The notes beneath the pieces were generated by a model. The model made no database searches. It had not been told where the DNA came from and saw nothing but the letters and a program-made list of their open reading frames with translations. From a virus, in the IMG/VR virus record IMGVR_UViG_3300010398_000003, positions 1 to 60,156 of that record: a DNA stretch of 60,156 nucleotides; one strand, given 5' to 3'. The translations under genes were made by a program, and so were the position numbers. Shown here in pieces: positions 1 through 60,156 of the stretch. The stretch's first letter is position 1. Each line of letters opens with the position of its first letter.

Positions 1-123
1 GAGGAAAGATCATGGCGAGTATCCAGGAGCTGGAGAGCTTCCCTGTCCCGGTCGTCTCCGCCGCGTACACCGCGACCGGCGACACCACCAACGCCGGCCC
101 GGTCATCCCGTTCAAGGGCACTC
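1..123. repeat. terminal overlap copy 1, identical to 60034..60156
   Basis: Read directly: bases 1-123 recur exactly at 60034-60156. The window is therefore one 60,033-bp unit plus a 123-bp overlap, from circular assembly closure or terminal redundancy. Confidence 0.95.
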
Positions 124-422
124 TGGTCTCGGTCCAGTTCGTCCCGTCCGCCGCGATTACCGCGAACGCTTCGAACTTCTCCACCCTGACCGTGCAGAAC
201 AAGGGCACCAACGGTCTGTCCGGTACCACCGCGATGGCCAGCCGCGCCTGGTCGGCCACCAACTCGGTCCAGTCGGTCGCGGAGCTGTTCACCCTGTCGG
301 TTACGGCGGCCAACCTGGAGGTGCTGCCCGGCGACGTACTCCAGATCGTGCAGACGCACGGCGGTACCGGCCTGGCGATCCCGGCCGGCGCGTTCGTGTT
401 CAACATCCGGGCCCACCGGTAG
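12..422 (+). CDS. hypothetical virion protein (follows the capsid gene across the junction)
   Basis: 136-aa ORF. ATG 12 is preceded by GAGGAAAG. The composition is Thr/Ala/Val/Gly-rich and beta-type. It lies between capsid gene 58173..59981 and the head-tail genes. No motif recognised. Confidence 0.6.
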   Translation: MASIQELESFPVPVVSAAYTATGDTTNAGPVIPFKGTLVSVQFVPSAAITANASNFSTLTVQNKGTNGLSGTTAMASRAWSATNSVQSVAELFTLSVTAANLEVLPGDVLQIVQTHGGTGLAIPAGAFVFNIRAHR

Positions 423-428
423 GAGACG

Positions 429-1349
429 ATGGCCCAGCCGCCGCTCGTCCGTGACCCTCTTCCGCCGCTGCCCACGCCGGACGGTCTATTCCGCGTGCTC
501 CGGGAATACGGGGGCCTGAGCACGGAATGGGACCCGCACTACGCCAACGCGGGCGCACTGTGGGTGCCGGACACCTGCGTGGGCGCCGAGGTGTATGCGG
601 CGGCCTGCCTGACCCCGCCGTACTCCAGCTTCACGCTGGACGGGATCGACGGCATCGCCCAGGCGTGGCCGATCGCCGTCTACTCCTCGCTGATCACGGC
701 CGGGCTCGGCATCTCCAACGATGAAGCGCGGCGGCGCGTCGTCCAGCGGCTCTACAACTACGAGCAGAACGTGGTCGAGAAGGCCACCTGGGGCGGCACC
801 GCGACCCTGTTCACGAACCAGCAGAACTACGCCGGCACCGTGGCCCCAGCCGCTGGACAGGCAGGCGTGGCCGGCGGTGTCTTCCAGCAGCTGGTCGGCA
901 CCAGCGGGTACCAGGGCGAGCTGTCCGGCGGTACCGGCGTCGGCGTGGTGGAGGCCGTCAGCCTGCTGGAGCAGAGCGCTGCTGATCACTACTACGGGCA
1001 GGCGCTCATCCACGCCCGGCCACGCATGGCGGCCTACCTGGCGTACCGCAACCAGTTCAAGTTCGTGCCCGTGCCGCCCATCGAGCAGACGTGGAACGAG
1101 GACGCGCTGGTGCTCGGCAACGGGTACACGGGCGTCGGGCCGGCGAACGAGGCGGTAGACGCCACCTCCGAGTACATGTGGACGACCGGCCGGATGATGG
1201 TCTGGCAGAATCCGGACATCTGGGTGTCGCCGCCGGAACAGCTGCTCAACCGCACCAACAACCAGCGCGGCCTGTATGCCTTCCGGCAGTACATCATCGG
1301 CGTGGAGTGCTTCTCGGCGTCCGTCAAGGTCGTCCGGGCGAACGTGTAG
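429..1349 (+). CDS. structural protein, possible second HK97-like coat-fold protein
   Basis: 306-aa ORF with AGGAG at 421-425, starting 6 nt after the upstream stop. The segments LLEQSAADHYYGQALIHARPRMAAYL and NNQRGLYAFRQYIIGVECFSASVKVV resemble conserved coat-protein stretches by eye only. Confidence 0.5.
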   Translation: MAQPPLVRDPLPPLPTPDGLFRVLREYGGLSTEWDPHYANAGALWVPDTCVGAEVYAAACLTPPYSSFTLDGIDGIAQAWPIAVYSSLITAGLGISNDEARRRVVQRLYNYEQNVVEKATWGGTATLFTNQQNYAGTVAPAAGQAGVAGGVFQQLVGTSGYQGELSGGTGVGVVEAVSLLEQSAADHYYGQALIHARPRMAAYLAYRNQFKFVPVPPIEQTWNEDALVLGNGYTGVGPANEAVDATSEYMWTTGRMMVWQNPDIWVSPPEQLLNRTNNQRGLYAFRQYIIGVECFSASVKVVRANV

Positions 1350-1360
1350 GAGAGACGATC

Positions 1361-1678
1361 ATGGCACAGGTGCACTTCGACCCCGACCAGCCGCACGACG
1401 TGCAGGCACAGCGGCTGCTGCGGCTCGCCTTCGCCAACGGCTACGGGCCACACCACGTCGCGTGGGACCCGGCCACCGCGAGCTACGACGCGCCCGACGA
1501 GGTGGCCGACAGCTTCCATGCCGGGCACGACCCGCAGGTGTCGGACGAGGTCGAGCCGGACGACGCGGACGACGCGGGCGAGGACTCCGGCGAGCCCGAG
1601 CAGAAGCCCAAGGGTCGCGGCCGGCGCGCCCGCAACGCGGCCAGTGACGAGGGCGCCGGGGCGCCCGGCGAGGAGTAG
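1361..1678 (+). CDS. hypothetical protein with acidic centre and basic KGRGRRARN tail
   Basis: Internal ATG 1361 of ORF 1091..1678 was chosen. It has AGGAGAGA at 1349-1356 and starts 12 nt after the upstream stop. 105 aa. Confidence 0.55.
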   Translation: MAQVHFDPDQPHDVQAQRLLRLAFANGYGPHHVAWDPATASYDAPDEVADSFHAGHDPQVSDEVEPDDADDAGEDSGEPEQKPKGRGRRARNAASDEGAGAPGEE

Positions 1679-1681
1679 CAG

Positions 1682-2362
1682 GTGGCCACCTACTGCCAGC
1701 GGCCGTTCAAGTGCGTCGCGATCCGGGGCACCAAACTTGACCTGTGCGGCAACGTCGTGCATGGGCTCACCTCCACCGTGGTCTCGCAGGCCCTGACGAA
1801 GGTGACCCTGTCGCCGGTATACGACTCGGCCACCGACTACAACGTGCGCGACGCCAACGACGCACTCGCCGTCAACGAGCAGGGCCAGCCGCCGTTGCGA
1901 TGGTGGGAGGCCACTATCGACTTCATCGCAGTGGACCCCTACTGGATCAACATCGCGCTGGGCTGGCCCCTCGTCCTGGACGACGCGGCCACGCCGAACG
2001 TCGTCGGGTGGCGGTCCGAGGAGGGCGACAGCGCGGCGTTCGCCCTGGAGGGCTGGCAGAATCTGGCCGGCGAGGCGTGCGTGGGCACCACGCGTCCGTA
2101 CGGGTATCGGCTGCTGCCGTTCTTGATCAACTCGCAGGTGTCCGGGGACGTGGTACTGGAGAACGGCGTGGCGTCGTTTTCGATCAAGGCCCACACGCAC
2201 AACAACTCGCCGTGGGGCCAGGGCCCGTACAACATCCGGCTCAATAACTCCAGCGTGGCGTCCCCGCTGCTGACCTCGATCCAGCCGCTCCAGCACTTCC
2301 ACTGGGAGCGGGTACTCGTCGCACCGCCGGCTCCTGTCTGCGGTGCCCAGAACCTGCCCTAA
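1682..2362 (+). CDS. virion structural protein, possible major tail/tube protein
   Basis: 226-aa ORF. GTG 1682 is preceded by GGCGAGGAG. The protein looks beta-rich (KCVAIRGTKLDLCGNVV...FIAVDPYW...FALEGWQNLAGEAC). The tail-tube assignment is a weak pattern-based guess. No other obvious tube candidate lies upstream of the chaperones. Confidence 0.45.
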   Translation: MATYCQRPFKCVAIRGTKLDLCGNVVHGLTSTVVSQALTKVTLSPVYDSATDYNVRDANDALAVNEQGQPPLRWWEATIDFIAVDPYWINIALGWPLVLDDAATPNVVGWRSEEGDSAAFALEGWQNLAGEACVGTTRPYGYRLLPFLINSQVSGDVVLENGVASFSIKAHTHNNSPWGQGPYNIRLNNSSVASPLLTSIQPLQHFHWERVLVAPPAPVCGAQNLP

Positions 2363-2376
2363 CGGAGGGATGAGAG

Positions 2377-2892
2377 ATGGCCCAGACCCTCGACAATCAG
2401 CTGTTCCAGCTGAACGTGCAGGGCACTGTCAACAACCTGCTGGACTGGCAGCTGGCCAGCGCGCCCATGACCTACCCGTACAGCTACCAGCTCGTCTCGG
2501 GTACCGGCGCCAACCAGGCCGACCGCCTGTTCGCCGACACGCGGACCATCGCGGCGTCCGGTACCGACCCGCTGGACGTGTCCGGCGTGCTGGTCGACGC
2601 GATCGGCACCACGCTCCTGTTCGCTCGGATCAAGGGCATGATCGTGCGGGCCGCGCCGGGCAACACCAACAACGTGCTGGTTGGCGGCGCAGGCTCCAAC
2701 CAGTTCGCCACCTGGCTGTCCGCCGCCACCACCAATATCATCGTGCGGCCGGGCGGCATCTTCACCCTCTTCGCGCCCGACGCTACGGCGTACGCGGTGA
2801 CCGCCGGTACCGGCGATATCCTCCAGATCGCCAACTCGGGCGCCGGCACGTCGGTGAACTACGACGTGATCCTGATCGGGTCGAGCGCCTGA
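2377..2892 (+). CDS. hypothetical virion protein
   Basis: 171-aa ORF. ATG 2377 is preceded by GGAGGGA. Gly/Thr/Ala-rich beta-type sequence (FTLFAPDATAYAVTAGTGDILQIANSGAGTSVNYDVILIG). Confidence 0.6.
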   Translation: MAQTLDNQLFQLNVQGTVNNLLDWQLASAPMTYPYSYQLVSGTGANQADRLFADTRTIAASGTDPLDVSGVLVDAIGTTLLFARIKGMIVRAAPGNTNNVLVGGAGSNQFATWLSAATTNIIVRPGGIFTLFAPDATAYAVTAGTGDILQIANSGAGTSVNYDVILIGSSA

Positions 2893-2922
2893 CCTTCTAC
2901 GCTGGGAGCAGGAGGTAGCCAC

Positions 2923-3756
2923 GTGGATGTCCCCTGCTCCTACAGCGACGGCATGGCGCCGGGCTGGAGTCCGAACGTCAATGACCTGTGTTCGGACTGG
3001 ACCACCAACACAGCGATCACCGCGCCCATCCAGGCGTACGCGTCGAACTTCGCCGCGACGATCATGTTCAACGCGACCGGGCGGCAGTTCGGGCTGTGCC
3101 AGACCACCATCCGGCCCTGTTTCAACCAGACGCTGCCTACCTACCTGACGTACCCGAGCCTCTGGAATGCCGGCCAGTACGGCGGCCAGTACGCCTGGGG
3201 GCTCGTGGCGTTCGTCAACGGGGTAGACATTCTCTGGGGCGGCGGGTGCGGCTGCGCCACGGGCTCCTCCTGCGGCTGCATGCCCCCGCAGATCGAGCTG
3301 CCCATGCCGGTGTACCGGGTGCAGTCGGTCACCATCAACGGGGCCACCCTGGACCCGTCGGCGTACCGGGCCGACGGTAACCTCCTGGTCCGCCAGGACG
3401 GCAAGGCGTGGCCGGTCGTCCAGAACCTGGCCCACGTCCTCGGCGACGTAGATACCTGGTCGGTGACGTACCTGAAGGGCACGCCGGTCCCGCAGTATCT
3501 GAACGACGCGGCCGGCATCCTGGCGTGCGAGCTGGCGAAGGCCCGCGTTGGCGCGGACTGCCGGCTGCCGCGCCGGGTGCAGTCGGTGACCCGTAACGGC
3601 ACCACCGTCCAGATGATCAACCTTCAGGATCTGCTGGACAAGGGCCTGACGGGCATCCTAGAGGTGGACCAGGCGATCCTCTCGGCCAACCCGGGCGGTC
3701 TCCGGCAGCGGCCCCGTGTCGTGTCGCCGGATCTTCCCCAGTGGCGTCCCGTGTAG
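2923..3756 (+). CDS. head-to-tail adaptor (gp6-like)
   Basis: GTG 2923 follows GGAGCAGGAGG. The Cys cluster GGGCGCATGSSCGC is followed by PVYRVQSVTINGATLDPSAYRADGNLLVRQDGKAWP and by a C-terminal CRLPRRVQSVTRNG. This is the pattern typical of actinophage head-tail adaptors. Confidence 0.65.
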   Translation: MDVPCSYSDGMAPGWSPNVNDLCSDWTTNTAITAPIQAYASNFAATIMFNATGRQFGLCQTTIRPCFNQTLPTYLTYPSLWNAGQYGGQYAWGLVAFVNGVDILWGGGCGCATGSSCGCMPPQIELPMPVYRVQSVTINGATLDPSAYRADGNLLVRQDGKAWPVVQNLAHVLGDVDTWSVTYLKGTPVPQYLNDAAGILACELAKARVGADCRLPRRVQSVTRNGTTVQMINLQDLLDKGLTGILEVDQAILSANPGGLRQRPRVVSPDLPQWRPV

Positions 3757-4310
3757 GGTGTGCCTCTATGGTCTACGTCGATCCGCTCGTCATGCCCGTC
3801 GTCCAGGACACCCTGGCGGTGCTCGGCGACCAGCTGGAGCTGACCGCGCGCGGTCAGCCGAAGCACCTGCGGGTCGTTCCTGGGGTGGAGGTGGTCATCG
3901 CGCTGGTGGGTTCGGAGTCCGGCATCATCACAGCGGACGAGTGCTGCGAGGGCGTCGCGGCCGTCCGGGTGTCCCGGGTCTTCCCCACCGATGTCTTCCC
4001 CAACGAGGACCAGCGCGCGGCCAGCGAAGGCGGCCCGATCACCTGGGCCGTCGAGATGGAGTTGACCGTGATCCGGTGCGGCAGCCAGCCGGGCCAGAAC
4101 CTGGCACCCACCGACGAACAGCTGACGGCGGACGCGGCCTGGAACCTGGATGACGCAGCGGCCATGCGTTGCGTGGGGCGCCGGCTGAAGCAGATGGGTC
4201 GGATCTACGACTACCGGACCGGGCCGTGGGAGCCGGGCCAGGCCGACGGCGGGTGCCTCGGCGGGACCCTGACGCTCGCCGTCCAGGTCGACTGCGCCGA
4301 GTGCGGATAG
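3741..4310 (+). CDS. head-tail connector region protein, function unknown
   Basis: 189-aa ORF from GTG 3741, overlapping the upstream gene by 16 nt. An alternative in-frame ATG at 3768 lies 12 nt after the upstream stop. Assigned by position in the neck module. Confidence 0.5.
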   Translation: MASRVGCASMVYVDPLVMPVVQDTLAVLGDQLELTARGQPKHLRVVPGVEVVIALVGSESGIITADECCEGVAAVRVSRVFPTDVFPNEDQRAASEGGPITWAVEMELTVIRCGSQPGQNLAPTDEQLTADAAWNLDDAAAMRCVGRRLKQMGRIYDYRTGPWEPGQADGGCLGGTLTLAVQVDCAECG

Positions 4311-4318
4311 GAGATGCC

Positions 4319-4612
4319 ATGCCACCTCGGACCCGAGCAAAGAAGGCACAACCGTCCACTGTGGACGACGATCAAGAGTCTCCCGGGCAGTCCAATGTGG
4401 ACAGTGCAGCCGCGCCGGGGACGTTGCCGCTAAAGGACTTTGGCTCGATCGAGACTCCGGACCCGGAGATCGTTGCGCCGGAGGATCCGTGCTTGTATCG
4501 CGCCACCCACGCCTTCGATGACTGGCGGGAGGACGAGGTGCGCGAGCTGCTGCCCAGTGCTCCCCGGGTGGCCGGGCTCGTAGCCGGTGGCTTCCTCGTC
4601 CAGGTGGACTGA
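4319..4612 (+). CDS. hypothetical protein
   Basis: In-frame ATG 4319 of ORF 4169..4612 with AGGAG at 4308-4312. 97 aa. The stop overlaps the next start (TGATG). Confidence 0.55.
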   Translation: MPPRTRAKKAQPSTVDDDQESPGQSNVDSAAAPGTLPLKDFGSIETPDPEIVAPEDPCLYRATHAFDDWREDEVRELLPSAPRVAGLVAGGFLVQVD

Positions 4613-5073
4613 TGGCCGGACTGCGCGTCACGAAGGTCCGCGTCGAGCTTGATTCGACCTGGGTGTACGCCGTCGGGGTGTCCATGGCGGCGCCCAGGGT
4701 CAATGAAACCACCCAGGCGGTCATGACCCGATCCATGGTGCTCACGCCGGTCCGCACCGGAAACCTGCGCTCCCGGCACCGCAAGGTGATGCGGGCGCGT
4801 AGGACCTCGGTCACCGGTACGGTGGAGAACCGGACCAAGTACGCGATTTACGTCCACGAGGGGACGAAGGCACACCTAATCGTGGCCCGGAAGAAGAAGG
4901 CCCTGCGGTGGACCGAGGACGGTCTGGTCTTCTTCCGGCGCGTCGTGCGGCACCCGGGCACCAAAGGCCGGCCGTTCATGCGGACCGCGCTGTTCGAGGA
5001 GGCGCCCCGGCGCGGGTTCCTGGTGACGGGTGGAGCGCGGGGAACGCTGATCCGGCAGGTCTTCGACGGGTGA
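4612..5073 (+). CDS. HK97 gp10-like neck / tail-completion protein
   Basis: 153 aa with TGNLRSRH, YAIYVHEGT and GTKGRPFMRTAL stretches, characteristic of the HK97 gp10 family. Confidence 0.7.
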   Translation: MAGLRVTKVRVELDSTWVYAVGVSMAAPRVNETTQAVMTRSMVLTPVRTGNLRSRHRKVMRARRTSVTGTVENRTKYAIYVHEGTKAHLIVARKKKALRWTEDGLVFFRRVVRHPGTKGRPFMRTALFEEAPRRGFLVTGGARGTLIRQVFDG

Positions 5074-5094
5074 TCCCGTAGTAGCATCCTCGAC

Positions 5095-5535
5095 ATGGCA
5101 GCCCCTACGCGCCGGCCGCTGAAGCAGGCCATCGCCCCCGTGAACGGGCGCGATCACGCGCCGTTTCCGCTCGGCACCTGGCGCAACCCGGAGACCGACG
5201 AGATCGAGCCGCGCATGGTCGAGATCTATGACCCGGACGAGACCGATATGTTCGTGATCACCCGCGTGCAGAAGCTCATCGAGCAAGCCGAGCGCACCCA
5301 GGACGGGCAGCTCACCATGACCGCGATGGGCCACTTCGGGGACCTGATCGACTCCATGTTCGTCGAGCCGGAGGACCGCCGGTACGCCCTGGACATGCTG
5401 ATCGCCCGGGAGGTCTCACCCACCGAGTACGCCGACGTGGTACTGGCCGCCGTCAAGCATTTCAAGGGCGAACCGGATGAGGCACCCCGCACCGGGCCGC
5501 CGGCCACCAAGCGCGCGGCGCGGAGCCGGCGGTGA
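5095..5535 (+). CDS. putative tail assembly chaperone (gpG-like)
   Basis: 146-aa acidic, helical protein (LIDSMFVEPEDRRYALDMLIAREVSPTEYADVVLAAV) with a basic tail. Both position and composition fit a chaperone rather than a tube protein. Confidence 0.45.
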   Translation: MAAPTRRPLKQAIAPVNGRDHAPFPLGTWRNPETDEIEPRMVEIYDPDETDMFVITRVQKLIEQAERTQDGQLTMTAMGHFGDLIDSMFVEPEDRRYALDMLIAREVSPTEYADVVLAAVKHFKGEPDEAPRTGPPATKRAARSRR

Positions 5536-5906
5536 AGACGATCGCCCTGGACTTCGACGGCGTGATCCACGCCTACTCCCGGGGCTGGCAGGACGGCTCG
5601 ATCTACGACGAGCCGTTGCCCGGCGCCCTGGACGGCATCCGCACCCTCCAGAAGTACTTCGCGGTCTACGTACATACCTCAAGGGATGCGCTGGAGGTGT
5701 GCCGCTGGCTGGAGGAGCGCGGCGTCCCGTCCACCGTCGACATCCCGCCGGACTGTGTGTACCAGTTCTGGGAGAGCCCGAAGATCGTCCTCGTGACGAA
5801 CCGGAAGCTGCCGGCGGTGCTCTACGTGGACGACCGGGGGCTGCGGTTCCAGGACTGGCCACAGACGATGTCGTACGTCCTCGCCTTCCTGCCCGACGAG
5901 GGCTAA
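5532..5906 (+). CDS. HAD-superfamily phosphatase / nucleotidase-like protein
   Basis: GTG 5532 overlaps the upstream stop (GTGA). HAD motif I is IALDFDGVIH and there is a late YVDDRG acidic motif. 124 aa. Confidence 0.7.
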   Translation: MKTIALDFDGVIHAYSRGWQDGSIYDEPLPGALDGIRTLQKYFAVYVHTSRDALEVCRWLEERGVPSTVDIPPDCVYQFWESPKIVLVTNRKLPAVLYVDDRGLRFQDWPQTMSYVLAFLPDEG

Positions 5907-5921
5907 AGGGACGGTGGCGAT

Positions 5922-6152
5922 GTGGGTAAGCCGGCGCGCCGGCCGCGTAGGGACATCCGCTGCCCGGACTGCGGCAAGGGCACGTACCCGTCGCTGAGTG
6001 CCTGCCTCTGGGCCGGCGCGGCGGTCACCTACCGGGACCCCGGGAGGACGCTCTATGCGTACCCGTGCCCGAAGGAGCGCGGCTGGCATATGACGAGCCA
6101 CTGGCAACCGCCCTGGGGTGCGGACATCCGGTTCGAGGAGCTGGCGGCGTGA
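5922..6152 (+). CDS. small zinc-ribbon-like protein
   Basis: 76 aa with a CPDCGK pair and a later YPCPKERGWH. GTG start. The stop overlaps the next start (GTGA). Confidence 0.5.
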   Translation: MGKPARRPRRDIRCPDCGKGTYPSLSACLWAGAAVTYRDPGRTLYAYPCPKERGWHMTSHWQPPWGADIRFEELAA

Positions 6153-6712
6153 CGTTCGATCCGATCGCCGCACTGCACCCCTGCGCCGTTGATATCCAGC
6201 TGGGGGGGTGGGAGTACACGATCCCGGCACTGTCGGCGGCGCGGTGGATTGAGGCGGTGCTGGACCCGGACGGTCTGGCGATTGTGCCCGGCCTGCTGGG
6301 CATCGAGGATCGGCGAGACGTTCTCGGGCAGTGGGTGACGGGCGCCTTCTCGCCGGAGGAGATCGCGGAGACGGCGCGGGCCGCGCTCGGCGCGGCGGCC
6401 GGGCGGCCGTGGTGGCAGGCAGCGAAGCTGATCTACTCGGCGTGCGACGAACGTGCGTGGCCGATCATCTCCGGGACGTTCGCGCGCGGTACCGACCTGG
6501 ACAAGATCGGCATCGGGGCGTTCTGCAACGCGGTGTGGGCCCTCGCCATGCGGAACGCCGACGAGCAGGAGCGGGCGCGCCTGGAGGCGGAGATGTCGAT
6601 CCCGCCGGCTGGCGTCGACCTGGACGAGCTACTCGACGAGGAGGCCGAAGCGGAGGCGTTCGCCGCCGACCTGGCCGAGTACACGGGGTCGCTGGGCGGC
6701 ACGGCGGGTTGA
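6149..6712 (+). CDS. tail assembly chaperone
   Basis: GTG 6149 within ORF 6065..6712. The stretches ALSAARWIEAVLDP, AAAGRPWWQAAKLIYS and DKIGIGAFCNAVWALAM plus an acidic C-terminus match the chaperone pattern found immediately upstream of actinophage tape measure genes. Confidence 0.65.
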   Translation: MTFDPIAALHPCAVDIQLGGWEYTIPALSAARWIEAVLDPDGLAIVPGLLGIEDRRDVLGQWVTGAFSPEEIAETARAALGAAAGRPWWQAAKLIYSACDERAWPIISGTFARGTDLDKIGIGAFCNAVWALAMRNADEQERARLEAEMSIPPAGVDLDELLDEEAEAEAFAADLAEYTGSLGGTAG

Positions 6713-6748
6713 TCGATACCGGCGTGGCCAGCCGGTACGCTCTGGCGC

Positions 6749-9244
6749 ATGGCGGTAGCTCCTCTCGGGAAGGCGTTCATTACGGTGACCGCTGACCTGA
6801 AGGACTTTCCGGCCGAGCTGAAGGCGAAGCTGATCGCGGCGCTGAAGGAGGCCACGGCTGGCGTCGACTGGACCGAGTTCGAGGACAAGGCGCGGGAGGC
6901 CGGCGACGAGGCCGGCGACGCCATCGCGGACGAAGTCGAGAAGAAGACCAATCAGCGTATGAAGGACAGCGGTGACAAGTCTGGGAAGTCCTTCATGTCG
7001 GGATTCCTTGGCGCGTTCAAGTCGATCGGGCCCCTGCTACTGCCGACCCTGATCGCACTCGCGGTGGAGGTAGGCGCCGCGCTACTCCCCGCCGTGTACG
7101 CCCTGGGTGCTGCCCTTCCGGCCGCGATCGGTACCGCCGTGGTGTCGGCCGGTGCGCTCATGCTCGCCTTCCACGGCGTCGGCGCGGCCATCTCCGCCGC
7201 CTTCGCTGGGGACCCGGCCAAGCTGGCCGCCGCCATGCAGAAGCTGGCGCCGGCCGCGCGCGAGGTGGTCGGCGAGGTCGTCGCGCTGAAGGGCCAGCTA
7301 TCCGGACTCCAGCAGGCCGTTCAGCAGGCGTTCTTTGTCCAGCTGGAAGGCTCGGTCAGGCGGCTCGTGACGACGCTGCTGCCGACCCTGCGGTCCGGGC
7401 TGACCGGGCTGGCCTCCGACTTGGGCAGGATGGGTGCCGGCCTGGCGTCGGCGCTCGGGGGGTCCAAGGGCGACCTGGCGCAGGTGTTCGCCGGGGCGCG
7501 TGCGGCGCTGGCGCCGATGATCCCGCTGCTGGGCCAGATGGTGGCTGCGTTCATCAAGCTCGCCGCCCAGGCGGCCCCGTTCGTCGCCGTGTTGTCCCAG
7601 GGGTTCGCGGGCACGCTGGAGCATCTGGTGATCGCGATCAATACGGCTGCGGCTAATGGCGGGCTCCAGCGTCTCTTCGCGGACGGCCTGATCGTGCTGC
7701 GTCAGTTCGGTGACCTGCTGGGCTCCGTGCTCCGGCTGGTCGGTACGTTGCTGAGCGCACTCCAGACGGCCGGCACGCCCGCGCTCGGCGTGCTCGGCGC
7801 GATCGTCAACGAACTGAACGCGTTCTTCTCCTCGGCCCAGGGCAAGGACGCGCTGGTCATCCTGTTCGACCTGCTCAACAACGTGCTGTCGTCGCTGGGC
7901 CAGATCCTGGCGCCGCTGCTTCCGGTGCTCGGCGAGCTGGTTTCGGCGCTCGGCACCGAGCTGATCAACTCGCTATACGTGCTCACTCCGGCGATGGTGA
8001 CGCTGGTGGACGCGGTGGCCAAGCTACTGCCAGTGGTGATTCCGCTCCTTCCGGTCATCACCGCCCTGGCTACCGGTCTGGCCGCGATCGTGCAGTTCCT
8101 CGGCCGGTACCCGGGCTTGATCCAGGCGGTGGTCGTCGGGCTGACCGCGTGGAAGCTGGCGATGATGGCGATCGACGCCTACCAAGCGATCTTCATAGCG
8201 GAAGAGGCGGCCACTCCCTGGGGTCTGATCATCCTGGCCATCGCGGCGATCATCGCGGGTATTACCTTGCTGGTCACGCATTGGAAGGAGGTCACCAAGA
8301 TCGCGTCCGATGCGTGGGGCGCGATCGTCGGCGGCGCGAAGGCGGCAGCCAACTGGATGGAGGGCGTCGCCGGCCAGATCGGCAGCTTCCTGGCCAAGAT
8401 CGGCAAGTTCTTCTACGACCTACCTGGCCAGATCCTGGGCTTCCTGTCGTCTCTACCTGGGATGCTCGTGCAGCAGTTCGAACAGGCCATCGATGGCGTC
8501 GCGTTCGTCGTCGGCGCTGGCATCGGCCTCGTGGTACGCGAGTTCTTCATGCTCCCCAGCCAGATCTGGAATGTCCTGTCGGGCCTGGGCCAGCTGCTCT
8601 GGCACCTGTTCACCGATGCGCTGAACCTCACGATCAACACGACGGTCGCACTCGGCGAACAGCTGGTGGACTTCTTCCGCGCGTTGCCCGGTCGGATCTG
8701 GAGTTTTCTGTCTGGTTTGCCCGGAATGCTCGGTAATGTGTTTCGCAACGCGTGGGACTCCGCGTACAACGCCGTGGTGTCGGCCGGCGAGCGGATCATC
8801 TCGTTCACCATGTCGCTGCCGGGCAGGCTCGTCGGGTTCATGCGCAACGTCGGCTCCGACATCCTGAACGGCCTGAAGGACGCGATCAACGGCGTGATCC
8901 GGTCGTTCAACTCGGGTATCGACAAGGCGGCCGGCCCGCTGCACATCCTCATCCCGCACATCCCGTACCTGGCGCACGGCGCCGTCATCGACTCGCCCAC
9001 CCTCGCGGTGCTCGGCGAGAAGGGCCGCGAGGTTGTGCTCCCCACGGACGACGCGGAGCGGGCGCGCCAGCTTATGGTCCAGTCGGGGCTGGCCAACCTG
9101 CTGGCGGTACCGCAGGGGACGCCGAACATCACCGTCCTGGCCTACTTCGGGCCGAACGGGGAGATGCTGGACGTGATCGACCAGCGGGTAGAGGCCGGAC
9201 TGGACGGCCAGGCTACCGCGCTCAACCAGGGCACCCGGAGGTAG
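6749..9244 (+). CDS. tape measure protein
   Basis: 831-aa ORF. It has a charged helical N-terminus, then long Ala/Gly/Leu-rich hydrophobic helical repeats. It lies between the chaperone and the minor tail genes. Confidence 0.85.
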   Translation: MAVAPLGKAFITVTADLKDFPAELKAKLIAALKEATAGVDWTEFEDKAREAGDEAGDAIADEVEKKTNQRMKDSGDKSGKSFMSGFLGAFKSIGPLLLPTLIALAVEVGAALLPAVYALGAALPAAIGTAVVSAGALMLAFHGVGAAISAAFAGDPAKLAAAMQKLAPAAREVVGEVVALKGQLSGLQQAVQQAFFVQLEGSVRRLVTTLLPTLRSGLTGLASDLGRMGAGLASALGGSKGDLAQVFAGARAALAPMIPLLGQMVAAFIKLAAQAAPFVAVLSQGFAGTLEHLVIAINTAAANGGLQRLFADGLIVLRQFGDLLGSVLRLVGTLLSALQTAGTPALGVLGAIVNELNAFFSSAQGKDALVILFDLLNNVLSSLGQILAPLLPVLGELVSALGTELINSLYVLTPAMVTLVDAVAKLLPVVIPLLPVITALATGLAAIVQFLGRYPGLIQAVVVGLTAWKLAMMAIDAYQAIFIAEEAATPWGLIILAIAAIIAGITLLVTHWKEVTKIASDAWGAIVGGAKAAANWMEGVAGQIGSFLAKIGKFFYDLPGQILGFLSSLPGMLVQQFEQAIDGVAFVVGAGIGLVVREFFMLPSQIWNVLSGLGQLLWHLFTDALNLTINTTVALGEQLVDFFRALPGRIWSFLSGLPGMLGNVFRNAWDSAYNAVVSAGERIISFTMSLPGRLVGFMRNVGSDILNGLKDAINGVIRSFNSGIDKAAGPLHILIPHIPYLAHGAVIDSPTLAVLGEKGREVVLPTDDAERARQLMVQSGLANLLAVPQGTPNITVLAYFGPNGEMLDVIDQRVEAGLDGQATALNQGTRR

Positions 9245-9246
9245 GC

Positions 9247-11289
9247 GTGTCGACCCTCACCGCGACGGCGGACCCGGCAAACTCCTTCATCCGTCTTGAC
9301 CTGGACTATTCGGACGTGCTGGCCACGCATGCCCGGATCACCCGGACCAACGCTGACGGTACCCAGGTGGACGTGCGGCCGAACGCGTTCGCGCGTACGT
9401 TGACCACGACGCCCGCCAACACCAATCAGACGTTTGAGGGTCTGGGCACCGGGTCGGTCCAGGGCTGGTTCAACACGGGCGGCACGGTCGCCCGTGCCGC
9501 CGACCAGACGCACGTCCACAGTGGACTATGGGCGATGATGCTCACACCGAACGGGGTGGCCGCGACGCCGTTCGTAGAGTCCGACAAAATCGCGGTCACG
9601 CCGAGCCAGCAGGTCCAGGGTGCCGCGTGGCTCTACAACGTCGCCGGCTACTCCACCGGGATGCGACTGGGCATTAACTGGTACGACGCGGCCAGTAACT
9701 TCCTGTCCACCTCGTTCCTGTACCCCGGCAGTACCGGGGCCGCGCTGCCGGCCGCGACGTTCACCGCGTATGGCTCGGCGCAGACCGGCATCTATCCCCA
9801 GGCGCCGGCCGGCGCCTTCCAGGCGAGTCTTTCGATCAACTATCTGGGGACGCCGTCGGGCGCCGTCGTGGTGTGGGCCGACGATGCGCGAATCGGCCCG
9901 TACCCGTCGCCGGTGCCGCTGCCGACGGTCGTTGCCCAGGTGCTCGTTGGCGGGAAGATCACGTTGTACGACACCGAGGCGTCCCTGGATCAGAACGTCA
10001 CCTACACTGCCATCGCCTACGCCGACCAGGGTCCGCTGACCAGCGGAAGCCAGACCTACGACCAGGGCCCTGTCATCGGCTCGACCCTGACCGCACAGAC
10101 GACGCTCCTCAGCCAAGGCACCATGTGGCTGAAGGACCCGACGCGGCCGGCCAACTCGATCCGCGTCGGGTTCAACGCGCCCGGCGTCCCGCTGCGCGAG
10201 GCGGTGTCGGGCGTGACCGCTGTGTCCAGCCCGGCCGTGACGTTCCAGGGACTCGACGCCGAGAAGCTGGCCGGCCGGTCCTCCGCCTTCGACGTGAACA
10301 ACCGTAACCGGCCGGTAGCCGTGACGCGGTCCCGGTCTGACCCGTCCGGACAGCTGTTCCTGATCACTCGCACCCTCGCCGACCGGGACGCGCTGACCGC
10401 GTTGCTGCGCCCCGGCGGTCAGGTGCTCCTCCAAGTCCCACCCGTCTACGGAGTGCCGGACTCCTACCTGCTGGTCGGCGATGAGACGATCTCTCGGATC
10501 GGCCAAGACCACCGGTACCCCCGGCGGGTCGTCGGGCTGCCCTACCAGGTGGTGGACCTGCCGCCCGGGCCGAGCCAGGGCGTGGCCGGCGCGCGCTGGT
10601 CCGATCTGTGCAACCGGTACGCTACGGCGGGCGCCCTCATGGCCGGCTCGGCTGGCCTGTGGGACACGTTCACCCGCACGCTGTCCTCCGCGTGGGGTAC
10701 GCCGGATACGGGCGCCGCGTACACGCTCAACGGCTCCGCCGCCGACTTCAGCACCAACGGCGCGTCCGGCGTCATCACCCTGTCGGCGACGAACCTGATC
10801 CGGTCCGCCACCTCGGGGAGCTTCACCAACTCGGACCTGTACGGGGAGTGGACGGTACCGGCTATCGCGGTAGGCGCGGCGCTGTCCGCCGGCCTCGTCA
10901 CTCGCTACACCGACGCGTTGAACTACTACCGGCTGGTTATGGTGTACGGGACGAGCACGGCGGCCCCCACCCTCATCAAGCGGGTAGCCGGCGTGGAGAC
11001 CACCCTCGCCACCGGTACGGCGGTGGCGTATGTGGCCGGTCAGCGGTACCGGGGGCACCTCCAGATCTCTGGCACCGCCATCAAGGCGTCCATCTGGAGT
11101 AACACTGGCGAGCCGGCGGCGTTCCAGCTATCCGTGACCGACTCAGCGCTAGCCGGCCCCGGCAGCTGCGGTGCATTCGCTCTCGCCGCCACCGGTAACA
11201 CCAACGTCTCGCCGGCCTTCACCTTCGACAATCTGCTCGTGCCCGTGGCGCCCACCTGGGCGCAGGTCATGGCACGGGCGTTCGCGTAG
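9247..11289 (+). CDS. minor tail protein (distal tail protein-like with extra domains)
   Basis: GTG 9247 lies 3 nt after the tape measure stop, in frame within ORF 8752..11289. 680 aa. Assigned by its position directly after the tape measure gene. Confidence 0.7.
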   Translation: MSTLTATADPANSFIRLDLDYSDVLATHARITRTNADGTQVDVRPNAFARTLTTTPANTNQTFEGLGTGSVQGWFNTGGTVARAADQTHVHSGLWAMMLTPNGVAATPFVESDKIAVTPSQQVQGAAWLYNVAGYSTGMRLGINWYDAASNFLSTSFLYPGSTGAALPAATFTAYGSAQTGIYPQAPAGAFQASLSINYLGTPSGAVVVWADDARIGPYPSPVPLPTVVAQVLVGGKITLYDTEASLDQNVTYTAIAYADQGPLTSGSQTYDQGPVIGSTLTAQTTLLSQGTMWLKDPTRPANSIRVGFNAPGVPLREAVSGVTAVSSPAVTFQGLDAEKLAGRSSAFDVNNRNRPVAVTRSRSDPSGQLFLITRTLADRDALTALLRPGGQVLLQVPPVYGVPDSYLLVGDETISRIGQDHRYPRRVVGLPYQVVDLPPGPSQGVAGARWSDLCNRYATAGALMAGSAGLWDTFTRTLSSAWGTPDTGAAYTLNGSAADFSTNGASGVITLSATNLIRSATSGSFTNSDLYGEWTVPAIAVGAALSAGLVTRYTDALNYYRLVMVYGTSTAAPTLIKRVAGVETTLATGTAVAYVAGQRYRGHLQISGTAIKASIWSNTGEPAAFQLSVTDSALAGPGSCGAFALAATGNTNVSPAFTFDNLLVPVAPTWAQVMARAFA

Positions 11290-11298
11290 GGGGGCGCC

Positions 11299-12435
11299 GT
11301 GCTCACTGGGGGGCTCGACGCCCGGTACCGCCAGGCCCTCGCCACGGGCGCCGGCTTCACCGCGCGGGTGGACATCACCGACCAGAACGGCAGCGTCCTG
11401 CTGGGCGACGTGCCGTACTCGGCCGGCCAGGTCCAGGCGACCCTCCAGAACCGGGTCACCCGCCAGCTGAACCTGACCGTGGACAGCTCGCTGAAGCCGT
11501 TCACGGCCGGCGGCCTCATCGACTACACGGCGCCGCTGGCCCCGTTCGGCAACCGGATCAAGGCGTATCGGGGGATCGCCTACGGCGACGGCACGGTGTG
11601 GCCGCCGCCGTACGGCTTCCCGGTCTTCTACGGCTGTATCGAGACCGTGGCGGTGGACCACACGGGCGCCGTCCAGGTCACCGCGATGGACCTCGCCAAC
11701 GAGATCGTGACGGCCGGGCTGGAAAACCCAATGAACTCGATCCCCACCAACTCGGTGGCCCAGGAGTTCGTCCGGCTCATCCTGGACGCGCTACCCAGCG
11801 CGACCTTCGGCACCAGCGACCCCTTCACCTGGGGCATCGGCCAGTTGACCTGGACGGACCGGGGGCAAGCCCTGGACGACCTGGGCAAGTCTGTCTCCGG
11901 CCTCTGGTACCCGCTCGCCGACGGTCGATTCGTGCAGCGGCGCACGCCCTGGACGTACCCGGGGCATCAGCCGGTGCTCACCCTCGCCTCCGGTGACACG
12001 GATTCGCTCGGGGTGATCGGCCAGTACAAGGCGATGCTGTCCCGGACCGGCGTGGCGAACACGGTCGCCTACGTGGCCGACAGGCAGGACGGCTTTCCGG
12101 CGCTACGGTCGGTGGCCCGGGACTTGACCACCACGTCCCCGACGTACGTACACGGCAAGTTCGGCAAGAAGGTGCTCCAGGTCCAGGTGCAGGCCGCCCT
12201 CTCGCAAGGCCAGGTGGACGTGGGTGCGCAGAATGAGCTGCACAAGGCCCTCGCGCTCGGCGTGACCTGGAACCCCGTGCAGATCGTCCCGGACGGTTCG
12301 CTGGAGTTAGGCGACCTGGTCACGATCACGGCCGGCGGGGTGACCGGTCAGCAGGTGATCACCGGCTTTACGATGCCGCTACGGGAGAATGGCGCTATGC
12401 CGCTCCAGGTCCGTGCGTACACGCCGCTGTCGTAG
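11299..12435 (+). CDS. minor tail protein
   Basis: 378 aa. The N-terminus LDARYRQAL..FTARVDITDQNGSVLLGDVPYSAGQVQATLQNRVTRQLNLTVD is typical of actinophage baseplate/tip proteins. Confidence 0.65.
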   Translation: MLTGGLDARYRQALATGAGFTARVDITDQNGSVLLGDVPYSAGQVQATLQNRVTRQLNLTVDSSLKPFTAGGLIDYTAPLAPFGNRIKAYRGIAYGDGTVWPPPYGFPVFYGCIETVAVDHTGAVQVTAMDLANEIVTAGLENPMNSIPTNSVAQEFVRLILDALPSATFGTSDPFTWGIGQLTWTDRGQALDDLGKSVSGLWYPLADGRFVQRRTPWTYPGHQPVLTLASGDTDSLGVIGQYKAMLSRTGVANTVAYVADRQDGFPALRSVARDLTTTSPTYVHGKFGKKVLQVQVQAALSQGQVDVGAQNELHKALALGVTWNPVQIVPDGSLELGDLVTITAGGVTGQQVITGFTMPLRENGAMPLQVRAYTPLS

Positions 12436-12445
12436 AGGAGGTGGG

Positions 12446-13000
12446 ATGCCCAGCAACCAGCTTGCTCAGGCCGCACAGGCGCTCTCGACCGACTTCGAGA
12501 TGCGCACGGGCGTAGTGAAGACCGCGTCCGCCCGGTCGGCGAGTGTCGTCGTCACCGTGGACAAGACGGATATCCCCATGCGGTCTGTCGTCTCCGACTG
12601 GTACCTGGTCGGCGACACCGTTACCGTGCTGCGCCAGGACGCGACCTACCTGTGTCTCGGCCGGACCAACCAGGATGCCTTCCACGCTGTTGCCCTCCAG
12701 AGCGGCTGGGGCGGCTTCATCGAGGTCGCGCGCGTGGCTGGCATTCCCGGCGGCTGGCAGCTCGTCGGGATTCCCACGCCCGGCACGAAGACCAACGGCA
12801 CTACGATCGGCCAGCTGCCGGCGGGCATCGGCTGCTTCCCTGGGCGCGCTCAGGGCTTTTCCGGCGTCGACTGCGACGTGACGGTGGCCGGCGGCCAGAG
12901 CCCACACCTGGCGGTCAACACAGACGGGACGCTGGTCTGCTTCGGACTGGGTAGCGCGAACGTCGTCGAGATCAGCGGCTTCTACTCCGTGGACTGGTGA
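12446..13000 (+). CDS. minor tail protein
   Basis: ATG 12446 follows GAGGAGGTGGG, in frame within ORF 12389..13000. 184 aa, beta-rich. Confidence 0.6.
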   Translation: MPSNQLAQAAQALSTDFEMRTGVVKTASARSASVVVTVDKTDIPMRSVVSDWYLVGDTVTVLRQDATYLCLGRTNQDAFHAVALQSGWGGFIEVARVAGIPGGWQLVGIPTPGTKTNGTTIGQLPAGIGCFPGRAQGFSGVDCDVTVAGGQSPHLAVNTDGTLVCFGLGSANVVEISGFYSVDW

Positions 13001-13003
13001 GGC

Positions 13004-13597
13004 ATGCCGGGCAGCACCGCAAACCAGGGCTTCAGCTTTGCCCTCGCCGGTGACGCACCATGCTCGTGGGCGGTCACTGAGCAGCTCTTGGCTTCCCAGG
13101 TGGAGACGAAGTCGGTCGGGTTCGATACTGACTCCGCCCGGGTGGCCGCGAACAACATGGTCAAGATCAGCAAGTCGAACGCTAGCGCGATCGGTTTTCT
13201 CTCCTACGACACGGTGGAATTCAATCGGGGAACGCCTACCGATCTATCCGTGTACAACGGGGTGTTGTTGAATCCGGGCTATTACCTGATCGGCGGTGAG
13301 GCCCAGGTGATTACCACATCGGCCGGCAATAACACCAGCAAGTACTTTAGCGGTGGTATACAGGGTGCGGTCGGGTTCGTCGCGTCGGATATCGCCGCTT
13401 CCGGCTACAGCCTGACGGTCGAGGGGACGTTTAGCAACACGAATGGGCCGGCACCTTGGCCGAATACCGCAGTGGGGGCTAGCGCAGTAGTGCAGGCCAC
13501 CACGCCCAATACCCACATACGGTTCGCCCCGGGGGGAAGCACCATCGACTCCTACCTTTATGTGCAGATGTGGGCGTTCCAGATCGGGGATCTGTAG
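13004..13597 (+). CDS. minor tail / receptor-binding-like protein 1
   Basis: 197 aa, Gly/Ser/Thr/Asn-rich. First of three tandem genes of about 200 aa. Confidence 0.6.
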   Translation: MPGSTANQGFSFALAGDAPCSWAVTEQLLASQVETKSVGFDTDSARVAANNMVKISKSNASAIGFLSYDTVEFNRGTPTDLSVYNGVLLNPGYYLIGGEAQVITTSAGNNTSKYFSGGIQGAVGFVASDIAASGYSLTVEGTFSNTNGPAPWPNTAVGASAVVQATTPNTHIRFAPGGSTIDSYLYVQMWAFQIGDL

Positions 13598-14206
13598 ATG
13601 CGGTACACCACCACGGAGAACTACCCGGCGCCGGATACCTTCGACTTTGCCGACGCACCCAGCGACCTGTTCGCCCTCGCCTCGGGAGTGGATGCCAAGT
13701 TCCCTGGTTGGGACGCCATCTTCGCCGCGTCCACCAAACAGAAGACCTTCCGGGTCCGCTCGACCGTGGACAGTGCGGCCATCACGCCGCTGAACGTCGG
13801 CTTTCTGAAGACCCCTGTCACGATCGACTTCGACAATACCGGGGGGATGCTCAGCACCTCGGGGACATTGTGGAGTCAGCAAAGAGTGGCCGGGGACGGT
13901 CCGAGTTGGTGGTATTTCGGCGGTCTGTTTCTGGTGCTGGAGGCGAGTGCGCCGACCATCGGAAAGCCAGTCGGCGTGAACCTGGCCATCAATGACACCA
14001 ACACTGACACCAATGCGTCGATTACGACCAATATCTATGGCGACTCCCCGGCATCGAATACGTCAGGTGAGTTCGTCGCATTCCAGGGGATCGTCAAGTG
14101 CTACGGGACGGCGTCGGGCATTCCGACATTCAATAACGGCAATACCGTGAACTACGTTGTCAAGGCCGGGTCCATGTTCTGGGGTACGCGATTGGGTGGT
14201 GCGTGA
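13598..14206 (+). CDS. minor tail / receptor-binding-like protein 2
   Basis: 202 aa. The N-terminal RYTTTENYPAPDTFDFADAPSDLFALASGVD motif is typical of actinophage fibre N-termini. It starts directly after the upstream TAG. Confidence 0.6.
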   Translation: MRYTTTENYPAPDTFDFADAPSDLFALASGVDAKFPGWDAIFAASTKQKTFRVRSTVDSAAITPLNVGFLKTPVTIDFDNTGGMLSTSGTLWSQQRVAGDGPSWWYFGGLFLVLEASAPTIGKPVGVNLAINDTNTDTNASITTNIYGDSPASNTSGEFVAFQGIVKCYGTASGIPTFNNGNTVNYVVKAGSMFWGTRLGGA

Positions 14207-14820
14207 TGCCGGGGGTGACGCCGAACCGGTCGATCCGGTATCCGCTTTACGGCGAGGCCGCGCTACCGCCGATCGCCATGGAGGCGACCGCGATCGACAT
14301 CGATACGGCGGCCACCACGACCGACGGCCTCCGAGCGGGTGCCCTACACAAGCCTCGCGCGTCGATCCTGTCTACCTTGGGCATCGGGTCCGGGCAGGCG
14401 ATCACCAAGGCGTCGATCACCGGGCTGACGTTCAACCAGCTGAACTACGACAACACGGCCGCGCAGAACTTCGCCGACCTGGGCAACAACCGGCTCGTGT
14501 GCCGGACGGCCGGCGTCTACTACATTACGGCCGGGGGCACCGCCGACTTCAGCGGCAGCATGACCACCCCGTGCACTCTCCAGATCGCGATCTCGCGCAA
14601 CGGCAACACATCGTCGCTACCGGACTTCCAGCCGCATAAGTACTTTACGCCCGACATGACGGCCGGCTTCCTCGACATCTCGGTGTCGGCCTGGTCCTTT
14701 ATGGTGCTCGCGGTTAACGACCTGATCACCGCGAACTTCTTCTGGAACGCGGCCAACACGCCGACGCTGAACTTCGCCAACGCGTTCCTGAGCGCCACGA
14801 TGCTGTGTACGAACCCGTAG
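14203..14820 (+). CDS. minor tail / receptor-binding-like protein 3
   Basis: 205 aa. The N-terminal IRYPLYGEAALPPIAMEATAIDID is analogous to the neighbouring gene. GTGATG overlap with the upstream stop. Confidence 0.6.
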   Translation: MMPGVTPNRSIRYPLYGEAALPPIAMEATAIDIDTAATTTDGLRAGALHKPRASILSTLGIGSGQAITKASITGLTFNQLNYDNTAAQNFADLGNNRLVCRTAGVYYITAGGTADFSGSMTTPCTLQIAISRNGNTSSLPDFQPHKYFTPDMTAGFLDISVSAWSFMVLAVNDLITANFFWNAANTPTLNFANAFLSATMLCTNP

Positions 14821-14851
14821 GCGGTACCCTCGGCCCAGGAGGGGGGACTGG

Positions 14852-15544
14852 ATGACCAGCTATCTGATCGACGTGGCGTCGCCGTACCAGGACGGGATCG
14901 ACCTGGCCGAGGTGTTGGCGGCCGGGTTCACGCGGGTCAATGTCAAGATCAGTCAGGGCGACTGGTACACCAACCCGAACGCCCAGATGTGGATCACGCG
15001 GGCCCAACAGCTCGGCATGGGCGTGTCCACCTTCCACTGGCTGGACAACTCGGCGAGCGGCAAGGCCCAGGCCCAGTTCGCGCTCGGCCTGATGGATCGC
15101 TACGGCGTCCGGTACGGGGCCGTCCATCAGTGCGACTGCGAGGACACGAAGTCGCCGGCCACCTGGACGATTTGGCGCGACTACATGACCGAAGTCCAGC
15201 AGGGTCTGGGCCGATACGCGATCAACTACACGGGTCACTGGTGGTGGACGGCGGCCGGCCGCAACTGGAATGGCGCGTCGATCACCCCGTACCTCTGGGC
15301 GGCGCCGAACCATGGCTACGACATTGCGTACCCTGGCGACAGTTCGCCGGACTGGAACGCCGGCTACGGAGGGTGGGACCAGTACACGGCGCTCCAGTAC
15401 GCGGTCTCGCCGGTCTGGGGTGCGGGCGGCGGCGAGCTGTCGAAGACGGCGTGGCGGTCCCAGCCGGCCTGGGACGCGCTGACCGGGGTGGCGGCCTCGT
15501 CCGGCACCCGATCATCCAACTGGTGGCTCTGGGAGAACTCATGA
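14852..15544 (+). CDS. endolysin, GH25 muramidase domain
   Basis: AGGAGGGGGG RBS. LIDVASPYQDGIDL is the GH25-type IDVSxxQG signature, with a later HQCDCED acidic cluster. 230 aa. Confidence 0.8.
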   Translation: MTSYLIDVASPYQDGIDLAEVLAAGFTRVNVKISQGDWYTNPNAQMWITRAQQLGMGVSTFHWLDNSASGKAQAQFALGLMDRYGVRYGAVHQCDCEDTKSPATWTIWRDYMTEVQQGLGRYAINYTGHWWWTAAGRNWNGASITPYLWAAPNHGYDIAYPGDSSPDWNAGYGGWDQYTALQYAVSPVWGAGGGELSKTAWRSQPAWDALTGVAASSGTRSSNWWLWENS

Positions 15545-15936
15545 TCTTGACTCACGACGACCCGATGGGCGTCCTGGCCTATCCGACGACCATCGGCGGC
15601 GGCATCGTCTGGGTGTCCATCGGCGCCGACTTCGGTGACTGTGACATCCGACTGGCGTTCCTGCGTCAGAAGCCGGGCACGCCGGCCCCCGTCTGGGAGG
15701 TCGTCACCCTGCCGGTTCGCTCGGCGGCTGGCAACATCGAGTACAAGGTGGACACCGACGGCACCGTGTACCACCGGGTGTCGGCGGAGATCAGCAACAT
15801 CAGCCACGAATGGACGCGGGACTTCGGCGAGAAGGACGACGGCGGCAAGCCGATCCTCCGGCCGTCGAAGTTCGGCGAGAGCCCGTATTGCGGAATCAAG
15901 GTCGCGGTACAGATCATTCCCGACGCGGGGGTGTAA
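15541..15936 (+). CDS. hypothetical protein in lysis cassette
   Basis: ATG 15541 overlaps the upstream stop (ATGA), in frame within ORF 14989..15936. 131 aa. Confidence 0.55.
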   Translation: MILTHDDPMGVLAYPTTIGGGIVWVSIGADFGDCDIRLAFLRQKPGTPAPVWEVVTLPVRSAAGNIEYKVDTDGTVYHRVSAEISNISHEWTRDFGEKDDGGKPILRPSKFGESPYCGIKVAVQIIPDAGV

Positions 15937-16015
15937 CCGGCGAGGCCGCTTCTCCGCCTGACCGGTGGCGGCTACCGTAGGTCAACTTCGGGTTGGGAGG
16001 GGAGCGTGCCGGCGG

Positions 16016-16336
16016 GTGGAGCTGTTCCAATCGGCGTGGGCCCAGGGTGGGGCACTCGGCATTCTGCTGCTGGTGGTGGTACTGGTCTGTACCGGCCGCC
16101 TGGTACCGAGGAGCGTGGCGAAGGCATGGGTGGACCTGGCCAAGACCAACGCGGAGATCCATCAGGCGGCGGCAGCGGCGGCGGACGCGCGGGCCGACAC
16201 CGCCGTGAACGCGATGGTGGAGCAGACGGCGGCTATGCGGGAGATGCAGGGCGTCATGCGGACAATCAACGATCGGCTGGGGACGCCTCCGGTGCCTCCG
16301 CCGGGCTGGATGCCGGCCTCCGCAGGTGGTCCGTGA
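16016..16336 (+). CDS. single-pass membrane protein (holin/spanin-like accessory)
   Basis: GTG 16016 lies about 10 nt after GGGAGGGGAG, in frame with ORF 15965..16336. It has a TM helix GALGILLLVVVLVCTG and an Ala-rich helical tail. The start is uncertain. Confidence 0.45.
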   Translation: MELFQSAWAQGGALGILLLVVVLVCTGRLVPRSVAKAWVDLAKTNAEIHQAAAAAADARADTAVNAMVEQTAAMREMQGVMRTINDRLGTPPVPPPGWMPASAGGP

Positions 16337-16539
16337 TCCGCGCGACGATACGCCGGGTCTGGGTGCGATTGTGGCATCTGGATGGGGACATGGCCGCCCA
16401 GCGCCAGGCCGCCGAGGAGCAGCGCCTCCACCTGGAGACGAAGCTGGAGGCCACGCGCCGCGATACCATTCCCCGCGTACGCCGGCAGACGGACGCCTTC
16501 GCTGCGGAGGTGGAGCGGGCGCTGAGGAGCCTTCGGTGA
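16333..16539 (+). CDS. small coiled-coil protein
   Basis: GTG 16333 overlaps the upstream stop (GTGA). 68 aa with a helical segment AAQRQAAEEQRLHLETKLEATRRD. Confidence 0.45.
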   Translation: MIRATIRRVWVRLWHLDGDMAAQRQAAEEQRLHLETKLEATRRDTIPRVRRQTDAFAAEVERALRSLR

Positions 16540-16874
16540 CCCAGATGCAGGTCATCTACGACGCCGGCAACATCCTCGTGTACGTGCTGGCGGGCGTCTG
16601 CCTCCTGTTCGTCGCCGTCTACTCGGTGCTGGCGCCCTGGTGGCGCTCGGCCGTGGGACGTAACCAGGTGGAGCTGGTGGGGGCGCTAGGACTGATCGCG
16701 GCGCTGGCCATCGTCCGGCAGCTGGCCGGCGGGGACGCCGCCTGGTTTGCCTGGCTGCGCCTGGCCGTGTTCGCGGTCATCCCTTTCGCGGTGGTGCGCC
16801 GGACCGTTCTGCTCGTCGGACTCCAGCTGCGGAGCCGGCGCGCGACGCGGCGCGGCGGACGGCCGGCGCGGTGA
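16536..16874 (+). CDS. multi-pass membrane protein (holin candidate)
   Basis: GTG 16536 overlaps the upstream stop. There are three to four hydrophobic helices (ILVYVLAGVCLLFVAVYSVL, LVGALGLIAALAIV, LRLAVFAVIPFAVV) and a basic tail. Confidence 0.55.
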   Translation: MTQMQVIYDAGNILVYVLAGVCLLFVAVYSVLAPWWRSAVGRNQVELVGALGLIAALAIVRQLAGGDAAWFAWLRLAVFAVIPFAVVRRTVLLVGLQLRSRRATRRGGRPAR

Positions 16875-16903
16875 CCTTGCGGTGGTAGCCTCCCCGTCGA
16901 GGG

Positions 16904-17851
16904 GTGGACTACATCCCACGGAGGTGTGATATCGCAACGAGACGGTACATTCCGAGCACGGATCCGCGCCTGAACCGGCACGTCTGGCACGACCCACACT
17001 CCCGGGCGTACACGCCAGATCTGACCGGGCTTGCGCTGAAGGCGTTCGCCTGGCAGGGGCCGGTCAACGCGCTCGACCAGGGTCAGGTTGGGGCCTGCAC
17101 GTCGGGCGCCAGCGCCACGTGCCTCCTGACTGGGCCGTTCCGGGTCCCGGCGGTCAGCGACCCGTACGGGGCACGGTGGGGGTCGCTCGGTACCACCCCG
17201 GCCATGTACGCCATGTACTCGGCGGAGGAGACGTACGACGGGGACGGACCGTATCCGCCCAACGACAGCGGTTCGACGGGCCTGACGGCCGGTCACGTGC
17301 TGCGCGATGCCGGGGTCATCTCCGGGTGGACGCAGACGTTCACGCTGGAGGACGCGCTGACCGCCGGCACCCAGCAGCCATGGATCACCGGGACCGACTG
17401 GCTCAATTCACAGTTCCAGGTGGATCCGAGGACGGGCCTGGTGACGGTCGACCGGAAGTCCGGGCTGGCTGGCGGCCACGAGTACACCGGCGTCGGGTAC
17501 GACCCGGTGCGCGGCTGGGTCTGGTACCGCCAGGACTGGGGCGACGCGTACGGCGTGGACGGCTCCCTCGTGCCGGTACCAGACGGCCAGGAGCCGCTGA
17601 TCGGTAACGGGTACTTCGCCATGCAGGCGGAGGACTACGGCTGGCTGCTCGGCCAGCAGGGCGACACCACGTTCTTCACGCTGCCTACCGCGCCGGCCCC
17701 GCAGCCCACGCCGGTACCGGTGGACAGCGCCGCGCAGGCGCTCGCCGACACCCTTGTCCACGACGGGTGGTACCGGCAGCATCACATCGGCGGCAATGGC
17801 CGCGTGGCACGGGCCGCCGGCCCGTGGCTCCAGGAGATCGGGAGGACATGA
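16904..17851 (+). CDS. papain-like (C1-type) cysteine peptidase, probable endolysin peptidase
   Basis: QGQVGACTSGA parallels the papain motif QGxCGSC. GGHEYTGVGYD parallels the His motif H..VGY. YRQDWGDAYG parallels NSWG. 315 aa with a Pro-rich linker and a C-terminal domain. Confidence 0.7.
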   Translation: MDYIPRRCDIATRRYIPSTDPRLNRHVWHDPHSRAYTPDLTGLALKAFAWQGPVNALDQGQVGACTSGASATCLLTGPFRVPAVSDPYGARWGSLGTTPAMYAMYSAEETYDGDGPYPPNDSGSTGLTAGHVLRDAGVISGWTQTFTLEDALTAGTQQPWITGTDWLNSQFQVDPRTGLVTVDRKSGLAGGHEYTGVGYDPVRGWVWYRQDWGDAYGVDGSLVPVPDGQEPLIGNGYFAMQAEDYGWLLGQQGDTTFFTLPTAPAPQPTPVPVDSAAQALADTLVHDGWYRQHHIGGNGRVARAAGPWLQEIGRT

Positions 17852-18177
17852 CCATGTGGACGGTGCAGTTCTGGAAGCAGGCCACCGAGCTGGCCATCCG
17901 GCAGGGTGCTGGCGCGCTGATCGCCATGTGGACGGTCGGGCAGGGGTTCAACGTTCTGCACGTGGACTGGTCGGGCGCCCTTGGCGTGACCGCTGGCGCC
18001 ATGGTGCTGTCGTTGCTGGGCTCTATCGTCGCGTCCGGCGTGGGCCAGCCCGGTACCGCGACGTTCACCCGCACGCGCGCCACGCCGGCTGGTCCGGCGC
18101 CCGAGGGCGGGCGACAGTACGGCGGCCGGATCGGTGGAGACGAGCCACCCAGGCCGGGCGCTGGCACCCGCTTCTGA
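17848..18177 (+). CDS. holin
   Basis: ATG 17848 overlaps the upstream stop (ATGA) after GGAGGA. 109 aa with two hydrophobic segments (AGALIAMWTVGQGF, ALGVTAGAMVLSLLGSIVASGV) and a hydrophilic tail. Last gene of the late operon. Confidence 0.6.
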   Translation: MTMWTVQFWKQATELAIRQGAGALIAMWTVGQGFNVLHVDWSGALGVTAGAMVLSLLGSIVASGVGQPGTATFTRTRATPAGPAPEGGRQYGGRIGGDEPPRPGAGTRF

Positions 18178-18188
18178 CGGTTACGCGA

Positions 18189-18222
18189 CAGCGCCACCGG
18201 GTATCCGTCCCCGGTGGCGCTG
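18189..18222. terminator. GC-rich hairpin at the convergence of late and leftward operons
   Basis: CAGCGCCACCGGG (18189-18201) pairs perfectly with CCCGGTGGCGCTG (18210-18222) around an 8-nt loop. The stem is followed by TTCGTTCT. Confidence 0.6.
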
Positions 18223-18363
18223 TTCGTTCTGCTCTGCCTGATCCTCGGGCTCCTGTGCTTCGCGGCCGCCGCGTTCGGAGTGGCCGTCACACGGGTCAAC
18301 CTCGTCACTCTCGGCCTGGCCTTCTGGATCCTGACGGACTTGGTGGCCGCGTGGCCGCGCTGA
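18214..18363 (+). CDS. possible 49-aa two-helix membrane peptide
   Basis: The GTG-initiated ORF VALFVLLCLILGLLCFAAAAFGVAVTRVNLVTLGLAFWILTDLVAAWPR is not in the ORF track because it is under 60 aa. Its start lies inside the terminator stem, so it is doubtful. Confidence 0.25.
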   Translation: MALFVLLCLILGLLCFAAAAFGVAVTRVNLVTLGLAFWILTDLVAAWPR

Positions 18364-18489
18364 TCACTTCGTGGGGCCACACTCGACCGGGCCCCAGTCG
18401 GACTCCAGCATGATCAGGATGGCGACGAACGCCGCCGCCTTCATCCACAACGGAACCAGGGTCCACGCGGCGCCCAGTCTGTAGATCAT
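18364..18489 (-). CDS. 41-aa membrane peptide
   Basis: ATG 18489 overlaps the stop of 18486..19070 (ATGA). Sequence: MIYRLGAAWTLVPLWMKAAAFVAILIMLESDWGPVECGPTK. Confidence 0.4.
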   Translation of the reverse strand: MIYRLGAAWTLVPLWMKAAAFVAILIMLESDWGPVECGPTK

Positions 18490-19070
18490 TCCAACTCCTT
18501 CGCCTTGTCCGCCGCGAACTCCGCCACCTTGCGGAGGTACATCTCGCCGTCGCTCGCCTTGCTCAGCAGCTTCCGCACCGCGTCCAGCACGGCCATACCC
18601 TCACCGAACGGCTCCGCCGTCTCCGGCATGCCCAGCAGCCGGCGGAGCTGACGGTCGTTCCGCTCCCACCACTTGTTGGCGTCCACCGTCTGGGCGAGCT
18701 GGCCGTGCTCCGGACACCTCGGGTCGTCCTCGCGGTCGCCGCTCTCCGGGTCCCCGAAGGACGAGACGGTGGAGCAGGTGCACAGCTCGTACCCGGTGGC
18801 CCAGGCGAATAGGGTAGCGAGACCGACGGCCGCCTTCGCCTCCGGTTCGCGCCCCTCGTCCTCGGCCTGGTACAGGACCACGTACATCTCGGCGCGCGGG
18901 ACGCCGTCGTGCTCGGTGCCGTACCAGTGCGCCGGCCCCATGGCGGTGTCGAACTCGGTCCCCTGAACCCGGGCCGTCACGAGCTGCTCGTCGGGCTCGT
19001 GCCAGTCCGGGCGCACCCGCAGCTCCTTGGCCAGCTCCACCAGCTGATCCCGGCGGATGATCCTCTTCAT
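18486..19070 (-). CDS. hypothetical protein
   Basis: 194-aa ORF, ATGA-coupled to the upstream gene. Coding-like composition. No motif recognised. Confidence 0.65.
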   Translation of the reverse strand: MKRIIRRDQLVELAKELRVRPDWHEPDEQLVTARVQGTEFDTAMGPAHWYGTEHDGVPRAEMYVVLYQAEDEGREPEAKAAVGLATLFAWATGYELCTCSTVSSFGDPESGDREDDPRCPEHGQLAQTVDANKWWERNDRQLRRLLGMPETAEPFGEGMAVLDAVRKLLSKASDGEMYLRKVAEFAADKAKELE

Positions 19071-19372
19071 CGGTGGTACCTCCAGGTGATGTAGGCCGCG
19101 TGCACGGCGGTGGACACGACGACAACGCCGATGATGACGAGCGCGCCGGCCACACTGCCAGTCCAGACCGCGTCCACAGCCCAGGCGAAGAACCGGTCCA
19201 GGGTGTGCACCAGCCAGTCAGCGCAGGCCAGGAACGGCGTCCGTAGGTAGAGGGCGGCGGTGGCGCCCGTGGCGAGCGCCGCGAACGCGCCGCCGGCCAC
19301 GTAGAGGACCGTGGGGTTCACGCCGGCCAGGGCGCGGATCACCCTGGCCGGCCACTGTGACAGCTTGATCAT
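19067..19372 (-). CDS. membrane protein
   Basis: 101 aa with hydrophobic helices (VLYVAGGAFAALATGATAALYL, AGALVIIGVVVVSTAV). ATGA coupling at both ends. Confidence 0.6.
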   Translation of the reverse strand: MIKLSQWPARVIRALAGVNPTVLYVAGGAFAALATGATAALYLRTPFLACADWLVHTLDRFFAWAVDAVWTGSVAGALVIIGVVVVSTAVHAAYITWRYHR

Positions 19373-19872
19373 GCCGTCACCAGCGCTTCCACCTCAGTCA
19401 GGTGCAGGACGCTCGCCGCCGTGGCACCGTCCAGCGAGGTCAGGTCGGCCTCGGCCGCCCCGCAGTAGCAGTCCCAGGCGTACGTGCCGCCGCCGTCGTA
19501 GTGGGCGCCGGCCGCGTGCATCTGGCCGTCGCTGCCCCGGACCAGGCCGGGCTGGAGTACGCCGCCCTCCTCCAGCCATCGCTGGGCGGTGGCCCAGTCC
19601 TCCCGGAGCGCGGCCTGGAGAGCGCCGCTGTAGACGGGGTTCCCGTTGTCCCTTTCCCAACGCTCGCAGGCGTCCAGCCGGTCCCGCTGCTGCCACTTCA
19701 GGCCGAAGTGCTCCTTCAGCGCGGCGTAGGCGTCCATCTGGACGATGGTGTGGAGCTGGGTCGCGAGCTTCTGCTTGGCCAGCTCGGTCTTGACGTACTG
19801 GTCGGCGGTGGGGCTGGTGCCGGTCTCCAGCAGCTCCTTGGTCACCTGCTGGGCCTTCGTCAACTTCGCCAT
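19369..19872 (-). CDS. hypothetical protein
   Basis: Start taken at ATG 19872 (MAKLTKAQQ), 15 nt downstream of dyad element A, after GGAGAGGA. 167 aa. Confidence 0.6.
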   Translation of the reverse strand: MAKLTKAQQVTKELLETGTSPTADQYVKTELAKQKLATQLHTIVQMDAYAALKEHFGLKWQQRDRLDACERWERDNGNPVYSGALQAALREDWATAQRWLEEGGVLQPGLVRGSDGQMHAAGAHYDGGGTYAWDCYCGAAEADLTSLDGATAASVLHLTEVEALVTA

Positions 19873-19887
19873 GGTCCTGATCCTCTC

Positions 19888-19938
19888 CCTGTCGTGCGTA
19901 CCTCTACAGGATAGCACACGCCTTGACTGGGCTGTCAA
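19888..19938 (-). promoter_or_regulatory. promoter/operator A: 23-bp dyad element plus TTGAC-N6-GTCAA palindrome
   Basis: On the minus strand it reads TTGACA(19938-19933)-19 nt-TATCCT(19913-19908), then CCTGTAGAGGTACGCACGACAGG (19910-19888). The palindrome is TTGAC 19923-19927 / GTCAA 19934-19938. Confidence 0.6.
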
Positions 19939-20207
19939 TGCGGGGGAGGGCCGGCGATCCGCATGGTCAGCTCCGCGCCGGCCAGCTCGGCCAGCCGATC
20001 GCCGAACTCGGCCAGGTCCCGAAGCTGCCTCTCCGTCAGGTCATCCAGCTGGATCTTCAGCCCGTCGCTCGCGGCACCCTCGGTCGCGCGGAACCGGGCG
20101 AAGGAGCCACTGACCCGGAAGCCCAGGCCGGCGTCTAGGAGGGCGCGGTTCCACTCCTCGGCCGCCTTCTTCAGTGCGGCCACGATCTCGTCAGCGGCGG
20201 CCGTCAT
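19935..20207 (-). CDS. hypothetical protein
   Basis: ATG 20207 (MTAAADEIVAALKK) in frame within ORF 19935..20327. 90 aa, helical and acidic. Confidence 0.5.
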   Translation of the reverse strand: MTAAADEIVAALKKAAEEWNRALLDAGLGFRVSGSFARFRATEGAASDGLKIQLDDLTERQLRDLAEFGDRLAELAGAELTMRIAGPPPH

Positions 20208-20715
20208 CGGTAGATCCTTCCCGCTGGGCGAGGGCCGCGTACCAGAGCCCTTCGGTGTCGTAGGTGAAGCCCTCGCCGAGGGAGCGTAGGGCGATCTGCT
20301 CCAGATGGCGCTTGACGCCGGGATCAACCGTCACCGAGAAGGTGACGAACCGGCCGCCCTCGTCCAGTTTGGTCCCGGGTGGCGCGTCTTCCTGCCCGAG
20401 CATGATCCCGTGCGCGCGGGACTGGAGCCATCGGGTCAGCCACTCCTGGTTGCGGACCGTGAGTACTTCGATCACCTCGGTCTGGCCGGCCGCGTGGTTC
20501 TTGCGCAGCCACGCCAGGAACGCCTGGAGATCCTCCACCTGGAGACTCGGATTGCTGACCGACGTGGAGCCGGTCATCTCCCCCTTCACGGTCGCGGTGA
20601 TCGCCGTCTGGTTCGCGTCGAACTCGTGCCGCGCCTCGTCCTTCAGGAGCAGGGCCGCCGCCTTCGCCATGGCCTCCGCGTACGCCTTGATCCTCATCAG
20701 GTCGCGCCGGTTCAC
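20191..20715 (-). CDS. hypothetical protein
   Basis: GTG 20715 overlaps the upstream stop (GTGA), in frame within ORF 20191..21030. 174 aa. Confidence 0.55.
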   Translation of the reverse strand: MNRRDLMRIKAYAEAMAKAAALLLKDEARHEFDANQTAITATVKGEMTGSTSVSNPSLQVEDLQAFLAWLRKNHAAGQTEVIEVLTVRNQEWLTRWLQSRAHGIMLGQEDAPPGTKLDEGGRFVTFSVTVDPGVKRHLEQIALRSLGEGFTYDTEGLWYAALAQREGSTDDGRR

Positions 20716-21191
20716 CGCCGCACCTCCACATCCAGCTCGGCGAGGATGGTCTCCACCCGGCCCCACCCGTCCACCCGGATGCCCCGGGTGGACGCGCGGT
20801 ACGCGTGGCCTGGTACGACTGCCATTGCCTGGGTCGTCCTCTGGTCGCTCTCCGGATGGACGAGCGTCACCGAGACGATGACCGGGGCCGCGAGCTGGGC
20901 CTTCAGTTGGCGGATCTTCTGCCTCAGCTCCTTGCGCGTGGGCCGGCGCCTCGGCGCGTCCGCCCCGTACTGGAGGCCGCCGCGCGTGACGCTGACCGGA
21001 GGCAGGAAGGCATCGGCGGGCGCGCACCATCCGCCGTCCGCGTGCACCGGCTCCTTTCGGATCTCCTCGTACCGCGTCAGAATCTTGACCAGGGTGTCGA
21101 CGACGAGGCTGCTTCGGCGCCTGCCGAAGATGAAGCCGACCGCCTCGTCCAGCATGTCGATCAACTCGGCCGGCACCTCGACGCTGATCAC
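20712..21191 (-). CDS. ribbon-helix-helix domain protein
   Basis: GTG 21191 overlaps the ERF stop after AGGAGGGG. The N-terminus VISVEVPAELIDMLDEAVGFIFGRRRSSLVVDTLVKIL fits a CopG/MetJ-type strand-helix-helix. Confidence 0.55.
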   Translation of the reverse strand: MISVEVPAELIDMLDEAVGFIFGRRRSSLVVDTLVKILTRYEEIRKEPVHADGGWCAPADAFLPPVSVTRGGLQYGADAPRRRPTRKELRQKIRQLKAQLAAPVIVSVTLVHPESDQRTTQAMAVVPGHAYRASTRGIRVDGWGRVETILAELDVEVRR

Positions 21192-22780
21192 TTCCCCTCC
21201 TTCAGGTAGAACCGACGGGCGGCCACCCCGGCGTAGGCGCGTTCGGCCAGCTTCGCATCCAGCTGGGGCTCGGCCTGCTGGCGGTCCTTGTTGACCAGCA
21301 GCGTGACGGCGTCCAGCTCCTCCATGGAGATGGCGGTCTCGGCCAGCCACGCCGCGAAGTTGAACAGGTTCAGGTGGACAGCCGGCAGACTACGCAGCAT
21401 CGCATCCAGCGCGGCGTGCTCGTCAGCGGACACCTCGCCGCGCTCGAACAGACCCAGCAGGTCGTCCATCAGGGCGGCGATCGACTTGCCATCGGTCAGC
21501 TCGGGCGAGCGGATCCGCGTCCGCGTGTCCAGATAGGCCACACTCGGCGTGCCGATCGTCGGAGGCCAGAACTCTGGGACCGGCTCGTCGTCGTAGTTCT
21601 CCATGGGCTCGTCCTGCTCGGGTAGCTCGTCCAGGGCCTCGGCGTTGTCCGCGTGCCCGGTACCGGGAAGCGGGCCCATCCTGGCCCGGTCCTCCTCGCG
21701 CTGGAGGGCACCCTGGCGCTCGGCCTGGACGGTGCGCAGCCGCTCGCCGGCCGCCGCGCTTACTCCGCCACCCTGAATGGCGTGGCTGATCCGCTTGTCC
21801 ACGTGGCGCAGGTCGTCGAACGTCCGGCACTCCACGATGGCCAGCTCCAGCTCCTCCGCCAGGGTGCCGTCGGCCGGCTTCCGGGTGGCCTCGGCGAGTA
21901 CCTGGCCGTGTCGGCTGTGCCGCTCAACGGGGCCGACGCCTTCGTGCGACCACGGCAACCGTGCCTCGCCGACCGCGCCCAAGGTCTTGTTCAGCGCTAC
22001 CCACTCGTCCCGGTTGCGCGGCGTCTCGATGATCTCGGCGAGCCGGGCGCCGAACCGGGCCGACATCTCCTCGGTGCGCCCCTCTGGCTCCATCCGCTCC
22101 CAGAACGCCGCCAGATCCTTCGGCTCGGCCCTGGCGATCCGGGCCTGGAAGTCACCCCGGTCGCGTTCCTCGCGCCGGCTCTCGGCCCGCTGGTGGCCCG
22201 CGCTGGCCGCGTCCGCGTCGTCGTCGTCCTCCGCCGGGGCGAGCCCCGTCACGGCCTGGAAGCAGTACCGCCGGGCATAGGTGATGTGCGAGCCGATCGT
22301 CTTCGGATCCGCCGTACCGGGTTTCGGCAGCGGCCAGAAGCCCCCATCCTCCTCGCCGGAGGTGTGTCGGAGGATGTAGGCGAGACCGAAACCCTCCGGC
22401 GTCATGGTCGGCTTGGCCGAGAAGCTTAGACCGTACCGGCCCAACATGCGCATGCCGACCCGGCTCACGTCGGCCAGGTTGGCGTACCGGTACCGGTAGC
22501 TGCGTTTGCCCTCCTTCGCCTCGATGTCCGCCTCGTCCGCCGCGATCACGTCGGGAAGCTGTGACTGGAACAGCGCCAGGGCGGCGGCGAGGGAGGCGGG
22601 GGACTCCGACAGCAGGACGCGGGGAGGGCCGGCTATCGCGCGCTTCAGCAGGTCAGCCAACTGCTCGTCTTCCGGCAGGCTGGCGGGATCGAGGACGACG
22701 GGGGTGGCGGGGCCGAACGTCGCGTCCAGCTCCTCTTCGGTGACCGGGATCTGGCGCCGGTCAGGTTGCGCTCGGGACAT
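21188..22780 (-). CDS. ERF-family single-strand annealing recombinase with long C-terminal extension
   Basis: YRYRYANLADVSRVGMRMLGRYGLSF and GSHITYARRYCFQAVTGLAPAEDDDD match the conserved ERF core. 530 aa. Confidence 0.8.
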   Translation of the reverse strand: MSRAQPDRRQIPVTEEELDATFGPATPVVLDPASLPEDEQLADLLKRAIAGPPRVLLSESPASLAAALALFQSQLPDVIAADEADIEAKEGKRSYRYRYANLADVSRVGMRMLGRYGLSFSAKPTMTPEGFGLAYILRHTSGEEDGGFWPLPKPGTADPKTIGSHITYARRYCFQAVTGLAPAEDDDDADAASAGHQRAESRREERDRGDFQARIARAEPKDLAAFWERMEPEGRTEEMSARFGARLAEIIETPRNRDEWVALNKTLGAVGEARLPWSHEGVGPVERHSRHGQVLAEATRKPADGTLAEELELAIVECRTFDDLRHVDKRISHAIQGGGVSAAAGERLRTVQAERQGALQREEDRARMGPLPGTGHADNAEALDELPEQDEPMENYDDEPVPEFWPPTIGTPSVAYLDTRTRIRSPELTDGKSIAALMDDLLGLFERGEVSADEHAALDAMLRSLPAVHLNLFNFAAWLAETAISMEELDAVTLLVNKDRQQAEPQLDAKLAERAYAGVAARRFYLKEGK

Positions 22781-22820
22781 GTGTCTCTCCTTGCCCGCTG
22801 GTCCGGGTGTCGAGCGTATA

Positions 22821-22843
22821 TCTGTCGAGCGACACTATACAGG
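22821..22843 (-). promoter_or_regulatory. 23-bp dyad element H upstream of the ERF gene
   Basis: The minus strand reads CCTGTATAGTGTCGCTCGACAGA. Its TAG is the stop codon of 22835..23338. It lies 40 nt upstream of ATG 22780. Confidence 0.5.
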
Positions 22844-23338
22844 AGCGACGGCGTCCAGGTCGACCCAGACCCGCAGATCCTCCTCAGTGATCTTCACCCA
22901 GTTCAGGCGTAGCCTCTGGGCCTGCTTCAGGCAGTTGATCGTTCCCGGGCTGTGCGAGCGGCACTGGATGCCCACCACAAGATCCGGCATCTCGGTGCGC
23001 AGCATGAAGCCGTTGCGGGCGCGTCCTGCGTACCGGCCCAGACTCCAGTCCGGCAGGTACGACGGCGGTATCGAGGCGCCACACCGGGCTCCGGCCTCCT
23101 CCGCCCAGGTGTCCACCCCGGACGCACCACCCTGGGCCAGCCGCACCACCTGAGGGCGTCGGCGGGCCACGACCAGGCGTACCACGGCGATGACCACCGG
23201 ACGCCAGATGATCGACATCTCCACGTCGCCTCGCTCCCGGCGCGAGCCGGCCACCACCAACCGGAACTCCTCCCGGACGGGGGTGGCCTTCTCCAGCGCG
23301 CGGTTCACCTTGTCCAGGTAGGCCGGAACCCTGCTCAC
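22835..23338 (-). CDS. DUF2493 / SLOG-like protein
   Basis: LVVAGSRR followed by RLAQGGASGVDTWAEEAGARCG. This is the GGAxGxD glycine-rich loop typical of the phage DUF2493 branch of the SLOG/DprA-like fold. Confidence 0.6.
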   Translation of the reverse strand: MSRVPAYLDKVNRALEKATPVREEFRLVVAGSRRERGDVEMSIIWRPVVIAVVRLVVARRRPQVVRLAQGGASGVDTWAEEAGARCGASIPPSYLPDWSLGRYAGRARNGFMLRTEMPDLVVGIQCRSHSPGTINCLKQAQRLRLNWVKITEEDLRVWVDLDAVAPV

Positions 23339-23778
23339 GCGACCTGCCGTTCCAGGGCCTCCAGGGCACGCTGACGGGCTGCCTCGAACTCGGCCGCCTC
23401 GTCACCCACCAGGCGTGGTGACGCGGTGTCGGGCCGGCGGTGCAGCCGCTGCGGGTCACCCACCCGGCGCGCCAGCCCGGCGATCGCCTGACGGTACTCG
23501 GCGTTGGGTTCGGTGAACTCCCGCGTCCGACGCTCGATGGCCCGGCGCTCCCGGTCGGCGCGGGCCGCCCGGAACTCCAGAGCCCGGCGCCGGATGGAGG
23601 CCGGCAGGAGCTGGCCCTTCTCGTTCAGCCGGAAGTACTCGGCGACGGCTGCCTGGGCGTCCGCAACGTCGATGTTGCGGAACTGTTCCAACCAGACCTC
23701 GGCCGCGCCCTCGGGGAAGGGCCGGCGGTCCTGCGCTTCGATGTGGGCCAGCATGGCCTGGACTTCGCCGATGTTCAT
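23335..23778 (-). CDS. hypothetical helical protein
   Basis: 147-aa ORF, GTGA/ATGA-coupled on both sides. Arg/Glu/Ala-rich. Confidence 0.6.
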   Translation of the reverse strand: MNIGEVQAMLAHIEAQDRRPFPEGAAEVWLEQFRNIDVADAQAAVAEYFRLNEKGQLLPASIRRRALEFRAARADRERRAIERRTREFTEPNAEYRQAIAGLARRVGDPQRLHRRPDTASPRLVGDEAAEFEAARQRALEALERQVA

Positions 23779-24809
23779 GCCGTCACCTCCGGGACGGGTC
23801 CTTCGATCACCTCGGCCACGATCACGTCCGGGTCATTGTACCCAGACCCTCTACGATCGCGCAGGAGTGTTTCGTGGATTCCGTCCACCCTTGCCCAAAA
23901 CGTCTTCGCCTCGGGGGTACCCAGCCGGGGGATCTCGGTACCCTCCTGCTCGCACAGCTTGTCCGCGATGGCGTAGCGCTGGGCGTAGTGCGCATCCCGT
24001 TCACGCCTCTTCTCGGCCGCCGTCTTGAACTCCTGGCGGCCGGCCGGCGGGGCGGACACGGGGCGCCCGGCGCGCTGGATCTCGATGATCACGTTGTCCA
24101 GGAGCCCGGGGCGGCTCTCCTGATGGCGCTCCAGCATGAGCGCGAGTGCCTTCTTGACCGTCCGCTCGTCGAAACCCTGTCCCAGTAGGTCCTTGATCTT
24201 CGCGCCGTAGCGGCCGATGGCCTGCTTGGTCAACGTCACATGTTGTGACGCGCAGTAGTCGATCCAGTCGGCCACTACGGACCCCCCACTCGCCGGCTTG
24301 GGCTCCTGCTCCTCGGATGTCCCCCGGCCCTCGGTAGCCTCCGCGCCAGCGGAAGCTGGCGGCTTAGTCGTCTTCTGGTTGGTCTTCTTAGAGGTGTTCT
24401 TCTTAGTAGCGGATTCTCCGGCGCCGGATTTTCCGTCGCTGGTTTCACCTGCGGAAACGTCCTCTTCTTGCTGGTCAGCTCCAGGGACGGGTTTTCCGTC
24501 GCCGGACCATCCGTCGGTGGGCGCGGTCACCTCGTAGTCGAAACCGGCGGTGCGCCCGTGCTCGTCCCGTAACGGGAGGCGGCGCAGCACTCCGACCTCT
24601 TCCAGCTCGCGTAGCCCGGCGCGCACCGCGTCCCGGGAGTCCTTGCCCTCGGCGATGATCTGCTCGGTGGACAGGCTGTAGTCGGCCGCGTGGCTCATGA
24701 CGTAGGCGAGCAGACCCTTGGCCTTCCAGGTCAGGCGTGGGTCGCGGAGCATGGCGTTGGATATGATCGTGAACTCGTCGGCGGGCACCTTGCCTCGGCG
24801 GATCGCCAT
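23775..24809 (-). CDS. replication organiser / winged-helix DNA-binding protein
   Basis: FTIISNAMLRDPRLTWKAKGLLAYVMSH...STEQIIAEGKDSRDAVRAGLRELEEVGVLRR is a winged-helix initiator-type N-domain. It is followed by a low-complexity linker and a helical C-domain. The start is ATG 24809, or ATG 24881 further upstream. Confidence 0.6.
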   Translation of the reverse strand: MAIRRGKVPADEFTIISNAMLRDPRLTWKAKGLLAYVMSHAADYSLSTEQIIAEGKDSRDAVRAGLRELEEVGVLRRLPLRDEHGRTAGFDYEVTAPTDGWSGDGKPVPGADQQEEDVSAGETSDGKSGAGESATKKNTSKKTNQKTTKPPASAGAEATEGRGTSEEQEPKPASGGSVVADWIDYCASQHVTLTKQAIGRYGAKIKDLLGQGFDERTVKKALALMLERHQESRPGLLDNVIIEIQRAGRPVSAPPAGRQEFKTAAEKRRERDAHYAQRYAIADKLCEQEGTEIPRLGTPEAKTFWARVDGIHETLLRDRRGSGYNDPDVIVAEVIEGPVPEVTA

Positions 24810-24893
24810 GGGGTGCGCTATCCTCTCGCTCGGGTAGGGGTGACGGGAACGGGTCGGCGAGGGGTCGCCGGCCTGTTCCATTTCTCGGGCAGG

Positions 24894-25250
24894 CTACGCC
24901 GCCGCGCGCCGCTCCGAACAGGCCGGCGAATGCTGCCAGCGGTCGGTGGCCACCAGCCAGTCGACGATCTCGGACAGCGGGAACCGCTGGAGGGTCTTGT
25001 TCGCGCTGACCACCACCGCGTGCTTCTCGTCGGGGGTGGGGAACGGGCGCACCTCCTTGCCGTTGCGCATCTTCCGCTCATCCACCGGTTGGGCGTGGCT
25101 GCGCCAGCGCCACTGCTGGACCGTGTTGGCCGGCCGGCCGGCCAGGGCGGCCACCTGGAACTGGTAGAGCAGCGGATCCGCGTCCCGGGACAGCTCCGGC
25201 CACTGCTTATGGATCCACTTCAGGGCGGCCCAGAACGGGTCAGCGGCCAT
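24894..25250 (-). CDS. HTH DNA-binding protein, first gene of the leftward operon (Cro/Xis-like candidate)
   Basis: 118 aa. GAGGAGG RBS on the minus strand. YQFQVAALAGRPANTVQQWRWR is a helix-turn-helix-like segment. Confidence 0.55.
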   Translation of the reverse strand: MAADPFWAALKWIHKQWPELSRDADPLLYQFQVAALAGRPANTVQQWRWRSHAQPVDERKMRNGKEVRPFPTPDEKHAVVVSANKTLQRFPLSEIVDWLVATDRWQHSPACSERRAAA

Positions 25251-25253
25251 TGG

Positions 25254-25295
25254 TGTACCTCCTCGGACTTGACGTGTAGAGGTACACTATACAAT
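25254..25295. promoter_or_regulatory. divergent control region with dyad element J
   Basis: Inverted repeat TGTACCTC (25254-25261) / GAGGTACA (25279-25286). The sequence CGTGTAGAGGTACACTATACAAT (25273-25295) matches the dyad element on both strands. Candidate hexamers are TTGACG 25269-25274 and TACAAT 25290-25295 rightward, and TATAGT leftward. Confidence 0.5.
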
Positions 25296-25333
25296 CATGG
25301 AGCCGGACAGAGAAGCGCCGAGGGAGGCGAGTC

Positions 25334-25741
25334 GTGCGGCTGGAGGTAGCCCAGGATATCGTGCGGGCCCGCTGCTGGGGCCGGTGCGAGGGCTGCGGCG
25401 CCTTCGGCCCGGTGCAAGTGCATCACCGTCGCGCAAGAGGCGTCGGTGGTGTGCACCGTGCGGAGGCCGAGCGGGCCAACGATCCGCGCAACCTGCTCGC
25501 GCTCTGCCCGCCCTGTCACGCCAAGACCGAGGACGCCTCCACCTGGAGACAGTGCGAGGAATTGGGTTGGCGCGTCGAGCACGGCATCCGGGACCCGTAC
25601 GAGATCCCGGCGTACCTGCACACCGTCAACGGCGTGGGCTGGTGGCTGCTGACCGCAGAGGGCGGCTACCGCTGGCAAGACCTTCCGGCCGACCACCGGA
25701 TCACCTGGAGAGAGGACCACGAGGATGGGGACCAAAGCTGA
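25334..25741 (+). CDS. HNH endonuclease
   Basis: CEGCG...VHHRRARGVGG...NLLALCPPCHAKTE is the canonical HNH Cys/His/Asn arrangement. GTG start after GAGGGAGG. Confidence 0.85.
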   Translation: MRLEVAQDIVRARCWGRCEGCGAFGPVQVHHRRARGVGGVHRAEAERANDPRNLLALCPPCHAKTEDASTWRQCEELGWRVEHGIRDPYEIPAYLHTVNGVGWWLLTAEGGYRWQDLPADHRITWREDHEDGDQS

Positions 25742-26897
25742 CGATCTGGTCCAGATCGTCAAGAACATGGAGAAGATGGGCTGGGGTGTGCGCAATGCCC
25801 GGGGCTCCGCCGACGACAAGCTGATCACCGCCCCCAACGGTATGACCATGATGATCAATGTCCGGCCGACATCGAACAACCGTAGCCGCGCCAACTCCCT
25901 GGCCGACATCAAACGTATCGGGTACCACGATGCGTGGGCCCGGTACCAGGAGGCCAACGCCCGGCCAGCCCACCCCAACGGCACCCCGGAGGCGATCGCG
26001 GTGAAGCCCACCGTCCAGGCGGTACCGGTCCAGATGCGGACCGAGAGCGTGCGGGTCACGCGCCGGATGGCCGAGGAGTACCTGTCCCGCCCGCCGGCCC
26101 AGCTGGCCACCGGGGAACGGATCCTCCAGCGCAATCTGGACGGCAACCTGGTGGCCCGGTACGCCGCCTGGATGCGGGCCGGCGAATGGCTCGACAACCA
26201 CCCGCAGGGCTTCGTCTTCGCCCCCGACGGCGGCCTGATCGAGGGCATGCACCGCTGCTGGGCGATCGTCGAATCCGGCCACGAGCCGATCGTGCAGATC
26301 ACCTACGACGCCGACCCGGCCAGCTTCGCCACCATCGACCAGGGCAAGCGGCGCACCTCCGCGAACGTCCTCCAGACCCTCGGCGTCGAACGGGACGCCC
26401 ACCACCTGGCCAGCGCGCTGAAGGTGCTCTGGTGCTGGGACCGCTGGCTGGCCGGCAAGCCAGACGCGGTCGACTGGCGCGGCTGGCACCAGCTGGTCAT
26501 GTCTGCCCCGGAGATGATCGCCACCCGGACCAGGCATCCCCAGCTGGAGGAGTTGGGCGCAGGCGGACGACTCATGGTGGCCCGCATCAGGGGTGTCCCG
26601 GCGGCCGGCGTCGCCGCCCACTACCTGGCCGCCCGTGCCCACCCCGGAGGAGAGAAGGCCCTCGCCGAGTTCGTGACCGGCATCCGGGATGGCGAGATGC
26701 TCGCCAAGGGTGACCCGCGCCTGGCCGTCCGTAACTGGATCCTGGCCCAGCAGGGCATCCGGCAGGTGGATAAGCGGGAAAGGCAGCTGCTCGCGCTGAT
26801 CAAAGCGTGGAACGCCTGGGTGACCGGCAAGAGCATCCGTCAGATGGTCGTCGGCGGCACCGAGCCGCTCTCCCTCCCGTACCACCCGAAGGTCTGA
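25725..26897 (+). CDS. ParB-like N-terminal (nuclease/Srx) domain protein
   Basis: 390 aa. QRNLDGNLVARYAAWMRAGEWLDNHPQGFVFAPDGGLIEGMHRCWAIVESG matches the phage ParB-like core (QR..y...m..G.W....dG.HR..Ai). Confidence 0.6.
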   Translation: MGTKADDLVQIVKNMEKMGWGVRNARGSADDKLITAPNGMTMMINVRPTSNNRSRANSLADIKRIGYHDAWARYQEANARPAHPNGTPEAIAVKPTVQAVPVQMRTESVRVTRRMAEEYLSRPPAQLATGERILQRNLDGNLVARYAAWMRAGEWLDNHPQGFVFAPDGGLIEGMHRCWAIVESGHEPIVQITYDADPASFATIDQGKRRTSANVLQTLGVERDAHHLASALKVLWCWDRWLAGKPDAVDWRGWHQLVMSAPEMIATRTRHPQLEELGAGGRLMVARIRGVPAAGVAAHYLAARAHPGGEKALAEFVTGIRDGEMLAKGDPRLAVRNWILAQQGIRQVDKRERQLLALIKAWNAWVTGKSIRQMVVGGTEPLSLPYHPKV

Positions 26898-26962
26898 ACT
26901 TGACCTATCCCCGTCCGGCCGTCGTACGGTGGCCGGACGGGGGCACCGAGAGGAGAACCATC

Positions 26963-27409
26963 GTGCACGTGCTGTTCGCCCTGTCGATCGCCGTCGGCGT
27001 CGTCGCCGCCCTCGCCCTGCCGCTGCCACTGCTCGGCCGGCACCTGGAGCGCCGCAAGGCCGCCGCCGTGCGGGCCGTCGCTGTCCCGGAGACCGTCGCG
27101 CGTCCATCCGGCCCGGCGCTGGCCGACCTGGACGTGGCCGCCGCGCTCGACGAGTACGAGACCGTGGTCGGCGCCGCGTACCGGCAGTGCGCCAGCCGGA
27201 TCGGCGCCGCCCTCACGCTGTTCGCGGTGAAGGGCCAGATCGAGGTTCCGGCGGTCAGGGCCCTGTCCAGTATCGAGATCGCGTTGCTGCACCTGCGCCA
27301 CGGCGTGCTGGAGCCGGCGTCCGCGTACCGGCCGGCGACCACCGCCACCTCGGAGCACGACTTCGCCGGTCTGCGCGCGCTCCTGGCCGCCGAAGACGCG
27401 CTGGCCTGA
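26963..27409 (+). CDS. membrane-anchored hypothetical protein
   Basis: GTG 26963 lies 8 nt after GAGAGGAG, in frame within ORF 26807..27409. N-terminal TM helix VLFALSIAVGVVAALALPLPLL. Confidence 0.5.
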   Translation: MHVLFALSIAVGVVAALALPLPLLGRHLERRKAAAVRAVAVPETVARPSGPALADLDVAAALDEYETVVGAAYRQCASRIGAALTLFAVKGQIEVPAVRALSSIEIALLHLRHGVLEPASAYRPATTATSEHDFAGLRALLAAEDALA

Positions 27410-27422
27410 TCTCCACCTGGAG

Positions 27423-27464
27423 TTGTCATCGGGGGCGGTCCCGTGTAGAGTGAGTGTCGACAGG
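27423..27464 (+). promoter_or_regulatory. promoter E with 23-bp dyad element
   Basis: TTGTCA (27423-27428)-17 nt-TAGAGT (27446-27451). The dyad element CGTGTAGAGTGAGTGTCGACAGG is at 27442-27464, 23 nt upstream of ATG 27488. Confidence 0.55.
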
Positions 27465-27487
27465 AAAACTCCGGAGAGGGAGTAGCC

Positions 27488-28627
27488 ATGACCGACAACA
27501 TCACCGCCCCCGGCAACTTCGCCGGCACCGCGTGGGCCGACTACCAGCCCACCCAGGACCCCACCGTGGCCAACTGGGGCGGCAGCGACTACGACCGCAT
27601 CGAGAAGGGCATCACGGACGGCCTGGAGAAGACCGCCCAGGGCGCCTCCTTCGCGGCCGTCCGGGCCGGCGGCTGGCACCAGCTCGGCACCGTCTTCGAC
27701 CGCCCGGCCACCGCCGAGGAGCTGCTGGTCACCGCGAACGCCGACTACCCGGTGTTCCTGCGCCCCCTGTACGCCGGCATCGAGGAGGACTCCCAGGTGG
27801 GCACCGCGACCGTGCCGAACATGGCCTCGATCTGCCGGCCCGCCGCCGACGGGGGCGTGCAGGTGCTCGGCGTCGGCTCCAAGAACTACCAGCCGATCAG
27901 CAACCGCGAGGCGTTCGTCCAGCTCGGAGACGCCGTTGTGGACGTGGCCGAGCCCACCGCCGCCACCTGCGGTGTGCTGTATGGCGGTAAGCGCGCGTTC
28001 ATGTGCTGGCGGCTCCCGCAGGGCCTCATGGTCGGCGGCGTGGACGCCCACGAACTGTGGCTGCTGGTCTGCCACTCGCACGACCTGTCGCAGCCGCTGA
28101 TCGCCGCGATCACCCCGCTGCGCACCGTGTGCCAGAACACCGAGCGATACAACCTGCGCAACGTCGTCTCCCGCTGGACCATGAAGAAGACCCGCAACGC
28201 CAAGGTCCAGCTCCAGCAGGTCCGGGACGCCCTGAAGCTGTCCTGGGAGTACACCAACGAGCTGGACAAGATCGCTACCGAGCTGCTCAACACCCCCATG
28301 ACCAATGCCCGCTTCGAGGCGATCATCACCCAGGAGTTCGGCCCCGGTGAGGACGCCGGCAAGCGCGCCGAGAACGCCTGGGACGAGAAGCACACCAAGC
28401 TGATGGAGCTGTTCGCCGTCGCCGACACCCAGGCCAACATCCGGGGCACCGCGTGGGGCGCCGCCCAGGCCGTCGGCGAGTATCAGGACTGGATGACGAA
28501 GGCCATCCAGAAGGGCTGGGACAGCCCCGACGCGTACCGCTTCTGGCGCTCCGTCAGCGGCGAGAAGTCCACCCAGCAGCCCAAGGACGCCATGCTCCGC
28601 GCCGTGCGCGAGTACGCGGGCGTCTAA
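27488..28627 (+). CDS. DUF932-family protein
   Basis: 379 aa. SKNYQPISNREAF, GVLYGGKRAF, LLVCHSHDLSQPL and PLRTVCQNTERYNL match the DUF932 (phage/plasmid-related) conserved blocks. Confidence 0.7.
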   Translation: MTDNITAPGNFAGTAWADYQPTQDPTVANWGGSDYDRIEKGITDGLEKTAQGASFAAVRAGGWHQLGTVFDRPATAEELLVTANADYPVFLRPLYAGIEEDSQVGTATVPNMASICRPAADGGVQVLGVGSKNYQPISNREAFVQLGDAVVDVAEPTAATCGVLYGGKRAFMCWRLPQGLMVGGVDAHELWLLVCHSHDLSQPLIAAITPLRTVCQNTERYNLRNVVSRWTMKKTRNAKVQLQQVRDALKLSWEYTNELDKIATELLNTPMTNARFEAIITQEFGPGEDAGKRAENAWDEKHTKLMELFAVADTQANIRGTAWGAAQAVGEYQDWMTKAIQKGWDSPDAYRFWRSVSGEKSTQQPKDAMLRAVREYAGV

Positions 28628-28633
28628 CCGACC

Positions 28634-28668
28634 GGTGCCCGGTCCGTTCGCAAGGCGGACCGGGCACC
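28634..28668 (+). terminator. hairpin after the DUF932 gene (terminator/attenuator)
   Basis: GGTGCCCGGTCCG (28634-28646) pairs perfectly with CGGACCGGGCACC (28656-28668) around a 9-nt loop. There is no clear T-tract. Confidence 0.45.
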
Positions 28669-28689
28669 TCCATTCGGAGAGGGAGACCA

Positions 28690-29103
28690 ATGGAGGAAGA
28701 CGGATCATTGAGCGCCTACCCCGAGCACGAGAAGCTGAAGCAGTTCAACGCCGGATATGAGTCGGCCACCCAGGCTGTCGGGGACTTCCTGGAATGGATC
28801 GCCAGCCAGCAGTCCGCCCGGCTCATGGTCTTCGCCGAATGGATCGAGGAATTCAAGATCACCTGTCCGAATACGCACTTCACGGCTGGGGGCATCGCCC
28901 ACTGCGAGGTCTGCGACGAGAACGGTAGCGCCGCGACTTCCGAGAAGAAGTCCGGTTGGGTACCCGCCGCCGGTTCCCTCACGGGGTGGCTTGCCGACTG
29001 GTCCGGTGTCGACCTGGCGAAGTTGGAGGCCGAGAAGCGCGCCATGCTCGATGCGATCCGGGCGCAGAATCTTACTACCGAACCGAAGGCGGCCAGCGCA
29101 TGA
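28690..29103 (+). CDS. hypothetical protein
   Basis: ATG 28690 after GGAGAGGGAGA, in frame within ORF 28453..29103. 137 aa. Contains CPNTH...HCEVCDENG. Confidence 0.6.
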   Translation: MEEDGSLSAYPEHEKLKQFNAGYESATQAVGDFLEWIASQQSARLMVFAEWIEEFKITCPNTHFTAGGIAHCEVCDENGSAATSEKKSGWVPAAGSLTGWLADWSGVDLAKLEAEKRAMLDAIRAQNLTTEPKAASA

Positions 29104-29429
29104 CCCGGGACGAAATGCTGGCCAACGCGCTGACTATCGGTCTTACGGCGGGTGAACGGCAGGCGCTGGACGAGTTAATCGCTGAATACGTGGGACCGCC
29201 GGAGACCTGGTCGCGGTGCACCGGCTACGGGCCGTGCGGGGGCTGCGACTCCTGCATCATCGGCCAGGCAACCTACGGATTCGAGGAGCGCGCCAAGGAC
29301 CGATACCGCCGGGCCAAGCTCGGCCTCCTCGTTGCGCCGATACTCCTCCAGTTCCCGCCCTGGATGCTGCCATGGCCTGCGTGCTGCGCCACCTGGGAAC
29401 ACACCGTACGAGTGAGGGAGGACCGATGA
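29100..29429 (+). CDS. hypothetical Cys-rich protein
   Basis: ATG 29100 overlaps the upstream stop (ATGA). 109 aa. Contains CTGYGPCGGCDSC. Confidence 0.55.
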   Translation: MTRDEMLANALTIGLTAGERQALDELIAEYVGPPETWSRCTGYGPCGGCDSCIIGQATYGFEERAKDRYRRAKLGLLVAPILLQFPPWMLPWPACCATWEHTVRVREDR

Positions 29430-29635
29430 ACAGGTCACGGGCCAGGCGACGCCTGTTTGCCTGGATGCGCTACGAGGCCCGATGCTGCCAGGTGGCCGGC
29501 GGGGCGGAGTATGCCCGCCCGCACTGGGGCTACGCGCGAGCCGGTGCGCCATTCTACCGAAACGAGGCCACGTTCCCGTATGGGTGGCATGTCCGGATGT
29601 GGTGGTACGCGGACGAAGTGGCGATCAACCGATGA
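29426..29635 (+). CDS. hypothetical small protein
   Basis: ATG 29426 overlaps the upstream stop (ATGA). 69 aa, Trp/Arg-rich. Confidence 0.5.
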   Translation: MNRSRARRRLFAWMRYEARCCQVAGGAEYARPHWGYARAGAPFYRNEATFPYGWHVRMWWYADEVAINR

Positions 29636-30012
29636 GCGGATCCGAGATCCGGCGCGGCCGGGCGGCCGGCCCGAAGGTCCACGAGGACGTGTTGCCTATC
29701 GACGTGCCGCCGGCCGCCGCCCCGCCGTGGCCGGTCAAGAACAAGCTGTGGGCTGGGATCTCCACCTGGACCACGTACCGGGGCAAGCACCAGCTCTGTC
29801 ACCCTTGCGTCCTCGTCGTCCACGAGCGCGGCATCCAGGCCGCCCCGCCTCCCGCGCCGGCCACCCAGAAGCGCAAAGGACCCAACGGCGAAACGCTGTG
29901 CTGTGGACCGCACGCGGCCGAATGGCAGCGGATGGACGCCGAGGCCGCAAGGGCACGAGCCGACCGCGTCAGGCGGGTCGCCGAGCGGTCCAAGACCCGG
30001 ACCTTCCGATAG
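29632..30012 (+). CDS. hypothetical protein with Cys/His pairs
   Basis: ATG 29632 overlaps the upstream stop (ATGA). 126 aa. Contains LCHPC...LCCGPH. Confidence 0.5.
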   Translation: MSGSEIRRGRAAGPKVHEDVLPIDVPPAAAPPWPVKNKLWAGISTWTTYRGKHQLCHPCVLVVHERGIQAAPPPAPATQKRKGPNGETLCCGPHAAEWQRMDAEAARARADRVRRVAERSKTRTFR

Positions 30013-30275
30013 CACGCGAGGGTTGCGATCTCGCCGTAAACCACGCTAGGCTTCCGGCAGGTTCGAACCGAGGGCGCACTGAGCCGACAAGGCGAGGGAC
30101 GCGTACCCCGGGGCCACCACCGGGGTTGCCCGTAAGGTGGCGGAGGGCAAGCCGATCCAAGAGGGTCTCGGTGAGAGACCTACCCGGGGGGGCTGCGGCG
30201 CCCGGCTTGCCGGGACAGATGGACGGCTTCGCAACCGTCCTGCCCACAGGATCTGCGAGGGATCCGGCACGAGGA

Positions 30276-30348
30276 GCGTCGAAGGTCGGGCGGAACCGAC
30301 CACCGCTGAAGCAGGCGGAGACGCAGGGTTCGACTCCCCGCTGACGCA
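30276..30348 (+). ncRNA. tRNA-like cloverleaf b (non-canonical anticodon arm)
   Basis: Acceptor 30276-82 / 30341-47: 6 of 7 pairs, one of them G-T. D arm GTCG / CGAC with an 8-nt GG loop. T arm CAGGG-TTCGACT-CCCCG with one mismatch. The central arm has only 4 bp and an 8-nt loop TGAAGCAG with no U33-type geometry. Confidence 0.4.
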
Positions 30349-30450
30349 CGGGAACGCTTGACGCCCAGGCTGTGGTGATCGTGGCGACGACACTGACGGC
30401 TGAAAGAGCAGGAACCCGGAGAGTTCGCAGCGCAAAGCGGCGGTCCGGGA

Positions 30451-30524
30451 CGCACGGAAGCTCCAGGGAGAGCGCCGAGGGTGGGTAACTCTCGGAGGCC
30501 GGGGTTCGAGTCCCTACCGTGCAC
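30451..30524 (+). ncRNA. tRNA-like cloverleaf c (extended central hairpin)
   Basis: Acceptor: 6 of 7 pairs. D arm GCTC-CAGGGA-GAGC. T arm CGGGG-TTCGAGT-CCCTA. The central arm CCGAG / CTCGG extends to 7-8 bp, with a loop of 5-7 nt that does not fit an anticodon loop. Confidence 0.4.
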
Positions 30525-30744
30525 GAGCGGCAACGCACGGGAAAGCCCCCAGGTCCGGGACGCCGGGCAGCCTGGTCGAGGCCGGTACCGGTGACACCAG
30601 CTCGGAGCCCACGTCGACGTCCGTGGGGTGTGTCCGGTCCACCACCGCGAGGCGGGTACCGCGTAGCGGATGCGCATGGGGGGACTGGCTTCGATGCCAC
30701 GGACATGCGGAGCGGGACAGCCCTAGCAGAGGCCCCCGCGCCAT

Positions 30745-30804
30745 GGGGCGGTAGCCGGCTGGGACCGGTACTCCGGAGTCCAGGTTCGAATCCTGGCCGC
30801 CCCT
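30745..30804 (+). ncRNA. 60-nt minimal tRNA-like element d
   Basis: Perfect 7-bp acceptor GGGGCGG / CCGCCCC. Perfect T arm CCAGG-TTCGAAT-CCTGG. D-like arm CCGG-CTGGGA-CCGG. The anticodon arm is replaced by the 10-nt palindrome ACTCCGGAGT. No encoded CCA. Confidence 0.5.
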
Positions 30805-31133
30805 CGTAGGACCGGCAGGCCGCGCTTCGGCGCGCGAGGTCTGGGGCTGGGGAATCTGCTCACCCATCCTCGGTAAGAACGCGGCGCGATACGGGCGAGG
30901 CCGCGCACGTCCGGCTAGGGATGAGGCCGGACGCGGAGAGGTCGAGCGGAGCGTCCTGCTGCTCGACCTCTCCACCCGGAGTTCCCGGGCTTGCCCGGGG
31001 GGACTTGCCGGCTGGACCAGATGCAACCGGTGGCCGGCGGACAGCGGCCCGTGATCTACAGGCTGCCGGCCGGCCGGTACCCCAGCGCGGGCATGGGTAT
31101 CGGCCTCGGACATCCACCTGGAGAGGAGTGGAG

Positions 31134-31586
31134 ATGGGGAAGCCCGTCACCCGCGAGAACGCCGTCAGGACGCAGGCCACCCTGCCGGACGAACTGTCGG
31201 GCCCCGGTCAACAGACTCCGCACGGACCCCAGGGCCCGAAGCGGCTCACCCGTGCCGACCGGCGCGCCTACGAGCGGATCCGTGCTCGGCGCAAGCTCCG
31301 TCCGCAGTACGCGGGCGAGACCGGCCGCCAGCGGCGGGAACGGTGGGAGCAGGAGCGACATCAGGAGTTGGCGCGCGCCGGCCACCGCCTCGGCGTCGGT
31401 GAGATGTTCACCGTGGGTGACCGGAAGCGGATCGTGATCGCGCTCAACCAGGAGGCCGCCGAACGGGCTGGGTTGACCAACGCCCAGTGGGCCTGCATGA
31501 ACCGGAAGCAGCGGGCCGAGACGCTCGATCGGGTACGCCACGAGGCCCTGTCCGAGTACATCGCGGCCACCGGGAGCACCTGGTGA
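31134..31586 (+). CDS. hypothetical basic protein
   Basis: ATG 31134 after GGAGAGGAGTGGAG, in frame within ORF 30921..31586. 150 aa, Arg/Glu-rich and helical. Confidence 0.6.
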   Translation: MGKPVTRENAVRTQATLPDELSGPGQQTPHGPQGPKRLTRADRRAYERIRARRKLRPQYAGETGRQRRERWEQERHQELARAGHRLGVGEMFTVGDRKRIVIALNQEAAERAGLTNAQWACMNRKQRAETLDRVRHEALSEYIAATGSTW

Positions 31587-31804
31587 GGATCCTTCACTAC
31601 CCGAGCCCGCCCGACGTGGGCACCATCGTCGGCCCTGGCCTGGATGGCCGGTGGTGGATGGTCGTTGGTCAGGACGGGCAGGACACCCAGCTGGAACAGG
31701 CCGGCTTCTGGTCCCTCATGGACGCGCCGCTGGCCATCACCGCGCCGCGTTCGATGACCGAGTTCGACTACCACGCGATGCGTTCGAGGAGGAGGTTCCG
31801 GTGA
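31583..31804 (+). CDS. hypothetical small protein
   Basis: GTG 31583 overlaps the upstream stop (GTGA). 73 aa. Confidence 0.5.
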   Translation: MRILHYPSPPDVGTIVGPGLDGRWWMVVGQDGQDTQLEQAGFWSLMDAPLAITAPRSMTEFDYHAMRSRRRFR

Positions 31805-32424
31805 GGTACTGGTACGACTTCGAGTTCCTGGAGGACGGCCGGACCATCGACCCGATCTCCGTCGGCGTGGTCGCGGAGGACGGCCGCGAGTATTACGCGG
31901 TGTGGGACAACATCAACGACGAGCCGCTGTACTCACGCATCTGCGAGCATCGCTGGCTGGTGAAGAACGTGGTGCCGCACCTGCCGCTCGTACCGCAGCC
32001 GGACGGTGAGCTGGTCCACCTGGAAGGCGCACAGCGGAAGGTCCTCGGCGCCACGGTGCCCTACTACTACGAGAAGACCCGATGGGCGCTGGACATGGAC
32101 AGCACGGTCGTCAAGCCGCGCCGGCTGATCCGCGCCGAGCTGCGGGGGTTCTTCCTGGCCGACGAGGAGCCGGAGCTGTGGGCGTGGTACGCGGCCTACG
32201 ACCACGTGGCGCTCGCCCAGCTCTGGCGGCCGATGGCCGATCTCCCGGCCAACCTGCCGATGTATACGAACGATCTACGGCAGACGGTCCGCCAGGTAGG
32301 CATCCGTGAGCAGGACCTCCCGACCCTCCCGCCCGGCGCCGCGCACCACCCGCTTTCCGACGCCCACAACCTGCGGGATCGGTTCTACTACGTCGCCGAG
32401 TACTGCGACGGGCGACAGTTGTGA
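31801..32424 (+). CDS. DEDDh 3'-5' exonuclease (DnaQ-like fold)
   Basis: GTG 31801 overlaps the upstream stop. YDFEFLEDGRTIDPISVGVVAEDGREYYAV is Exo I. WAWYAAYDHVAL is Exo II. HHPLSDAHNL is Exo III of the H-x4-D type. Confidence 0.75.
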   Translation: MRYWYDFEFLEDGRTIDPISVGVVAEDGREYYAVWDNINDEPLYSRICEHRWLVKNVVPHLPLVPQPDGELVHLEGAQRKVLGATVPYYYEKTRWALDMDSTVVKPRRLIRAELRGFFLADEEPELWAWYAAYDHVALAQLWRPMADLPANLPMYTNDLRQTVRQVGIREQDLPTLPPGAAHHPLSDAHNLRDRFYYVAEYCDGRQL

Positions 32425-32786
32425 ACCCGCGCCAAGCTAACGACCAGGCCCTGGAGTGGGCCATCGTACTGGCCCGGGGCGTCAGCGTCGGGTGCGCGAT
32501 TAGCGCCCTTATGACGCTAGTACTGGCCGCGCTGTGGTTGTCGCCGCCGGTCGCCTACGCGGGCGGTGTCCAGCTGGTCGGCGCCGGCCTGATTGGCTGG
32601 TTCGGCTGGTGGCAGTACGGCAACCCGGAGTGGCGCGGCGGTATCCAGGTGCGCCCCGACGTGTGCAACGTCGTCCACCTGGAGAGCGGCCTGGTCTGCC
32701 GGGTCCGGATCACGCCCGGCCACGCCCACCCCGGCTCGCACTGGGACTCTGTGGCCGACCCTGAAGGGAAGTCCAGGTGGAGCTGA
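32421..32786 (+). CDS. membrane protein
   Basis: GTG 32421 overlaps the upstream stop. 121 aa with two hydrophobic helices (AISALMTLVLAALWL, GGVQLVGAGLIGWFGWW). Confidence 0.55.
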   Translation: MNPRQANDQALEWAIVLARGVSVGCAISALMTLVLAALWLSPPVAYAGGVQLVGAGLIGWFGWWQYGNPEWRGGIQVRPDVCNVVHLESGLVCRVRITPGHAHPGSHWDSVADPEGKSRWS

Positions 32787-32974
32787 AGATGTATCTCTGG
32801 AAGGCCCTGGACTTCGTGCCGGCCGAGTCCCGCCACGATGCCGTGGACACCACCATGGCCGCCTTCATGGCCTGGCTGCGCGAGGGCGCGCGCCAGCACC
32901 AGGAAAGCGGCCGTCCGCAGACCGCCCAGGTGCTGCGGGGCGTCGCCGGACTCGTCGAGTTCGAGCGCACCTGA
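32777..32974 (+). CDS. hypothetical small protein
   Basis: 65-aa ORF. The start is GTG 32777 or ATG 32789 (MYLWKAL). Confidence 0.45.
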   Translation: MELKMYLWKALDFVPAESRHDAVDTTMAAFMAWLREGARQHQESGRPQTAQVLRGVAGLVEFERT

Positions 32975-33252
32975 TGGCCCGGCCCGCCAGCGAGGAGATC
33001 GCCTGGGTGTCGGCCGAACTGGCCATGCGCGCCCTGGAGAAGGCGGCGGCGGCCGAACCGCGCCTGCTCGCCCAAGCGTTCGTCGACTGGTTCCCGGACG
33101 CTGACGGGTCGATGCAGCGCGCCGAGATGGCGGCCGGCGTGGCCACCGCGCTGCGCGGCTACGCCCGGCTCATCCAACAGCGCATGAACAAGATGGTAGC
33201 CAGGGGCGATATGCGTAAGCCCGGTTCAACCCCAGATGGAGAGGTGACGTGA
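32974..33252 (+). CDS. hypothetical small protein
   Basis: ATG 32974 overlaps the upstream stop (TGATG), in frame within ORF 32593..33252. 92 aa, helical. Confidence 0.5.
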   Translation: MARPASEEIAWVSAELAMRALEKAAAAEPRLLAQAFVDWFPDADGSMQRAEMAAGVATALRGYARLIQQRMNKMVARGDMRKPGSTPDGEVT

Positions 33253-33488
33253 TGGGCTACCTCCAGCAGATCGTCCAGCCGACGCCGAAGATCCGCCGGC
33301 TCTACACCCCCGCCGAGGTCGCCGCGATCTTCCGCGTCGACCCGAAGACCGTCACCCGGTGGGCAGCCAAGGGCACGATGATCCTCCAGGACGGCACGCC
33401 CGTCGAGATCATCCGCACGCCTGGTGGTCATCGCCGCTTCGACGCCCTCCAGGTGGACCAGCTGCGCCGTGAGACCGTAGGCCAGTGA
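33249..33488 (+). CDS. MerR/excisionase-type HTH DNA-binding protein
   Basis: LYTPAEVAAIFRVDPKTVTRWAAKG...IRTPGGHRRF is the excisionase-family/MerR-like HTH signature. 79 aa. Confidence 0.7.
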   Translation: MMGYLQQIVQPTPKIRRLYTPAEVAAIFRVDPKTVTRWAAKGTMILQDGTPVEIIRTPGGHRRFDALQVDQLRRETVGQ

Positions 33489-34120
33489 TCTCCCAGCAAC
33501 CCGGCGCGGACGGCACCTACGGCCAGCGGCTGGCCACCCGACGCAAGGCCGCCCAGGAGCGCCAGAACAAGGTGCTGGAGATGCTGGTCGCCGGCTACAC
33601 CAACATGCAGATGGCGGGCGCCCTCGGCGTCGCCTCCAGCACCATCTCCCGCGACGTGGAGGCGGTACTGGAGCGGCGTCGGGAAGAGACCAACCCGGAC
33701 CTGGTCAGGGCGCGCGAAATCCACGCCCTGCGCCTCGGCCAGCTGCTGGCCGCCTGGTGGCCCCTCGCCACCGGCACGTACGAGATCGAGAACGAGCGGA
33801 CCGGTGAGGCAGACACGTTGCCGCCGGACCCGAAGGCGGCCGAAGTCGTGCTGAAGATCCTCGACCGGATGGCGTCCGGTGGCCTGCCCCAGCCGGAGAC
33901 CAACGTGACCAATGTCGGGGTATTCGTCGGGAATGTCCTGGAGAAGGACGCGGCGGTCAGCAAGATCATGACGACCCTTGCGCAAATAGCCGACAAGCGC
34001 GACGCAATAGAGGGAGAACTCGCCAACGTCGGCACCACCGTCGGCCAGCTCACCGGTACCGAACAAGCCGACGACCGGCCACCACCCCCACCCACCCAAG
34101 GAGAGGACCAGAAAGCATGA
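33485..34120 (+). CDS. HTH protein, possible terminase small subunit
   Basis: 211 aa. VLEMLVAGYTNMQMAGALGVASSTISRDV is an HTH. It is followed by REIHALRLGQLLAAWWP and PDPKAAEVVLKILDRM helical segments, as in actinophage small terminases. It lies 7 kb from terL. Confidence 0.45.
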   Translation: MISQQPGADGTYGQRLATRRKAAQERQNKVLEMLVAGYTNMQMAGALGVASSTISRDVEAVLERRREETNPDLVRAREIHALRLGQLLAAWWPLATGTYEIENERTGEADTLPPDPKAAEVVLKILDRMASGGLPQPETNVTNVGVFVGNVLEKDAAVSKIMTTLAQIADKRDAIEGELANVGTTVGQLTGTEQADDRPPPPPTQGEDQKA

Positions 34121-34314
34121 ACGTCAGCGTCATGATCGACGGCATCATCAACCGCAACGGTGCATCCATCGCGGTCAGTGTCAGCGAGGCTGTCCGCACC
34201 GACGACGTGGTCACAACGGGCGAGATGTACGAACTGAAGGGCCGCATCTCCGACGCCATCGAGCGTCTGGGCAGCGAGATCACTCCTCTGGTAGACGAGG
34301 CGATGTCCCGGTGA
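34117..34314 (+). CDS. hypothetical small protein
   Basis: 65-aa ORF, ATGA-coupled upstream and GTGA-coupled downstream. Confidence 0.5.
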   Translation: MNVSVMIDGIINRNGASIAVSVSEAVRTDDVVTTGEMYELKGRISDAIERLGSEITPLVDEAMSR

Positions 34315-34607
34315 GCCAGGTCGACGACTTCCCGATCAAGCCGGTTGAGCACCCGATCACCGAGCCGGCCACCCCGCCCCTCCCGGTATCGTTCCCGCCG
34401 GCCGTCGTGGTCAAGGACACCGAACTGCGGCCCGGCGACCGGGTGGTGTACTGCCTGCGCCACGCGGCTCCGCTTGACCTCCTGGACACCTTGCGGGCCG
34501 AGCTGTCCCGCGCTCTGCCCGGCGTGGAGATCTTCCTGGTCGCTGGTGTCGAATCCGTCCAGGTGTACCGCAATTCGTCTGGCGCCACCGTTACGGACGA
34601 GTCGTGA
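34311..34607 (+). CDS. hypothetical protein
   Basis: 98-aa ORF with GTGA coupling at both ends. Confidence 0.5.
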   Translation: MSQVDDFPIKPVEHPITEPATPPLPVSFPPAVVVKDTELRPGDRVVYCLRHAAPLDLLDTLRAELSRALPGVEIFLVAGVESVQVYRNSSGATVTDES

Positions 34608-34792
34608 GGACCCCGGGACCCGGCGGGGTACGCAAGCACGTCCTGGCCGTCCGGCTCACCAAGGACGAATGGGCCCGGCTCCAGCGGCGTGCCCGCCGCA
34701 CCAGGCGGTCCGCCTCGGACCTGGTCAGGGACGCCCTATTCGACCGACCCGACGAGGAGCCTTACGCGGCGCTGGCCAGGGAGGCGACGTGA
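34604..34792 (+). CDS. ribbon-helix-helix (MobC/CopG-like) small protein
   Basis: HVLAVRLTKDEWARLQRRARRTRRSASDLVRDALF fits the strand-helix-helix pattern. 62 aa. Confidence 0.55.
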   Translation: MRTPGPGGVRKHVLAVRLTKDEWARLQRRARRTRRSASDLVRDALFDRPDEEPYAALAREAT

Positions 34793-35337
34793 CCCCCTGC
34801 GGAAAGCCGGTCGCGGACGAGCCGTGCGGTCTGGGCCGGGGGCACACCGCCCCGTGCATCCCCGTCAGCGAGATCGCCGCGCTGCGGGACGCCGCCATGG
34901 ACCGGGGCCGGCGCTGCAACGCCCAGCATCCCGCCAGCTCGGACCGTGGCGCCAGGATCGTGGAATGCCACCTCCAGCGGGGTCACCCTGGCGAGCACGA
35001 GGAAGCCGAGACGGGGATCACCTGGATGCCCCAGGCTCCGGTACACCATGCGCCGTACCAGTTCACGCCGATGGCCCAGGCCATGTGCTGGGACGGTACG
35101 GAAGAATCCGCCAACGAGATCCGTGGCTGGCTGTCGGACTCCCTGGTTGGCGCGTGGTCGGTGTCGCGGACCCTGGACTTGCGCTCAGACGAGGACCACT
35201 CGCCGTGGATGCAGATCCGGATCATGTGCGTGGCGGTGGACTCGCGCAAGGCGTCGGCGGTCGAGGCTCTGGTACTCCCTGGCCTCTGGGTGGTGCTCTA
35301 CCTTGGCCAGGTCTACGTCCTGCCGTCTCCGGCATAG
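34789..35337 (+). CDS. hypothetical Cys/His-rich protein
   Basis: GTG 34789 overlaps the upstream stop, in frame within ORF 34345..35337. 182 aa. Confidence 0.5.
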   Translation: MTPCGKPVADEPCGLGRGHTAPCIPVSEIAALRDAAMDRGRRCNAQHPASSDRGARIVECHLQRGHPGEHEEAETGITWMPQAPVHHAPYQFTPMAQAMCWDGTEESANEIRGWLSDSLVGAWSVSRTLDLRSDEDHSPWMQIRIMCVAVDSRKASAVEALVLPGLWVVLYLGQVYVLPSPA

Positions 35338-35490
35338 CGTCACCGAACGTGATACTTCTTCTGGCCTGGGGAAATGCTTGTTACCGACCGGTACGGGTGC
35401 CGGGATTCCCGGGCCGAGACGGCGGAGACGGTGCCAGGAGACCAACTTAACGGTTACTGAACATACCCAGAGTAGTTTTCGGGAGGACGA

Positions 35491-35985
35491 ATGACGCAGG
35501 TCTGCCGCTATTGCGAAGATCCGCTGTCCTGGTGGGCGCGGGTGCTCCGGTTCACCGCCTGCAAGGACTGCGTGTACCGGATGTCCCACGGCGAAAGCCC
35601 CGTGACCCCCGAGGGCCGGCGGCGCACGCTGGCTGCGCTCCGGCAGGCCACTCGGCGCCCTTGGTCGGGCCTCTCCGGGCAGGAGGCAGAACTGATGCGC
35701 GCCCATCCCTTTGACCGGCCGGCGCCGGAGTTCTCAGCGCTCCAGGCCGCCGCGCGGGGGCTCGGGCTGCGGTACTACGGGTCCGAGGGCACCATTCACC
35801 AGTCCGGCGAGGTCAACGTGGAGGTGTTCAACGGCGAACCGGTGGCCGTCTGGTTCCGCTGCCAGATGGTCCCGTTCGACTTCACTCCGGTCGACGAGAA
35901 GCGAGCCAACGAGATGCTGGACATGGCGATCAGCCCGCGCGATCCCCGGCTGGTCGGGCTCGTGCTGAAGGACGTCGATGGATGA
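35491..35985 (+). CDS. hypothetical protein with N-terminal zinc-ribbon-like CxxC pairs
   Basis: ATG 35491 after GGGAGGA. CRYCEDP...CKDCVY. 164 aa. It is preceded by a 153-nt, relatively AT-richer spacer. Confidence 0.6.
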   Translation: MTQVCRYCEDPLSWWARVLRFTACKDCVYRMSHGESPVTPEGRRRTLAALRQATRRPWSGLSGQEAELMRAHPFDRPAPEFSALQAAARGLGLRYYGSEGTIHQSGEVNVEVFNGEPVAVWFRCQMVPFDFTPVDEKRANEMLDMAISPRDPRLVGLVLKDVDG

Positions 35986-36232
35986 CGAATACGAGCGCCT
36001 GAAGACGGAGGCCTACAAGCTGCTCTCCGACCTAGACCGGTGCGTTCACGGCCGGCACGCTCTGGATTCCTGTTTCAACTGTCCCGGCGGCCACTCGGCA
36101 GGCAATCCGCACCTGAAGCCCGGCCAGGTGGTGGGCTACGACTACACCGGCCGGCCGTACGCGGTACCGGTCGTAGGTGAGCTGCGGCGCCGCGCGGATT
36201 GGCTAAGCACTGGAGGGGTAGTGACGAAATGA
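35978..36232 (+). CDS. hypothetical small protein
   Basis: 84-aa ORF overlapping the upstream gene by 8 nt. Contains CVHGRH...CFNCPGGH. Confidence 0.5.
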   Translation: MDDEYERLKTEAYKLLSDLDRCVHGRHALDSCFNCPGGHSAGNPHLKPGQVVGYDYTGRPYAVPVVGELRRRADWLSTGGVVTK

Positions 36233-36387
36233 TCGCCTGGATCGTGATGCTGGTGGCCGGCGTGGTGATGTTCGCTGTCGGCCTGCCCGGCCTGCTGCTG
36301 ACCCGGGAGGCCAAGATGCTGGGCCGCTGGTTCCTGGTCATCGTCGGGGGCATCCTGCTGGCCGCGCTCGCGCTTGCTATGCTGTAG
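36229..36387 (+). CDS. 52-aa membrane peptide
   Basis: ATG 36229 overlaps the upstream stop (ATGA). Two hydrophobic helices. Its TAG stop lies inside dyad element F. Confidence 0.45.
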   Translation: MIAWIVMLVAGVVMFAVGLPGLLLTREAKMLGRWFLVIVGGILLAALALAML

Positions 36388-36403
36388 ATCATAGCTCGAC
36401 AGG
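36381..36403 (+). promoter_or_regulatory. 23-bp dyad element F
   Basis: GCTGTAGATCATAGCTCGACAGG, preceded by CTAT as in elements B and C. It lies 12 nt upstream of ATG 36416 and runs into the GGAGAGGAGAGG RBS. Confidence 0.55.
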
Positions 36404-36415
36404 AGAGGAGAGGAC

Positions 36416-37081
36416 ATGAGACACAGGCCATTCGCCGAGCTGCTCGACGTGGAGGCTCGGTACCGGGCGGCGGTCTCGGAGATGCTGCTGGCGACCCACG
36501 AGCGCTACCCGCGCCGGGAACGCGTCCTGATCAATCGTTTGCACCGGGATGACGGCGGGAAGATCCAGGCCGGGATCAACCACCTGCGCCGGATCCGTTG
36601 GTCGGACGTCTGGCCGGCGCGGCACCGGACGCGCAGTCCCCGGCAGATCGCTGGGGGACGGCTGGCGCGGCGCGAGGTGCGCATGCTGCCGATGTTCAAG
36701 GACTTTGGACTGGACCGCCACGGACTGCCCTACGTGGAGAACGTAGAGGTTCGGTGGGGTACCGACATGGTAGCCGTGCACACCATCGTGAGCGGCCTCG
36801 GCCATCAGCTACACCTGGATCAGAAGTACCCGCCGAACCACGTCGCGCGGGCCCACGACATCCGTCGGGCGTTCCCGCCGGCTCCGCTGTCCGGTACCCC
36901 GGCGAAGATGCGGGCCGCGATGGCGGCCGGCGACCGAGGTATCCATGCGGCGCCGTTGACCGCCGAGGAGCGCCGCGCCAACTATGTGCAGCGCGGTGGC
37001 TGCCGTTGGCCTACGCCGCGCCAGCGGCGCCGGCTCGCGCACAAGCAGAACCTGGCCGACCTTCGGGCCACGGGTACGTGA
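36416..37081 (+). CDS. hypothetical basic protein
   Basis: 221-aa ORF, first gene after element F. Arg-rich. No motif recognised. Confidence 0.6.
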   Translation: MRHRPFAELLDVEARYRAAVSEMLLATHERYPRRERVLINRLHRDDGGKIQAGINHLRRIRWSDVWPARHRTRSPRQIAGGRLARREVRMLPMFKDFGLDRHGLPYVENVEVRWGTDMVAVHTIVSGLGHQLHLDQKYPPNHVARAHDIRRAFPPAPLSGTPAKMRAAMAAGDRGIHAAPLTAEERRANYVQRGGCRWPTPRQRRRLAHKQNLADLRATGT

Positions 37082-38499
37082 CCGAGATCGTAGTCCGGGG
37101 GCCGTCTACCCACTCGATCGAGGACCCGACTACCGGCGAGCGGTTCGACGCCTGGGCCTGGCACGCGGAAGCCCAGGTGGATGGGGTTGTGTACGGCGAA
37201 GTGTTGATCTCCGGCCCGGACCTGCCCGAGGTCGAATGGCCACGCATGCGAACAGCTGTGCGGCGCGCACTGCTTAACAAGATCAACGAGATCAGGAGGA
37301 AGCCCATGCCCGTACCGGGCAGCAGTGACCGGCGGTGGACGCAGCCCAACGCCATCGACCAGTGGACCGCGCACCACCCGCCGGCCACGCCCGCCGTCGC
37401 GCGGGTCCACGAACAGGTCCGAGTCAGCTTCCGGACCCTGATGCACCTGATGAACGACGTCCTCCCGGAAGCGCCGATGAAGACCGACGTGCTGAACGGT
37501 CTTCGGGAGGTGATGTGGGCGGCCAATGCGACGGTGGCCGTCCACGGCAACTACGACCAGTTGTGGGTCCAGCTCGCCGAGGACGGCTTCACCTGGGGTG
37601 AGACCCAGCATCCGGACGCGGCGGCCGTGGACGAGCTGGCCACCTGGCTGGCGCGGGAGTTCCCGCGTGAGACGGTCCAGGCCAACGAGGACGGCGTGGG
37701 CGCCACCGAGCTGGCCGAACGGCTGCTGGGCGCGGCCAAGACCAATCTCGCCACGATCAACAACCAGCTGGCGGCCGACAACCGCTCCATTTCCGCCTAC
37801 CAGCAGTTGCTCAACCAGCTGGGCGAGTTCCTGGCCACGCACTACCAGATCACGATCCTGCGCCTGGAAGACCCGATCAAGGAGGCCATCCGGCTCCTGT
37901 CCGTCGCCGACTCGCCGGCCCACCGTGCGGCCCACGACTCGGAGGGCCTGGCTCGCCAGTTCCACGAGACGTACGAGCGGCTGGCGCCGGAGTACGGGTA
38001 CGAGACCCGGCGCGAGTCTGCGGTGCCGTGGGACCAGGTGCCGGAGCAGAACCGGCATTTGATGATCGCAGTGGCCCGCGAGATCCTGACTGGTCCGGTG
38101 CTGGAGATGGTGGCCGGCACGTTCAGTCCCGGGACGCCCGACTGGTTGAGGGGGATCACCGACGAGCAGCTGGCGGCGGAGCTGCTCCGGCGCTCCCGGG
38201 CGGATCGTGTCACCCTCTACGCGAACACGGCGGCCGGTCGGTCGCTGGCCGTCCAGGACGACAACGTGGACGGTACGGGCGTGCCGATGCGACAGGTCTA
38301 CACGCTCACGGGGCCTGCCGGATGGAAGCCTGGCATGCCGCCGCTGTTCGAGCTGGACCAGTCCGTGGATATCCCGGTGCGGCCCGGCCCCGACGAGGAG
38401 CGCGCGGCCGGTCTCATCTCCAACGACGAGTACGAGGCGATTAAGGCGCGGGCCGAGCGGGAGTCGCGCCTCGGCAAGCTCGCGGATCCGGAGTACTGA
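37078..38499 (+). CDS. large hypothetical protein with RyR-like repeat
   Basis: GTG 37078 overlaps the upstream stop, in frame within ORF 36598..38499. 473 aa. LARQFHETYERLAPEYGYETRRESAVPWDQVPEQNRHLMIAVAREIL resembles the phage RyR-domain consensus. Confidence 0.55.
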   Translation: MTEIVVRGPSTHSIEDPTTGERFDAWAWHAEAQVDGVVYGEVLISGPDLPEVEWPRMRTAVRRALLNKINEIRRKPMPVPGSSDRRWTQPNAIDQWTAHHPPATPAVARVHEQVRVSFRTLMHLMNDVLPEAPMKTDVLNGLREVMWAANATVAVHGNYDQLWVQLAEDGFTWGETQHPDAAAVDELATWLAREFPRETVQANEDGVGATELAERLLGAAKTNLATINNQLAADNRSISAYQQLLNQLGEFLATHYQITILRLEDPIKEAIRLLSVADSPAHRAAHDSEGLARQFHETYERLAPEYGYETRRESAVPWDQVPEQNRHLMIAVAREILTGPVLEMVAGTFSPGTPDWLRGITDEQLAAELLRRSRADRVTLYANTAAGRSLAVQDDNVDGTGVPMRQVYTLTGPAGWKPGMPPLFELDQSVDIPVRPGPDEERAAGLISNDEYEAIKARAERESRLGKLADPEY

Positions 38500-38834
38500 T
38501 GGGCCAGCCGAACGGACAGCCGGCGCAGCCCGGCGTACAGCAGCTCTCCGTCCAGGGAGCGGTCATCCAGGGCAACGTGATCCTGATGCTCGGTGTCGGG
38601 ATGGCCCTGTTCCAGGTGGGCCTCGGTACCGATCCGGACCAGGCCGACCGGGTGGCCGACTTCATCGCTGGCAAGATCAGGGAGGGGGCGGCCGAGTTGC
38701 GCCGGCAGAAGTCTGGCATCCAGCTCCCCGGCATGCCCGGCTTCCCCCTCGGCCAGTTCCCCGGCGCTGAGCGGCTGCCGGAGATGGGTGCGCCTGGCGA
38801 GCCGCCACCCGGTCACCCCGACCGGATGGGATGA
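38499..38834 (+). CDS. hypothetical protein
   Basis: 111-aa ORF. ATG overlaps the upstream stop (TGATG). It has a Gly/Pro-rich tail and one hydrophobic segment. Confidence 0.5.
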   Translation: MGQPNGQPAQPGVQQLSVQGAVIQGNVILMLGVGMALFQVGLGTDPDQADRVADFIAGKIREGAAELRRQKSGIQLPGMPGFPLGQFPGAERLPEMGAPGEPPPGHPDRMG

Positions 38835-38846
38835 GAGGAGATCCAG

Positions 38847-39128
38847 ATGGAAGAGGACGAGAGCATGGACTTCAGCGAGGCGCTGCGGCTCATGACCCGC
38901 GAGCACAAGATGCTGACCCGCGCCGGCTGGAACGCGTCAGGCCAGTGGGTGGGTATGGCGCAGAGCATATCGGCTACCTTCGGCTACCGCGCGGCCGGTC
39001 CGGATGGCGAGGGCCGCTTCGAGACCGAGCCGTTCTTGATCCTGAAGAACGCCCAGGAGCAGATGGTGGCCTGGGTGCCGTCAACGGGCGACCTGTTCGC
39101 CGAGGACTGGCAGCTCTACACGGTGTAG
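38847..39128 (+). CDS. DUF2829 protein (Tad2-like)
   Basis: MDFSEALRLM..KMLTRAGWNASGQW...EPFLILKNAQEQMVAWVPSTGDLFAEDWQLY matches the DUF2829 pattern M.F.eAl..gkk..R.gW......W.ps..DllAeDW. The start is ATG 38847 or ATG 38865. Confidence 0.75.
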   Translation: MEEDESMDFSEALRLMTREHKMLTRAGWNASGQWVGMAQSISATFGYRAAGPDGEGRFETEPFLILKNAQEQMVAWVPSTGDLFAEDWQLYTV

Positions 39129-39147
39129 CGCAACCGTTGATCAACAA

Positions 39148-39189
39148 CCGAGGCCCGGTCCCCCTCCTGCCGTGGGGACCGGGCCTCGG
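39148..39189. terminator. bidirectional terminator hairpin
   Basis: CCGAGGCCCGGTCCCC (39148-39163) pairs perfectly with GGGGACCGGGCCTCGG (39174-39189) around a 10-nt loop. It is flanked by TGTGGTT on the plus strand and TTGTTGAT on the minus strand, between convergent genes. Confidence 0.75.
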
Positions 39190-39212
39190 TGTGGTTAGGA
39201 GCCCGTCGTACG

Positions 39213-39235
39213 ACTGTCGTGTGCCGGCCTACAGC
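39213..39235 (-). promoter_or_regulatory. orphan 23-bp dyad element K
   Basis: The minus strand reads GCTGTAGGCCGGCACACGACAGT. Its TAG is the stop codon of 39229..39735. It points at the terminator with no downstream gene. Confidence 0.4.
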
Positions 39236-39735
39236 AACTCCTCCGGCCGGCGCGGACTGAGCGCCTCGTCGGTGGTCAGGGGCTCCATGGGGCGCCCGGT
39301 CCAGCGGTCGCGCCTCAGCTCGTCAACCCGATCGGCTATCCAGCCCCGTGCGGTCTCCTGGTGCGCCTCGTTGGCGGCCGTGTACGCCTGGTCATGCCGT
39401 ATGTCCTTCACCCGGAGACAGGTCGGACAGACCTCCACGGTCATCCGTGTGGGGCCCTCGGCGACGTGGCGCAGGTGGGCCGCGTGCTCCGGCGAGCGTG
39501 CGTATTCCTCGACGGCACGCGCCTGGATCTGGTTCTCCACCTCTATCAGCCGCTCCAGCTTGGCAGCCAGCTCGGCGGCGAAGACCCGGTGGTCGTCGAT
39601 CCCCAGCGTGAATGAGCCGTTAAGGTTGCGCGCTCCGGCGGTCACGCCGTGCGTGCACCCCTCCTCGTCGCAGTCCCGCGAGGCGGTGGCCATCCGCTCG
39701 ACCGCCTCGCGGATCAGCTCCTCCAAGTGGTTCAC
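39229..39735 (-). CDS. hypothetical protein
   Basis: GTG 39735 overlaps the upstream stop (GTGA), in frame within ORF 39229..40089. 168 aa. Contains CDEEGCTHG...CPTC. Confidence 0.6.
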   Translation of the reverse strand: MNHLEELIREAVERMATASRDCDEEGCTHGVTAGARNLNGSFTLGIDDHRVFAAELAAKLERLIEVENQIQARAVEEYARSPEHAAHLRHVAEGPTRMTVEVCPTCLRVKDIRHDQAYTAANEAHQETARGWIADRVDELRRDRWTGRPMEPLTTDEALSPRRPEELL

Positions 39736-40031
39736 GCGGCTACCTTGGGCCGGGGCTCGATCTTCACGAGGGTGTTGTGATCGGTGTACTGGTAGACGCC
39801 GGCCGGCTTGCCCGAGTCCACGTGGATGACCTCGGCGTACAGGATGTGTGGCGGCTCGCTCGGGCCGGAGTAGGTGGCGTCCGGCTGGGTGGTCTTGAGG
39901 GTGACGCGGTACCGACCGACCGACTTGACCAGCGTCGGGTCCGTGTCCACGTGGAAGGGCAGGATGACGTCCCCCTCCCGCAAGTCCCGGGCGTGGACGG
40001 TCTCGTACTGGATGGGCGTGGGCTGGGACAT
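39732..40031 (-). CDS. hypothetical protein
   Basis: ATG 40031 after AGGAGGAGAG (minus strand), in frame within ORF 39732..40064. 99 aa, beta-type. Confidence 0.6.
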   Translation of the reverse strand: MSQPTPIQYETVHARDLREGDVILPFHVDTDPTLVKSVGRYRVTLKTTQPDATYSGPSEPPHILYAEVIHVDSGKPAGVYQYTDHNTLVKIEPRPKVAA

Positions 40032-40072
40032 GGGCTCTCCTCCTGGGGTTTGCCTTGCGGGCATCCGCTACC

Positions 40073-40099
40073 CTACAGTGTAGACGCACATCCTACAGG
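40073..40099. promoter_or_regulatory. divergent control region I with dyad element
   Basis: Core palindrome CTACA-G-TGTAG at 40073-40083. The rightward element AGTGTAGACGCACATCCTACAGG at 40077-40099 lies 14 nt upstream of ATG 40114. A leftward half-site faces ATG 40031. Confidence 0.5.
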
Positions 40100-40113
40100 A
40101 AGAGGTGGGGAGC

Positions 40114-40392
40114 ATGCAGCCCGTACGGCGGCACGTACCGCTGGGTTGCGCCATCCCGCTGGCCATCATCGGAGCACCCATCATCGGCGGCCTGCTCATC
40201 ATCGCCGCCGTCCTCGACCTGATCCGGTGGACCAACCGGGCCCACCAGGCGATCAAGCGGCGCAAAGCATGGAGAAAGGAGGTGGCGTACCGGTGGGAAG
40301 GCCCACGGCACGCCAGTACGGCGCGGCCCGCAGCACCTGGACCGCGCTCGGGAGCGAGACGCCCGTCCAGGAGCGTCTCGACAAGGCCGTAG
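40114..40392 (+). CDS. membrane protein with basic tail
   Basis: ATG 40114 after GGAAGAGGTGGGG. TM helix PLAIIGAPIIGGLLIIAAVL. The C-terminal third is Arg/Pro/Ser-rich and overlaps the next gene, so the true end is uncertain. Confidence 0.45.
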   Translation: MQPVRRHVPLGCAIPLAIIGAPIIGGLLIIAAVLDLIRWTNRAHQAIKRRKAWRKEVAYRWEGPRHASTARPAAPGPRSGARRPSRSVSTRP

Positions 40393-40502
40393 AGGCGGCC
40401 ATCGCCCAGAGGTCTGACGACGCGATCGGCTGGCCCGGCGTCGTGCTGGTGCTCGGCATCGTGGCGGCCATGGTGCTGATCGTCTGGCTGGCGGTCCGGT
40501 GA
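40269..40502 (+). CDS. small membrane protein
   Basis: Frame of ORF 39777..40502. The start is ATG 40269, or GTG 40293 lying 10 nt after AAAGGAGG. C-terminal TM helix GVVLVLGIVAAMVLIVWLAV. Confidence 0.45.
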   Translation: MEKGGGVPVGRPTARQYGAARSTWTALGSETPVQERLDKAVEAAIAQRSDDAIGWPGVVLVLGIVAAMVLIVWLAVR

Positions 40503-40699
40503 AGGTCAACGCGAGCCAGGCGGATGGCCTGGGTGACTTCCTGGACCGGCTCACCTCGCTGTGCCAGGAGACCTGCTGGTTCCCCGTGTCCGGCACCCAG
40601 ATCTTCGCCGGCACGCCGGACGGGGTCGACCCGGAAGAGGGATACCTACGCCTGGCCTACGATCAGGAGGGCCGGAGGTTCCAGGTGGAGATGGAGTGA
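40499..40699 (+). CDS. hypothetical small protein
   Basis: 66-aa ORF. GTG overlaps the upstream stop (GTGA). Confidence 0.5.
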   Translation: MKVNASQADGLGDFLDRLTSLCQETCWFPVSGTQIFAGTPDGVDPEEGYLRLAYDQEGRRFQVEME

Positions 40700-40800
40700 G
40701 TGACCAGACCAAGGAATGGATCTCGGTAGTCGTCGGAGTCATCGTGGCGTTGGGCATCCTGGCGTTCGTCGCCTGGGTACCGGTGGGAGGGCACCAGTGA
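40696..40800 (+). CDS. 34-aa membrane peptide
   Basis: GTG 40696 overlaps the upstream stop (GTGA). Sequence: VSDQTKEWISVVVGVIVALGILAFVAWVPVGGHQ. Below the ORF-track size cut-off. Confidence 0.4.
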   Translation: MSDQTKEWISVVVGVIVALGILAFVAWVPVGGHQ

Positions 40801-40895
40801 GGGACATGTGCTGGAACTGCGCGGCCGGGCAGCACTGCGGGAACTGTGCGTGCTGCAAGCCGAAGAAGTACACGGCCGTTGGGTCGTCGAAGTGA
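40797..40895 (+). CDS. 32-aa Cys-rich peptide
   Basis: GTG 40797 overlaps the upstream stop. An in-frame ATG is at 40806. Sequence: (VRD)MCWNCAAGQHCGNCACCKPKKYTAVGSSK. Confidence 0.35.
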   Translation: MRDMCWNCAAGQHCGNCACCKPKKYTAVGSSK

Positions 40896-40984
40896 ATCTT
40901 GACCGAGGAGTGATCCTGGTGCTGGCCTGCGTGGTGCTGATCGGGCTGGCTGGTCTCACGGTGGTACTGGCTAGCATCCTGTAG
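40892..40984 (+). CDS. 30-aa hydrophobic peptide
   Basis: GTG 40892 overlaps the upstream stop. Sequence: VNLDRGVILVLACVVLIGLAGLTVVLASIL. Its TAG stop lies inside dyad element G. Confidence 0.35.
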   Translation: MNLDRGVILVLACVVLIGLAGLTVVLASIL

Positions 40985-41000
40985 AGGGTGCCTTGACAGG
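40978..41000 (+). promoter_or_regulatory. 23-bp dyad element G
   Basis: CCTGTAGAGGGTGCCTTGACAGG, 73 nt upstream of ATG 41074 and about 335 nt upstream of terL. Confidence 0.5.
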
Positions 41001-41073
41001 AGCGCCAAGATCGAGCTACCGTTGACTCCAGCTGAATGTCTGCCCGCGAAGCAGGCCATGACTGGGGGTCACG

Positions 41074-41256
41074 ATGAGCACGTTCCTGCACGCCTACCGC
41101 GTCGACTGGCGGATCCGACTCGCCGTCGCGCTCGTCCTGTTCGCGCTCGTCCTGATCGCTAGCACGGCCGCCGGACACCGGTACTACACCACGCTACCGT
41201 TCCTGCTGACCCTGCCATCCCGCAAGGAGATCGCCCGCCGGACGGCGGTACGCTAA
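41074..41256 (+). CDS. small membrane protein
   Basis: 60-aa ORF with TM helix LAVALVLFALVLIASTAA. First ORF after element G. Confidence 0.45.
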   Translation: MSTFLHAYRVDWRIRLAVALVLFALVLIASTAAGHRYYTTLPFLLTLPSRKEIARRTAVR

Positions 41257-41276
41257 CCGGGCGTCTGTGGAAGTCC

Positions 41277-41313
41277 CGAAGCCCCGACCCGTCTCTACCG
41301 GGCCGGGGCTTCG
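41277..41313 (+). other. imperfect long hairpin immediately upstream of terL
   Basis: CGAAGCCCCG (41277-41286) pairs with CGGGGCTTCG (41304-41313). There is an inner 4-bp helix in the 17-nt loop. It ends 21 nt before ATG 41335. Confidence 0.45.
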
Positions 41314-41334
41314 CCGTGATCTACCCTTGCCGCC

Positions 41335-42828
41335 ATGGCGCTCAGCCCCCAGGACGAGCTGGCCGGCATCCCGCCGGAACATCAGGCCGCCTGGCTGGCG
41401 TCGCAGCCCGACTGGGCGATCCAGGACATGGTGCGTGGCGAATGGTGGTGGACCGGCCGGCCGGAGCAGCAACCACCCCCCGGTGACTGGTTCGTCTGGC
41501 TGCTGCTGTCCGGCCGGGGCTTCGGCAAGACCCGCACCGCCGCCGAGTGGCTGGTCGATCGGATGCTGCGGTATCCGGTGGATACGACTGGCTTCCGCAC
41601 CGAGTGGGGGCTGGTCGCCGAAGACCTCCCCGACGCGATGGCCATGTGCGTGCGCGGTCCGGCCGGTATCGCCAGGGTGCTGGAGCGCCGGCTGGGCCCG
41701 GAGAAGCGCCACGCCCGGGATGCCTCGGGGAAGTGGCGGATCGGCCAGGTCGAAGGCAAGCCGAAGATCTTCTTGGACGACGGCCAGATCGTGCACGTCG
41801 AAGGTGCCAAGGATGAGGACGTGGCGCGCGGGTTCAACTGGGCCGGCGCCTGGCTGGATGAGTTCGCGAAGTGGAAGCACCCTGACGGCTCCTGGGCGGA
41901 GGGCATCCTCCCGTCGCTTCGCCAGGACATCCCCGGCGACTACCCGCGCGTCATCGTGGCCACCACGCCGAAGCTGGTCGTCCAGCTGGTCGAGTGGCGG
42001 CGCACCACGGACGGCTCGGTGGCCCTCACCACCGGGTCTACCTACGACAATGCGGCCAACCTGTCCCCGAAGATGTTGGCCGCCTTCCACCGCAAGTACC
42101 ACGGCACCCGACTCGGGCGCCAGGAGCTACACGGCGAGCTGATCGAGGAGATCGAGGGCGCCCTGTGGCGCCTGGACTGGATCGAACGCTGGCGGGTCAA
42201 GAGCATCCCCGCCATGGTGCAGGTCGACATCGGCATGGACCCGGCCTCCACCGGAGTGGGCGACGAGACGGGCCTCATTGCCGCCGGGCGGGGCGTCGAT
42301 GGCATCGACTACGTGCTCGGTGACTGGTCGAAGCAGATCGCCGGCAACGCGGCGGCCCGGCGTGCCTGGGAGATGTACATCGCCTACGGGGCCAGCTGGC
42401 TGATCGTCGAGGACAACGTGGCCAAGAAGTGGCTGTGGGACGTACTGGCCAGGGCCTATGACGACATGCGCAAGGAGGGTCTGTTCCCGTCTGGCGGTTC
42501 GCCGCCGATCCGTACCGAGACGGCGAAGGTGGGCAAGAAGCTACGCGCGGAGCCGGTGGCCGCCCGGTACGAGCAGGGATTCAACAACAATAGTGGGCTG
42601 GTGCGGCACGCCGCGAAGCTGGGCGACCTGGAGACACAGATGGTCTCGTGGGTACCGCAGGAAGCCCCCGAGTCCCCGGACCGGGTGGATGCCCTCGTGT
42701 ACGCCATGCTCCACCTGGGCAAGCTGGATCGCCGGCACGCCGAGGCCGCCGACCCCGGCAAGGCCACCCTCCCGCGCACCGAGCTGTCGCCGCTCGCCAC
42801 CGCGCTCCCGGCGCCCTACGGGCGGTAG
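41335..42828 (+). CDS. terL: terminase large subunit
   Basis: 497 aa. Walker A-like LLLSGRGFGKTRTAAEW. Later WLDEFAKW (Walker B/coupling) and nuclease-half acidic motifs (IGMDPASTG, LIVEDNVAKKW). Located upstream of the portal gene. Confidence 0.9.
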   Translation: MALSPQDELAGIPPEHQAAWLASQPDWAIQDMVRGEWWWTGRPEQQPPPGDWFVWLLLSGRGFGKTRTAAEWLVDRMLRYPVDTTGFRTEWGLVAEDLPDAMAMCVRGPAGIARVLERRLGPEKRHARDASGKWRIGQVEGKPKIFLDDGQIVHVEGAKDEDVARGFNWAGAWLDEFAKWKHPDGSWAEGILPSLRQDIPGDYPRVIVATTPKLVVQLVEWRRTTDGSVALTTGSTYDNAANLSPKMLAAFHRKYHGTRLGRQELHGELIEEIEGALWRLDWIERWRVKSIPAMVQVDIGMDPASTGVGDETGLIAAGRGVDGIDYVLGDWSKQIAGNAAARRAWEMYIAYGASWLIVEDNVAKKWLWDVLARAYDDMRKEGLFPSGGSPPIRTETAKVGKKLRAEPVAARYEQGFNNNSGLVRHAAKLGDLETQMVSWVPQEAPESPDRVDALVYAMLHLGKLDRRHAEAADPGKATLPRTELSPLATALPAPYGR

Positions 42829-42944
42829 GCTCCGGGCAAGGCCCCGGCCGTCCCCCCCGTTCGGTCCGGACCGAAGTCGCCGGCCGCCTGCTCCCATCCA
42901 GGTGGCCGGCGCGCCACTGCTCAGCTGGTGATCCACCGCGTACC

Positions 42945-43400
42945 ATGCGAGCCATGCAGCCGTGGGTCGTCGCCGTGTACGCGCTCGCGGCGGCCCGCGT
43001 CGTCCGTTTCGTTGTCGCCGATGACCTCTCGGCCGGCCTACGCCTGAAGGTGATCAACCGGATCTATCTCTGGCGGCACCCATGGATCCGCGAGGGAGCC
43101 CGGCGGAAGGCCGACGCCACACGCGACAAGCTGGACGCGACGGCCGCACTCCGGGCCCAGGCATGGGTCCGCGCCTATGGCAACGAGGTGCGCGAGAGTC
43201 TGGTGCTGGCCCGCAACGGCGGCGATGAGCCAAAGCTGGTCACGCTGCTGACCTGCCCGTGGTGCGCGTCCATCTGGATCGGTGCCGCCGCCGCGCCGCT
43301 CGCCTGGTTCGTTGGCCGGTCGCCGTGGCTGCTGGTGCCGGCGTTGGCCCTCGCGTTCAGCTACGTCACGGGCTGGCTGGCCGGCCACGAGGGGAAGTGA
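42945..43400 (+). CDS. DUF1360-like membrane protein
   Basis: In-frame ATG 42945 (or 42954) of ORF 42648..43400. VVAVYALAAARVVRFVVADDL and CPWCASIWIGAAAAPLAW are typical DUF1360 helices. Confidence 0.6.
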   Translation: MRAMQPWVVAVYALAAARVVRFVVADDLSAGLRLKVINRIYLWRHPWIREGARRKADATRDKLDATAALRAQAWVRAYGNEVRESLVLARNGGDEPKLVTLLTCPWCASIWIGAAAAPLAWFVGRSPWLLVPALALAFSYVTGWLAGHEGK

Positions 43401-43403
43401 CGC

Positions 43404-45377
43404 GTGGCCCACCGCCGCCCCGCCGCCGTAGCGCCCGAGCCGAAGCAGGAGATCATCCTGTCCTCGGACACTCCACCGCGCTCCCTGGTCGCCGCTGCCG
43501 CCGCCATTAAGCTGGACGGGCCCAGCATCCAGCGGATGCGGGTCTACGACCAGGAGTGGCAGTCCGAGGCGTGGCGTCATTACGACATCTGCGGTGAGCT
43601 GCGATTCGTCGCCAACCGGCACGCCGCCGCCATGTCCAGGGCCAAGCTGTACGTGGCCGACGTGGACGAGAACGGCAACATCCTCGGGCCCTGCAAGGAC
43701 AAGGACGTGCAGGCGCTCGCGGCGGCTCCGTTCGGTAACCAGGCGGCCCGCGCCGAAGGCATCCGCAACATCGCCATCCAGGAGTACATCGCCGGGGAGT
43801 GCTACCTGGTGGCCCTCGGTGGGACCGCCAATGACGGCCAGCCGGACCCGGACAACGACAAGTGGTTCGTGGTCTCCCGGAAGGAGATCCGCAAGCAGGG
43901 CGGGTTCATACAGGTGAAGCAGCCGCTGAACCTGGGCGGTGAATGGGCCACCCTGACGCAGGGCCGCGACCTATTCATGCGGATCTGGATGCCGCACCCG
44001 CGCCTCACCGACGTGGCCGACTCGCCTACCCGCGCGGTACTCCCCACCCTGCGCGAGATTGAGCGGCTGACGATGCTGGCGTTTAGCCAGATCGACTCTC
44101 GGCTCATCTCCGCCGGCCTGCTCCTGCTGCCCGAGGGCATCGACTTCCCGAAGACCGACGATCAGAAGTCCGGCATCCAGGGCCTTATGGACATGATCCT
44201 GGAGGCGGCCCGCGCGCAGCTCCAGGGCGCCGGTACCGCCGCCGGCCTCGTTCCGATCATGGCCACGGTGCCGCTGGCCGGCGTCGAAGGACGCGGCTCT
44301 ATCGCGAACTCCTTCGCCCACATCAAGTTCGACACGCCGCTGACCGCCGAGATTGAGAAGAAGCTGGACCAGGCGATCCGTCGGCTGGCCCTCGGGCTCG
44401 ATGTGGCCCCGGAGGATCTGCTCGGACAGGGTGACGCGAACCACTGGGCCGGCTGGCAGATCGAAGAGTCCTCGATCAAGATGTTCATTGAGCCGGCGCT
44501 GGTCCGGCTCTGTGGGGCCCTGAACGAAGGCTACCTGAACGCGGCCGTCAAGTCGTTGGGCAAGGACCCGGCCCGGTACGCGTTCTGGTACGACGCGGCC
44601 GAGCTGGTGGTGCGGCCCAACCGTCAGGCCGACGCGGTCACCCTGTACGAGAACGAGGCGCTGTCCGGCGATGCTCTGCGGGCGGCCGGCGCGTGGGACC
44701 CGGCCGACAAGCCGAGCGCCAAGGAGGTGCTGGAGCGGCGCACCTGGGCTCTCGTCCAGCTGAACCCGGCGCTCATCGCCGACCCACAGATCGCCGAGAT
44801 CCTCGGCTTCCCCCAGGGCATCCAGGTCCCCGGCGGGATGGGCCAAGGGCCACCCGGTGCGAACCCATCCCCGGAGGAGCTGGCCGCCCAGGGCGACCAG
44901 AACGCGCTACCCGACGCCGGCCAGGACCAGCGGCAGCTCCCGACCCAGCCGACCGACCAGGAGAGCCCGGCCCAGAACTCGGTGACGGCGGCCGGCATCC
45001 CAGTGCGCCGGGTCGGTACCGCGTTCATCACCGTGCTGCCCGGCGCGGAACAGGCCGTCCTCGGCGCGCTGTCCCGGGCCGGCGCGCGGCTGCTGGACCG
45101 GTCGAACCGGGGCCAGTACGCGGACGTGCCGCATCACGACCTGCACACGCGGATCAAGGTGAAGGACAAGGAGCACGCGCGCCAGCTGGTCTCGGGCGCG
45201 TTCGCGCACGTCCCGGAGCTGGCCAACCACTTCCAGCTGGACTCAAGGCAGCTGGAAGAGTTGCTCTCCGGATATTGCGTCGAGCTGCTCGCCCAGGGCT
45301 ACCCGCACAGCGCGCCGCTGCTCGACACCCTCCTTGCCAAGGCCGCCCCGCGCCTACGGGAGCGGGTGCCCGCGTGA
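43404..45377 (+). CDS. portal protein
   Basis: 657-aa ORF directly downstream of terL and upstream of the MuF-like gene. Size, position and an acidic Gln/Pro-rich C-terminal part fit a portal. No single diagnostic motif was read. Confidence 0.8.
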   Translation: MAHRRPAAVAPEPKQEIILSSDTPPRSLVAAAAAIKLDGPSIQRMRVYDQEWQSEAWRHYDICGELRFVANRHAAAMSRAKLYVADVDENGNILGPCKDKDVQALAAAPFGNQAARAEGIRNIAIQEYIAGECYLVALGGTANDGQPDPDNDKWFVVSRKEIRKQGGFIQVKQPLNLGGEWATLTQGRDLFMRIWMPHPRLTDVADSPTRAVLPTLREIERLTMLAFSQIDSRLISAGLLLLPEGIDFPKTDDQKSGIQGLMDMILEAARAQLQGAGTAAGLVPIMATVPLAGVEGRGSIANSFAHIKFDTPLTAEIEKKLDQAIRRLALGLDVAPEDLLGQGDANHWAGWQIEESSIKMFIEPALVRLCGALNEGYLNAAVKSLGKDPARYAFWYDAAELVVRPNRQADAVTLYENEALSGDALRAAGAWDPADKPSAKEVLERRTWALVQLNPALIADPQIAEILGFPQGIQVPGGMGQGPPGANPSPEELAAQGDQNALPDAGQDQRQLPTQPTDQESPAQNSVTAAGIPVRRVGTAFITVLPGAEQAVLGALSRAGARLLDRSNRGQYADVPHHDLHTRIKVKDKEHARQLVSGAFAHVPELANHFQLDSRQLEELLSGYCVELLAQGYPHSAPLLDTLLAKAAPRLRERVPA

Positions 45378-46267
45378 CGCAGCCCCAGACGCAGCAACTC
45401 CCGGCCCAGCCTCAGGAGCATCCGGTCGCGGCCACCGTCACCACCGCCGTGGCGCTCGACGCGATCCGGCGCGGCCTGCCCGACCCGTTCCTGCCACTGC
45501 GATGGGCCCGGCTCGCTAGCGTCGTGCGGGCGGAACGGCGTGTGCTCGGCCAGTACCGCGCCGCGATCGCCGACTGGACGCCGGCCGTGGCCCGGCGTGT
45601 CGTCCAGCATGGTGCCATCGATCCGCATGCCGTCCGGTTCGCCGCCCGGGGATTCGAGACCGCCGCCCGGCCGATCGTAGAGATCGAGCTGCGCGAGGTG
45701 TTCGAGACTGCCTTTCGCGAGGCCAGCGAGGCCGACTGGACGCCGGACGCTGACGCCTACCTGAAGCGGTACCTGGACGGTGCCTGGAACCGGCTGCGCG
45801 CCACCCCTGACCGCGTCTACAGCCTGATCACGCGCGAGGTGGCAACCGCCAGCCGCAACGGAGACGACATGGACACTCTGGCCGCCAAGATCGATGGCTT
45901 GTTCGCCGAGCACGACGTACCTACCTGGACGAACCGGGGGCTCACCGTGGCCCGCACCGAGGCCATCTCCGCGCACAACGCCGGCAACTTCGCCTCCTAC
46001 GTGGCCATGGCGAAGCAGGACGGCGGCGCCTGGGACAAGGTCTGGCTCGCCACCGAAGACGAGCGGACGCGGCCCACGCACGTGCGCGCCGACCTCCAGC
46101 GGGTGCCACTGCACGCCCCGTTCACCGTCGGCGGATTCCCCGGCATGTTCCCCGGCGACCCGACGCTACCCGCCCGGGAAGTGATCAACTGCCGGTGCGC
46201 GCCGCTCGCGGTCCGGGCCGGCGAGAAGATCGACCTGTCGCACCGCCAGTTCAAGGAGGCCGCGTGA
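45374..46267 (+). CDS. MuF-like (SPP1 gp7 family) head morphogenesis protein
   Basis: GTG 45374 overlaps the portal stop. GLTVARTEAISAHNAGNF...ATEDERTRPTHVRADLQRVPL...VINCRCAP is the Phage_Mu_F signature. Confidence 0.85.
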   Translation: MTQPQTQQLPAQPQEHPVAATVTTAVALDAIRRGLPDPFLPLRWARLASVVRAERRVLGQYRAAIADWTPAVARRVVQHGAIDPHAVRFAARGFETAARPIVEIELREVFETAFREASEADWTPDADAYLKRYLDGAWNRLRATPDRVYSLITREVATASRNGDDMDTLAAKIDGLFAEHDVPTWTNRGLTVARTEAISAHNAGNFASYVAMAKQDGGAWDKVWLATEDERTRPTHVRADLQRVPLHAPFTVGGFPGMFPGDPTLPAREVINCRCAPLAVRAGEKIDLSHRQFKEAA

Positions 46268-49200
46268 CCGCGTCGCTTGACCTCTACGCGCTCACCGCGC
46301 ACACGCCGGAGGGGTCGCGGGTGGTACTCGACCTGTACGCGGTCGGGGCGCAGGCCGGCGCGCTGCTCGCTGCCACCGTCCCCGTCGTCCAGCTGGACGA
46401 GACCGACCTGTACGGGCTCGACGTCGACAACTGGCTGTACGGGCTCGTCCACTTCGAGCACCAGGGCTGCGAGACCGGTGAGTACTGCCGTAACCCCCTG
46501 CATCCGGGTCCCTGCAAGGGCTGGAAGCACATGCTGCACAGCGTGGCGCCCGGCGCGTACCACGCCTACGAGCAGCAGAGGGTCGCGAAGCTGAACGAGG
46601 CGCGCCAGGCTCGGATAGCGGAGCTGAAGGCCGCCGGCAAGGCGGTCCCGAAGCATCTGCTGAAGCCGATCACCTACCAGCAGGTGCCCACCGCGCCGGC
46701 CGGGATCCCGTTCAAGCCACCCACTCCGAAGGAAGCCGAGGCGGCCCTCCCGACTACCGCGAAGGAGATCGCCCAGAAGATCGCGATGAAGCATGCTGAC
46801 ATCGCAGCCGCCCAGGCCAAGGCGAAGAAGGCGCTCCCCGGCCAGGGCGCGGCGGGATTCGCCACTCCGAAGGATGTCGATACCTACCTGCACGACTTCG
46901 AAGCGGACCCCAACCTCGCGGCGATGCCGGCGCTGAGCAAGGCCGTGTACAGCAAAAAGCTAGCCCAGATTGTCGATGACCCCAAGGCCACGCCCGAGCA
47001 GGTGGCGAAGGCCAAAGCGATCCTGGAGAAGATGGGCGCACCGAAGGCTGCTCCGCCTGTCGGGTCGTCGGCCAGCAAGGCCGCGAAGCTTGCAGCCGGT
47101 CAGGCCGGCAGCGTGATGATGCATAATGCCAAGCTCGGGCCGCCTGACAAGCCGATCATCCAGGCCGCCCTGGAGGCGCTGCACGATCACTCGAAGACGC
47201 CGGCCGCGCGCCTGGCCGCGTATGGCAGCCTGGAGCCGAAGCACGTTCAGGCCCTACCGCCGGACGTGGCCGAGGGGATCAGGAAGGATCTTGAGCACCT
47301 GGCGGGTGGTGGGTCCCACCTGGGCGGTGCGTCTATCGGGGCTAAGGCGGCCGATATCCACGGCAAGCTGTTCCCGCCGACCGCCGGGCCGGCCGGGAAG
47401 GTGTCGGGACCGCTCGCGCATCCGGACATGATGGCTGTGTCTGACCTGGCCAAGATGCCTAACGTCAGCCCCGCCCAGTTGGCGAAGGCGTTGGAGAAGC
47501 CTGGGGTGTCGAAGACGGAGCTGGATAAGCTACCGAATCCCACCAAGTTCAAGATCATGGATGCCATCCAGGCGGCGTACCAGAAGGAGCCGGCAGGTAC
47601 ATCCGATGGCTCGACCCTGGCATATATGCACGCGAAGCTGTTCGGGGAGCTGCCGCCGGCCAAGCTGCCTGCTCAGCGGGTGCAGTCCTCGGTCTCTGGT
47701 GGTGAGCCACACCCGGACATGGCGCATGCGCTGGAGATGTTGGCGGATTACCCGTCCCTCACCAAGGGGATCAATGCCCTAGATAAGACCACTATCACGA
47801 AGGCCGAGTATGCCAAGCTGGCCCCCGAGGATCAGCAGCTGATCAAGGATTTCCTGGCTGAGCACATCGGTGATGCGCCGGCCAGCGTCGATCACCTCGC
47901 CTACAAGCTGGGTATCGATAAGCTTGACTTGATCACGCCGACGGGCGAGAAGCCCAAGGTGGGCGCGGCCCAGGCCGCTCTGGCGGCGATCGACGCTGGT
48001 AAGCCGATGCTATCCAAGATCAAGAAGATCACGCCAGCTGAGTACGAGGCCCTTTCGGGAGCCGACCAGAAGAAGATCCACGACGTGCTGAAGGAGGAAC
48101 ACGACGCGGGGCACCCGAAGGTCGCCGCCGAGATTGCGGCCGGGCTGGGCCCGAAGGCGGTCATGAACCACACGCTGGCCGTGACCGGGTACACGCCGAC
48201 GAAGCGGGCGGCCCCCGGTGAGCCACACCCCGCGCTCCTCGACGCCCTGTTGTCGCTGAAGTCGAACAGTTCCAAGTCGATGGCGCTCAGCCACCTGGAC
48301 GACCCAGGCGTGACGGCGGCGCAGTTCGATGCGCTGCCGGAGGATGACCGTCAGCAGATCATGGACTTCCTCCACGAGGCAGCCCAGGCTAAGGGGCCGG
48401 CGACCAAGGCGAAGGCGAAGACTGTCGCGGCGAAGCTCGGCATCTCGTTGGCCGGCGAGGAGCCGGTACACGAGCGACCGTCGTCAACCAAGGGCGCGGC
48501 CAAGGTGGGTGGCGACGAGCTACTCCCCGGTTCGCCGGCGCATGTGATAGCCGCCCACGCTCTGGCCACCGGACTGACCTACGGCACCGCAACGAAGAAG
48601 CTGGCCGCCTACGGCAAGCTGTCCGCCGAGGAGTTCCACTCCCTGCCCGAGAACGCCCAGAAGGCCATCGTCTCCGACCTGAAGCAGGCCCATGACAAGT
48701 TCCTGGACCCGAAGAAGAAGAACCAGGTGCTGAACCTGCTGGAGAAGCTGAAGACCTCCGAGGCGATCCTGGAGACCCCGTCCGGTGGCGTCACCCCGCA
48801 GGGGAAGATGATCGCCAAGGCGCACGCGGCGATCCTGCCGCTCCTCGGCAACATGGCCGCACCGGTCACTCAGCATGAGCTGGAGCAGAACTACAGCAGT
48901 CCCGGGGCCAGTCTGCCTGACGAGGCGATGGCCCTCGCCAACGCCTGGTACGCCCATCACGTCCTCGATGGCGGCGTCGGTACCGCGCTCAGCCCGGACG
49001 ATCACGCCAAGGTGCTCCAGAAGGCCGAGGACGAGATCCTGCACATGCTCCAGACGGGCACGACGAAGCCGCCCAGCGACGGCGTCCTGGAGAACGCCGA
49101 CATCGCCGACAAGAACCTGCACGGCGCCAATAAGGCGGCCATGAAGGCGTCCCTCCTGAAGCAGGCGGCGAACAAGCAGACTGGGGCCGGCGGTAGCAGC

Positions 49201-50238
49201 CACGGGGGCGGCACTGCCGCGAAGGTCGAGGAGGCGGCGAAGAGCGCCGGGGTGCCCAAGGCTGTCAAGGACGAGGTGCTGGGCGCATTCAAGATGCACA
49301 CCCAGGGTGCCCAGCTGAAGGACCCGCCCGAGCAGGCGTACCAGGCGCTGCTGAACGTGGCGGCGGCGGCCAGTAAGAAGCCGGGCTGGCCCGACCTGTC
49401 GCTGCGCCAGATCATGCAGATCATCGACGAGCAGCACGCCAAGAACCTGGGCGTCACGAATCAGGGCCTGCTCGAACAGAAGATGGTCACCTGGCTCGGC
49501 ACTGCCGAGGGCAAAGCGGCGGCTGCCAACATGAAGCCGGACGCTGCGACGGTCAAGAAGCTGACCGGCGGCGTCGAGCTGCCCAAGGGCGTCAAGCTGA
49601 AGGCCGGCCAGAAGGTTCAGAACGTTGGCGGTCCCGGCGGGTACAAGAAGACCGACGGGCCGTTCCATGGCTACACCTCGGACCAGGCCATCGCCGAGCG
49701 CGACGCCTACCAGGCGCAGACCGGTCAGAAGTGGACCAAGGCTCAGCACGACGCCCTGTATTCCTACACGTACGCATCCGGCTCGATGAACAACTACCTG
49801 CGCAACGAGGCCGGCGCAGACACCTCGACCAAACAGAAGATTATCGATGCCCAGTCGGCGATGCAGCCGCTCCAGCACGACCATCTGCTCGGGCGCGGCA
49901 CCGGGTGGAGCGCGGTGCCGCCCGAGTTCCGGGGCTGGCCCGAAGCGCAGGGAATGGTCGGTAAGACCATCTCCGACCCGGCGTTCCTGTCCACGTCGGT
50001 AACTGGATCGCATCACGGCTTTTCTGGCCACGTGGTGTGGATCATCGAAGCGCCCGCCGGCACGATGGGCGCGTTCGTGGATGATTTCAGCAAGTTCCAT
50101 GGAGAGGCGGAGATGCTGCTCGCCGCCGGGACCCAGCTGAAGATCCTGGGTGTCGAGCAGTACGGCGATGGCATCCGCGTCCGGGCGCGCGTCGTATCTG
50201 GCTCGAAGACGGCGATCTCGACGGGGAAGAAGATATGA
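46264..50238 (+). CDS. giant virion-module protein with C-terminal R-S-ExE ADP-ribosyltransferase domain
   Basis: GTG 46264 overlaps the MuF stop (GTGA). 1,324 aa. ART triad: LLGRG (Arg codon 49894-49896), FLSTS (49990-49998), GEAEM (50104-50112). The ART domain spans roughly 49672-50199. There are six degenerate internal repeats. Confidence 0.85.
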   Translation: MTASLDLYALTAHTPEGSRVVLDLYAVGAQAGALLAATVPVVQLDETDLYGLDVDNWLYGLVHFEHQGCETGEYCRNPLHPGPCKGWKHMLHSVAPGAYHAYEQQRVAKLNEARQARIAELKAAGKAVPKHLLKPITYQQVPTAPAGIPFKPPTPKEAEAALPTTAKEIAQKIAMKHADIAAAQAKAKKALPGQGAAGFATPKDVDTYLHDFEADPNLAAMPALSKAVYSKKLAQIVDDPKATPEQVAKAKAILEKMGAPKAAPPVGSSASKAAKLAAGQAGSVMMHNAKLGPPDKPIIQAALEALHDHSKTPAARLAAYGSLEPKHVQALPPDVAEGIRKDLEHLAGGGSHLGGASIGAKAADIHGKLFPPTAGPAGKVSGPLAHPDMMAVSDLAKMPNVSPAQLAKALEKPGVSKTELDKLPNPTKFKIMDAIQAAYQKEPAGTSDGSTLAYMHAKLFGELPPAKLPAQRVQSSVSGGEPHPDMAHALEMLADYPSLTKGINALDKTTITKAEYAKLAPEDQQLIKDFLAEHIGDAPASVDHLAYKLGIDKLDLITPTGEKPKVGAAQAALAAIDAGKPMLSKIKKITPAEYEALSGADQKKIHDVLKEEHDAGHPKVAAEIAAGLGPKAVMNHTLAVTGYTPTKRAAPGEPHPALLDALLSLKSNSSKSMALSHLDDPGVTAAQFDALPEDDRQQIMDFLHEAAQAKGPATKAKAKTVAAKLGISLAGEEPVHERPSSTKGAAKVGGDELLPGSPAHVIAAHALATGLTYGTATKKLAAYGKLSAEEFHSLPENAQKAIVSDLKQAHDKFLDPKKKNQVLNLLEKLKTSEAILETPSGGVTPQGKMIAKAHAAILPLLGNMAAPVTQHELEQNYSSPGASLPDEAMALANAWYAHHVLDGGVGTALSPDDHAKVLQKAEDEILHMLQTGTTKPPSDGVLENADIADKNLHGANKAAMKASLLKQAANKQTGAGGSSHGGGTAAKVEEAAKSAGVPKAVKDEVLGAFKMHTQGAQLKDPPEQAYQALLNVAAAASKKPGWPDLSLRQIMQIIDEQHAKNLGVTNQGLLEQKMVTWLGTAEGKAAAANMKPDAATVKKLTGGVELPKGVKLKAGQKVQNVGGPGGYKKTDGPFHGYTSDQAIAERDAYQAQTGQKWTKAQHDALYSYTYASGSMNNYLRNEAGADTSTKQKIIDAQSAMQPLQHDHLLGRGTGWSAVPPEFRGWPEAQGMVGKTISDPAFLSTSVTGSHHGFSGHVVWIIEAPAGTMGAFVDDFSKFHGEAEMLLAAGTQLKILGVEQYGDGIRVRARVVSGSKTAISTGKKI
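47140..48702 (+). repeat. six tandem degenerate protein repeats (84-104 aa units) inside the giant gene
   Basis: Each unit has (G)EPHPxxxxALxxL followed by (S/T)xxE(F/Y)xxLPxxxxxxIxxxLxxxH. Examples: TPAARLAAYGSLEPKHVQALPPDVAEGIRKDLEH, KKLAAYGKLSAEEFHSLPENAQKAIVSDLKQAH, ITKAEYAKLAPEDQQLIKDFLAEH, VTAAQFDALPEDDRQQIMDFLHE. Confidence 0.7.
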
Positions 50239-50414
50239 CCGATCAGCCGATGGGGACGCCGGAGAGCCCGGAGCCGCTCGACGAACCGCGCTTCCAGGTG
50301 GTGGACGACGTGCCGGACGCCGAGGAAGATCAGGGCATGACCGACCGGGAGGTCCAGGAGTTCCTGGACGCGCCCTGGTCGCAGCACCAGGCGAATGAGG
50401 GGACCGGGCCATGA
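50235..50414 (+). CDS. 59-aa acidic protein
   Basis: ATG 50235 overlaps the upstream stop, and its own stop overlaps ATG 50411 (ATGA at both ends). Sequence begins MTDQPMGTPESPEPLDEPRFQVVDDVPDAEEDQG. Below the ORF-track cut-off. Confidence 0.5.
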   Translation: MTDQPMGTPESPEPLDEPRFQVVDDVPDAEEDQGMTDREVQEFLDAPWSQHQANEGTGP

Positions 50415-52633
50415 CCGCACCGTGTACCGACTGCGACCAGCCGGCGGACGACTTCGTGGCGGTCACCGCTGACGACGAGGACCAGGTGGACGAGAACGTG
50501 GATCCGCGCGGTACCAAGGTCCGCGTGTTCGGCCCGATGCTCATCGCCCCGTACGGGAAGAAGACCGGCGACCGGCGGCGCTTCGCCGCGCAGTCCCTCA
50601 CCAACCGGGACACCCCGCTCGCGGTGAAGTGGCAGCGCGCTGACGAAAAGGGGCACTCCACCAGTGTCGTCGTGGCCGCGATCGACGAGATCGAGCACCG
50701 TGACGACGGTGTATACGGCTCCGGAATCATCTTCGATCCGGACCCCGACCAGCTGCCCCGCCTCGCCGAGGACGTGGCCGAGTTCAACCTCCTGGCCTCC
50801 CAGGGCGTCCTGGGCCCGTCGGTGGACCTGGACGCGATGGAGTTCCGCGCGCTGCCGCCCGAGGGCGACGAGCATGCGGGCGAACTAGCGGCCGGCGAGG
50901 AGCGTCCGGAGATCGAGGTCACCTCGGGTCGGATCTCCGCCGTCACCGCCGTGGTCATCCCGGCCTTCGCCGAGGTGGACCGGTTCGCGATCCGCGAGGA
51001 GGATGCGGGCGAGTACGCGGCCCGCAAGGAGGCGGCGTACTCCGCCCTCACGGCGGCCGTGCGGGCGACCGGCTGGACCGATATGCCCTTGGCCGCGCCC
51101 GGTACCGCGTGGGACGCGGAGGCCGCCCAGCAGCGGATCAAGTCGTGGGCCGGTGGCGACATGGGCAAGTATGCCCAGGCGTTCCTCTGGAGCGGCGAGC
51201 CGGCGCAAAACCTGACCTCGTACAAGTTCCCCCTCGCCGACGTGATCGGTGGCCAGCTCAAGCTGGTCCCGAAGGCCGTCACCGCCGCGTCCGGTGTGTT
51301 GGCCGGTGCGATGGGTGGCACGAGCCTGCCCATGGCCGACCAGGCACGCATGCACGGCGTCCTCGTCGCACTGAAGTCACGCTTCGACCCGGATCAGGAC
51401 GGCGACGACGACCGGGACGACCTGAGCGAGAACGGCGAGGGCGCGCACGGGCTCGATGCGACCACCTTCACCGCGCTGGTGGATGAGCTGGGGCCGGAGC
51501 TGGACGGCGAGGCGGCCACCTTCGGCGCGCGGTTCGACGCGATCGTAGCGAAGCTACGTGGACGCAAGGGGATCGCGGACCCGGCAGCCGTCGCCGCCTC
51601 CATCGGCCGGGCGAAGTATGGCAAGAAGGGCATGGCCCGGCTGCGGGCCGGCGTCAGCCCGAGCAAGGTGAAGCCGCTCGCGGCCAGTGGCCGGCTGACC
51701 GCGCTGATCGCAGCGGCCGTGACCGGTGACTGGGCCGGCGTGGAGGAGGACGACGTGCGCGAGCTGGCCAGCCTGACCGCGAGTGGCTACGTGCCGGCGG
51801 CCGTGGACTCCACCTGGTTCGACAACCCGAAGCTGGACCGGCCCACTCCGCTCCGGATCACCGAGGACGGCCGGGTGTTTGGGCATGTCGCCGACTGGAA
51901 GACCTGCCACACGGCCTTCGCCGGCTGCGTGCGCGCCCCGAAGTCCAAGAGCAACTATGCGTACTTCCACGTGGGCGAGACGCTCACCGACAAAGGCCCC
52001 CTCGCAGTCGGGAAGCTGACCATCGGTGGTGGCCATGCAGACGGCCAGTTCGGGTACCGTGCGGCGGCAGCCCACTACGACGACGTGGCGACTGCCGTCG
52101 CCGAGGTGCGGGCCGGCGAGGACAAGCACGGCATCTGGGTGGCCGGCCGGCTCCTGCCCGGTGTGCAGGGTACCGAGCGGGAGGCCGAGCTGCGTCGCTC
52201 GCCGCTGTCCGGTGACTGGCGTCCCATCGGTGGCCACCTGGAGATGATCGCCGCGCTGGGGGTCAACTCGCCGGGCTTCCCGATCCCGCGCGTGGCCTTG
52301 GCCGCCTCCGGCGCGGTCGATCCGGAGGCGGAAGGCCAGGTGGTCTCGCTCGTCGCGGCCGGCGTCCTGGCACCCGCCCGGCCGGCGATGACATTCGACC
52401 TGGAGCAGGTACAGACGGTGGCCCGCGCGGCGGCCCAGGCTGTCCTGGACGAGCAGGCGGCGGCCGGCCGGCGCGCCAAGGCCCAGGGACTGTTCGCTGT
52501 GATGGACGACACCGACGACCAGCAGAACCTGGTCATGCGGCGCCGGAAGGCCAAGAAGGCGGCCATGGCCGTATCCTCGGGCGCGAAGGCGGTCGGCGCG
52601 CGGTCGGCCGGCGGCGACTACCAGGGGGGGTAG
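50411..52633 (+). CDS. prohead (capsid maturation) protease with long C-terminal extension
   Basis: 740 aa. KWQRADEKGHSTSVVVAAIDEIEHRDDGVYG, GVLGPSVDLD and ISAVTAVVIPAFAEV parallel the HK97/S78 protease His, Ser and strand motifs. A second similar block lies near AGEDKHGIWVAGRLL...LSGDWRP...VNSPGFPIPR. Confidence 0.75.
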   Translation: MTAPCTDCDQPADDFVAVTADDEDQVDENVDPRGTKVRVFGPMLIAPYGKKTGDRRRFAAQSLTNRDTPLAVKWQRADEKGHSTSVVVAAIDEIEHRDDGVYGSGIIFDPDPDQLPRLAEDVAEFNLLASQGVLGPSVDLDAMEFRALPPEGDEHAGELAAGEERPEIEVTSGRISAVTAVVIPAFAEVDRFAIREEDAGEYAARKEAAYSALTAAVRATGWTDMPLAAPGTAWDAEAAQQRIKSWAGGDMGKYAQAFLWSGEPAQNLTSYKFPLADVIGGQLKLVPKAVTAASGVLAGAMGGTSLPMADQARMHGVLVALKSRFDPDQDGDDDRDDLSENGEGAHGLDATTFTALVDELGPELDGEAATFGARFDAIVAKLRGRKGIADPAAVAASIGRAKYGKKGMARLRAGVSPSKVKPLAASGRLTALIAAAVTGDWAGVEEDDVRELASLTASGYVPAAVDSTWFDNPKLDRPTPLRITEDGRVFGHVADWKTCHTAFAGCVRAPKSKSNYAYFHVGETLTDKGPLAVGKLTIGGGHADGQFGYRAAAAHYDDVATAVAEVRAGEDKHGIWVAGRLLPGVQGTEREAELRRSPLSGDWRPIGGHLEMIAALGVNSPGFPIPRVALAASGAVDPEAEGQVVSLVAAGVLAPARPAMTFDLEQVQTVARAAAQAVLDEQAAAGRRAKAQGLFAVMDDTDDQQNLVMRRRKAKKAAMAVSSGAKAVGARSAGGDYQGG

Positions 52634-52635
52634 CG

Positions 52636-52812
52636 ATGGCGTGCGGATGCCAGGGTGGGCAGTACGGCACGGTGGCGGAGCCGGCGCAGAAGGCGTACGA
52701 GTCGGCCCCGAAGGACGCGCCCGTGCGGCGGTTCGAAGGCGTGGACGCGTACAGCGAGGCACGGCAGTACGCAGCCCGTAACGGTGGCGGACGCGTCCGC
52801 GAGGTGGACTGA
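52636..52812 (+). CDS. 58-aa hypothetical protein
   Basis: ATG 52636 lies 3 nt after the protease stop. Sequence begins MACGCQGGQYGTVAEPAQKAYESAPKD. Below the ORF-track cut-off. Confidence 0.4.
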   Translation: MACGCQGGQYGTVAEPAQKAYESAPKDAPVRRFEGVDAYSEARQYAARNGGGRVREVD

Positions 52813-52817
52813 TCCAG

Positions 52818-53213
52818 GTGGACGCGGCTGAACTGTACGCGGCCCGGCGTGCCAACGAGGACGTCGACTGGCTGGTGGCTCAGCTTGCCGTCCTCGCCCT
52901 GGAGCCGGCGCTGAGGCCGGAGACGCGCGCGCTCGGCGCCGATCCGACCGCCCAGGGCTGGCCGGCCGAGTTCGCTTCGACGGGCACCGCGCTACACCCG
53001 GCCTCGACCGAACGGCTCATGGAGTACTGGTCGCACGGTGAGGGCGCGGCGAAGGTGCGCTGGCCGGAGCCGTGTGCGTTCTGCCGCTGCCTGGACCACC
53101 TGGCTAAGTACTTCCCGAAGGACCCGAAAGGGCTCTGCGCCAACCTGGAGCGGCGAGCGACCGGGCACTGGCCGAACCCCGAGCATCACCGGACCCACCA
53201 CTGCCCGTGCTGA
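52818..53213 (+). CDS. hypothetical protein of the head module
   Basis: 131 aa. GTG follows GAGGTGG. LMEYWSHGEGAAKVRWPEPCAFCRCLDHLAKYFPKDPKGLCANL is a block I recall as commonly encoded near capsid genes in actinophages. Function unknown. Confidence 0.6.
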   Translation: MDAAELYAARRANEDVDWLVAQLAVLALEPALRPETRALGADPTAQGWPAEFASTGTALHPASTERLMEYWSHGEGAAKVRWPEPCAFCRCLDHLAKYFPKDPKGLCANLERRATGHWPNPEHHRTHHCPC

Positions 53214-53301
53214 CGCGGTAGTCCACAATGGACATACGTGAGCGCGCATGAGCTGGTGATGCACTGGGTATATGGCGGGAAACCTCCGAGAGGACACCGT
53301 C

Positions 53302-53511
53302 ATGGTCAAGAAGGACGCCCAGAAGGACCCGACCGAGGCTCAGGCCGCCGACCCGGAACGGCAGGCGCCGGACACCACCCAGCGGGAGCAGAGCGCCCCG
53401 ACCCGGGGCCCAGCCGGTGAGGTGGTCGGGGAGCGGCCCCTTTCGGCCGACGAGCGCCGACTGATGCACGAGCAGGACGTCGAGCGGGGGGCGGCCGACG
53501 TCGGCATGTAG
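53302..53511 (+). CDS. hypothetical small hydrophilic protein
   Basis: ATG 53302 after GAGAGGA, in frame within ORF 53272..53511. 69 aa. Confidence 0.45.
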   Translation: MVKKDAQKDPTEAQAADPERQAPDTTQREQSAPTRGPAGEVVGERPLSADERRLMHEQDVERGAADVGM

Positions 53512-53543
53512 GCTGGGCGCGACCCAGCTGGGACCGGACAGAG

Positions 53544-53577
53544 CGAGGCCCCCACCGACCTTACGGTGGGGGCCTCG
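53544..53577. terminator. bidirectional terminator between the late genes and the inverted island
   Basis: CGAGGCCCCCACCG (53544-53557) pairs perfectly with CGGTGGGGGCCTCG (53564-53577) around a 6-nt loop, followed by TCGTATTGT. Confidence 0.75.
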
Positions 53578-53585
53578 TCGTATTG

Positions 53586-53864
53586 TCAGGCGGACGCGCG
53601 GCGGCACGGTCGCGTACCGCAGTGCGCGCAGAAGCCGGTCAGGCTAGCTGGCTCTGTCAGCTCGTACATCCCATCTGGGATGTGCTCCGAGTACCGGGAC
53701 GGCGATTCACGGGGGCTTCCGTCCCGGTCAAGGTAGTAGTTCCCGCTGTGAAGGCGCAGCACGGTGATCCCACGTGCGCGGGATCGCGTCACGTCCCCGT
53801 CGATCACTGTCGCGAGCCCGGCGGCGATTCGGACTAGGCTGCCATTCGGTGGGCGGTCCTTCAC
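53586..53864 (-). CDS. hypothetical protein, last gene of the island
   Basis: GTG 53864 overlaps the glycohydrolase stop (GTGA), in frame within ORF 53586..54071. 92 aa. C-terminal CAHCGTRPC. Confidence 0.5.
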   Translation of the reverse strand: MKDRPPNGSLVRIAAGLATVIDGDVTRSRARGITVLRLHSGNYYLDRDGSPRESPSRYSEHIPDGMYELTEPASLTGFCAHCGTRPCRRASA

Positions 53865-54856
53865 GCCGTCGCCCCCTCCAGCTCCTGGCGAAACTCGATC
53901 TTGCTGTACCAGTCGGCCGGCCAGGCGGTGAAGCCGTACGCGGCGCCGGCCAGCGCGCCCGTGATCGCCGCGATCGAGTCGCTGTCGCCGCCCGTCGCGG
54001 CGGCCCGCCGGATCGCCAACACCGGGTCGCCGGGAAATAGGAGCAGGCAGGCCAGCGCGGTGGCCAGGCACTGCTCGGCCGTCCAGCCTTCACCCGTTAT
54101 CACGCACGGGTCCGCGTACCGGTCGTCCACCTGGAGCGCGGTCTCGACTGACCAGAGTGCGTCCTGGCATTCGAACCATCCCATGCGGGCCACCTGGAGC
54201 GGACGCGGGAACGCGCCCTCGCGGGTCGCCATCGCCCAGTCCTGGCACTCGCTGACCAGGTAGGGCAGCAGATCACTCAGCGAGCAGCCGGTGGCGAGGG
54301 CCCGGACCGCCTGGGCGGTCAGCTGCGCGGCGGCTACGGCCGTGGGATGCCGGTGGGTGATGACCGCCTGCATACGCGCGGCGTAGATCATGTCCATCTC
54401 GCCCCACGGCAAGAGCGCGACTGGTGCCACCCGCATGTTGGCACCGCAGCCCTTGGACAACTGGTCGCCAGCCCGGAATAGAGGGGCACCACCGGCCAGC
54501 CGGCGCAGCGAGGTCATTACGGTCATGCCCGGGTGGCGCCCGTCGTGGCCACCGTACCGGCCGTCCAGGTAGGCAAGAAACTCGGTCCGGACCGCCTCGC
54601 GGAGAAGGTACGAACGTCCCAGATCGGTCATGAGCGGCGCAGTCTGACGGGTGGCGGACGCGATGGCCTCGGCCAGGGCCAGCGTCATCTGGGTGTCGTC
54701 GGTGACCCTCCAGTCGTGAACGGCGGGTGTGGCTGGCCCGAGTTGGCCGTACCTGTGCAGGATCTCGCCGTAGCGCATGAACTCGGTCTCCGCGCCGAGC
54801 GCGTCGCCGTAGGCGGTGCCGAACAGGACACCCATCCTGGTGTTGTGGTCGATCAT
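53861..54856 (-). CDS. ADP-ribosylglycohydrolase (ARH/DraG family)
   Basis: ATG 54856 after AGGAGAGGAG. 331 aa. GTAYGDALGAETE, VTDDTQMTLALAEA and TGGDSDSIAAITGALAGAAYG are the metal-binding signature blocks of the ARH family, and all are intact. Confidence 0.9.
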   Translation of the reverse strand: MIDHNTRMGVLFGTAYGDALGAETEFMRYGEILHRYGQLGPATPAVHDWRVTDDTQMTLALAEAIASATRQTAPLMTDLGRSYLLREAVRTEFLAYLDGRYGGHDGRHPGMTVMTSLRRLAGGAPLFRAGDQLSKGCGANMRVAPVALLPWGEMDMIYAARMQAVITHRHPTAVAAAQLTAQAVRALATGCSLSDLLPYLVSECQDWAMATREGAFPRPLQVARMGWFECQDALWSVETALQVDDRYADPCVITGEGWTAEQCLATALACLLLFPGDPVLAIRRAAATGGDSDSIAAITGALAGAAYGFTAWPADWYSKIEFRQELEGATA

Positions 54857-54929
54857 CTCGGTCTCCTCTCCTGAGACTCCAGTGCGGCGCCCGGTCCACC
54901 CCTCCGGGACCGGGCGCCGCACAAGGGCG

Positions 54930-55301
54930 TCAGTGGGCGGTCAGGTTTAGCGCGGTGATCCAGCGGCCGGTGCGGGGGACCACGTAGGTAGCCACGGTCT
55001 CGGGGATGATGTGCAGCTGGATGCCCTCGGGGATCTTGATGCCCTCCACGGTCGCGGAGTCATCCGCGAAGACCTCGTAGGCGCCGAGCGCCGCGTTGCC
55101 GTTGGTGACGACACCTTCACCGCTCTCGCCCTCCCGGACGATCACGATCTGGTGCTCGTCGCCGGCCTCGTCCACCAGGGCGTCGAAGGTGTAAGGCCCC
55201 TGGCCGCCGCGCCCGTCCATGGTGAAGCGGTACCGGGCGACTGTGCCCTCGGTGTCGACGTAGGCGAAAAACCCGTGCTGGCTGTGGGTCTTGATCTCCA
55301 T
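54930..55301 (-). CDS. hypothetical protein, first gene of the ARH sub-operon
   Basis: ATG 55301 after AGGAGG, in frame within ORF 54930..55886. 123 aa, beta-type. It lies 19 nt downstream of element B. Confidence 0.6.
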   Translation of the reverse strand: MEIKTHSQHGFFAYVDTEGTVARYRFTMDGRGGQGPYTFDALVDEAGDEHQIVIVREGESGEGVVTNGNAALGAYEVFADDSATVEGIKIPEGIQLHIIPETVATYVVPRTGRWITALNLTAH

Positions 55302-55320
55302 GGTGACCTCCTGGTCGGTC

Positions 55321-55372
55321 CCTGTCGTGCGTACCTCTACAGCATAGCCCGCCTTGACGCACCCGTCAAGGC
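55321..55372 (-). promoter_or_regulatory. promoter/operator B: sigma70-like hexamers, palindrome and dyad element
   Basis: The minus strand reads TTGACG (55369-55364)-17 nt-TATGCT (55346-55341), then GCTGTAGAGGTACGCACGACAGG (55343-55321). The palindrome GCCTTGACG / CGTCAAGGC at 55351-55372 contains TTGAC-N6-GTCAA. It lies inside the 3' end of CDS 55337..55804. Confidence 0.65.
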
Positions 55373-55804
55373 GTCCCACTGGGCCCGGTACGCATCCCGC
55401 AACATCTCTGCCGTGAACCCGCCGACACGGCGTACCCGATCGTGGACCGCCTGCCGGCTGATATCCAGCACCTCGGCCACCACCTCGCGCGGAACATCCT
55501 GCTGGTAGTAGCCAATGTGCCAGGCGCATGCCCGGCCCAGCGGCGTACCCCACCAGCGGAAGTCCGGTTGGACGTGCAGTTCGGTCGCGATGTCGTGGGC
55601 GGCCTGGCGCGCCCGGGTGGCCAGCGTGGTCTCGTCGGCGTCCGGGGTATCCATGGCCAGCTCGCGCCAGTAGAAGCGGGAGACTCCGGCCACCGTCGCC
55701 TCGCACTGCTCGCCAAGGATGGCGCGGGCTCGCCGGTACAGCACCGCGATCTCGCGGGTCAGCTGCGCGTGCACGGTCCGGCCGGTGGCGGGATTCGGGA
55801 TCAC
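55337..55804 (-). CDS. HTH-containing protein (regulator candidate)
   Basis: 155 aa. REVVAEVLDISRQAVHDRVRRVGG is an HTH-like segment. The stop TAG lies inside element B. Confidence 0.55.
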   Translation of the reverse strand: MIPNPATGRTVHAQLTREIAVLYRRARAILGEQCEATVAGVSRFYWRELAMDTPDADETTLATRARQAAHDIATELHVQPDFRWWGTPLGRACAWHIGYYQQDVPREVVAEVLDISRQAVHDRVRRVGGFTAEMLRDAYRAQWDALTGASRRAML

Positions 55805-56106
55805 GGTACGTCCTTTCCGACGGTCCGGCGCTTGAGCATCGGCCGGGCCGCGTCCGCCTCGCAGGCGTTACGGACCACGTTGGCAAAGTGGGCGTTAGCG
55901 ATCAGGGATACCAGCTCGTTTTCGGCGAGCTGCGCGTGCATGTGGTACGTCTCGTAGTCCGGGGCGGCCCGTTCCGGCAATGAACGGACGCGGTGGGCTG
56001 CCCGCATGATCTCTCCGGCCGCCTGCCCCATCCGCGTTGCCAACTCCGCCAGCTGCTCGCCGAGTTGCTCGGCGCGTTGGGCCTCGATGTCGATAGCCAT
56101 GATCAT
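55801..56106 (-). CDS. hypothetical helical protein
   Basis: ATG 56106 overlaps the upstream stop (ATGA) after AGGAGAGGA, in frame within ORF 55801..56403. 101 aa. Confidence 0.55.
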   Translation of the reverse strand: MIMAIDIEAQRAEQLGEQLAELATRMGQAAGEIMRAAHRVRSLPERAAPDYETYHMHAQLAENELVSLIANAHFANVVRNACEADAARPMLKRRTVGKDVP

Positions 56107-56348
56107 TCCTCTCCTGCGCGCTGGCGGCCCACTGAGGGCCACGCCGGAGCCGCGTAACCGATAACCTGGACGAACCGCCAGCGCTCGTTCAGTTCGATGG
56201 TGATGCCGGCGCCGGGCTTGTCGCTCAGCGCTGCGCCTCCGCTGGCCTCGTCGCCGAACTTGCCGACAACGGTCACGCCGACCGGCATGTCCGGGCCGTC
56301 GAGCAGCGCGCGGGCCAACTCGTGGGTGGTCATGGGCTTGGGGTCCAT
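56103..56348 (-). CDS. hypothetical protein
   Basis: ATG 56348 after GAGGAGGCAAGGA, in frame within ORF 56103..56384. 81 aa. It lies 23 nt downstream of element C. Confidence 0.55.
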   Translation of the reverse strand: MDPKPMTTHELARALLDGPDMPVGVTVVGKFGDEASGGAALSDKPGAGITIELNERWRFVQVIGYAAPAWPSVGRQRAGEE

Positions 56349-56371
56349 CAAAATCCTTGCCTCCTCGAACG

Positions 56372-56430
56372 CCTGTCGTGTCATGCTCTACAGCATAGGC
56401 CACCTTGACGGTGATGTCAAGGTGGCCTAT
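56372..56430 (-). promoter_or_regulatory. promoter/operator C: sigma70-like hexamers, 15-bp-arm palindrome and dyad element
   Basis: The minus strand reads TTGACA (56420-56415)-17 nt-TATGCT (56397-56392), then GCTGTAGAGCATGACACGACAGG (56394-56372). A perfect palindrome ATAGGCCACCTTGAC-N6-GTCAAGGTGGCCTAT spans 56395-56430. Confidence 0.65.
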
Positions 56431-56440
56431 GCGTGGCAGG

Positions 56441-56830
56441 TCAGAAGCCGGGCGGCCGACGCCCCTGGAAACCGTGCGGTGGGGAGTGCGGATGCCAGAG
56501 CCTGATCGCCACCACCGAATGGAGGGGGATGTTGTAGTAGTGGCCCGAGTACCGCCAGTCCCGGTCGTTGCCGTGCTCGTCCTTGCCGCCGGGGATGTAC
56601 CGCGCCAGGACGATCTCCCACAGCCCGTTGAACTCGATGAGATCGATCATCTGGCCTTCGATGAAGGTATCGTCCCGGGCACGTCCGGACGGTGACCAGT
56701 GGATCCGCACGAAGTGACGGAGGTAGGTGCGCGTCGTCGCGCGTTGGGCCTCGGGGGTGGCGTAGTCGTTCATGTAGATGATGCGCTCGGGTGAACCCCG
56801 GGGGCGCCGTCCGCGCTTCTCTCCACTCAT
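56441..56830 (-). CDS. hypothetical protein (paralogue of 56827..57195)
   Basis: ATG 56830 overlaps the upstream stop (ATGA) after GGAGG. 129 aa. It shares the block RDWRYSGHYYNIPLHSVVAIRLW with the neighbour's RDRWYRGEQTVAIPLWAIKSIRRW. Confidence 0.55.
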   Translation of the reverse strand: MSGEKRGRRPRGSPERIIYMNDYATPEAQRATTRTYLRHFVRIHWSPSGRARDDTFIEGQMIDLIEFNGLWEIVLARYIPGGKDEHGNDRDWRYSGHYYNIPLHSVVAIRLWHPHSPPHGFQGRRPPGF

Positions 56831-57195
56831 ATCGGCCTCCGTGGTGGTGGTACCCGCCGCCGTGGGGGTGGCGCCGGGGGAGTCCAACGCCGGATCGACT
56901 TGATCGCCCAGAGTGGTATCGCGACGGTCTGTTCGCCCCGGTACCACCTGTCCCTGGCCTGGTACCACGGCTCGATCACGATCTCGGGCATGCCGCTACC
57001 GCGCCCCACCCACAGCACCGTGCCGTGCGTGGTCTGATCGCTGATCTCCGCGCTAGGTATCGTCCACTCGACCTGGACGCCTTTCTCCAGGAACCACTTC
57101 GCCACACGGATCCGGTCATCATCCGTGCGGCGCCGGGTCATGTCGATGAAGCCGGGGGGCGGCCGGTCCGGACGCCCCCCTTCCCGCCCGGTCAC
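56827..57195 (-). CDS. hypothetical protein (paralogue of 56441..56830)
   Basis: GTG 57195 overlaps the upstream stop (GTGA). 122 aa with a Pro/Arg-rich tail. Confidence 0.5.
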   Translation of the reverse strand: MTGREGGRPDRPPPGFIDMTRRRTDDDRIRVAKWFLEKGVQVEWTIPSAEISDQTTHGTVLWVGRGSGMPEIVIEPWYQARDRWYRGEQTVAIPLWAIKSIRRWTPPAPPPRRRVPPPRRPI

Positions 57196-57557
57196 ACCGC
57201 CCGCGTGATGAAGCTGCGCAGAAGCGTCAGCACATGCTCGATGGCGCCGAGCTGGTCGTCGATCTGCTCGGCCATGAGCGAGAGCGCCGCGCCCTGTTCG
57301 TCCAGCTTTTGGCCCACCTCGGCCAGGGCGGCGGCGATGCCGGCCCCGGTGATATGCGCGACGTGGCTCGGCAAGGTGATCTGCGCCATCTCCGCCGCAT
57401 ACCTGGTCTGCGTGCCGGCGAGCGACAGGCTACTGATCATGGGATCCTGGAGTGCATCCCGGGCCAGCAGGAATGCCGTCTTGACCTCGTTCTCAATGAA
57501 TGCGATAAGCGCCAGTACCGCAGGCTGGAAGTCGTCCAGCCCCGCGTATCCGGTCAC
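57192..57557 (-). CDS. hypothetical all-helical protein
   Basis: GTG 57557 after GGAGAGAGGGG. 121 aa, Ala/Leu/Gln-rich. Confidence 0.55.
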   Translation of the reverse strand: MTGYAGLDDFQPAVLALIAFIENEVKTAFLLARDALQDPMISSLSLAGTQTRYAAEMAQITLPSHVAHITGAGIAAALAEVGQKLDEQGAALSLMAEQIDDQLGAIEHVLTLLRSFITRAV

Positions 57558-57593
57558 GGCTACGCCCCTCTCTCCTATCGGGAATTGCGCGGA

Positions 57594-57788
57594 TCAGCGG
57601 TCGGGCATCTCGTTCGGCAGATCCTTGACGTAGCGGTCCGGGTTGCCCAGAGGGCCGCTCACGTCCTCGGGCTTGACGGGCTGGGCCTTCGCCTGCCGCT
57701 CGCGCGCCTCCTCGTTCTCCTTGACGCGGCGGGCCAGGTCGGCGTCGGACTTGGCGGTGAGGCGTGGCTGCCTGCGCCAGTTGACCAT
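57594..57788 (-). CDS. hypothetical small charged protein
   Basis: ATG 57788 after GGGAGA, in frame within ORF 57594..57851. 64 aa. First ORF after element D. Confidence 0.45.
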   Translation of the reverse strand: MVNWRRQPRLTAKSDADLARRVKENEEARERQAKAQPVKPEDVSGPLGNPDRYVKDLPNEMPDR

Positions 57789-57910
57789 GGTGATCTCCCA
57801 TTCCTGATAGAGGACTGGTGCGGGCGGGGGGCCGGTCTTGGTTGTGGGCACGGACCGATGTCCGGCACCCTGCCGGGTGCGCCCTGGCGGCAGCCTGCCC
57901 CGCCCGCTTA

Positions 57911-57933
57911 CCTGTCGAGTATACCTCTACAGG
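57911..57933 (-). promoter_or_regulatory. 23-bp dyad element D at the outer edge of the island
   Basis: The minus strand reads CCTGTAGAGGTATACTCGACAGG. A possible TGGACC-17 nt-TATACT hexamer pair overlaps it. Confidence 0.5.
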
Positions 57934-57957
57934 GAGATCGGGTCCACACAGAGATGT

Positions 57958-57985
57958 GGCCCGCCGGTGACCAGGCCGGCGGGCC
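57958..57985. other. GC hairpin between the island and the capsid gene
   Basis: GGCCCGCCGG (57958-57967) pairs perfectly with CCGGCGGGCC (57976-57985) around an 8-nt loop. No T-tract. Confidence 0.4.
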
Positions 57986-58067
57986 GAGACACATCCCCGG
58001 AGAGGAGGAGGTGTCCACCACGGTACGGCACCCGTGCGATACCGCGCCACTTCGAGATCTTCGGTCG

Positions 58068-58097
58068 TTGCGTCCCACCTGGAGGAATGCGTACAGT
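58068..58097 (+). promoter_or_regulatory. possible sigma70-like promoter for the capsid-tail-lysis operon
   Basis: TTGCGT (58068-58073)-18 nt-TACAGT (58092-58097), about 75 nt upstream of ATG 58173. This is a hexamer match only. Confidence 0.25.
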
Positions 58098-58172
58098 AGC
58101 GGCCAGCAACGTTGACGGTGCTGGCGGGAGGGCCGGCCGCGACGTGTGGAGCGAACGTGAGGACAGCTCCCC

Positions 58173-59981
58173 ATGGACGTGGCAGAGATCCAACTCCCCA
58201 CCAATCTGAGTGCCACCAACGCCGACGGCGCGTACGCGGTCACCGACGAGACCCTGGACGAGCTGTACGACACCGCCTTCGCCGCCGCCAAGCCCCTCGC
58301 GGACAAGGTCAACGCGGGCGAGGACATCCCCGACGCCGAACTGGACACGCTGACGCGCCTGTCCGCCGTCGTCACCGGGGTCGGCGAGGAGCGCACCCGG
58401 CGCACCGAGGCCGACACCGCCAGCGCCGTACGGTCCGCGAAGGCCAAGGACGCCGCCGCCCAGTTCGCCACCAAGCCGGCCGCCAAGCCGGACGGTGACG
58501 ACGAGCCCGATGGCGACGAGGGTGGCGACAAGCCGGCGGCCCGCAAGAAGGTCGGCGTGGCCGCCGTGGCCGCCTCCGCCGGCAAGGGGCCAGCCGACAA
58601 GGCGCCCGAGGTGGAAGAGGACCGGCAGCACTACGGCACGCTCGTCTCGTCTGCCGACTCGGCGAACGCGGGCGTCACCCCGGGCCAGAAGTTCAAGGAC
58701 TGGAAGCAGGTCGGCCAGGCGCTCGACGAGCAGATGGACATCCTGCGCTCGATGGCCGAGGGCGGCATGCAGGCCAGCGCGCGCCGGCACGTCCTCCAGG
58801 TCCGCCGGGAGTATCCGGCCGAGCTGCGGTTGATGCCGGGCGACAACGAGGAGGCCGCGTACCAGAAGCTGGAGCACGCGGTCAGCATGGGTCGGCTCCC
58901 GGGCGGGGCCCTGACGGCCGCTGCTGGCTGGTGCGCGCCGTCGCAGATCCTGTACGACCTGTACGAGATCGAGAACGGTACGGACGGCATGTACGACGTG
59001 CCGGAACTCCAGATCAGCAGGGGCGGCATCCAGTACACCGCCGGCCCGGACTTCTCCGCCATCTGGGGTGGTTCCTCGTCGAGCCCCGCATGGCCCCAGG
59101 GCTACTGGCACCAGACGGAGGCCCAGGTCCAGGCGGCCACGTCCAAGCCGACCATGGTCGTGCCGTGTCCGTCCTTCACGAACACGCGGCTGGAGGTCGA
59201 CGGCGTCCAGATCACCGGGGCCTTCCTCCAGGACCGGGGATACCCGGAACTGGTGGCCCGGTTCAGCCGTGGCGCCATGGTGGTGCACAACCGGCGGATG
59301 AACGCGTTCAAATTGAACGTGGTCACCGACGGCAGCACGGTGATCGACCTGACCGGCGCGAACTGGCCCGGTACCGTCGTCGAGTCCAAGGACCTGACCA
59401 CGGTGTCCCGGCTGCTGGCCGCCTTCGGCATCCAGGCGATGGACTACCGGTACCGGTACCGGATGGGCCTGACCGACCAGATCGAGGTCATCCTGCCGTA
59501 CTGGGTGGTCGAGTACGTGCGGGCCGACATCCAGCGCCGGACGTTCATGAGTCCGGACGACGCGTTCACGATCGCCGTGTCCCAGCTGACCGCCTGGTTC
59601 AACGCGCGGAACATGCGTCTCCAGCTGGTCTACGACTGGCAGGACGCGTTCAACACGCCGACCACCGCCAACCAGTGGGGTAGCGGCCGGTTCACCACCG
59701 ACACGCACACCAACGTCGGCAACCCGGCCGCGCAGATCTACACGCTGCCCACCACCGTCTACGGCCTGATGTACGCGCCGGGGACCTGGGTGGCCGGCGT
59801 CTCCGACGTAATCCGGCTCGACACCGTGTACGACGCGGCGAACCTGGCCCTCAACCAGTACGTCCAGCTGTTCACGGAAGAGGGCATCCTGATGGCGAAG
59901 CGTGGCTACGAGTCGCGCCTCCTGAAGGTCACCATCGAGCCCTCGGGCACCACCTCCGCCACCACCTCGATGACGGTGTAG
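58173..59981 (+). CDS. major capsid protein with N-terminal scaffold-like (delta) region
   Basis: 602 aa. The first 230 aa or so are charged, low-complexity and coiled (KPAAKPDGDDEPDGDEGGDKPAARKK). The C-terminal 370 aa or so carry AAAGWCAPSQILYDLYEI, PELQISRGGIQY and NQYVQLFTEEGILMAKRGYESRLLKV, which read like an HK97-fold coat protein. Confidence 0.7.
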   Translation: MDVAEIQLPTNLSATNADGAYAVTDETLDELYDTAFAAAKPLADKVNAGEDIPDAELDTLTRLSAVVTGVGEERTRRTEADTASAVRSAKAKDAAAQFATKPAAKPDGDDEPDGDEGGDKPAARKKVGVAAVAASAGKGPADKAPEVEEDRQHYGTLVSSADSANAGVTPGQKFKDWKQVGQALDEQMDILRSMAEGGMQASARRHVLQVRREYPAELRLMPGDNEEAAYQKLEHAVSMGRLPGGALTAAAGWCAPSQILYDLYEIENGTDGMYDVPELQISRGGIQYTAGPDFSAIWGGSSSSPAWPQGYWHQTEAQVQAATSKPTMVVPCPSFTNTRLEVDGVQITGAFLQDRGYPELVARFSRGAMVVHNRRMNAFKLNVVTDGSTVIDLTGANWPGTVVESKDLTTVSRLLAAFGIQAMDYRYRYRMGLTDQIEVILPYWVVEYVRADIQRRTFMSPDDAFTIAVSQLTAWFNARNMRLQLVYDWQDAFNTPTTANQWGSGRFTTDTHTNVGNPAAQIYTLPTTVYGLMYAPGTWVAGVSDVIRLDTVYDAANLALNQYVQLFTEEGILMAKRGYESRLLKVTIEPSGTTSATTSMTV

Positions 59982-60033
59982 CGGATCCAGGAATCGCTGG
60001 GGGCCGGCTCGCGGCCGGCCCCCGCAGCCCGAG

Positions 60034-60156
60034 GAGGAAAGATCATGGCGAGTATCCAGGAGCTGGAGAGCTTCCCTGTCCCGGTCGTCTCCGCCGCGTA
60101 CACCGCGACCGGCGACACCACCAACGCCGGCCCGGTCATCCCGTTCAAGGGCACTC
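60034..60156. repeat. terminal overlap copy 2, identical to 1..123
   Basis: An exact 123-nt repeat of the window start. It contains the RBS and the first 37 codons of CDS 12..422 (ATG at 60045), so that partial ORF is a duplicate and not a separate gene. Confidence 0.95.

Follow-up and report, generated by a model that had tools for sequence, protein, structure and literature searches.

A repeated 23-bp dyad on the promoter cores of an uncultivated actinobacterial phage, interpreted as an operator

A 60,156-nt stretch of viral DNA (IMG/VR record IMGVR_UViG_3300010398_000003; the window), comprising the complete ~60-kb genome of an uncultivated actinobacterial phage, contained eleven copies of a symmetric element, TGTAG-N9-CKACAGG, which had a fixed spacing, overlapped the cores of nearly all recognisable host-type promoters, in three registers, and was conserved at orthologous sites and through a family of related phages. 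We consider it somewhat probable that this dyad is an operator for a dimeric phage regulator occluding the host-type promoters of the non-structural transcription units, and most likely it is a known kind of control element in a new phage family.

The eleven copies of the original prediction were all real, and their coordinates and strands were correct. Seven exact matches (copies A, E, F, G, I, J and D) were found in the window against 0.00 expected from 100 dinucleotide shuffles of it, and 12 strand-hits with ≤1 mismatch against 0.37 expected. K and H had one mismatch and B two; C was the most degenerate, yet clearly related to the other copies. A 23-nt PWM recovered 11/11 reported sites (18–34.5 bits) and no further ones, the next best match in the window scoring 10.5 bits and shuffled sequence giving a mean of 0.27 matches at ≥12 bits. 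All 11 copies were intergenic (chance ~3e-11; intergenic DNA is 11% of the genome), overlapping neighbouring genes by ≤9 nt, and exactly one lay in each divergent intergenic region, of which there are three (C, G and D). The dyad family (families D5 and D12) was the sole repeated intergenic signal in an unbiased repeat search. The sites and their promoters were as follows, with orthologues named by related genome (L006 to L092); the measured distances agreed with the claimed 12–73 nt to the start codon (122 nt for D).

19888..19910, minus strand: site A, CCTGTAGAGGTACGCACGACAGG, exact match, 15 nt upstream of ATG 19872; promoter TTGACA-19-TATCCT, the -10 TATCCT (19908-19913) fused to the left edge of the dyad and the -35 TTGACA (19933-19938) within the palindrome TTGAC-N6-GTCAA (19923-19938); orthologues in the same register in L090, L091 and L092.
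22821..22843, minus strand: site B, CCTGTATAGTGTCGCTCGACAGA, 40 nt upstream of an ERF recombinase gene (ATG 22780); -10 TATAGT (22834-22839) at motif positions 5-10, kept there in the L091 and L092 orthologues; -35-like TCGACC (22858-22863).
25273..25295, both strands: site C, CGTGTAGAGGTACACTATACAAT, one copy between face-to-face divergent promoters; rightward TTGACG (25269-25274)-15-TACAAT (25290-25295) on the plus strand to an HNH gene at 25334 (38 nt), leftward -10 TATAGT (25286-25291) on the minus strand to a 118-aa HTH gene, ATG 25250 (22 nt); region conserved in L090, L091 and L092.
27442..27464, plus strand: site E, CGTGTAGAGTGAGTGTCGACAGG, exact match, 23 nt upstream of a DUF932 gene (27488); promoter TTGTCA (27423-27428)-17-TAGAGT (27446-27451), the -10 at motif positions 5-10, where the L090 and L091 orthologues have TATAGT or TATGGT.
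36381..36403, plus strand: site F, GCTGTAGATCATAGCTCGACAGG, exact match, 12 nt upstream of ATG 36416; -10 TATGCT (36378-36383) fused to the left edge; L091 orthologue TACGCT in the same register.
39213..39235, minus strand: site K, GCTGTAGGCCGGCACACGACAGT, one mismatch, with neither promoter hexamers nor a downstream gene; overlaps the stop codon of 39229-39735(-), just upstream of a bidirectional terminator hairpin (16-bp stem) in a convergent gap.
40077..40099, both strands: site G, AGTGTAGACGCACATCCTACAGG, exact match, in a divergent gap; rightward TTGCCT (40050-40055)-18-TACAGT (40074-40079) on the plus strand to ATG 40114 (14 nt), minus-strand -10 TAGGAT (40090-40095) at positions 5-10 to ATG 40031.
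40978..41000, plus strand: site H, CCTGTAGAGGGTGCCTTGACAGG, one mismatch, with 41074 lying 73 nt and the large terminase gene 335 nt downstream; candidate -10s TAGCAT (40972-40977) and CATCCT (40975-40980) just left of the dyad.
55321..55343, minus strand: site I, GCTGTAGAGGTACGCACGACAGG, exact match, 19 nt upstream of ATG 55301, first in an operon ending with an ADP-ribosylglycohydrolase gene; promoter TTGACG (55364-55369)-17-TATGCT (55341-55346), the -35 within the hairpin GCCTTGAC-N6-GTCAAGGC (55351-55372); orthologues in L006 and L007.
56372..56394, minus strand: site J, GCTGTAGAGCATGACACGACAGG, exact match, 23 nt upstream of ATG 56348; promoter TTGACA (56415-56420)-17-TATGCT (56392-56397), the -35 within the hairpin GCCACCTTGAC-N6-GTCAAGGTGGC (56399-56426); orthologues in L006 and L007, with different hairpin arms but complementarity kept.
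57911..57933, minus strand: site D, CCTGTAGAGGTATACTCGACAGG, exact match, in the divergent gap between island and capsid operon, 239 nt upstream of the capsid start and separated from ATG 57788 by a conserved 122-nt leader; -10 TATACT (57918-57923) within the spacer, motif positions 11-16, where L006 has TAGACT and L007 TAGCGT; -35-like TGGACC (57941-57946).

The invariance of the N9 spacing was borne out: in the window and its closest relatives TGTA-N12-ACA[GA] occurred 27 times, against 0–6 times for each other spacing from 6 to 18. The arms had been described as inverted repeats, and the symmetry was confirmed, but the element was larger than described. Since G9 (8/11) mirrors C15 (9/11) and A8 (10/11) mirrors T16 (6/11), the half-sites are 9 nt long, sCTGTAGAG and CCTGTCGwG, flanking a 5-nt centre, and this symmetry reaches further than a -10 box or a start site requires. 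The half-sites were also polar (A6 against G18), consistently oriented with transcription, and lay ~15 bp apart centre to centre, about 1.5 helical turns. A purely symmetric dimer site would not usually be polar, and such a distance is atypical for simple HTH dimers; both count against an operator.

A sigma-A/sigma-70-type -10 hexamer (TANNNT) was overlapped by 10/11 copies, K being the only one without a promoter. The hexamer joined the left edge of the dyad at A, F, G (rightward), I and J, formed positions 5-10 at B, C (leftward), E and G (leftward), and formed positions 11-16 at D; the register was kept at orthologous sites of related genomes, and the spacer sequence drifted. These three cases can be accounted for only if the DNA is recognised as a unit. 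Counted from the inferred start sites, the dyad spans -14 to +14, the classical location for repression by bacterial repressors, with the right arm essentially untranscribed at D and the left arm in the discriminator at A, I and J.

The differing register had been noticed before and had been taken to argue for an operator or phage-specific promoter rather than a host -10 box. An operator is still the best reading. A phage-specific promoter has to be given up, given the canonical host-type hexamers at the sites (TTGAC(A/G)-17-TATGCT at I and J, TTGTCA-17-TAGAGT at E, TTGACA-19-TATCCT at A) and the finding of no phage RNA polymerase or sigma factor encoded in the window. The exclusion of a host -10 box was half right: at B, C (leftward), E and in most distant relatives, positions 5-10 are the -10 hexamer.

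That the dyad marks the starts of transcription units was supported. Six of the eight generic sigma-70 promoter predictions in the 60-kb window coincided with dyad copies, and none fell in the structural region (1–20 kb). Every recognisable promoter of the window carried a dyad, so that no dyad-free promoter was available as an internal control; this ubiquity counts against the operator reading. The capsid-tail operon had been placed outside the system, and indeed no co-oriented, promoter-coupled copy was found for it, but its divergent control region does contain site D.

A motif search in related phages showed the dyad to be widespread in a large family of uncultivated phages with ~60-kb genomes. 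Three clades had 1.6–1.9 copies per 10 kb (0.11 expected); an outgroup clade, which is without the dyad, had 0.18. The arms varied by clade (ATACAAG, AGACAGA, CGACAGG), and the TGT...ACA core persisted even between very deeply diverged phages, with capsid identity as low as 37%. Among members further from the window, the -10 box coincided with the left arm, and the right arm fell where transcription presumably starts (C at -1, A at +1); in such clades promoter-intrinsic preferences alone could explain the dyad. Outside the family, the conserved promoters of Actinoplanes phage phiAsp2 (TTGACACTTCACAGTCAAGCCTG-TAATGT, about 12 copies) had the same skeleton, with the -35 inside a TTGAC...GTCAA palindrome and a TANNNT -10 that immediately follows CCTG. 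phiAsp2 is similar in genome size and head-gene layout, with 37% identical capsid proteins; unlike in the window, neither the right arm nor the dyad was found at its promoters, and its non-structural genes are unrelated. Because this skeleton lacks the right arm, the right arm and its spacing are an add-on and not a general promoter requirement.

An alternative that we think rather unlikely is that both arms are read directly by the host RNA polymerase, possibly modified by the phage (e.g. by ADP-ribosylation), without a separate repressor. The left arm would then supply the TG and the TA of the -10, and the right arm a C/A-N-ACAG at the start site or initial transcribed region; promoter strength, the choice of start site or promoter escape would depend on the arms, and the dyad symmetry would be incidental. 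Nearly all forward sites of clades 2 and 3 fit this form (TTGACn-17-(TG)TANNNT-N6-(A/C)(T/G)ACA(G/A), then directly a Shine-Dalgarno sequence). C16-A17 matches the pyrimidine(-1)/purine(+1) start-site preference of promoters, the CCTG-TANNNT is common to phiAsp2, the element is at every recognisable promoter with a polarity always following transcription, and the phage has a virion-module ADP-ribosyltransferase besides the ADP-ribosylglycohydrolase. In the window and its closest relatives, however, the best -35/-10 pair was shifted 8 bp upstream at A, F, G (rightward), I and J, and 6 bp downstream at D, from the register used elsewhere, and still both arms and the N9 were conserved at orthologous sites. 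CGACAGG occupies +8 to +14 at the upstream-shifted sites, with TGTAG in the discriminator, and -6 to +1 at D. We know of no sequence requirement of RNA polymerase at any of these arm positions. Direct reading also leaves the mirrored G9/C15 and A8/T16 pairs unexplained, K has the element without a promoter, and the phiAsp2 promoters work without a right arm.

We regard as very improbable an element acting in RNA, in which a 5'-leader hairpin or sequence (CCUGUAG...CGACAGG, shortly before the Shine-Dalgarno sequence) controls mRNA stability, processing (an intercistronic RNase III-type site) or translation initiation, by analogy with the start-associated sequences (SAS) of Cluster K mycobacteriophages. 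In most copies the right arm does abut the Shine-Dalgarno sequence, with the start codon 12-23 nt away, read-through transcripts would contain internal copies, and H and D folded better than shuffles (z = -3.9 and -2.7). But 9/11 copies folded no better than shuffles (z between -0.8 and +1.0), and among 79 family sites most cells were unpaired save three invariant T-G-T/A-C-A pairs, with a covariation score (0.077) no better than slid controls (up to 0.148) and no co-variation between positions 1-2 and 22-23 (GC...GG was common). The RNA-hairpin reading thus failed on both folding energy and covariation. By the inferred promoters, moreover, the left arm is untranscribed at A, F, I and J and neither arm is transcribed at D, and copies C and G work on either strand.

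Least probable is a site for a host transcription factor or nucleoid protein coupling phage expression to host physiology: a phage binder could not be assigned and the TGT...ACA core was kept down to 37% capsid identity, but the arms are clade-specific, as expected for a co-evolving phage protein, no actinobacterial regulator that we know of has a TGTAG-N9-CGACAGG site, and a search of bacterial genomes for the more specific motif CTGTAGAGGTA-N4-CGACAGG found no clusters (only 2 isolated matches among 185,579 species genomes, neither actinobacterial).

For an operator, the following phage proteins were candidate binders.

24894-25250: 118-aa HTH protein, adjoining site C
33249-33488: 79-aa HTH_17/MerR-like protein
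33485-34120: 211-aa GerE/LuxR-type HTH protein
34604-34792: 62-aa RHH protein
55337-55804: 155-aa island HTH protein

The 79-aa protein gave a weak match (E 0.0017) to a PHROG named 'transcriptional repressor', and none of the candidates tested matched an immunity repressor PHROG. Counting against the operator reading, the 118-aa protein has evolved very fast and the family of the 155-aa protein, for which no structural neighbour was found, is also present in the dyad-less outgroup clade.

The operators of lambda, P22 and 434 and the LexA box CTGT-N8-ACAG are dyad-symmetric and overlap the promoter core (-10/+1), and one classical operator can control divergent promoters. The dyad shares the arm core CTGT...ACAG with the E. 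coli LexA box, but its CTGT-to-ACAG spacing is N13 instead of N8, and the LexA box of actinobacteria differs in sequence (TCGAAC-N4-GTTCGA). Unlike classical phage operators, found in one or two tripartite clusters, its copies lie over about 11 promoters. The closest known operator systems are the Cluster A stoperators (L5 gp71, Bxb1, TipsytheTRex) and those of R4/phiJoe-type Streptomyces phages, with >10 copies of one short conserved site in short intergenic spaces (PMC9283540, PMC10276819). As in these systems, many copies are distributed over the genome, site polarity tracks transcription, and a promoter site may be joined by roadblock sites, for which copy K might serve here (PMC9283540, PMC10276819). 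Stoperators, in contrast, are 13-14-bp, asymmetric, bound by a monomer with two DNA-binding domains and mostly away from promoters, whereas 10/11 copies of this 23-bp dyad overlap promoter hexamers; stoperator phages are temperate with an integrase, which was not found in the window. Cluster O mycobacteriophages have >30 copies of a 17-bp palindrome, TGTTCGG-N3-CCGAACA, likewise a multi-copy dyad through an actinophage genome and conserved among relatives (PMC4351075), but unlinked to predicted SigA promoters, often inside genes and without orientation bias, whereas our copies are all intergenic and all but one overlap a promoter. The Cluster K SAS, too, closely precede some of the non-structural genes and share one orientation, and the extended SAS (ESAS), of putative function, are imperfect inverted repeats (PMC3203893). 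The SAS are, however, 13-bp, asymmetric, contain the ribosome-binding site and adjoin the start codon, and the ESAS have 17-bp arms and a variable 4-13-bp spacer; the dyad has an invariant spacer, lies 12-122 nt from the start codon and overlaps -10 hexamers.

In the preferred reading, an operator, every non-structural transcription unit would start from a host sigma-A/HrdB-type promoter with the two-fold symmetric sCTGTAGAG-N5-CwCGACAGG on its core (-10 to start-site region). We infer that a putative phage-encoded, probably dimeric DNA-binding protein binds there and represses, rather than activates, by occluding RNA polymerase or blocking open-complex formation. The single copies at C and at G would each control both leftward and rightward promoters (at D a promoter was recognisable on the minus strand only), and the promoter-less K at the convergent junction would be a roadblock only. 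The early, replication, 'island' and packaging-proximal units may thus be switched together; as no integrase or partition genes were found in the window, the system probably serves for temporal shut-off or global silencing and not for classical integrated lysogeny.

The dyad examined here is a 23-bp element, sCTGTAGAG-N5-CwCGACAGG (motif positions numbered 1–23), for which eleven copies (A to K) were considered. They are given below with the -35 hexamer and spacer length (nt) where these could be assigned.

19888–19910, minus strand: copy A; -35 TTGACA, spacer 19
22821–22843, minus strand: copy B; -35 TCGACC, spacer 18
25273–25295, both directions: copy C
27442–27464, plus strand: copy E; -35 TTGTCA, spacer 17
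36381–36403, plus strand: copy F; no clear -35
39213–39235, minus strand: copy K
40077–40099, both directions: copy G; -35 TTGCCT, spacer 18
40978–41000, plus strand: copy H; no clear -35
55321–55343, minus strand: copy I; -35 TTGACG, spacer 17
56372–56394, minus strand: copy J; -35 TTGACA, spacer 17
57911–57933, minus strand: copy D; -35 TGGACC, spacer 17

The pattern of the original prediction, TGTAG-N9-CKACAGG, had 7 exact matches against 0 expected, and the eleven reported copies scored 18–34.5 bits with a position weight matrix, against ≤10.5 bits for all else in the window. The predicted fixed N9 was borne out: the equivalent TGTA-N12-ACA[GA] occurred 27 times in the window and its closest relatives, against 0–6 times for each other spacing from 6 to 18. 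The element had also been described as an inverted repeat; the symmetry held, but the half-sites had been drawn too short. Each reached 9 nt (left, sCTGTAGAG; right, as reverse complement, CCTGTCGwG) around a 5-nt centre in the 11 copies, with G9 (8/11) mirrored by C15 (9/11) and A8 (10/11) by T16 (6/11). The dyad combined the two-fold symmetry and fixed half-site spacing of an operator, k = 12 being uniquely enriched. The sole systematic break in symmetry was A6 (11/11) versus G18 (9/11), a polarity which ran with the downstream gene at nine sites; C and G served both directions.

All 11 copies were intergenic, in a genome with an intergenic share of 11%, and an unbiased repeat search returned the dyad family as the sole repeated intergenic signal. 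Each of the three divergent intergenic regions held exactly one copy (C, G and D), and one of the two convergent regions held the orphan copy K. The dyad ended 12–122 nt from the start codon, with the Shine-Dalgarno sequence outside the site. Copy K had no promoter hexamers and lay between a stop codon and a GC-rich hairpin (about 39135–39190; 16-bp stem, T-rich tails on both strands) in the gap between the genes at 38847–39128 (+) and 39229–39735 (−). This hairpin, directly downstream of K, is likely a bidirectional terminator.

An exact 123-bp direct repeat (1–123 = 60034–60156) formed both ends of the window, indicating that the genome, of about 60,033 bp, is complete and either circularly closed or terminally redundant; its G+C content was 69%. 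The same contig was present in public metagenome assemblies, and no near-identical phage was found in GenBank. Its capsid protein shared 37% identity with the capsid of Actinoplanes phage phiAsp2 and about 33–34% with those of Microbacterium phages. This capsid was common to >230 IMG/VR contigs and delimited a large uncultivated family (contigs of 55–63 kb). Gene calling with a self-trained codon model gave six blocks, whose functions were assigned from Pfam and PHROG searches.

25250 to 18364, leftward: replication/recombination block, with a DnaD/O-like initiator and ERF recombinase
25334 to 39128, rightward: early block, with HNH, DUF932, a tRNA-like cluster, an exoribonuclease, small HTH and RHH proteins and a Tad2-like protein
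40031 to 39229, leftward: short gene pair
40114 to 53511, rightward: packaging/head block, with terminase, portal, MuF and a 1324-aa protein with a C-terminal ADP-ribosyltransferase domain
57788 to 53861, leftward: "island" block, its last gene an ADP-ribosylglycohydrolase
58173, over the junction, to 18363: capsid-tail-lysis block

Neither an integrase nor a partition gene was found in the window by these searches. In the head module, a MuF-like protein was followed by the 1324-aa protein with its terminal ADP-ribosyltransferase toxin domain (45374–50238, +), and the ADP-ribosylglycohydrolase (53861–54856, −) closed the island operon driven by dyad site I; the two enzymes may be an injected modifier paired with its reversal enzyme. 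The final early-block gene (38847–39128, +) encoded a Tad2-like anti-Thoeris protein (Pfam, 4.7e-18) and a weak Acb2/Tad1-like match lay close by in a related contig (L091, 19476–20462), suggesting that the early operon closes with an anti-defence cassette.

Within the early block, ~2 kb (29104–31127) was without genes or codon periodicity and contained tRNA T-arm-like strings; its position, and partly its sequence, was kept in three related contigs (L090, 12570–13521; L091, 12557–13690; L092, 12104–12969). ARAGORN with default settings found no tRNA in the window, tRNA-Phe(gaa)-like (30276–30349) and tRNA-Thr(ggt)-like (30451–30524) sequences at relaxed thresholds, and tRNA-Ile, tRNA-Leu and tRNA-Pro at default settings in the equivalent gaps of the relatives. 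The stretch resembles a tRNA cluster, either degenerate or unusual. It had been considered as a hidden regulatory RNA or origin tied to the dyad, and was dropped when it proved to be a tRNA/tRNA-like cluster free of dyads.

A TANNNT hexamer overlapped or adjoined 10 of the 11 copies, all except K (TATCCT, TATAGT, TACAAT/TATAGT, TAGAGT, TATGCT three times, TACAGT/TAGGAT, TAGCAT and TATACT). These were sigma-A/sigma-70-type arrangements, with a TANNNT -10 upstream of a gene and a TTGACA-like -35 at 16–19 nt spacing. A generic sigma-70 scan of the window returned only 8 promoter-like sites, six of them on dyads (B, C, D, E, I and J), and none in the structural region at 1–20 kb. The -10 box occupied one of three registers. 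At A, F, G(+), I and J, TATCCT, TATGCT or TACAGT was fused to the left edge of the dyad, with TTGACA, TTGACG or TTGCCT, where present, preceding that hexamer by 17–19 nt. At B, C(−), E and G(−), it was TATAGT, TAGAGT or TAGGAT at motif positions 5–10, and at D it was TATACT within the spacer (positions 11–16). In all three registers the dyad reached from about -14 to +14, counted from the inferred start, and so overlapped the promoter core.

For the closest relatives, the analysis covered both the capsid side and the DUF932 side of two genomes (capsid identity 73% and 69%) and, for a 62-kb contig, the DUF932 side. Queried alone, the DUF932 protein had matched nothing in IMG/VR or the species genomes. 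Eight of the copies (A to F, I and J) had orthologues in these relatives, with arms kept and spacers drifting, and each retained its site-specific -10 register. For example, the left edge of A was TATCCT or TACTCT, positions 5–10 of E were TAGAGT, TATAGT or TATGGT, and positions 11–16 of D were TATACT, TAGACT and TAGCGT across three genomes. Two non-coding blocks around D, 57789–57910 (minus-strand leader) and about 57990–58172 (upstream of the capsid gene), were strongly conserved in the window and two relatives (L006 and L007). The conserved CAACCAAGACCGGC lay in the long leader following site D, and CGGTCGTTGCG...ACGGTGCTGGCGGGAGGGCCGGCCGGGACGTGTGGAGC immediately preceded the capsid start; neither block contained a sigma-70-like promoter or an Rfam match.

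In a wider set of 80 IMG/VR loci from a capsid-profile search, three clades had 1.6–1.9 dyads per 10 kb, compared with an expectation of 0.11 and a density of 0.18 in an outgroup clade. The module of the distant clades was [GC-rich arm]-TTGAC-N6-GTCAA-[arm']-TG-TANNNT-N6-(A/C)(T/G)ACA(G/A)-SD-ATG, in which the left arm was the -10 box and the right arm lay at the presumed start site. In clade 3 (L024, 6499–6563; L027, L035, L038, L059 and L076), two facing dyads, 19–25 bp apart, gave back-to-back divergent promoters ahead of the capsid-side island, compared with one shared dyad in the divergent regions of the window. Phage phiAsp2 had about 12 near-identical promoters, TTGACACTTCACAGTCAAGCCTG-TAATGT, which shared the skeleton of the dyad family but lacked the right arm and showed no enrichment at the dyad spacing. 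Its use as a control without the right arm for finding the binder was uninformative, since only structural genes were common to it and the window. A stricter motif, CTGTAGAGGTA-N4-CGACAGG, gave isolated single matches and no clusters in IMG/VR and 185,579 species genomes, consistent with chance.

A TTGAC-N6-GTCAA palindrome enclosed the -35 hexamer at 19923–19938, 55351–55372 and 56399–56426 and at many family loci; its phiAsp2 counterpart was TTGAC-N8-GTCAA. Over 64 family promoters, the arms flanking this palindrome co-varied (score 0.231, versus 0.149 ± 0.013 in shuffles, none of 500 as high, and ≤0.168 in slid controls), indicating that the -35 hexamer was embedded in a hairpin. We infer that the -35 hairpin terminates or insulates the upstream unit; it looks like a terminator or insulator hairpin to which the following promoter is joined, the -10 region supplying the T-rich tail.

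We lean towards reading the dyad as an operator for a phage-encoded global regulator, whose binding is predicted. The key argument is that dyad geometry and promoter geometry were conserved independently, which a symmetric protein reading the whole duplex can account for. The inferred start at A, I and J falls at about motif position 10, so that the left arm is discriminator DNA and the right arm occupies +8 to +14. For B and E the right arm lies at +1 to +7, and for D essentially upstream of the inferred start. That both arms are conserved at a fixed N9 in all three registers cannot be explained by what RNA polymerase or the mRNA requires. Against this, the dyad might be intrinsic to the promoter, a reading that we consider improbable and that stays viable because, in the distant clades, the -10 box and start site fall on the arms and because no recognisable promoter lacks the dyad. 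Action at the RNA level, as a hairpin, leader or processing site, is a weak alternative: 9 of the 11 copies folded no better than shuffles (z between -0.8 and +1.0), slid controls matched or exceeded the covariation seen across 79 family sites and Rfam gave no match, so that an RNA hairpin or leader element was rejected. A promoter read by a phage-encoded RNA polymerase or sigma factor was likewise discarded because no such gene is encoded: among about 60 window proteins none had a Pfam or PHROG match to either, and the sole related signal was a sub-threshold sigma-region-4-like HTH resemblance in the family of a 155-aa island protein.

On the operator reading, a symmetric protein would recognise the dyad duplex as one unit. 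Bound at -14 to +14, such a regulator would act from a repressor's position, and at each of the divergent regions C and G its one copy would shut off two promoters together. Five encoded HTH/RHH proteins were candidate binders, none of them linked to the dyad site.

24894–25250, minus strand: 118-aa HTH protein, beside site C
33249–33488: 79-aa HTH_17/MerR-like protein
33485–34120: GerE/LuxR-type HTH protein (Pfam 24.5 bits, cutoff 23.5)
34604–34792: 62-aa RHH/NikA-like protein
55337–55804, minus strand: 155-aa island HTH protein

No PHROG match to an immunity repressor was found, and repressor-named matches were only weak, for the 79-aa and 62-aa proteins. The 118-aa protein had no detectable homologue in a 5.8-billion-protein set; rapidly diverging positional orthologues (28–42% identity) were present in L090–L092. 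The 155-aa protein was conserved in clades 1–2 and also present in the dyad-less outgroup, which counts against it as the binder. HTH_17 matched 6 of 12 members of its family, and its very confident AF2 model (pLDDT 95.8) was all-alpha with a terminal HTH-like helix pair. Foldseek found no structural neighbour in the PDB (best E-value 0.47), a profile search against PDB sequences gave nothing significant, and variation in the recognition helix had no obvious correspondence with the arm variants.

To our knowledge, the LexA box, CIRCE and ECF-sigma promoters differ from the dyad in spacing and sequence, and they were set aside for this reason. The closest analogues in behaviour are the stoperator systems, multi-copy operator/stoperator sites being described in Cluster A mycobacteriophages and R4-like Streptomyces phages (PMC9283540, PMC10276819). 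Stoperators are asymmetric 13–14-bp sites bound by a monomer (PMC9283540), mostly away from promoters and in temperate phages (PMC9283540, PMC10276819), so the dyad does not belong to the Cluster A type: it is a 23-bp dyad, 10 of 11 copies lay on promoter hexamers and no integrase was found, although its orientation followed transcription as in Cluster A. It is also unlike the 17-bp palindromes of Cluster O, which have no promoter linkage (PMC4351075). Cluster K has SAS/ESAS elements, whose spacer varies and which are coupled to the ribosome-binding site (PMC3203893); the dyad, in contrast, has an invariant spacer, excluded the Shine-Dalgarno sequence and lay at 12–122 nt from the start codon. 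By analogy, the dyad is predicted to work like a classical symmetric operator over -10/+1, multiplied across about 11 promoters.

The concept itself is unsurprising, conserved promoter motifs and multi-copy operators being already familiar in actinophages, and the dyad is another instance of this class of control element in a new phage family. If the dyad is an operator, it illustrates how such a site, embedded in a promoter, can shift its position against the -10 box with its own geometry intact. It then also predicts the transcription units and points to a single master regulator, and it would also offer compact, strong, repressible sigma-A promoters (TTGACA-17-TATGCT plus operator), possibly useful in high-GC actinobacteria. 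One short site would then give access to the entire regulatory programme of a phage family that is widespread in soil and metagenomes and has no cultured member. A bolder version, possible in our judgement and open to considerable doubt, is that an undescribed regulator (the 155-aa HTH or the GerE-type protein) silences every host-type promoter of this large, uncultivated, integrase-less ~60-kb actinophage family at once, a roadblock copy included. If true, this would be a symmetric, promoter-embedded counterpart of the stoperator system, and such global silencing could be the basis of either a non-integrative carrier state or an early-to-late switch made in a single step.

Follow-up and report, generated by a model that had tools for sequence, protein, structure and literature searches.

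A tandem array of tRNA-derived modules in a 1.1-kb gene-free segment of an uncultured high-GC phage genome

Results

The gene-free segment and its surroundings

The window analysed here is a 60,156-nt stretch of DNA from an uncultured high-GC phage (IMG/VR record IMGVR_UViG_3300010398_000003), and it contains a gene-free segment of 1.1 kb at 30013-31133. The segment is bounded by the stop codon of the upstream gene at 30012 and by the ATG of the next gene at 31134, which carries the ribosome-binding site (RBS) GGAGAGGAG, and it is the largest non-coding gap in the gene map of this tightly packed genome. An earlier note on this DNA had described the segment as coding-free, and this was borne out: the GC content per codon position is flat over 30013-31133 (maximum minus minimum mostly <=0.2, compared with 0.35-0.6 in the flanking genes), and Pfam matched none of the seven ORFs tested inside or mostly inside the segment, one of which is a 245-aa minus-strand ORF that a public pipeline had called as a gene. 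A hidden protein gene is ruled out by the flat frame plot together with the lack of Pfam matches among the internal ORFs. The contig derives from runs SRR5215831 / ERZ27264337, and its two public copies are identical to the window over the whole segment.

The array described below lies on the + strand, which is the strand of the flanking early genes. A Pfam scan covered 20 window proteins, 132-1347 aa in length, out of a gene set whose other members are mostly small, and it revealed a gene for an Rv2179c-like 3'-5' exoribonuclease 0.7 kb downstream of the array. A consensus scan of the + strand detected neither promoters nor intrinsic terminators, which is weak evidence in a high-GC actinobacterial system, and the segment contains neither iterons nor an AT-rich stretch. 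Its features are as follows, with the basis of each assignment in brackets.

30013-30075, + strand: 5' spacer past the upstream stop codon (read from sequence; folding z 0.05)
30017-30035, + strand: degenerate T-arm-like hairpin GCGAG-GGTTGCGAT-CTCGC (sequence)
30060-30069, + strand: palindrome GGTTCGAACC (sequence)
30075-30265, + strand: hairpin cluster A (z = -2.5; 1/200 shuffles folds as well)
30106-30125, + strand: cluster A helix CCCCGG/CCGGGG (sequence)
30163-30181, + strand: cluster A helix GGGUCUC/GAGACCU (sequence)
30201-30214, + strand: cluster A hairpin CCCGG-CUUG-CCGGG (sequence)
30221-30240, + strand: cluster A T-arm-like minihelix GGACGG-CUUCGCAA-CCGUCC (T-loop-like motif count)
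30249-30265, + strand: cluster A helix GGAUC/GAUCC (sequence)
30276-30349, + strand: tRNA-like module 2 (unconstrained minimum free energy (MFE) fold is a cloverleaf, z -2.33)
30350-30450, + strand: spacer with a stable hairpin and the first 5'-half repeat copy (repeat families D3 and D5; fold)
30451-30524, + strand: tRNA-like module 3 (MFE fold is a cloverleaf, z -1.71)
30525-30744, + strand: spacer holding a degenerate minihelix and, at 30535, the third copy of the 5'-half repeat (motif enrichment; folding z about 0 to +0.9)
30673-30678/30704-30709, + strand: 6-bp stem CGCAUG/CAUGCG of the degenerate minihelix, around UGGC-UUCGAU-GCCA at 30686-30699 (sequence)
30745-30803, + strand: module 4, a 59-nt 'mini-tRNA' (the sole window module passing a strict scan for a T arm and a 7/7 acceptor stem)
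30808-31081, + strand: hairpin cluster B (z -3.8 to -3.9 on the + strand, -4.3 to -5.6 on the - strand; folds)
30821-30834, + strand: cluster B hairpin C(UUCG)G (sequence)
around 30909-30932, + strand: cluster B helix GUCCGGC/GCCGGAC (fold)
30935-30973, + strand: cluster B perfect 13-bp stem (inverted repeat I10)
30984-30999, + strand: cluster B hairpin CCCGGG-CUUG-CCCGGG (sequence)
31004-31081, + strand: cluster B GC-rich helices (folds)
31120-31136, + strand: RBS GGAGAGGAG and ATG of the downstream 150-aa gene, marking the 3' limit of the non-coding segment

Besides its three tRNA-shaped modules, the array contains two or more degenerate acceptor/T-arm minihelices, and a cluster of very stable hairpins brackets it on either side. 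The three T-loop modules reported in the earlier note were confirmed and greatly exceed what chance would give: over both strands of the 60-kb window GGTTCGANTCC is present three times (0.19 expected), each time on the + strand within the segment, and the looser motif G[GC]TTCG[AC] occurs six times on the + strand of the segment, compared with 0.57 per 1121 nt elsewhere in the window. A fourth GGTTCGA, at 30060, is part of the palindrome GGTTCGAACC, around which both a T stem and an acceptor stem are absent. The helices that the note had singled out were found in place (CGCGC-TTCG-GCGCG at 30821-30834, CCCGG-CTTG-CCGGG at 30201-30214, CCCGGG-CTTG-CCCGGG at 30984-30999, and the perfect 13-bp stem formed by 30935-30947 and 30961-30973). 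Its description of the segment as saturated with helices applies to the two ends and not to the middle: in 150-nt windows compared with dinucleotide shuffles, 30075-30224 folds better than the shuffles (z -2.5), as does 30825-31049 (-3.8 to -3.9 on the + strand and -4.3 to -5.6 on the - strand), whereas 30225-30824 folds no better than they do (z between -1.3 and +0.9). No U-tract terminator was seen on the + strand of cluster B.

Anatomy of the tRNA-shaped modules

In module 4 both the 7-bp acceptor stem (GGGGCGG/CCGCCCC) and the T arm (CCAGG-UUCGAAU-CCUGG) are perfect. The module also has U8-A9 and a D arm GCCG-GCUGGGAC-CGGU, and a 10-nt palindromic linker, ACUCCGGAGU, replaces the anticodon arm and variable loop; beyond the missing arm it bears no lesion. 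The 24-mer made up of its T arm and 3' acceptor strand is identical to that of tRNA-Met(CAT) genes in six genomes. Its match to Rfam tRNA-Sec is weak (19.3 bits), and its MFE structure is not unique (z -1.1). When IMG/VR was scanned with the module 4 T arm, the only phage recovered was an unrelated one (L101) with an expanded tRNA-like element.

Module 2 has a 6-bp acceptor stem (GCGUCG/UGACGC), and an AA connector stands instead of U8-N9. Its D stem is 6 bp long (GGUCGG/CCGACC), and the anticodon arm CCGCU-GAAGCA-GGCGG has a loop of 6 nt; if it is read with the 7-nt loop CUGAAGC instead, the stem contains two mismatches. There is a single A.C mismatch in the T arm GCAGGG-UUCGACU-CCCCGC, and the 3' end is GC-AC. 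ARAGORN saw it only at -ps80, as Phe(gaa), and its best Rfam match in the tRNA clan is tRNA-Sec at 13.8 bits. Module 3 starts with C followed by the acceptor strand GCACGG, which pairs with CCGUGC, and then ends in AC, so that the acceptor can be read either as topped by a C.A mismatch or as 6 bp long; it has the same AA connector, and its D arm is GCUC-CAGGGA-GAGC. The anticodon stem (CCGAGGG/CUCUCGG) is 7 bp long and bears the loop UGGGUAA, in which G occupies the U33 position, and the T arm CGGGG-UUCGAGU-CCCUA has one C.A mismatch and one G.U pair. Module 3 too was seen by ARAGORN only at -ps80, and it had no Rfam tRNA match at E<=10. Against R1, a covariance model whose only training sequences were tRNA-like modules from other phages, modules 2 and 3 scored 30.5 bits (E 0.0013) and 28.7 bits (E 0.0031), respectively; they are the only significant R1 matches in the window, and both are full length. 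The 5'-half repeat CGCACGG(G)AA is present in three copies, at 30345, 30451 and 30535. These copies have no matching 3' strands, and like the degenerate T-arm hairpins they resemble what recombination and decay leave behind.

A T arm of the form G53-UUCRANY-C61 (with one T-stem mismatch each in modules 2 and 3), a D loop with GG and a closing acceptor stem are present in all three modules. They retain the upper half and elbow of a tRNA (acceptor stem, T arm with the GGUUCGANUCC loop, D loop GG), and a canonical anticodon arm (5-bp stem, 7-nt loop, U33, purine 37) is found in none of modules 2-4: the anticodon part is missing in module 4, elongated with a loop without U33 in module 3, and irregular in module 2. 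The modules are almost certainly unable to read codons. Two marks of a tRNA pseudogene cluster, tRNA ancestry and disabling lesions, are seen here, the former in the tRNA-Met identity of module 4 and the latter among the modules.

Comparison with known RNA classes

At gathering thresholds Rfam gave no match in the segment, and at E<=10 none to GOLLD, ROOL, tmRNA, YrlA or introns; nothing credible was obtained for riboswitches either, and the weak matches to CC3664, Scr4115, asX6 and miRNAs are generic GC-rich hairpins. The best matches in the tRNA clan (tRNA-Sec, 19.3 and 13.8 bits) compare with a gathering score of 47. ARAGORN found no tRNA gene at default thresholds, and its tmRNA search, at default or -ps80, found nothing, in agreement with Rfam. 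The suggestion in the earlier note of tRNA-like parts or a tRNA-mimic, and possibly a new RNA, fits the three tRNA-shaped modules. These lie 100-220 nt apart, with the hairpin clusters at both ends; the segment is a row of tRNA-derived modules and not one large RNA. These tRNA-derived RNA genes stand in tandem on the + strand, and the detectors used recognise none of them as a canonical tRNA.

Ordinary phage tRNA clusters resemble the array in their tandem tRNA-derived units on one strand of a non-coding gap between early genes, and in their canonical T loop and D loop with GG. The array differs from them in that its units fail the default ARAGORN and Rfam tRNA thresholds, its anticodon arms are missing or non-canonical, U8 is replaced in two units and stem ends are mismatched. 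In phage T4, 'species 1 and 2' (rnaC, rnaD) are small stable RNAs that are encoded in the tRNA cluster and matured by the tRNA machinery. They may be comparable to the array as small RNAs among phage tRNA genes, but T4 has eight working tRNAs beside them and the window has none.

Arrays in distant phages

No close relative of the phage was found in any collection searched. Neither blastn with the segment nor megablast with 20 kb matched any cultured phage, blastn of the segment against about 100 fetched loci yielded T-arm-sized matches only, the two flanking proteins have no relatives at all, and the downstream 150-aa gene has no homologue. Relatives of the Rv2179c-like exonuclease are at most 55% identical, and most of their loci lack an array; intact tRNA arrays are located near the related exonuclease gene in L020 (7 tRNAs) and L032.

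Six contigs of distant uncultured phages (L006, L011, L085, L102, L103 and L105, hereafter the L006 group) have in common a 1.1-1.3-kb non-coding array of tRNA-like modules, of a type not described in the literature searched. In one module type, M3, the acceptor and T stems are 97% paired over 7 sequences, with changes on both sides at 7/11 pairs and a covariation score reached by 0/500 shuffles (model and counts cover the acceptor and T stems only, since MAFFT misregistered the D and anticodon arms). Its 'anticodon loop' reads CCCCAAG, GCAA, UCGAAAAC, CUAAUCC or CCUGGU; other modules of the group carry inserts of roughly 35-130 nt, and modules are gained and lost independently among the arrays. 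Directly 5' of M3 lies a conserved leader of about 72 nt (GGUAACAGGAA..GGUGAUGAGC..UACCCGACC..GAAGAGCC), in which GUGAUGA...YGAAG flanks a covarying stem. Considered as a possible hammerhead or k-turn, the leader had no Rfam match, and it is absent upstream of 30451, where there is only a faint resemblance (GGUGAUCG...CUGAAAGAGC).

The L006-group arrays resemble that of the window in being gene-free over 1.1-1.3 kb on the strand of the flanking genes, in mixing tRNA-sized, shortened (62 nt) and expanded modules, and in keeping the acceptor, D and T arms with the anticodon part replaced. Some of their modules start with (C)GC and end with GCAC, as do modules 2 and 3. The M3 pattern, ends C-GC....GC-AC with a non-decoding loop on a 4-6-bp 'anticodon' stem, recurs in the window, where module 3 reads CGCACGG...CCGUGCAC (with a 7-bp stem) and module 2 likewise ends in GCAC. 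There is, however, no sequence homology between these arrays and the window, and the L006-group stems are cleaner than those of modules 2 and 3. Modules 2 and 3 reach 30.5 and 28.7 bits against the M3 model, compared with 25-40 bits for ordinary tRNAs and 59-76 bits for members (n = 7); since this model fails to tell the two modules from ordinary tRNAs, a single origin with the M3 family was rejected. As they score as generic tRNAs and not as M3 members, the support from other phages is by analogy and not by homology.

Discussion

Proposed non-decoding tRNA mimics

The best reading of the locus, at slightly below even odds (about 0.45), is an array of non-decoding tRNA mimics, with a decaying tRNA gene cluster as its main rival. 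The array would be transcribed as part of the rightward operon, host RNase P would cut the 5' sides of the modules, and RNase Z or exonucleases together with the CCA-adding enzyme would trim their 3' sides. The products of 59-75 nt may then act as tRNA mimics and not as adaptors, displaying the top half of a tRNA to a tRNA-binding partner. Their likeliest role, conjectural as it is, would be to act as a sponge or decoy, drawing off host factors by which the acceptor ends or elbows of tRNAs are sensed or attacked; the RNAs might instead tether such factors in the fashion of Y RNAs. The hairpin clusters could shield the neighbouring mRNA ends after excision or terminate transcription. The size of the gap, the largest in the gene map, argues for mimics, as does the existence of actinobacterial toxins that modify tRNA acceptor ends, e.g., MenT3 (PMC11541572). 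Further points in their favour are the non-coding character of the segment, the non-random T-loop motifs on a single strand, the cloverleaf folds, extra stem pairs and R1 scores of modules 2 and 3, the flawless remaining arms of module 4, and the precedents in the L006 group and in L090, a distant phage with a Ro60 gene and Y-RNA-like units. The shuffle-like folding of 30225-30824, the flaws of modules 2 and 3 (T-stem and stem-end mismatches, AA for U8-N9), the orphan 5'-half repeats and degenerate T-arm hairpins, the lack of any homologue of the segment in the collections searched, the generic tRNA-like scores of the window modules, and the failure to find a promoter, partner protein or tRNA-related enzyme beside the array argue against them.

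Alternative explanations

Rather less probable, and the strongest of the alternatives, is a decaying tRNA gene cluster, in which ancestral tRNAs (Met-like, perhaps Phe-GAA and Thr-GGU) were broken and left undeleted, with products that have no role; function would have been lost via deletions, insertions and unequal recombination. It accords with the lack of tRNAs by default ARAGORN or Rfam, with the Phe(gaa) and Thr(ggt) calls (with mismatches) of relaxed ARAGORN, with module 4 as the top half of a tRNA-Met minus the anticodon arm, with the orphan 5'-half repeats and degenerate T-arm hairpins, and with the intact tRNA arrays near the same exonuclease gene in the distant L020 and L032. Fragments of tRNA genes are also common across prokaryotic genomes, and such fragments and pseudogenes are, like the array units, partial tRNA-like sequences that tRNA finders miss or misclassify (PMC9897764). 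Module 4 is nevertheless a complete top half with both acceptor strands, unlike such fragments, and the array units lie on one strand and not at an integration junction. Decay would also leave 1.1 kb of junk, which is unusual for so tightly packed a genome, and it does not account for a module 4 that is lesion-free except for the missing arm. In modules 2 and 3 the cloverleaf fold persists and stem pairs were gained (the 6-bp D stem and the 7-bp anticodon stem), which goes beyond what simple decay yields, and in another phage lineage non-decoding arrays persist with compensatory changes.

The modules might instead be an RNA-processing or insulation cassette, serving only as RNase P/RNase Z cut signals in a long early transcript with the excised RNAs as by-products, and the hairpin clusters would stabilise the new mRNA ends or terminate transcription. 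tRNA punctuation and MALAT1-mascRNA are precedents, and RNase P recognises the acceptor stem and T arm, which are the only well-kept parts of the modules. The array is also placed between two co-oriented gene blocks, with better-than-chance folding limited to the two clusters, one just after the upstream gene and one just before the downstream gene. We regard this as improbable: one module would suffice, so that at least three over 530 nt are excessive, and a U-tract terminator and a promoter were both undetected.

The Y-RNA-like idea of the earlier note proved a good lead because L090, a distant phage whose exonuclease is 54% identical, has a Ro60 gene and Y-RNA-like repeats in a comparable place, the Ro60 gene following a 1.15-kb array of about 8 tandem Y-RNA-like units; L015 has Ro60 and two YrlA-like RNAs. 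YrlA-like sequences have been reported in 22 bacteriophages (Chen et al. 2014, PMC4201824), Y RNAs carry tRNA-like T and D arms, and Yrn1 of D. radiodurans has these arms in tRNA order with a 6-nt 'anticodon' loop (PMC4201824). Both YrlA and Yrn1 are similar to the window modules as non-decoding RNAs with tRNA-like T and D arms. The phage might, on this basis, supply only the RNA, which would tether a host-encoded Ro60 (Rsr) to an exoribonuclease; the Rv2179c-like exoribonuclease gene downstream is in keeping with this. The precedent stands and the idea fails in the window itself, which makes this explanation still more improbable than the cassette. YrlA genes lie no more than about 4 kb from a Ro60 (TROVE) gene that shares their strand (PMC4201824). 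In the 60-kb window no Ro60 was found by tblastn with the L090 Ro60, nor a TROVE match among the 20 scanned proteins, and dependence on a Ro60 of the window was rejected on this ground. The YrlA model RF02553 has no match there at E<=10 (L090 scores 32.7 bits and L011 25.1 bits). The arm order is that of tRNA, with D before T, and not that of YrlA (5' stem, T arm, acceptor-like hairpin, D arm, 3' stem), and the modules have no long terminal stem extension for Ro binding. One sequence, GUCGAAG at 30278-30284, fits the motif GNCGAAN0-1G at the acceptor/connector junction of module 2; a single 7-nt match of this kind could be due to chance.

That the segment forms one structured RNA of about 1.1 kb, with T-loops and hairpins as domains of a single fold, was suggested in the earlier note by its likeness to GOLLD and ROOL, which also occur in phages, measure several hundred nt and often lie beside tRNA genes. 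Size, phage context, tRNA-like elements and several long-range complementarities of 13-24 nt that the global MFE uses are consistent with it. The proposal did not survive and is very unlikely: no Rfam model for GOLLD, ROOL or any large RNA matches (for the first two, even at E<=10), the anatomy is modular with self-closing tRNA-like units, the central 600 nt are no stabler than shuffled sequence, long-range pairs of 71-92% complementarity are expected at 70% GC, and in the arrays of other phages modules are gained and lost independently. Equally unlikely is an element acting as DNA (a packaging site, a replication origin, or an attP that includes the 3' portion of a tRNA gene of the host), for which the 24-nt identity of module 4 to cellular tRNA-Met genes and hairpin z-scores equally strong on the minus and plus strands might speak, but the Pfam scan of the 20 window proteins (132-1347 aa) revealed no integrase, module 4 has a 5' acceptor strand and D arm that an attP core does not need, the T-loop motifs all have one orientation, and iterons and an AT-rich stretch are absent.

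Implications

The reading as non-decoding mimics may extend beyond this locus. It is conceivable, if doubtful, that some actinobacterial phages, this one included, encode a class of tRNA 'top half' small RNAs, undescribed in the literature searched, as kilobase arrays in which the acceptor, T and D arms are under selection. The anticodon domain of such RNAs would be deleted, capped by a tetraloop or swapped for inserts that can reach about 130 nt. The tRNA machinery would mature these RNAs, and they could be decoys or sponges for host factors of immunity or stress that recognise the acceptor end or elbow of a tRNA, or alternatively scaffolds with variable cargo hairpins. The window would then represent a Ro60-independent member.

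Why phages carry tRNAs is debated, the two main ideas being codon supply and escape from tRNA-cleaving defences (PMC10264068). What the units described here keep of a tRNA is recognised by proteins and by RNase P, and what they lack is the codon-reading part. Codon supply cannot explain a locus of such units, which would point to tRNA shape alone having a role. That selection can maintain non-decoding units is shown by the arrays of the other uncultured phages, which also provide a sequence set for testing the tRNA-mimic idea. For annotation, kilobase 'gaps' in high-GC phage genomes can conceal tRNA-derived genes missed by standard finders, and gene callers may fill such gaps with false ORFs, here with the 245-aa call on the wrong strand.

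Genome setting and the gene-free segment

The window is phage-like, with a GC content of 68.6%, and the following genes were recognized in it:

14852-15544, GH25 lysin
21188-22780, minus strand, ERF recombinase
27488-28627, DUF932 protein
31801-32424 by the public gene call (Pfam match obtained on the ORF 31651-32424), Rv2179c-like 3'-5' exonuclease
41335-42828, large terminase

Two public metagenome contigs of ~60 kb, from a single sample, are identical to the window, and its conserved proteins show at most 36% identity to those of cultured actinobacterial phages; the phage is, for practical purposes, a singleton. Separate genes (46195-50238 and 53861-54922, minus strand) encode a 1347-aa protein with a C-terminal ADP-ribosyltransferase toxin domain (PF03496) and an ADP-ribosylglycohydrolase (PF03747), which could be an injected toxin and its reversing enzyme.

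The longest stretch without genes in our own gene map of the window extends from 30013 to 31133, between the stop of the upstream gene (30012) and the start of the downstream gene (31134, with a good RBS); for neither flanking gene were any relatives found. The earlier note had described the segment as coding-free, and this was confirmed: codon-position GC showed no periodicity across it (both flanks carry the strong third-position bias of the genome), and a Pfam search of the tested internal ORFs, including a 245-aa minus-strand ORF of the public pipeline, yielded no match. This public call (29969-30706) runs antisense across the tRNA-like array and is almost certainly false, because GC is even over the codon positions there. 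The locus itself is genuine and out of the ordinary.

The individual hairpins named from the sequence alone were found in place, and the claim that hairpins are denser than expected by chance held, against dinucleotide shuffles, for 30075-30224 (folding z -2.5) and 30825-31049 (z about -3.9 on the plus strand, down to -5.6 on the minus strand), but not for the 600 nt between them, which fold no better than the shuffles. The strongest part of that reading proved to be the T-loop modules: GGTTCGANTCC occurs three times in the 60 kb (both strands) against 0.19 expected, all three copies lying on the plus strand within the segment, and the plus strand carries six copies of the looser motif G[GC]TTCG[AC], for which ~0.6 are expected.

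tRNA-like modules of the segment

Three tRNA-shaped units were delimited:

30276-30349, plus strand, module 2: 6-bp acceptor stem, AA connector, 6-bp D stem, anticodon stem of 5 bp closing a 6-nt loop, a single A.C mismatch in the T arm
30451-30524, plus strand, module 3: 6-bp acceptor stem with a C.A pair on top, AA connector, normal D arm, anticodon stem of 7 bp closing a UGGGUAA loop (position 33 is G), a single mismatch in the T arm
30745-30803, plus strand, module 4: 59 nt, flawless 7-bp acceptor stem, U8-A9, flawless T arm

ARAGORN at default settings called no tRNA in the segment; with thresholds lowered to 80%, modules 2 and 3 emerged, and both adopt a cloverleaf by unconstrained minimum-energy folding (z -2.3 and -1.7, respectively). 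Rfam at gathering thresholds gave no match in the segment, and a sensitive scan returned only weak tRNA-Sec matches over two units. The segment is outside every Rfam family. Of the families proposed for checking (GOLLD, ROOL, tmRNA, YrlA and introns) none matched even in the sensitive scan. The segment is not a GOLLD/ROOL-type RNA, and the resemblance to these two suggested earlier was not borne out.

In module 4, the D arm has the usual GCUGGGA-type loop and a 10-nt palindromic linker replaces the anticodon arm and variable loop. Its T arm and 3' acceptor strand share a 24-nt identity with tRNA-Met(CAT) genes of six cellular genomes, in one of which (a Solirubrobacteraceae MAG) the 5' acceptor strand is also the same. 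Two further hairpins (30221-30240 and 30673-30709) resemble degraded acceptor/T-arm minihelices. The 5' acceptor strand and connector of module 3, CGCACGG(G)AA, is present in three copies (30345-30357, 30451-30461 and 30535-30546), only one of which has a matching 3' strand (30517-30523); the triplicate could have been left behind by unequal recombination or could offer alternative pairing partners.

When the window was searched with a covariance model trained solely on tRNA-like modules of other phages, modules 2 and 3 were the only significant matches, both full length (E 0.0013 and 0.0031). The segment is therefore an array of tRNA-derived units on one strand. Because the anticodon arm departs from the canonical form, probably none of the units is able to decode. 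The segment belongs with the tRNA-derived non-coding RNA loci of phages, its nearest described relatives being Y-RNA-like mimics; full-text literature searches found no description of arrays of anticodon-less tRNA mimics of this kind.

Arrays in other phages

As the segment has no homologue, we turned to 80 viral loci in which a relative of the nearby exonuclease is encoded (42-50% identity). Most contained nothing comparable and a few had ordinary tRNA clusters, and two (L006 and L011) have in common a 1.1-1.3-kb segment, homologous between them and free of genes, that consists of tRNA-like modules. Four more contigs (L085, L102, L103 and L105) were added by pattern scans for a conserved 72-nt element. 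The element and the adjoining tRNA-like unit are located as follows:

L006, 2462-2610
L011, 2384-2532
L085, 872-1019
L102, 3590-3722
L103, 2092-2230, minus strand
L105, 5000-5132

The ~72-nt element (GGUAACAGGAA-CGGUGAUGAGC-..-UACCCGACC-..-GAAGAGCC) is in every case followed by a tRNA-like unit whose loop is non-decoding, and its fold is a hairpin whose GAUGA/GAAGA internal loop surrounds a covarying stem, GCYG/CRGY. Rfam gave no match, and the element appears to represent an undescribed family of RNAs from uncultured high-GC phages.

Some modules of this group look ordinary; others retain an acceptor, a D and a T arm with one of several differences (a 6-nt anticodon loop, a D-loop insert of ~35 nt, a shortened 62-nt form, or inserts of ~75, 115 or 130 nt replacing the anticodon loop). 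The L006 array had no match in cultured phages. The module type 3' of the 72-nt leader, M3, is present in all six contigs, and a similar unit without the leader in L029. Across these seven sequences pairing in the acceptor and T stems reaches 97%, and 7 of 11 pairs are changed on both sides; the covariation score was reached by none of 500 shuffles, and the signal was lost when partner columns were slid. The 'anticodon loop' reads CCCCAAG (twice), a GCAA tetraloop (twice), UCGAAAAC, CUAAUCC or CCUGGU. Since the stems covary while this loop is non-decoding and variable, there is good evidence that selection maintains non-decoding tRNA-shaped RNAs in this phage group. Modules 2 and 3 of the window have (C)GC...GCAC ends in common with M3; however, they lack the leader and score as generic tRNAs rather than as M3 members, and we therefore take the relationship as an analogy.

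Two more loci combine Ro60 with Y-RNA-like RNAs. In a distant phage (L090; exonuclease 54% identical), a Ro60/TROVE gene stands behind 1.15 kb of Y-RNA-like units, and in L015 (7470-9624) Ro60 has two YrlA-like RNAs upstream:

L090, 3520-4660, Y-RNA-like array of ~8 tandem units
L090, 4668-6317, Ro60 (TROVE and vWA)
L015, 8005-9624, Ro60

The L090 units start with GGGTCGA-N7-8-CGGTTAYC and end with CACACATCC; against the YrlA model of Rfam, only one of them attains 32.7 bits. An Acb2/Tad1-like gene lies 3' of Ro60. In the L015 RNAs, GCGAAGCGCAG is followed by a T arm, a hairpin and a D arm. Arrays of tandem tRNA mimics thus occur repeatedly, and in more than one form, among phages with this exonuclease.

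Possible maintenance and role

Our preferred reading, to which we assign a probability of about 0.45, is that the products of the window array are kept as tRNA mimics engaging a tRNA-binding partner. The array would be co-transcribed with the early operon and its units cut out by RNase P together with the enzymes of 3'-end processing. These enzymes are not known to require more than the acceptor/T-arm stack, which is preserved in the window units. In M. smegmatis, YrlA, with a 7-bp acceptor-like stem, is reported to be cleaved by RNase P and to receive CCA (Chen et al., PMC4201824). The role that we consider most plausible, speculatively, is a sponge for host factors acting on tRNA acceptor ends; actinobacterial toxins with such targets exist, e.g., MenT3 (PMC11541572).

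The main rival, a former tRNA cluster in plain decay, is favoured by the mismatches in the modules, by the half-repeats that lack a partner strand and by the hairpins that have degenerated. Against it stand the top half of module 4, which is intact, the additional base pairs of modules 2 and 3, the size of the gap in so tightly packed a genome and the precedent set by covarying M3 units in other phages; we rate it somewhat less probable than the mimic reading. A processing-only cassette, a Y RNA dependent on host Ro60, a single large RNA and a DNA-level site are each unlikely.

Further tRNA-like elements and exonuclease neighbours

Isolated tRNA-like units of 80-210 nt, whose acceptor and T stems are perfect (GGTGGGG...CCCCACC; GGCGGGG...CCCCGCC), also occur, in L006 and L011 just downstream of the exonuclease gene and outside the main array:

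L006, 5639-5775
L011, about 5576-5785
L085, 2470-2549

An unrelated phage contig of lower GC (L101) contains an expanded tRNA-like element at 5762-5890 that ARAGORN does not call, combining GGGGCG as 5' strand, a stretch that resembles a D arm, a ~75-nt insert and the 3' end CCGCCCC-GCCA; its T arm is that of module 4. In a Streptosporangium prophage-like region (L089, 6557-8594) and a Logan contig (L093, 8001-9436), no more than ~0.7 kb separates the Rv2179c-like exonuclease gene from a gene for an RNA ligase (PF09414), and in the Logan contig the two genes are immediate neighbours, which hints at an RNA-end repair pair.
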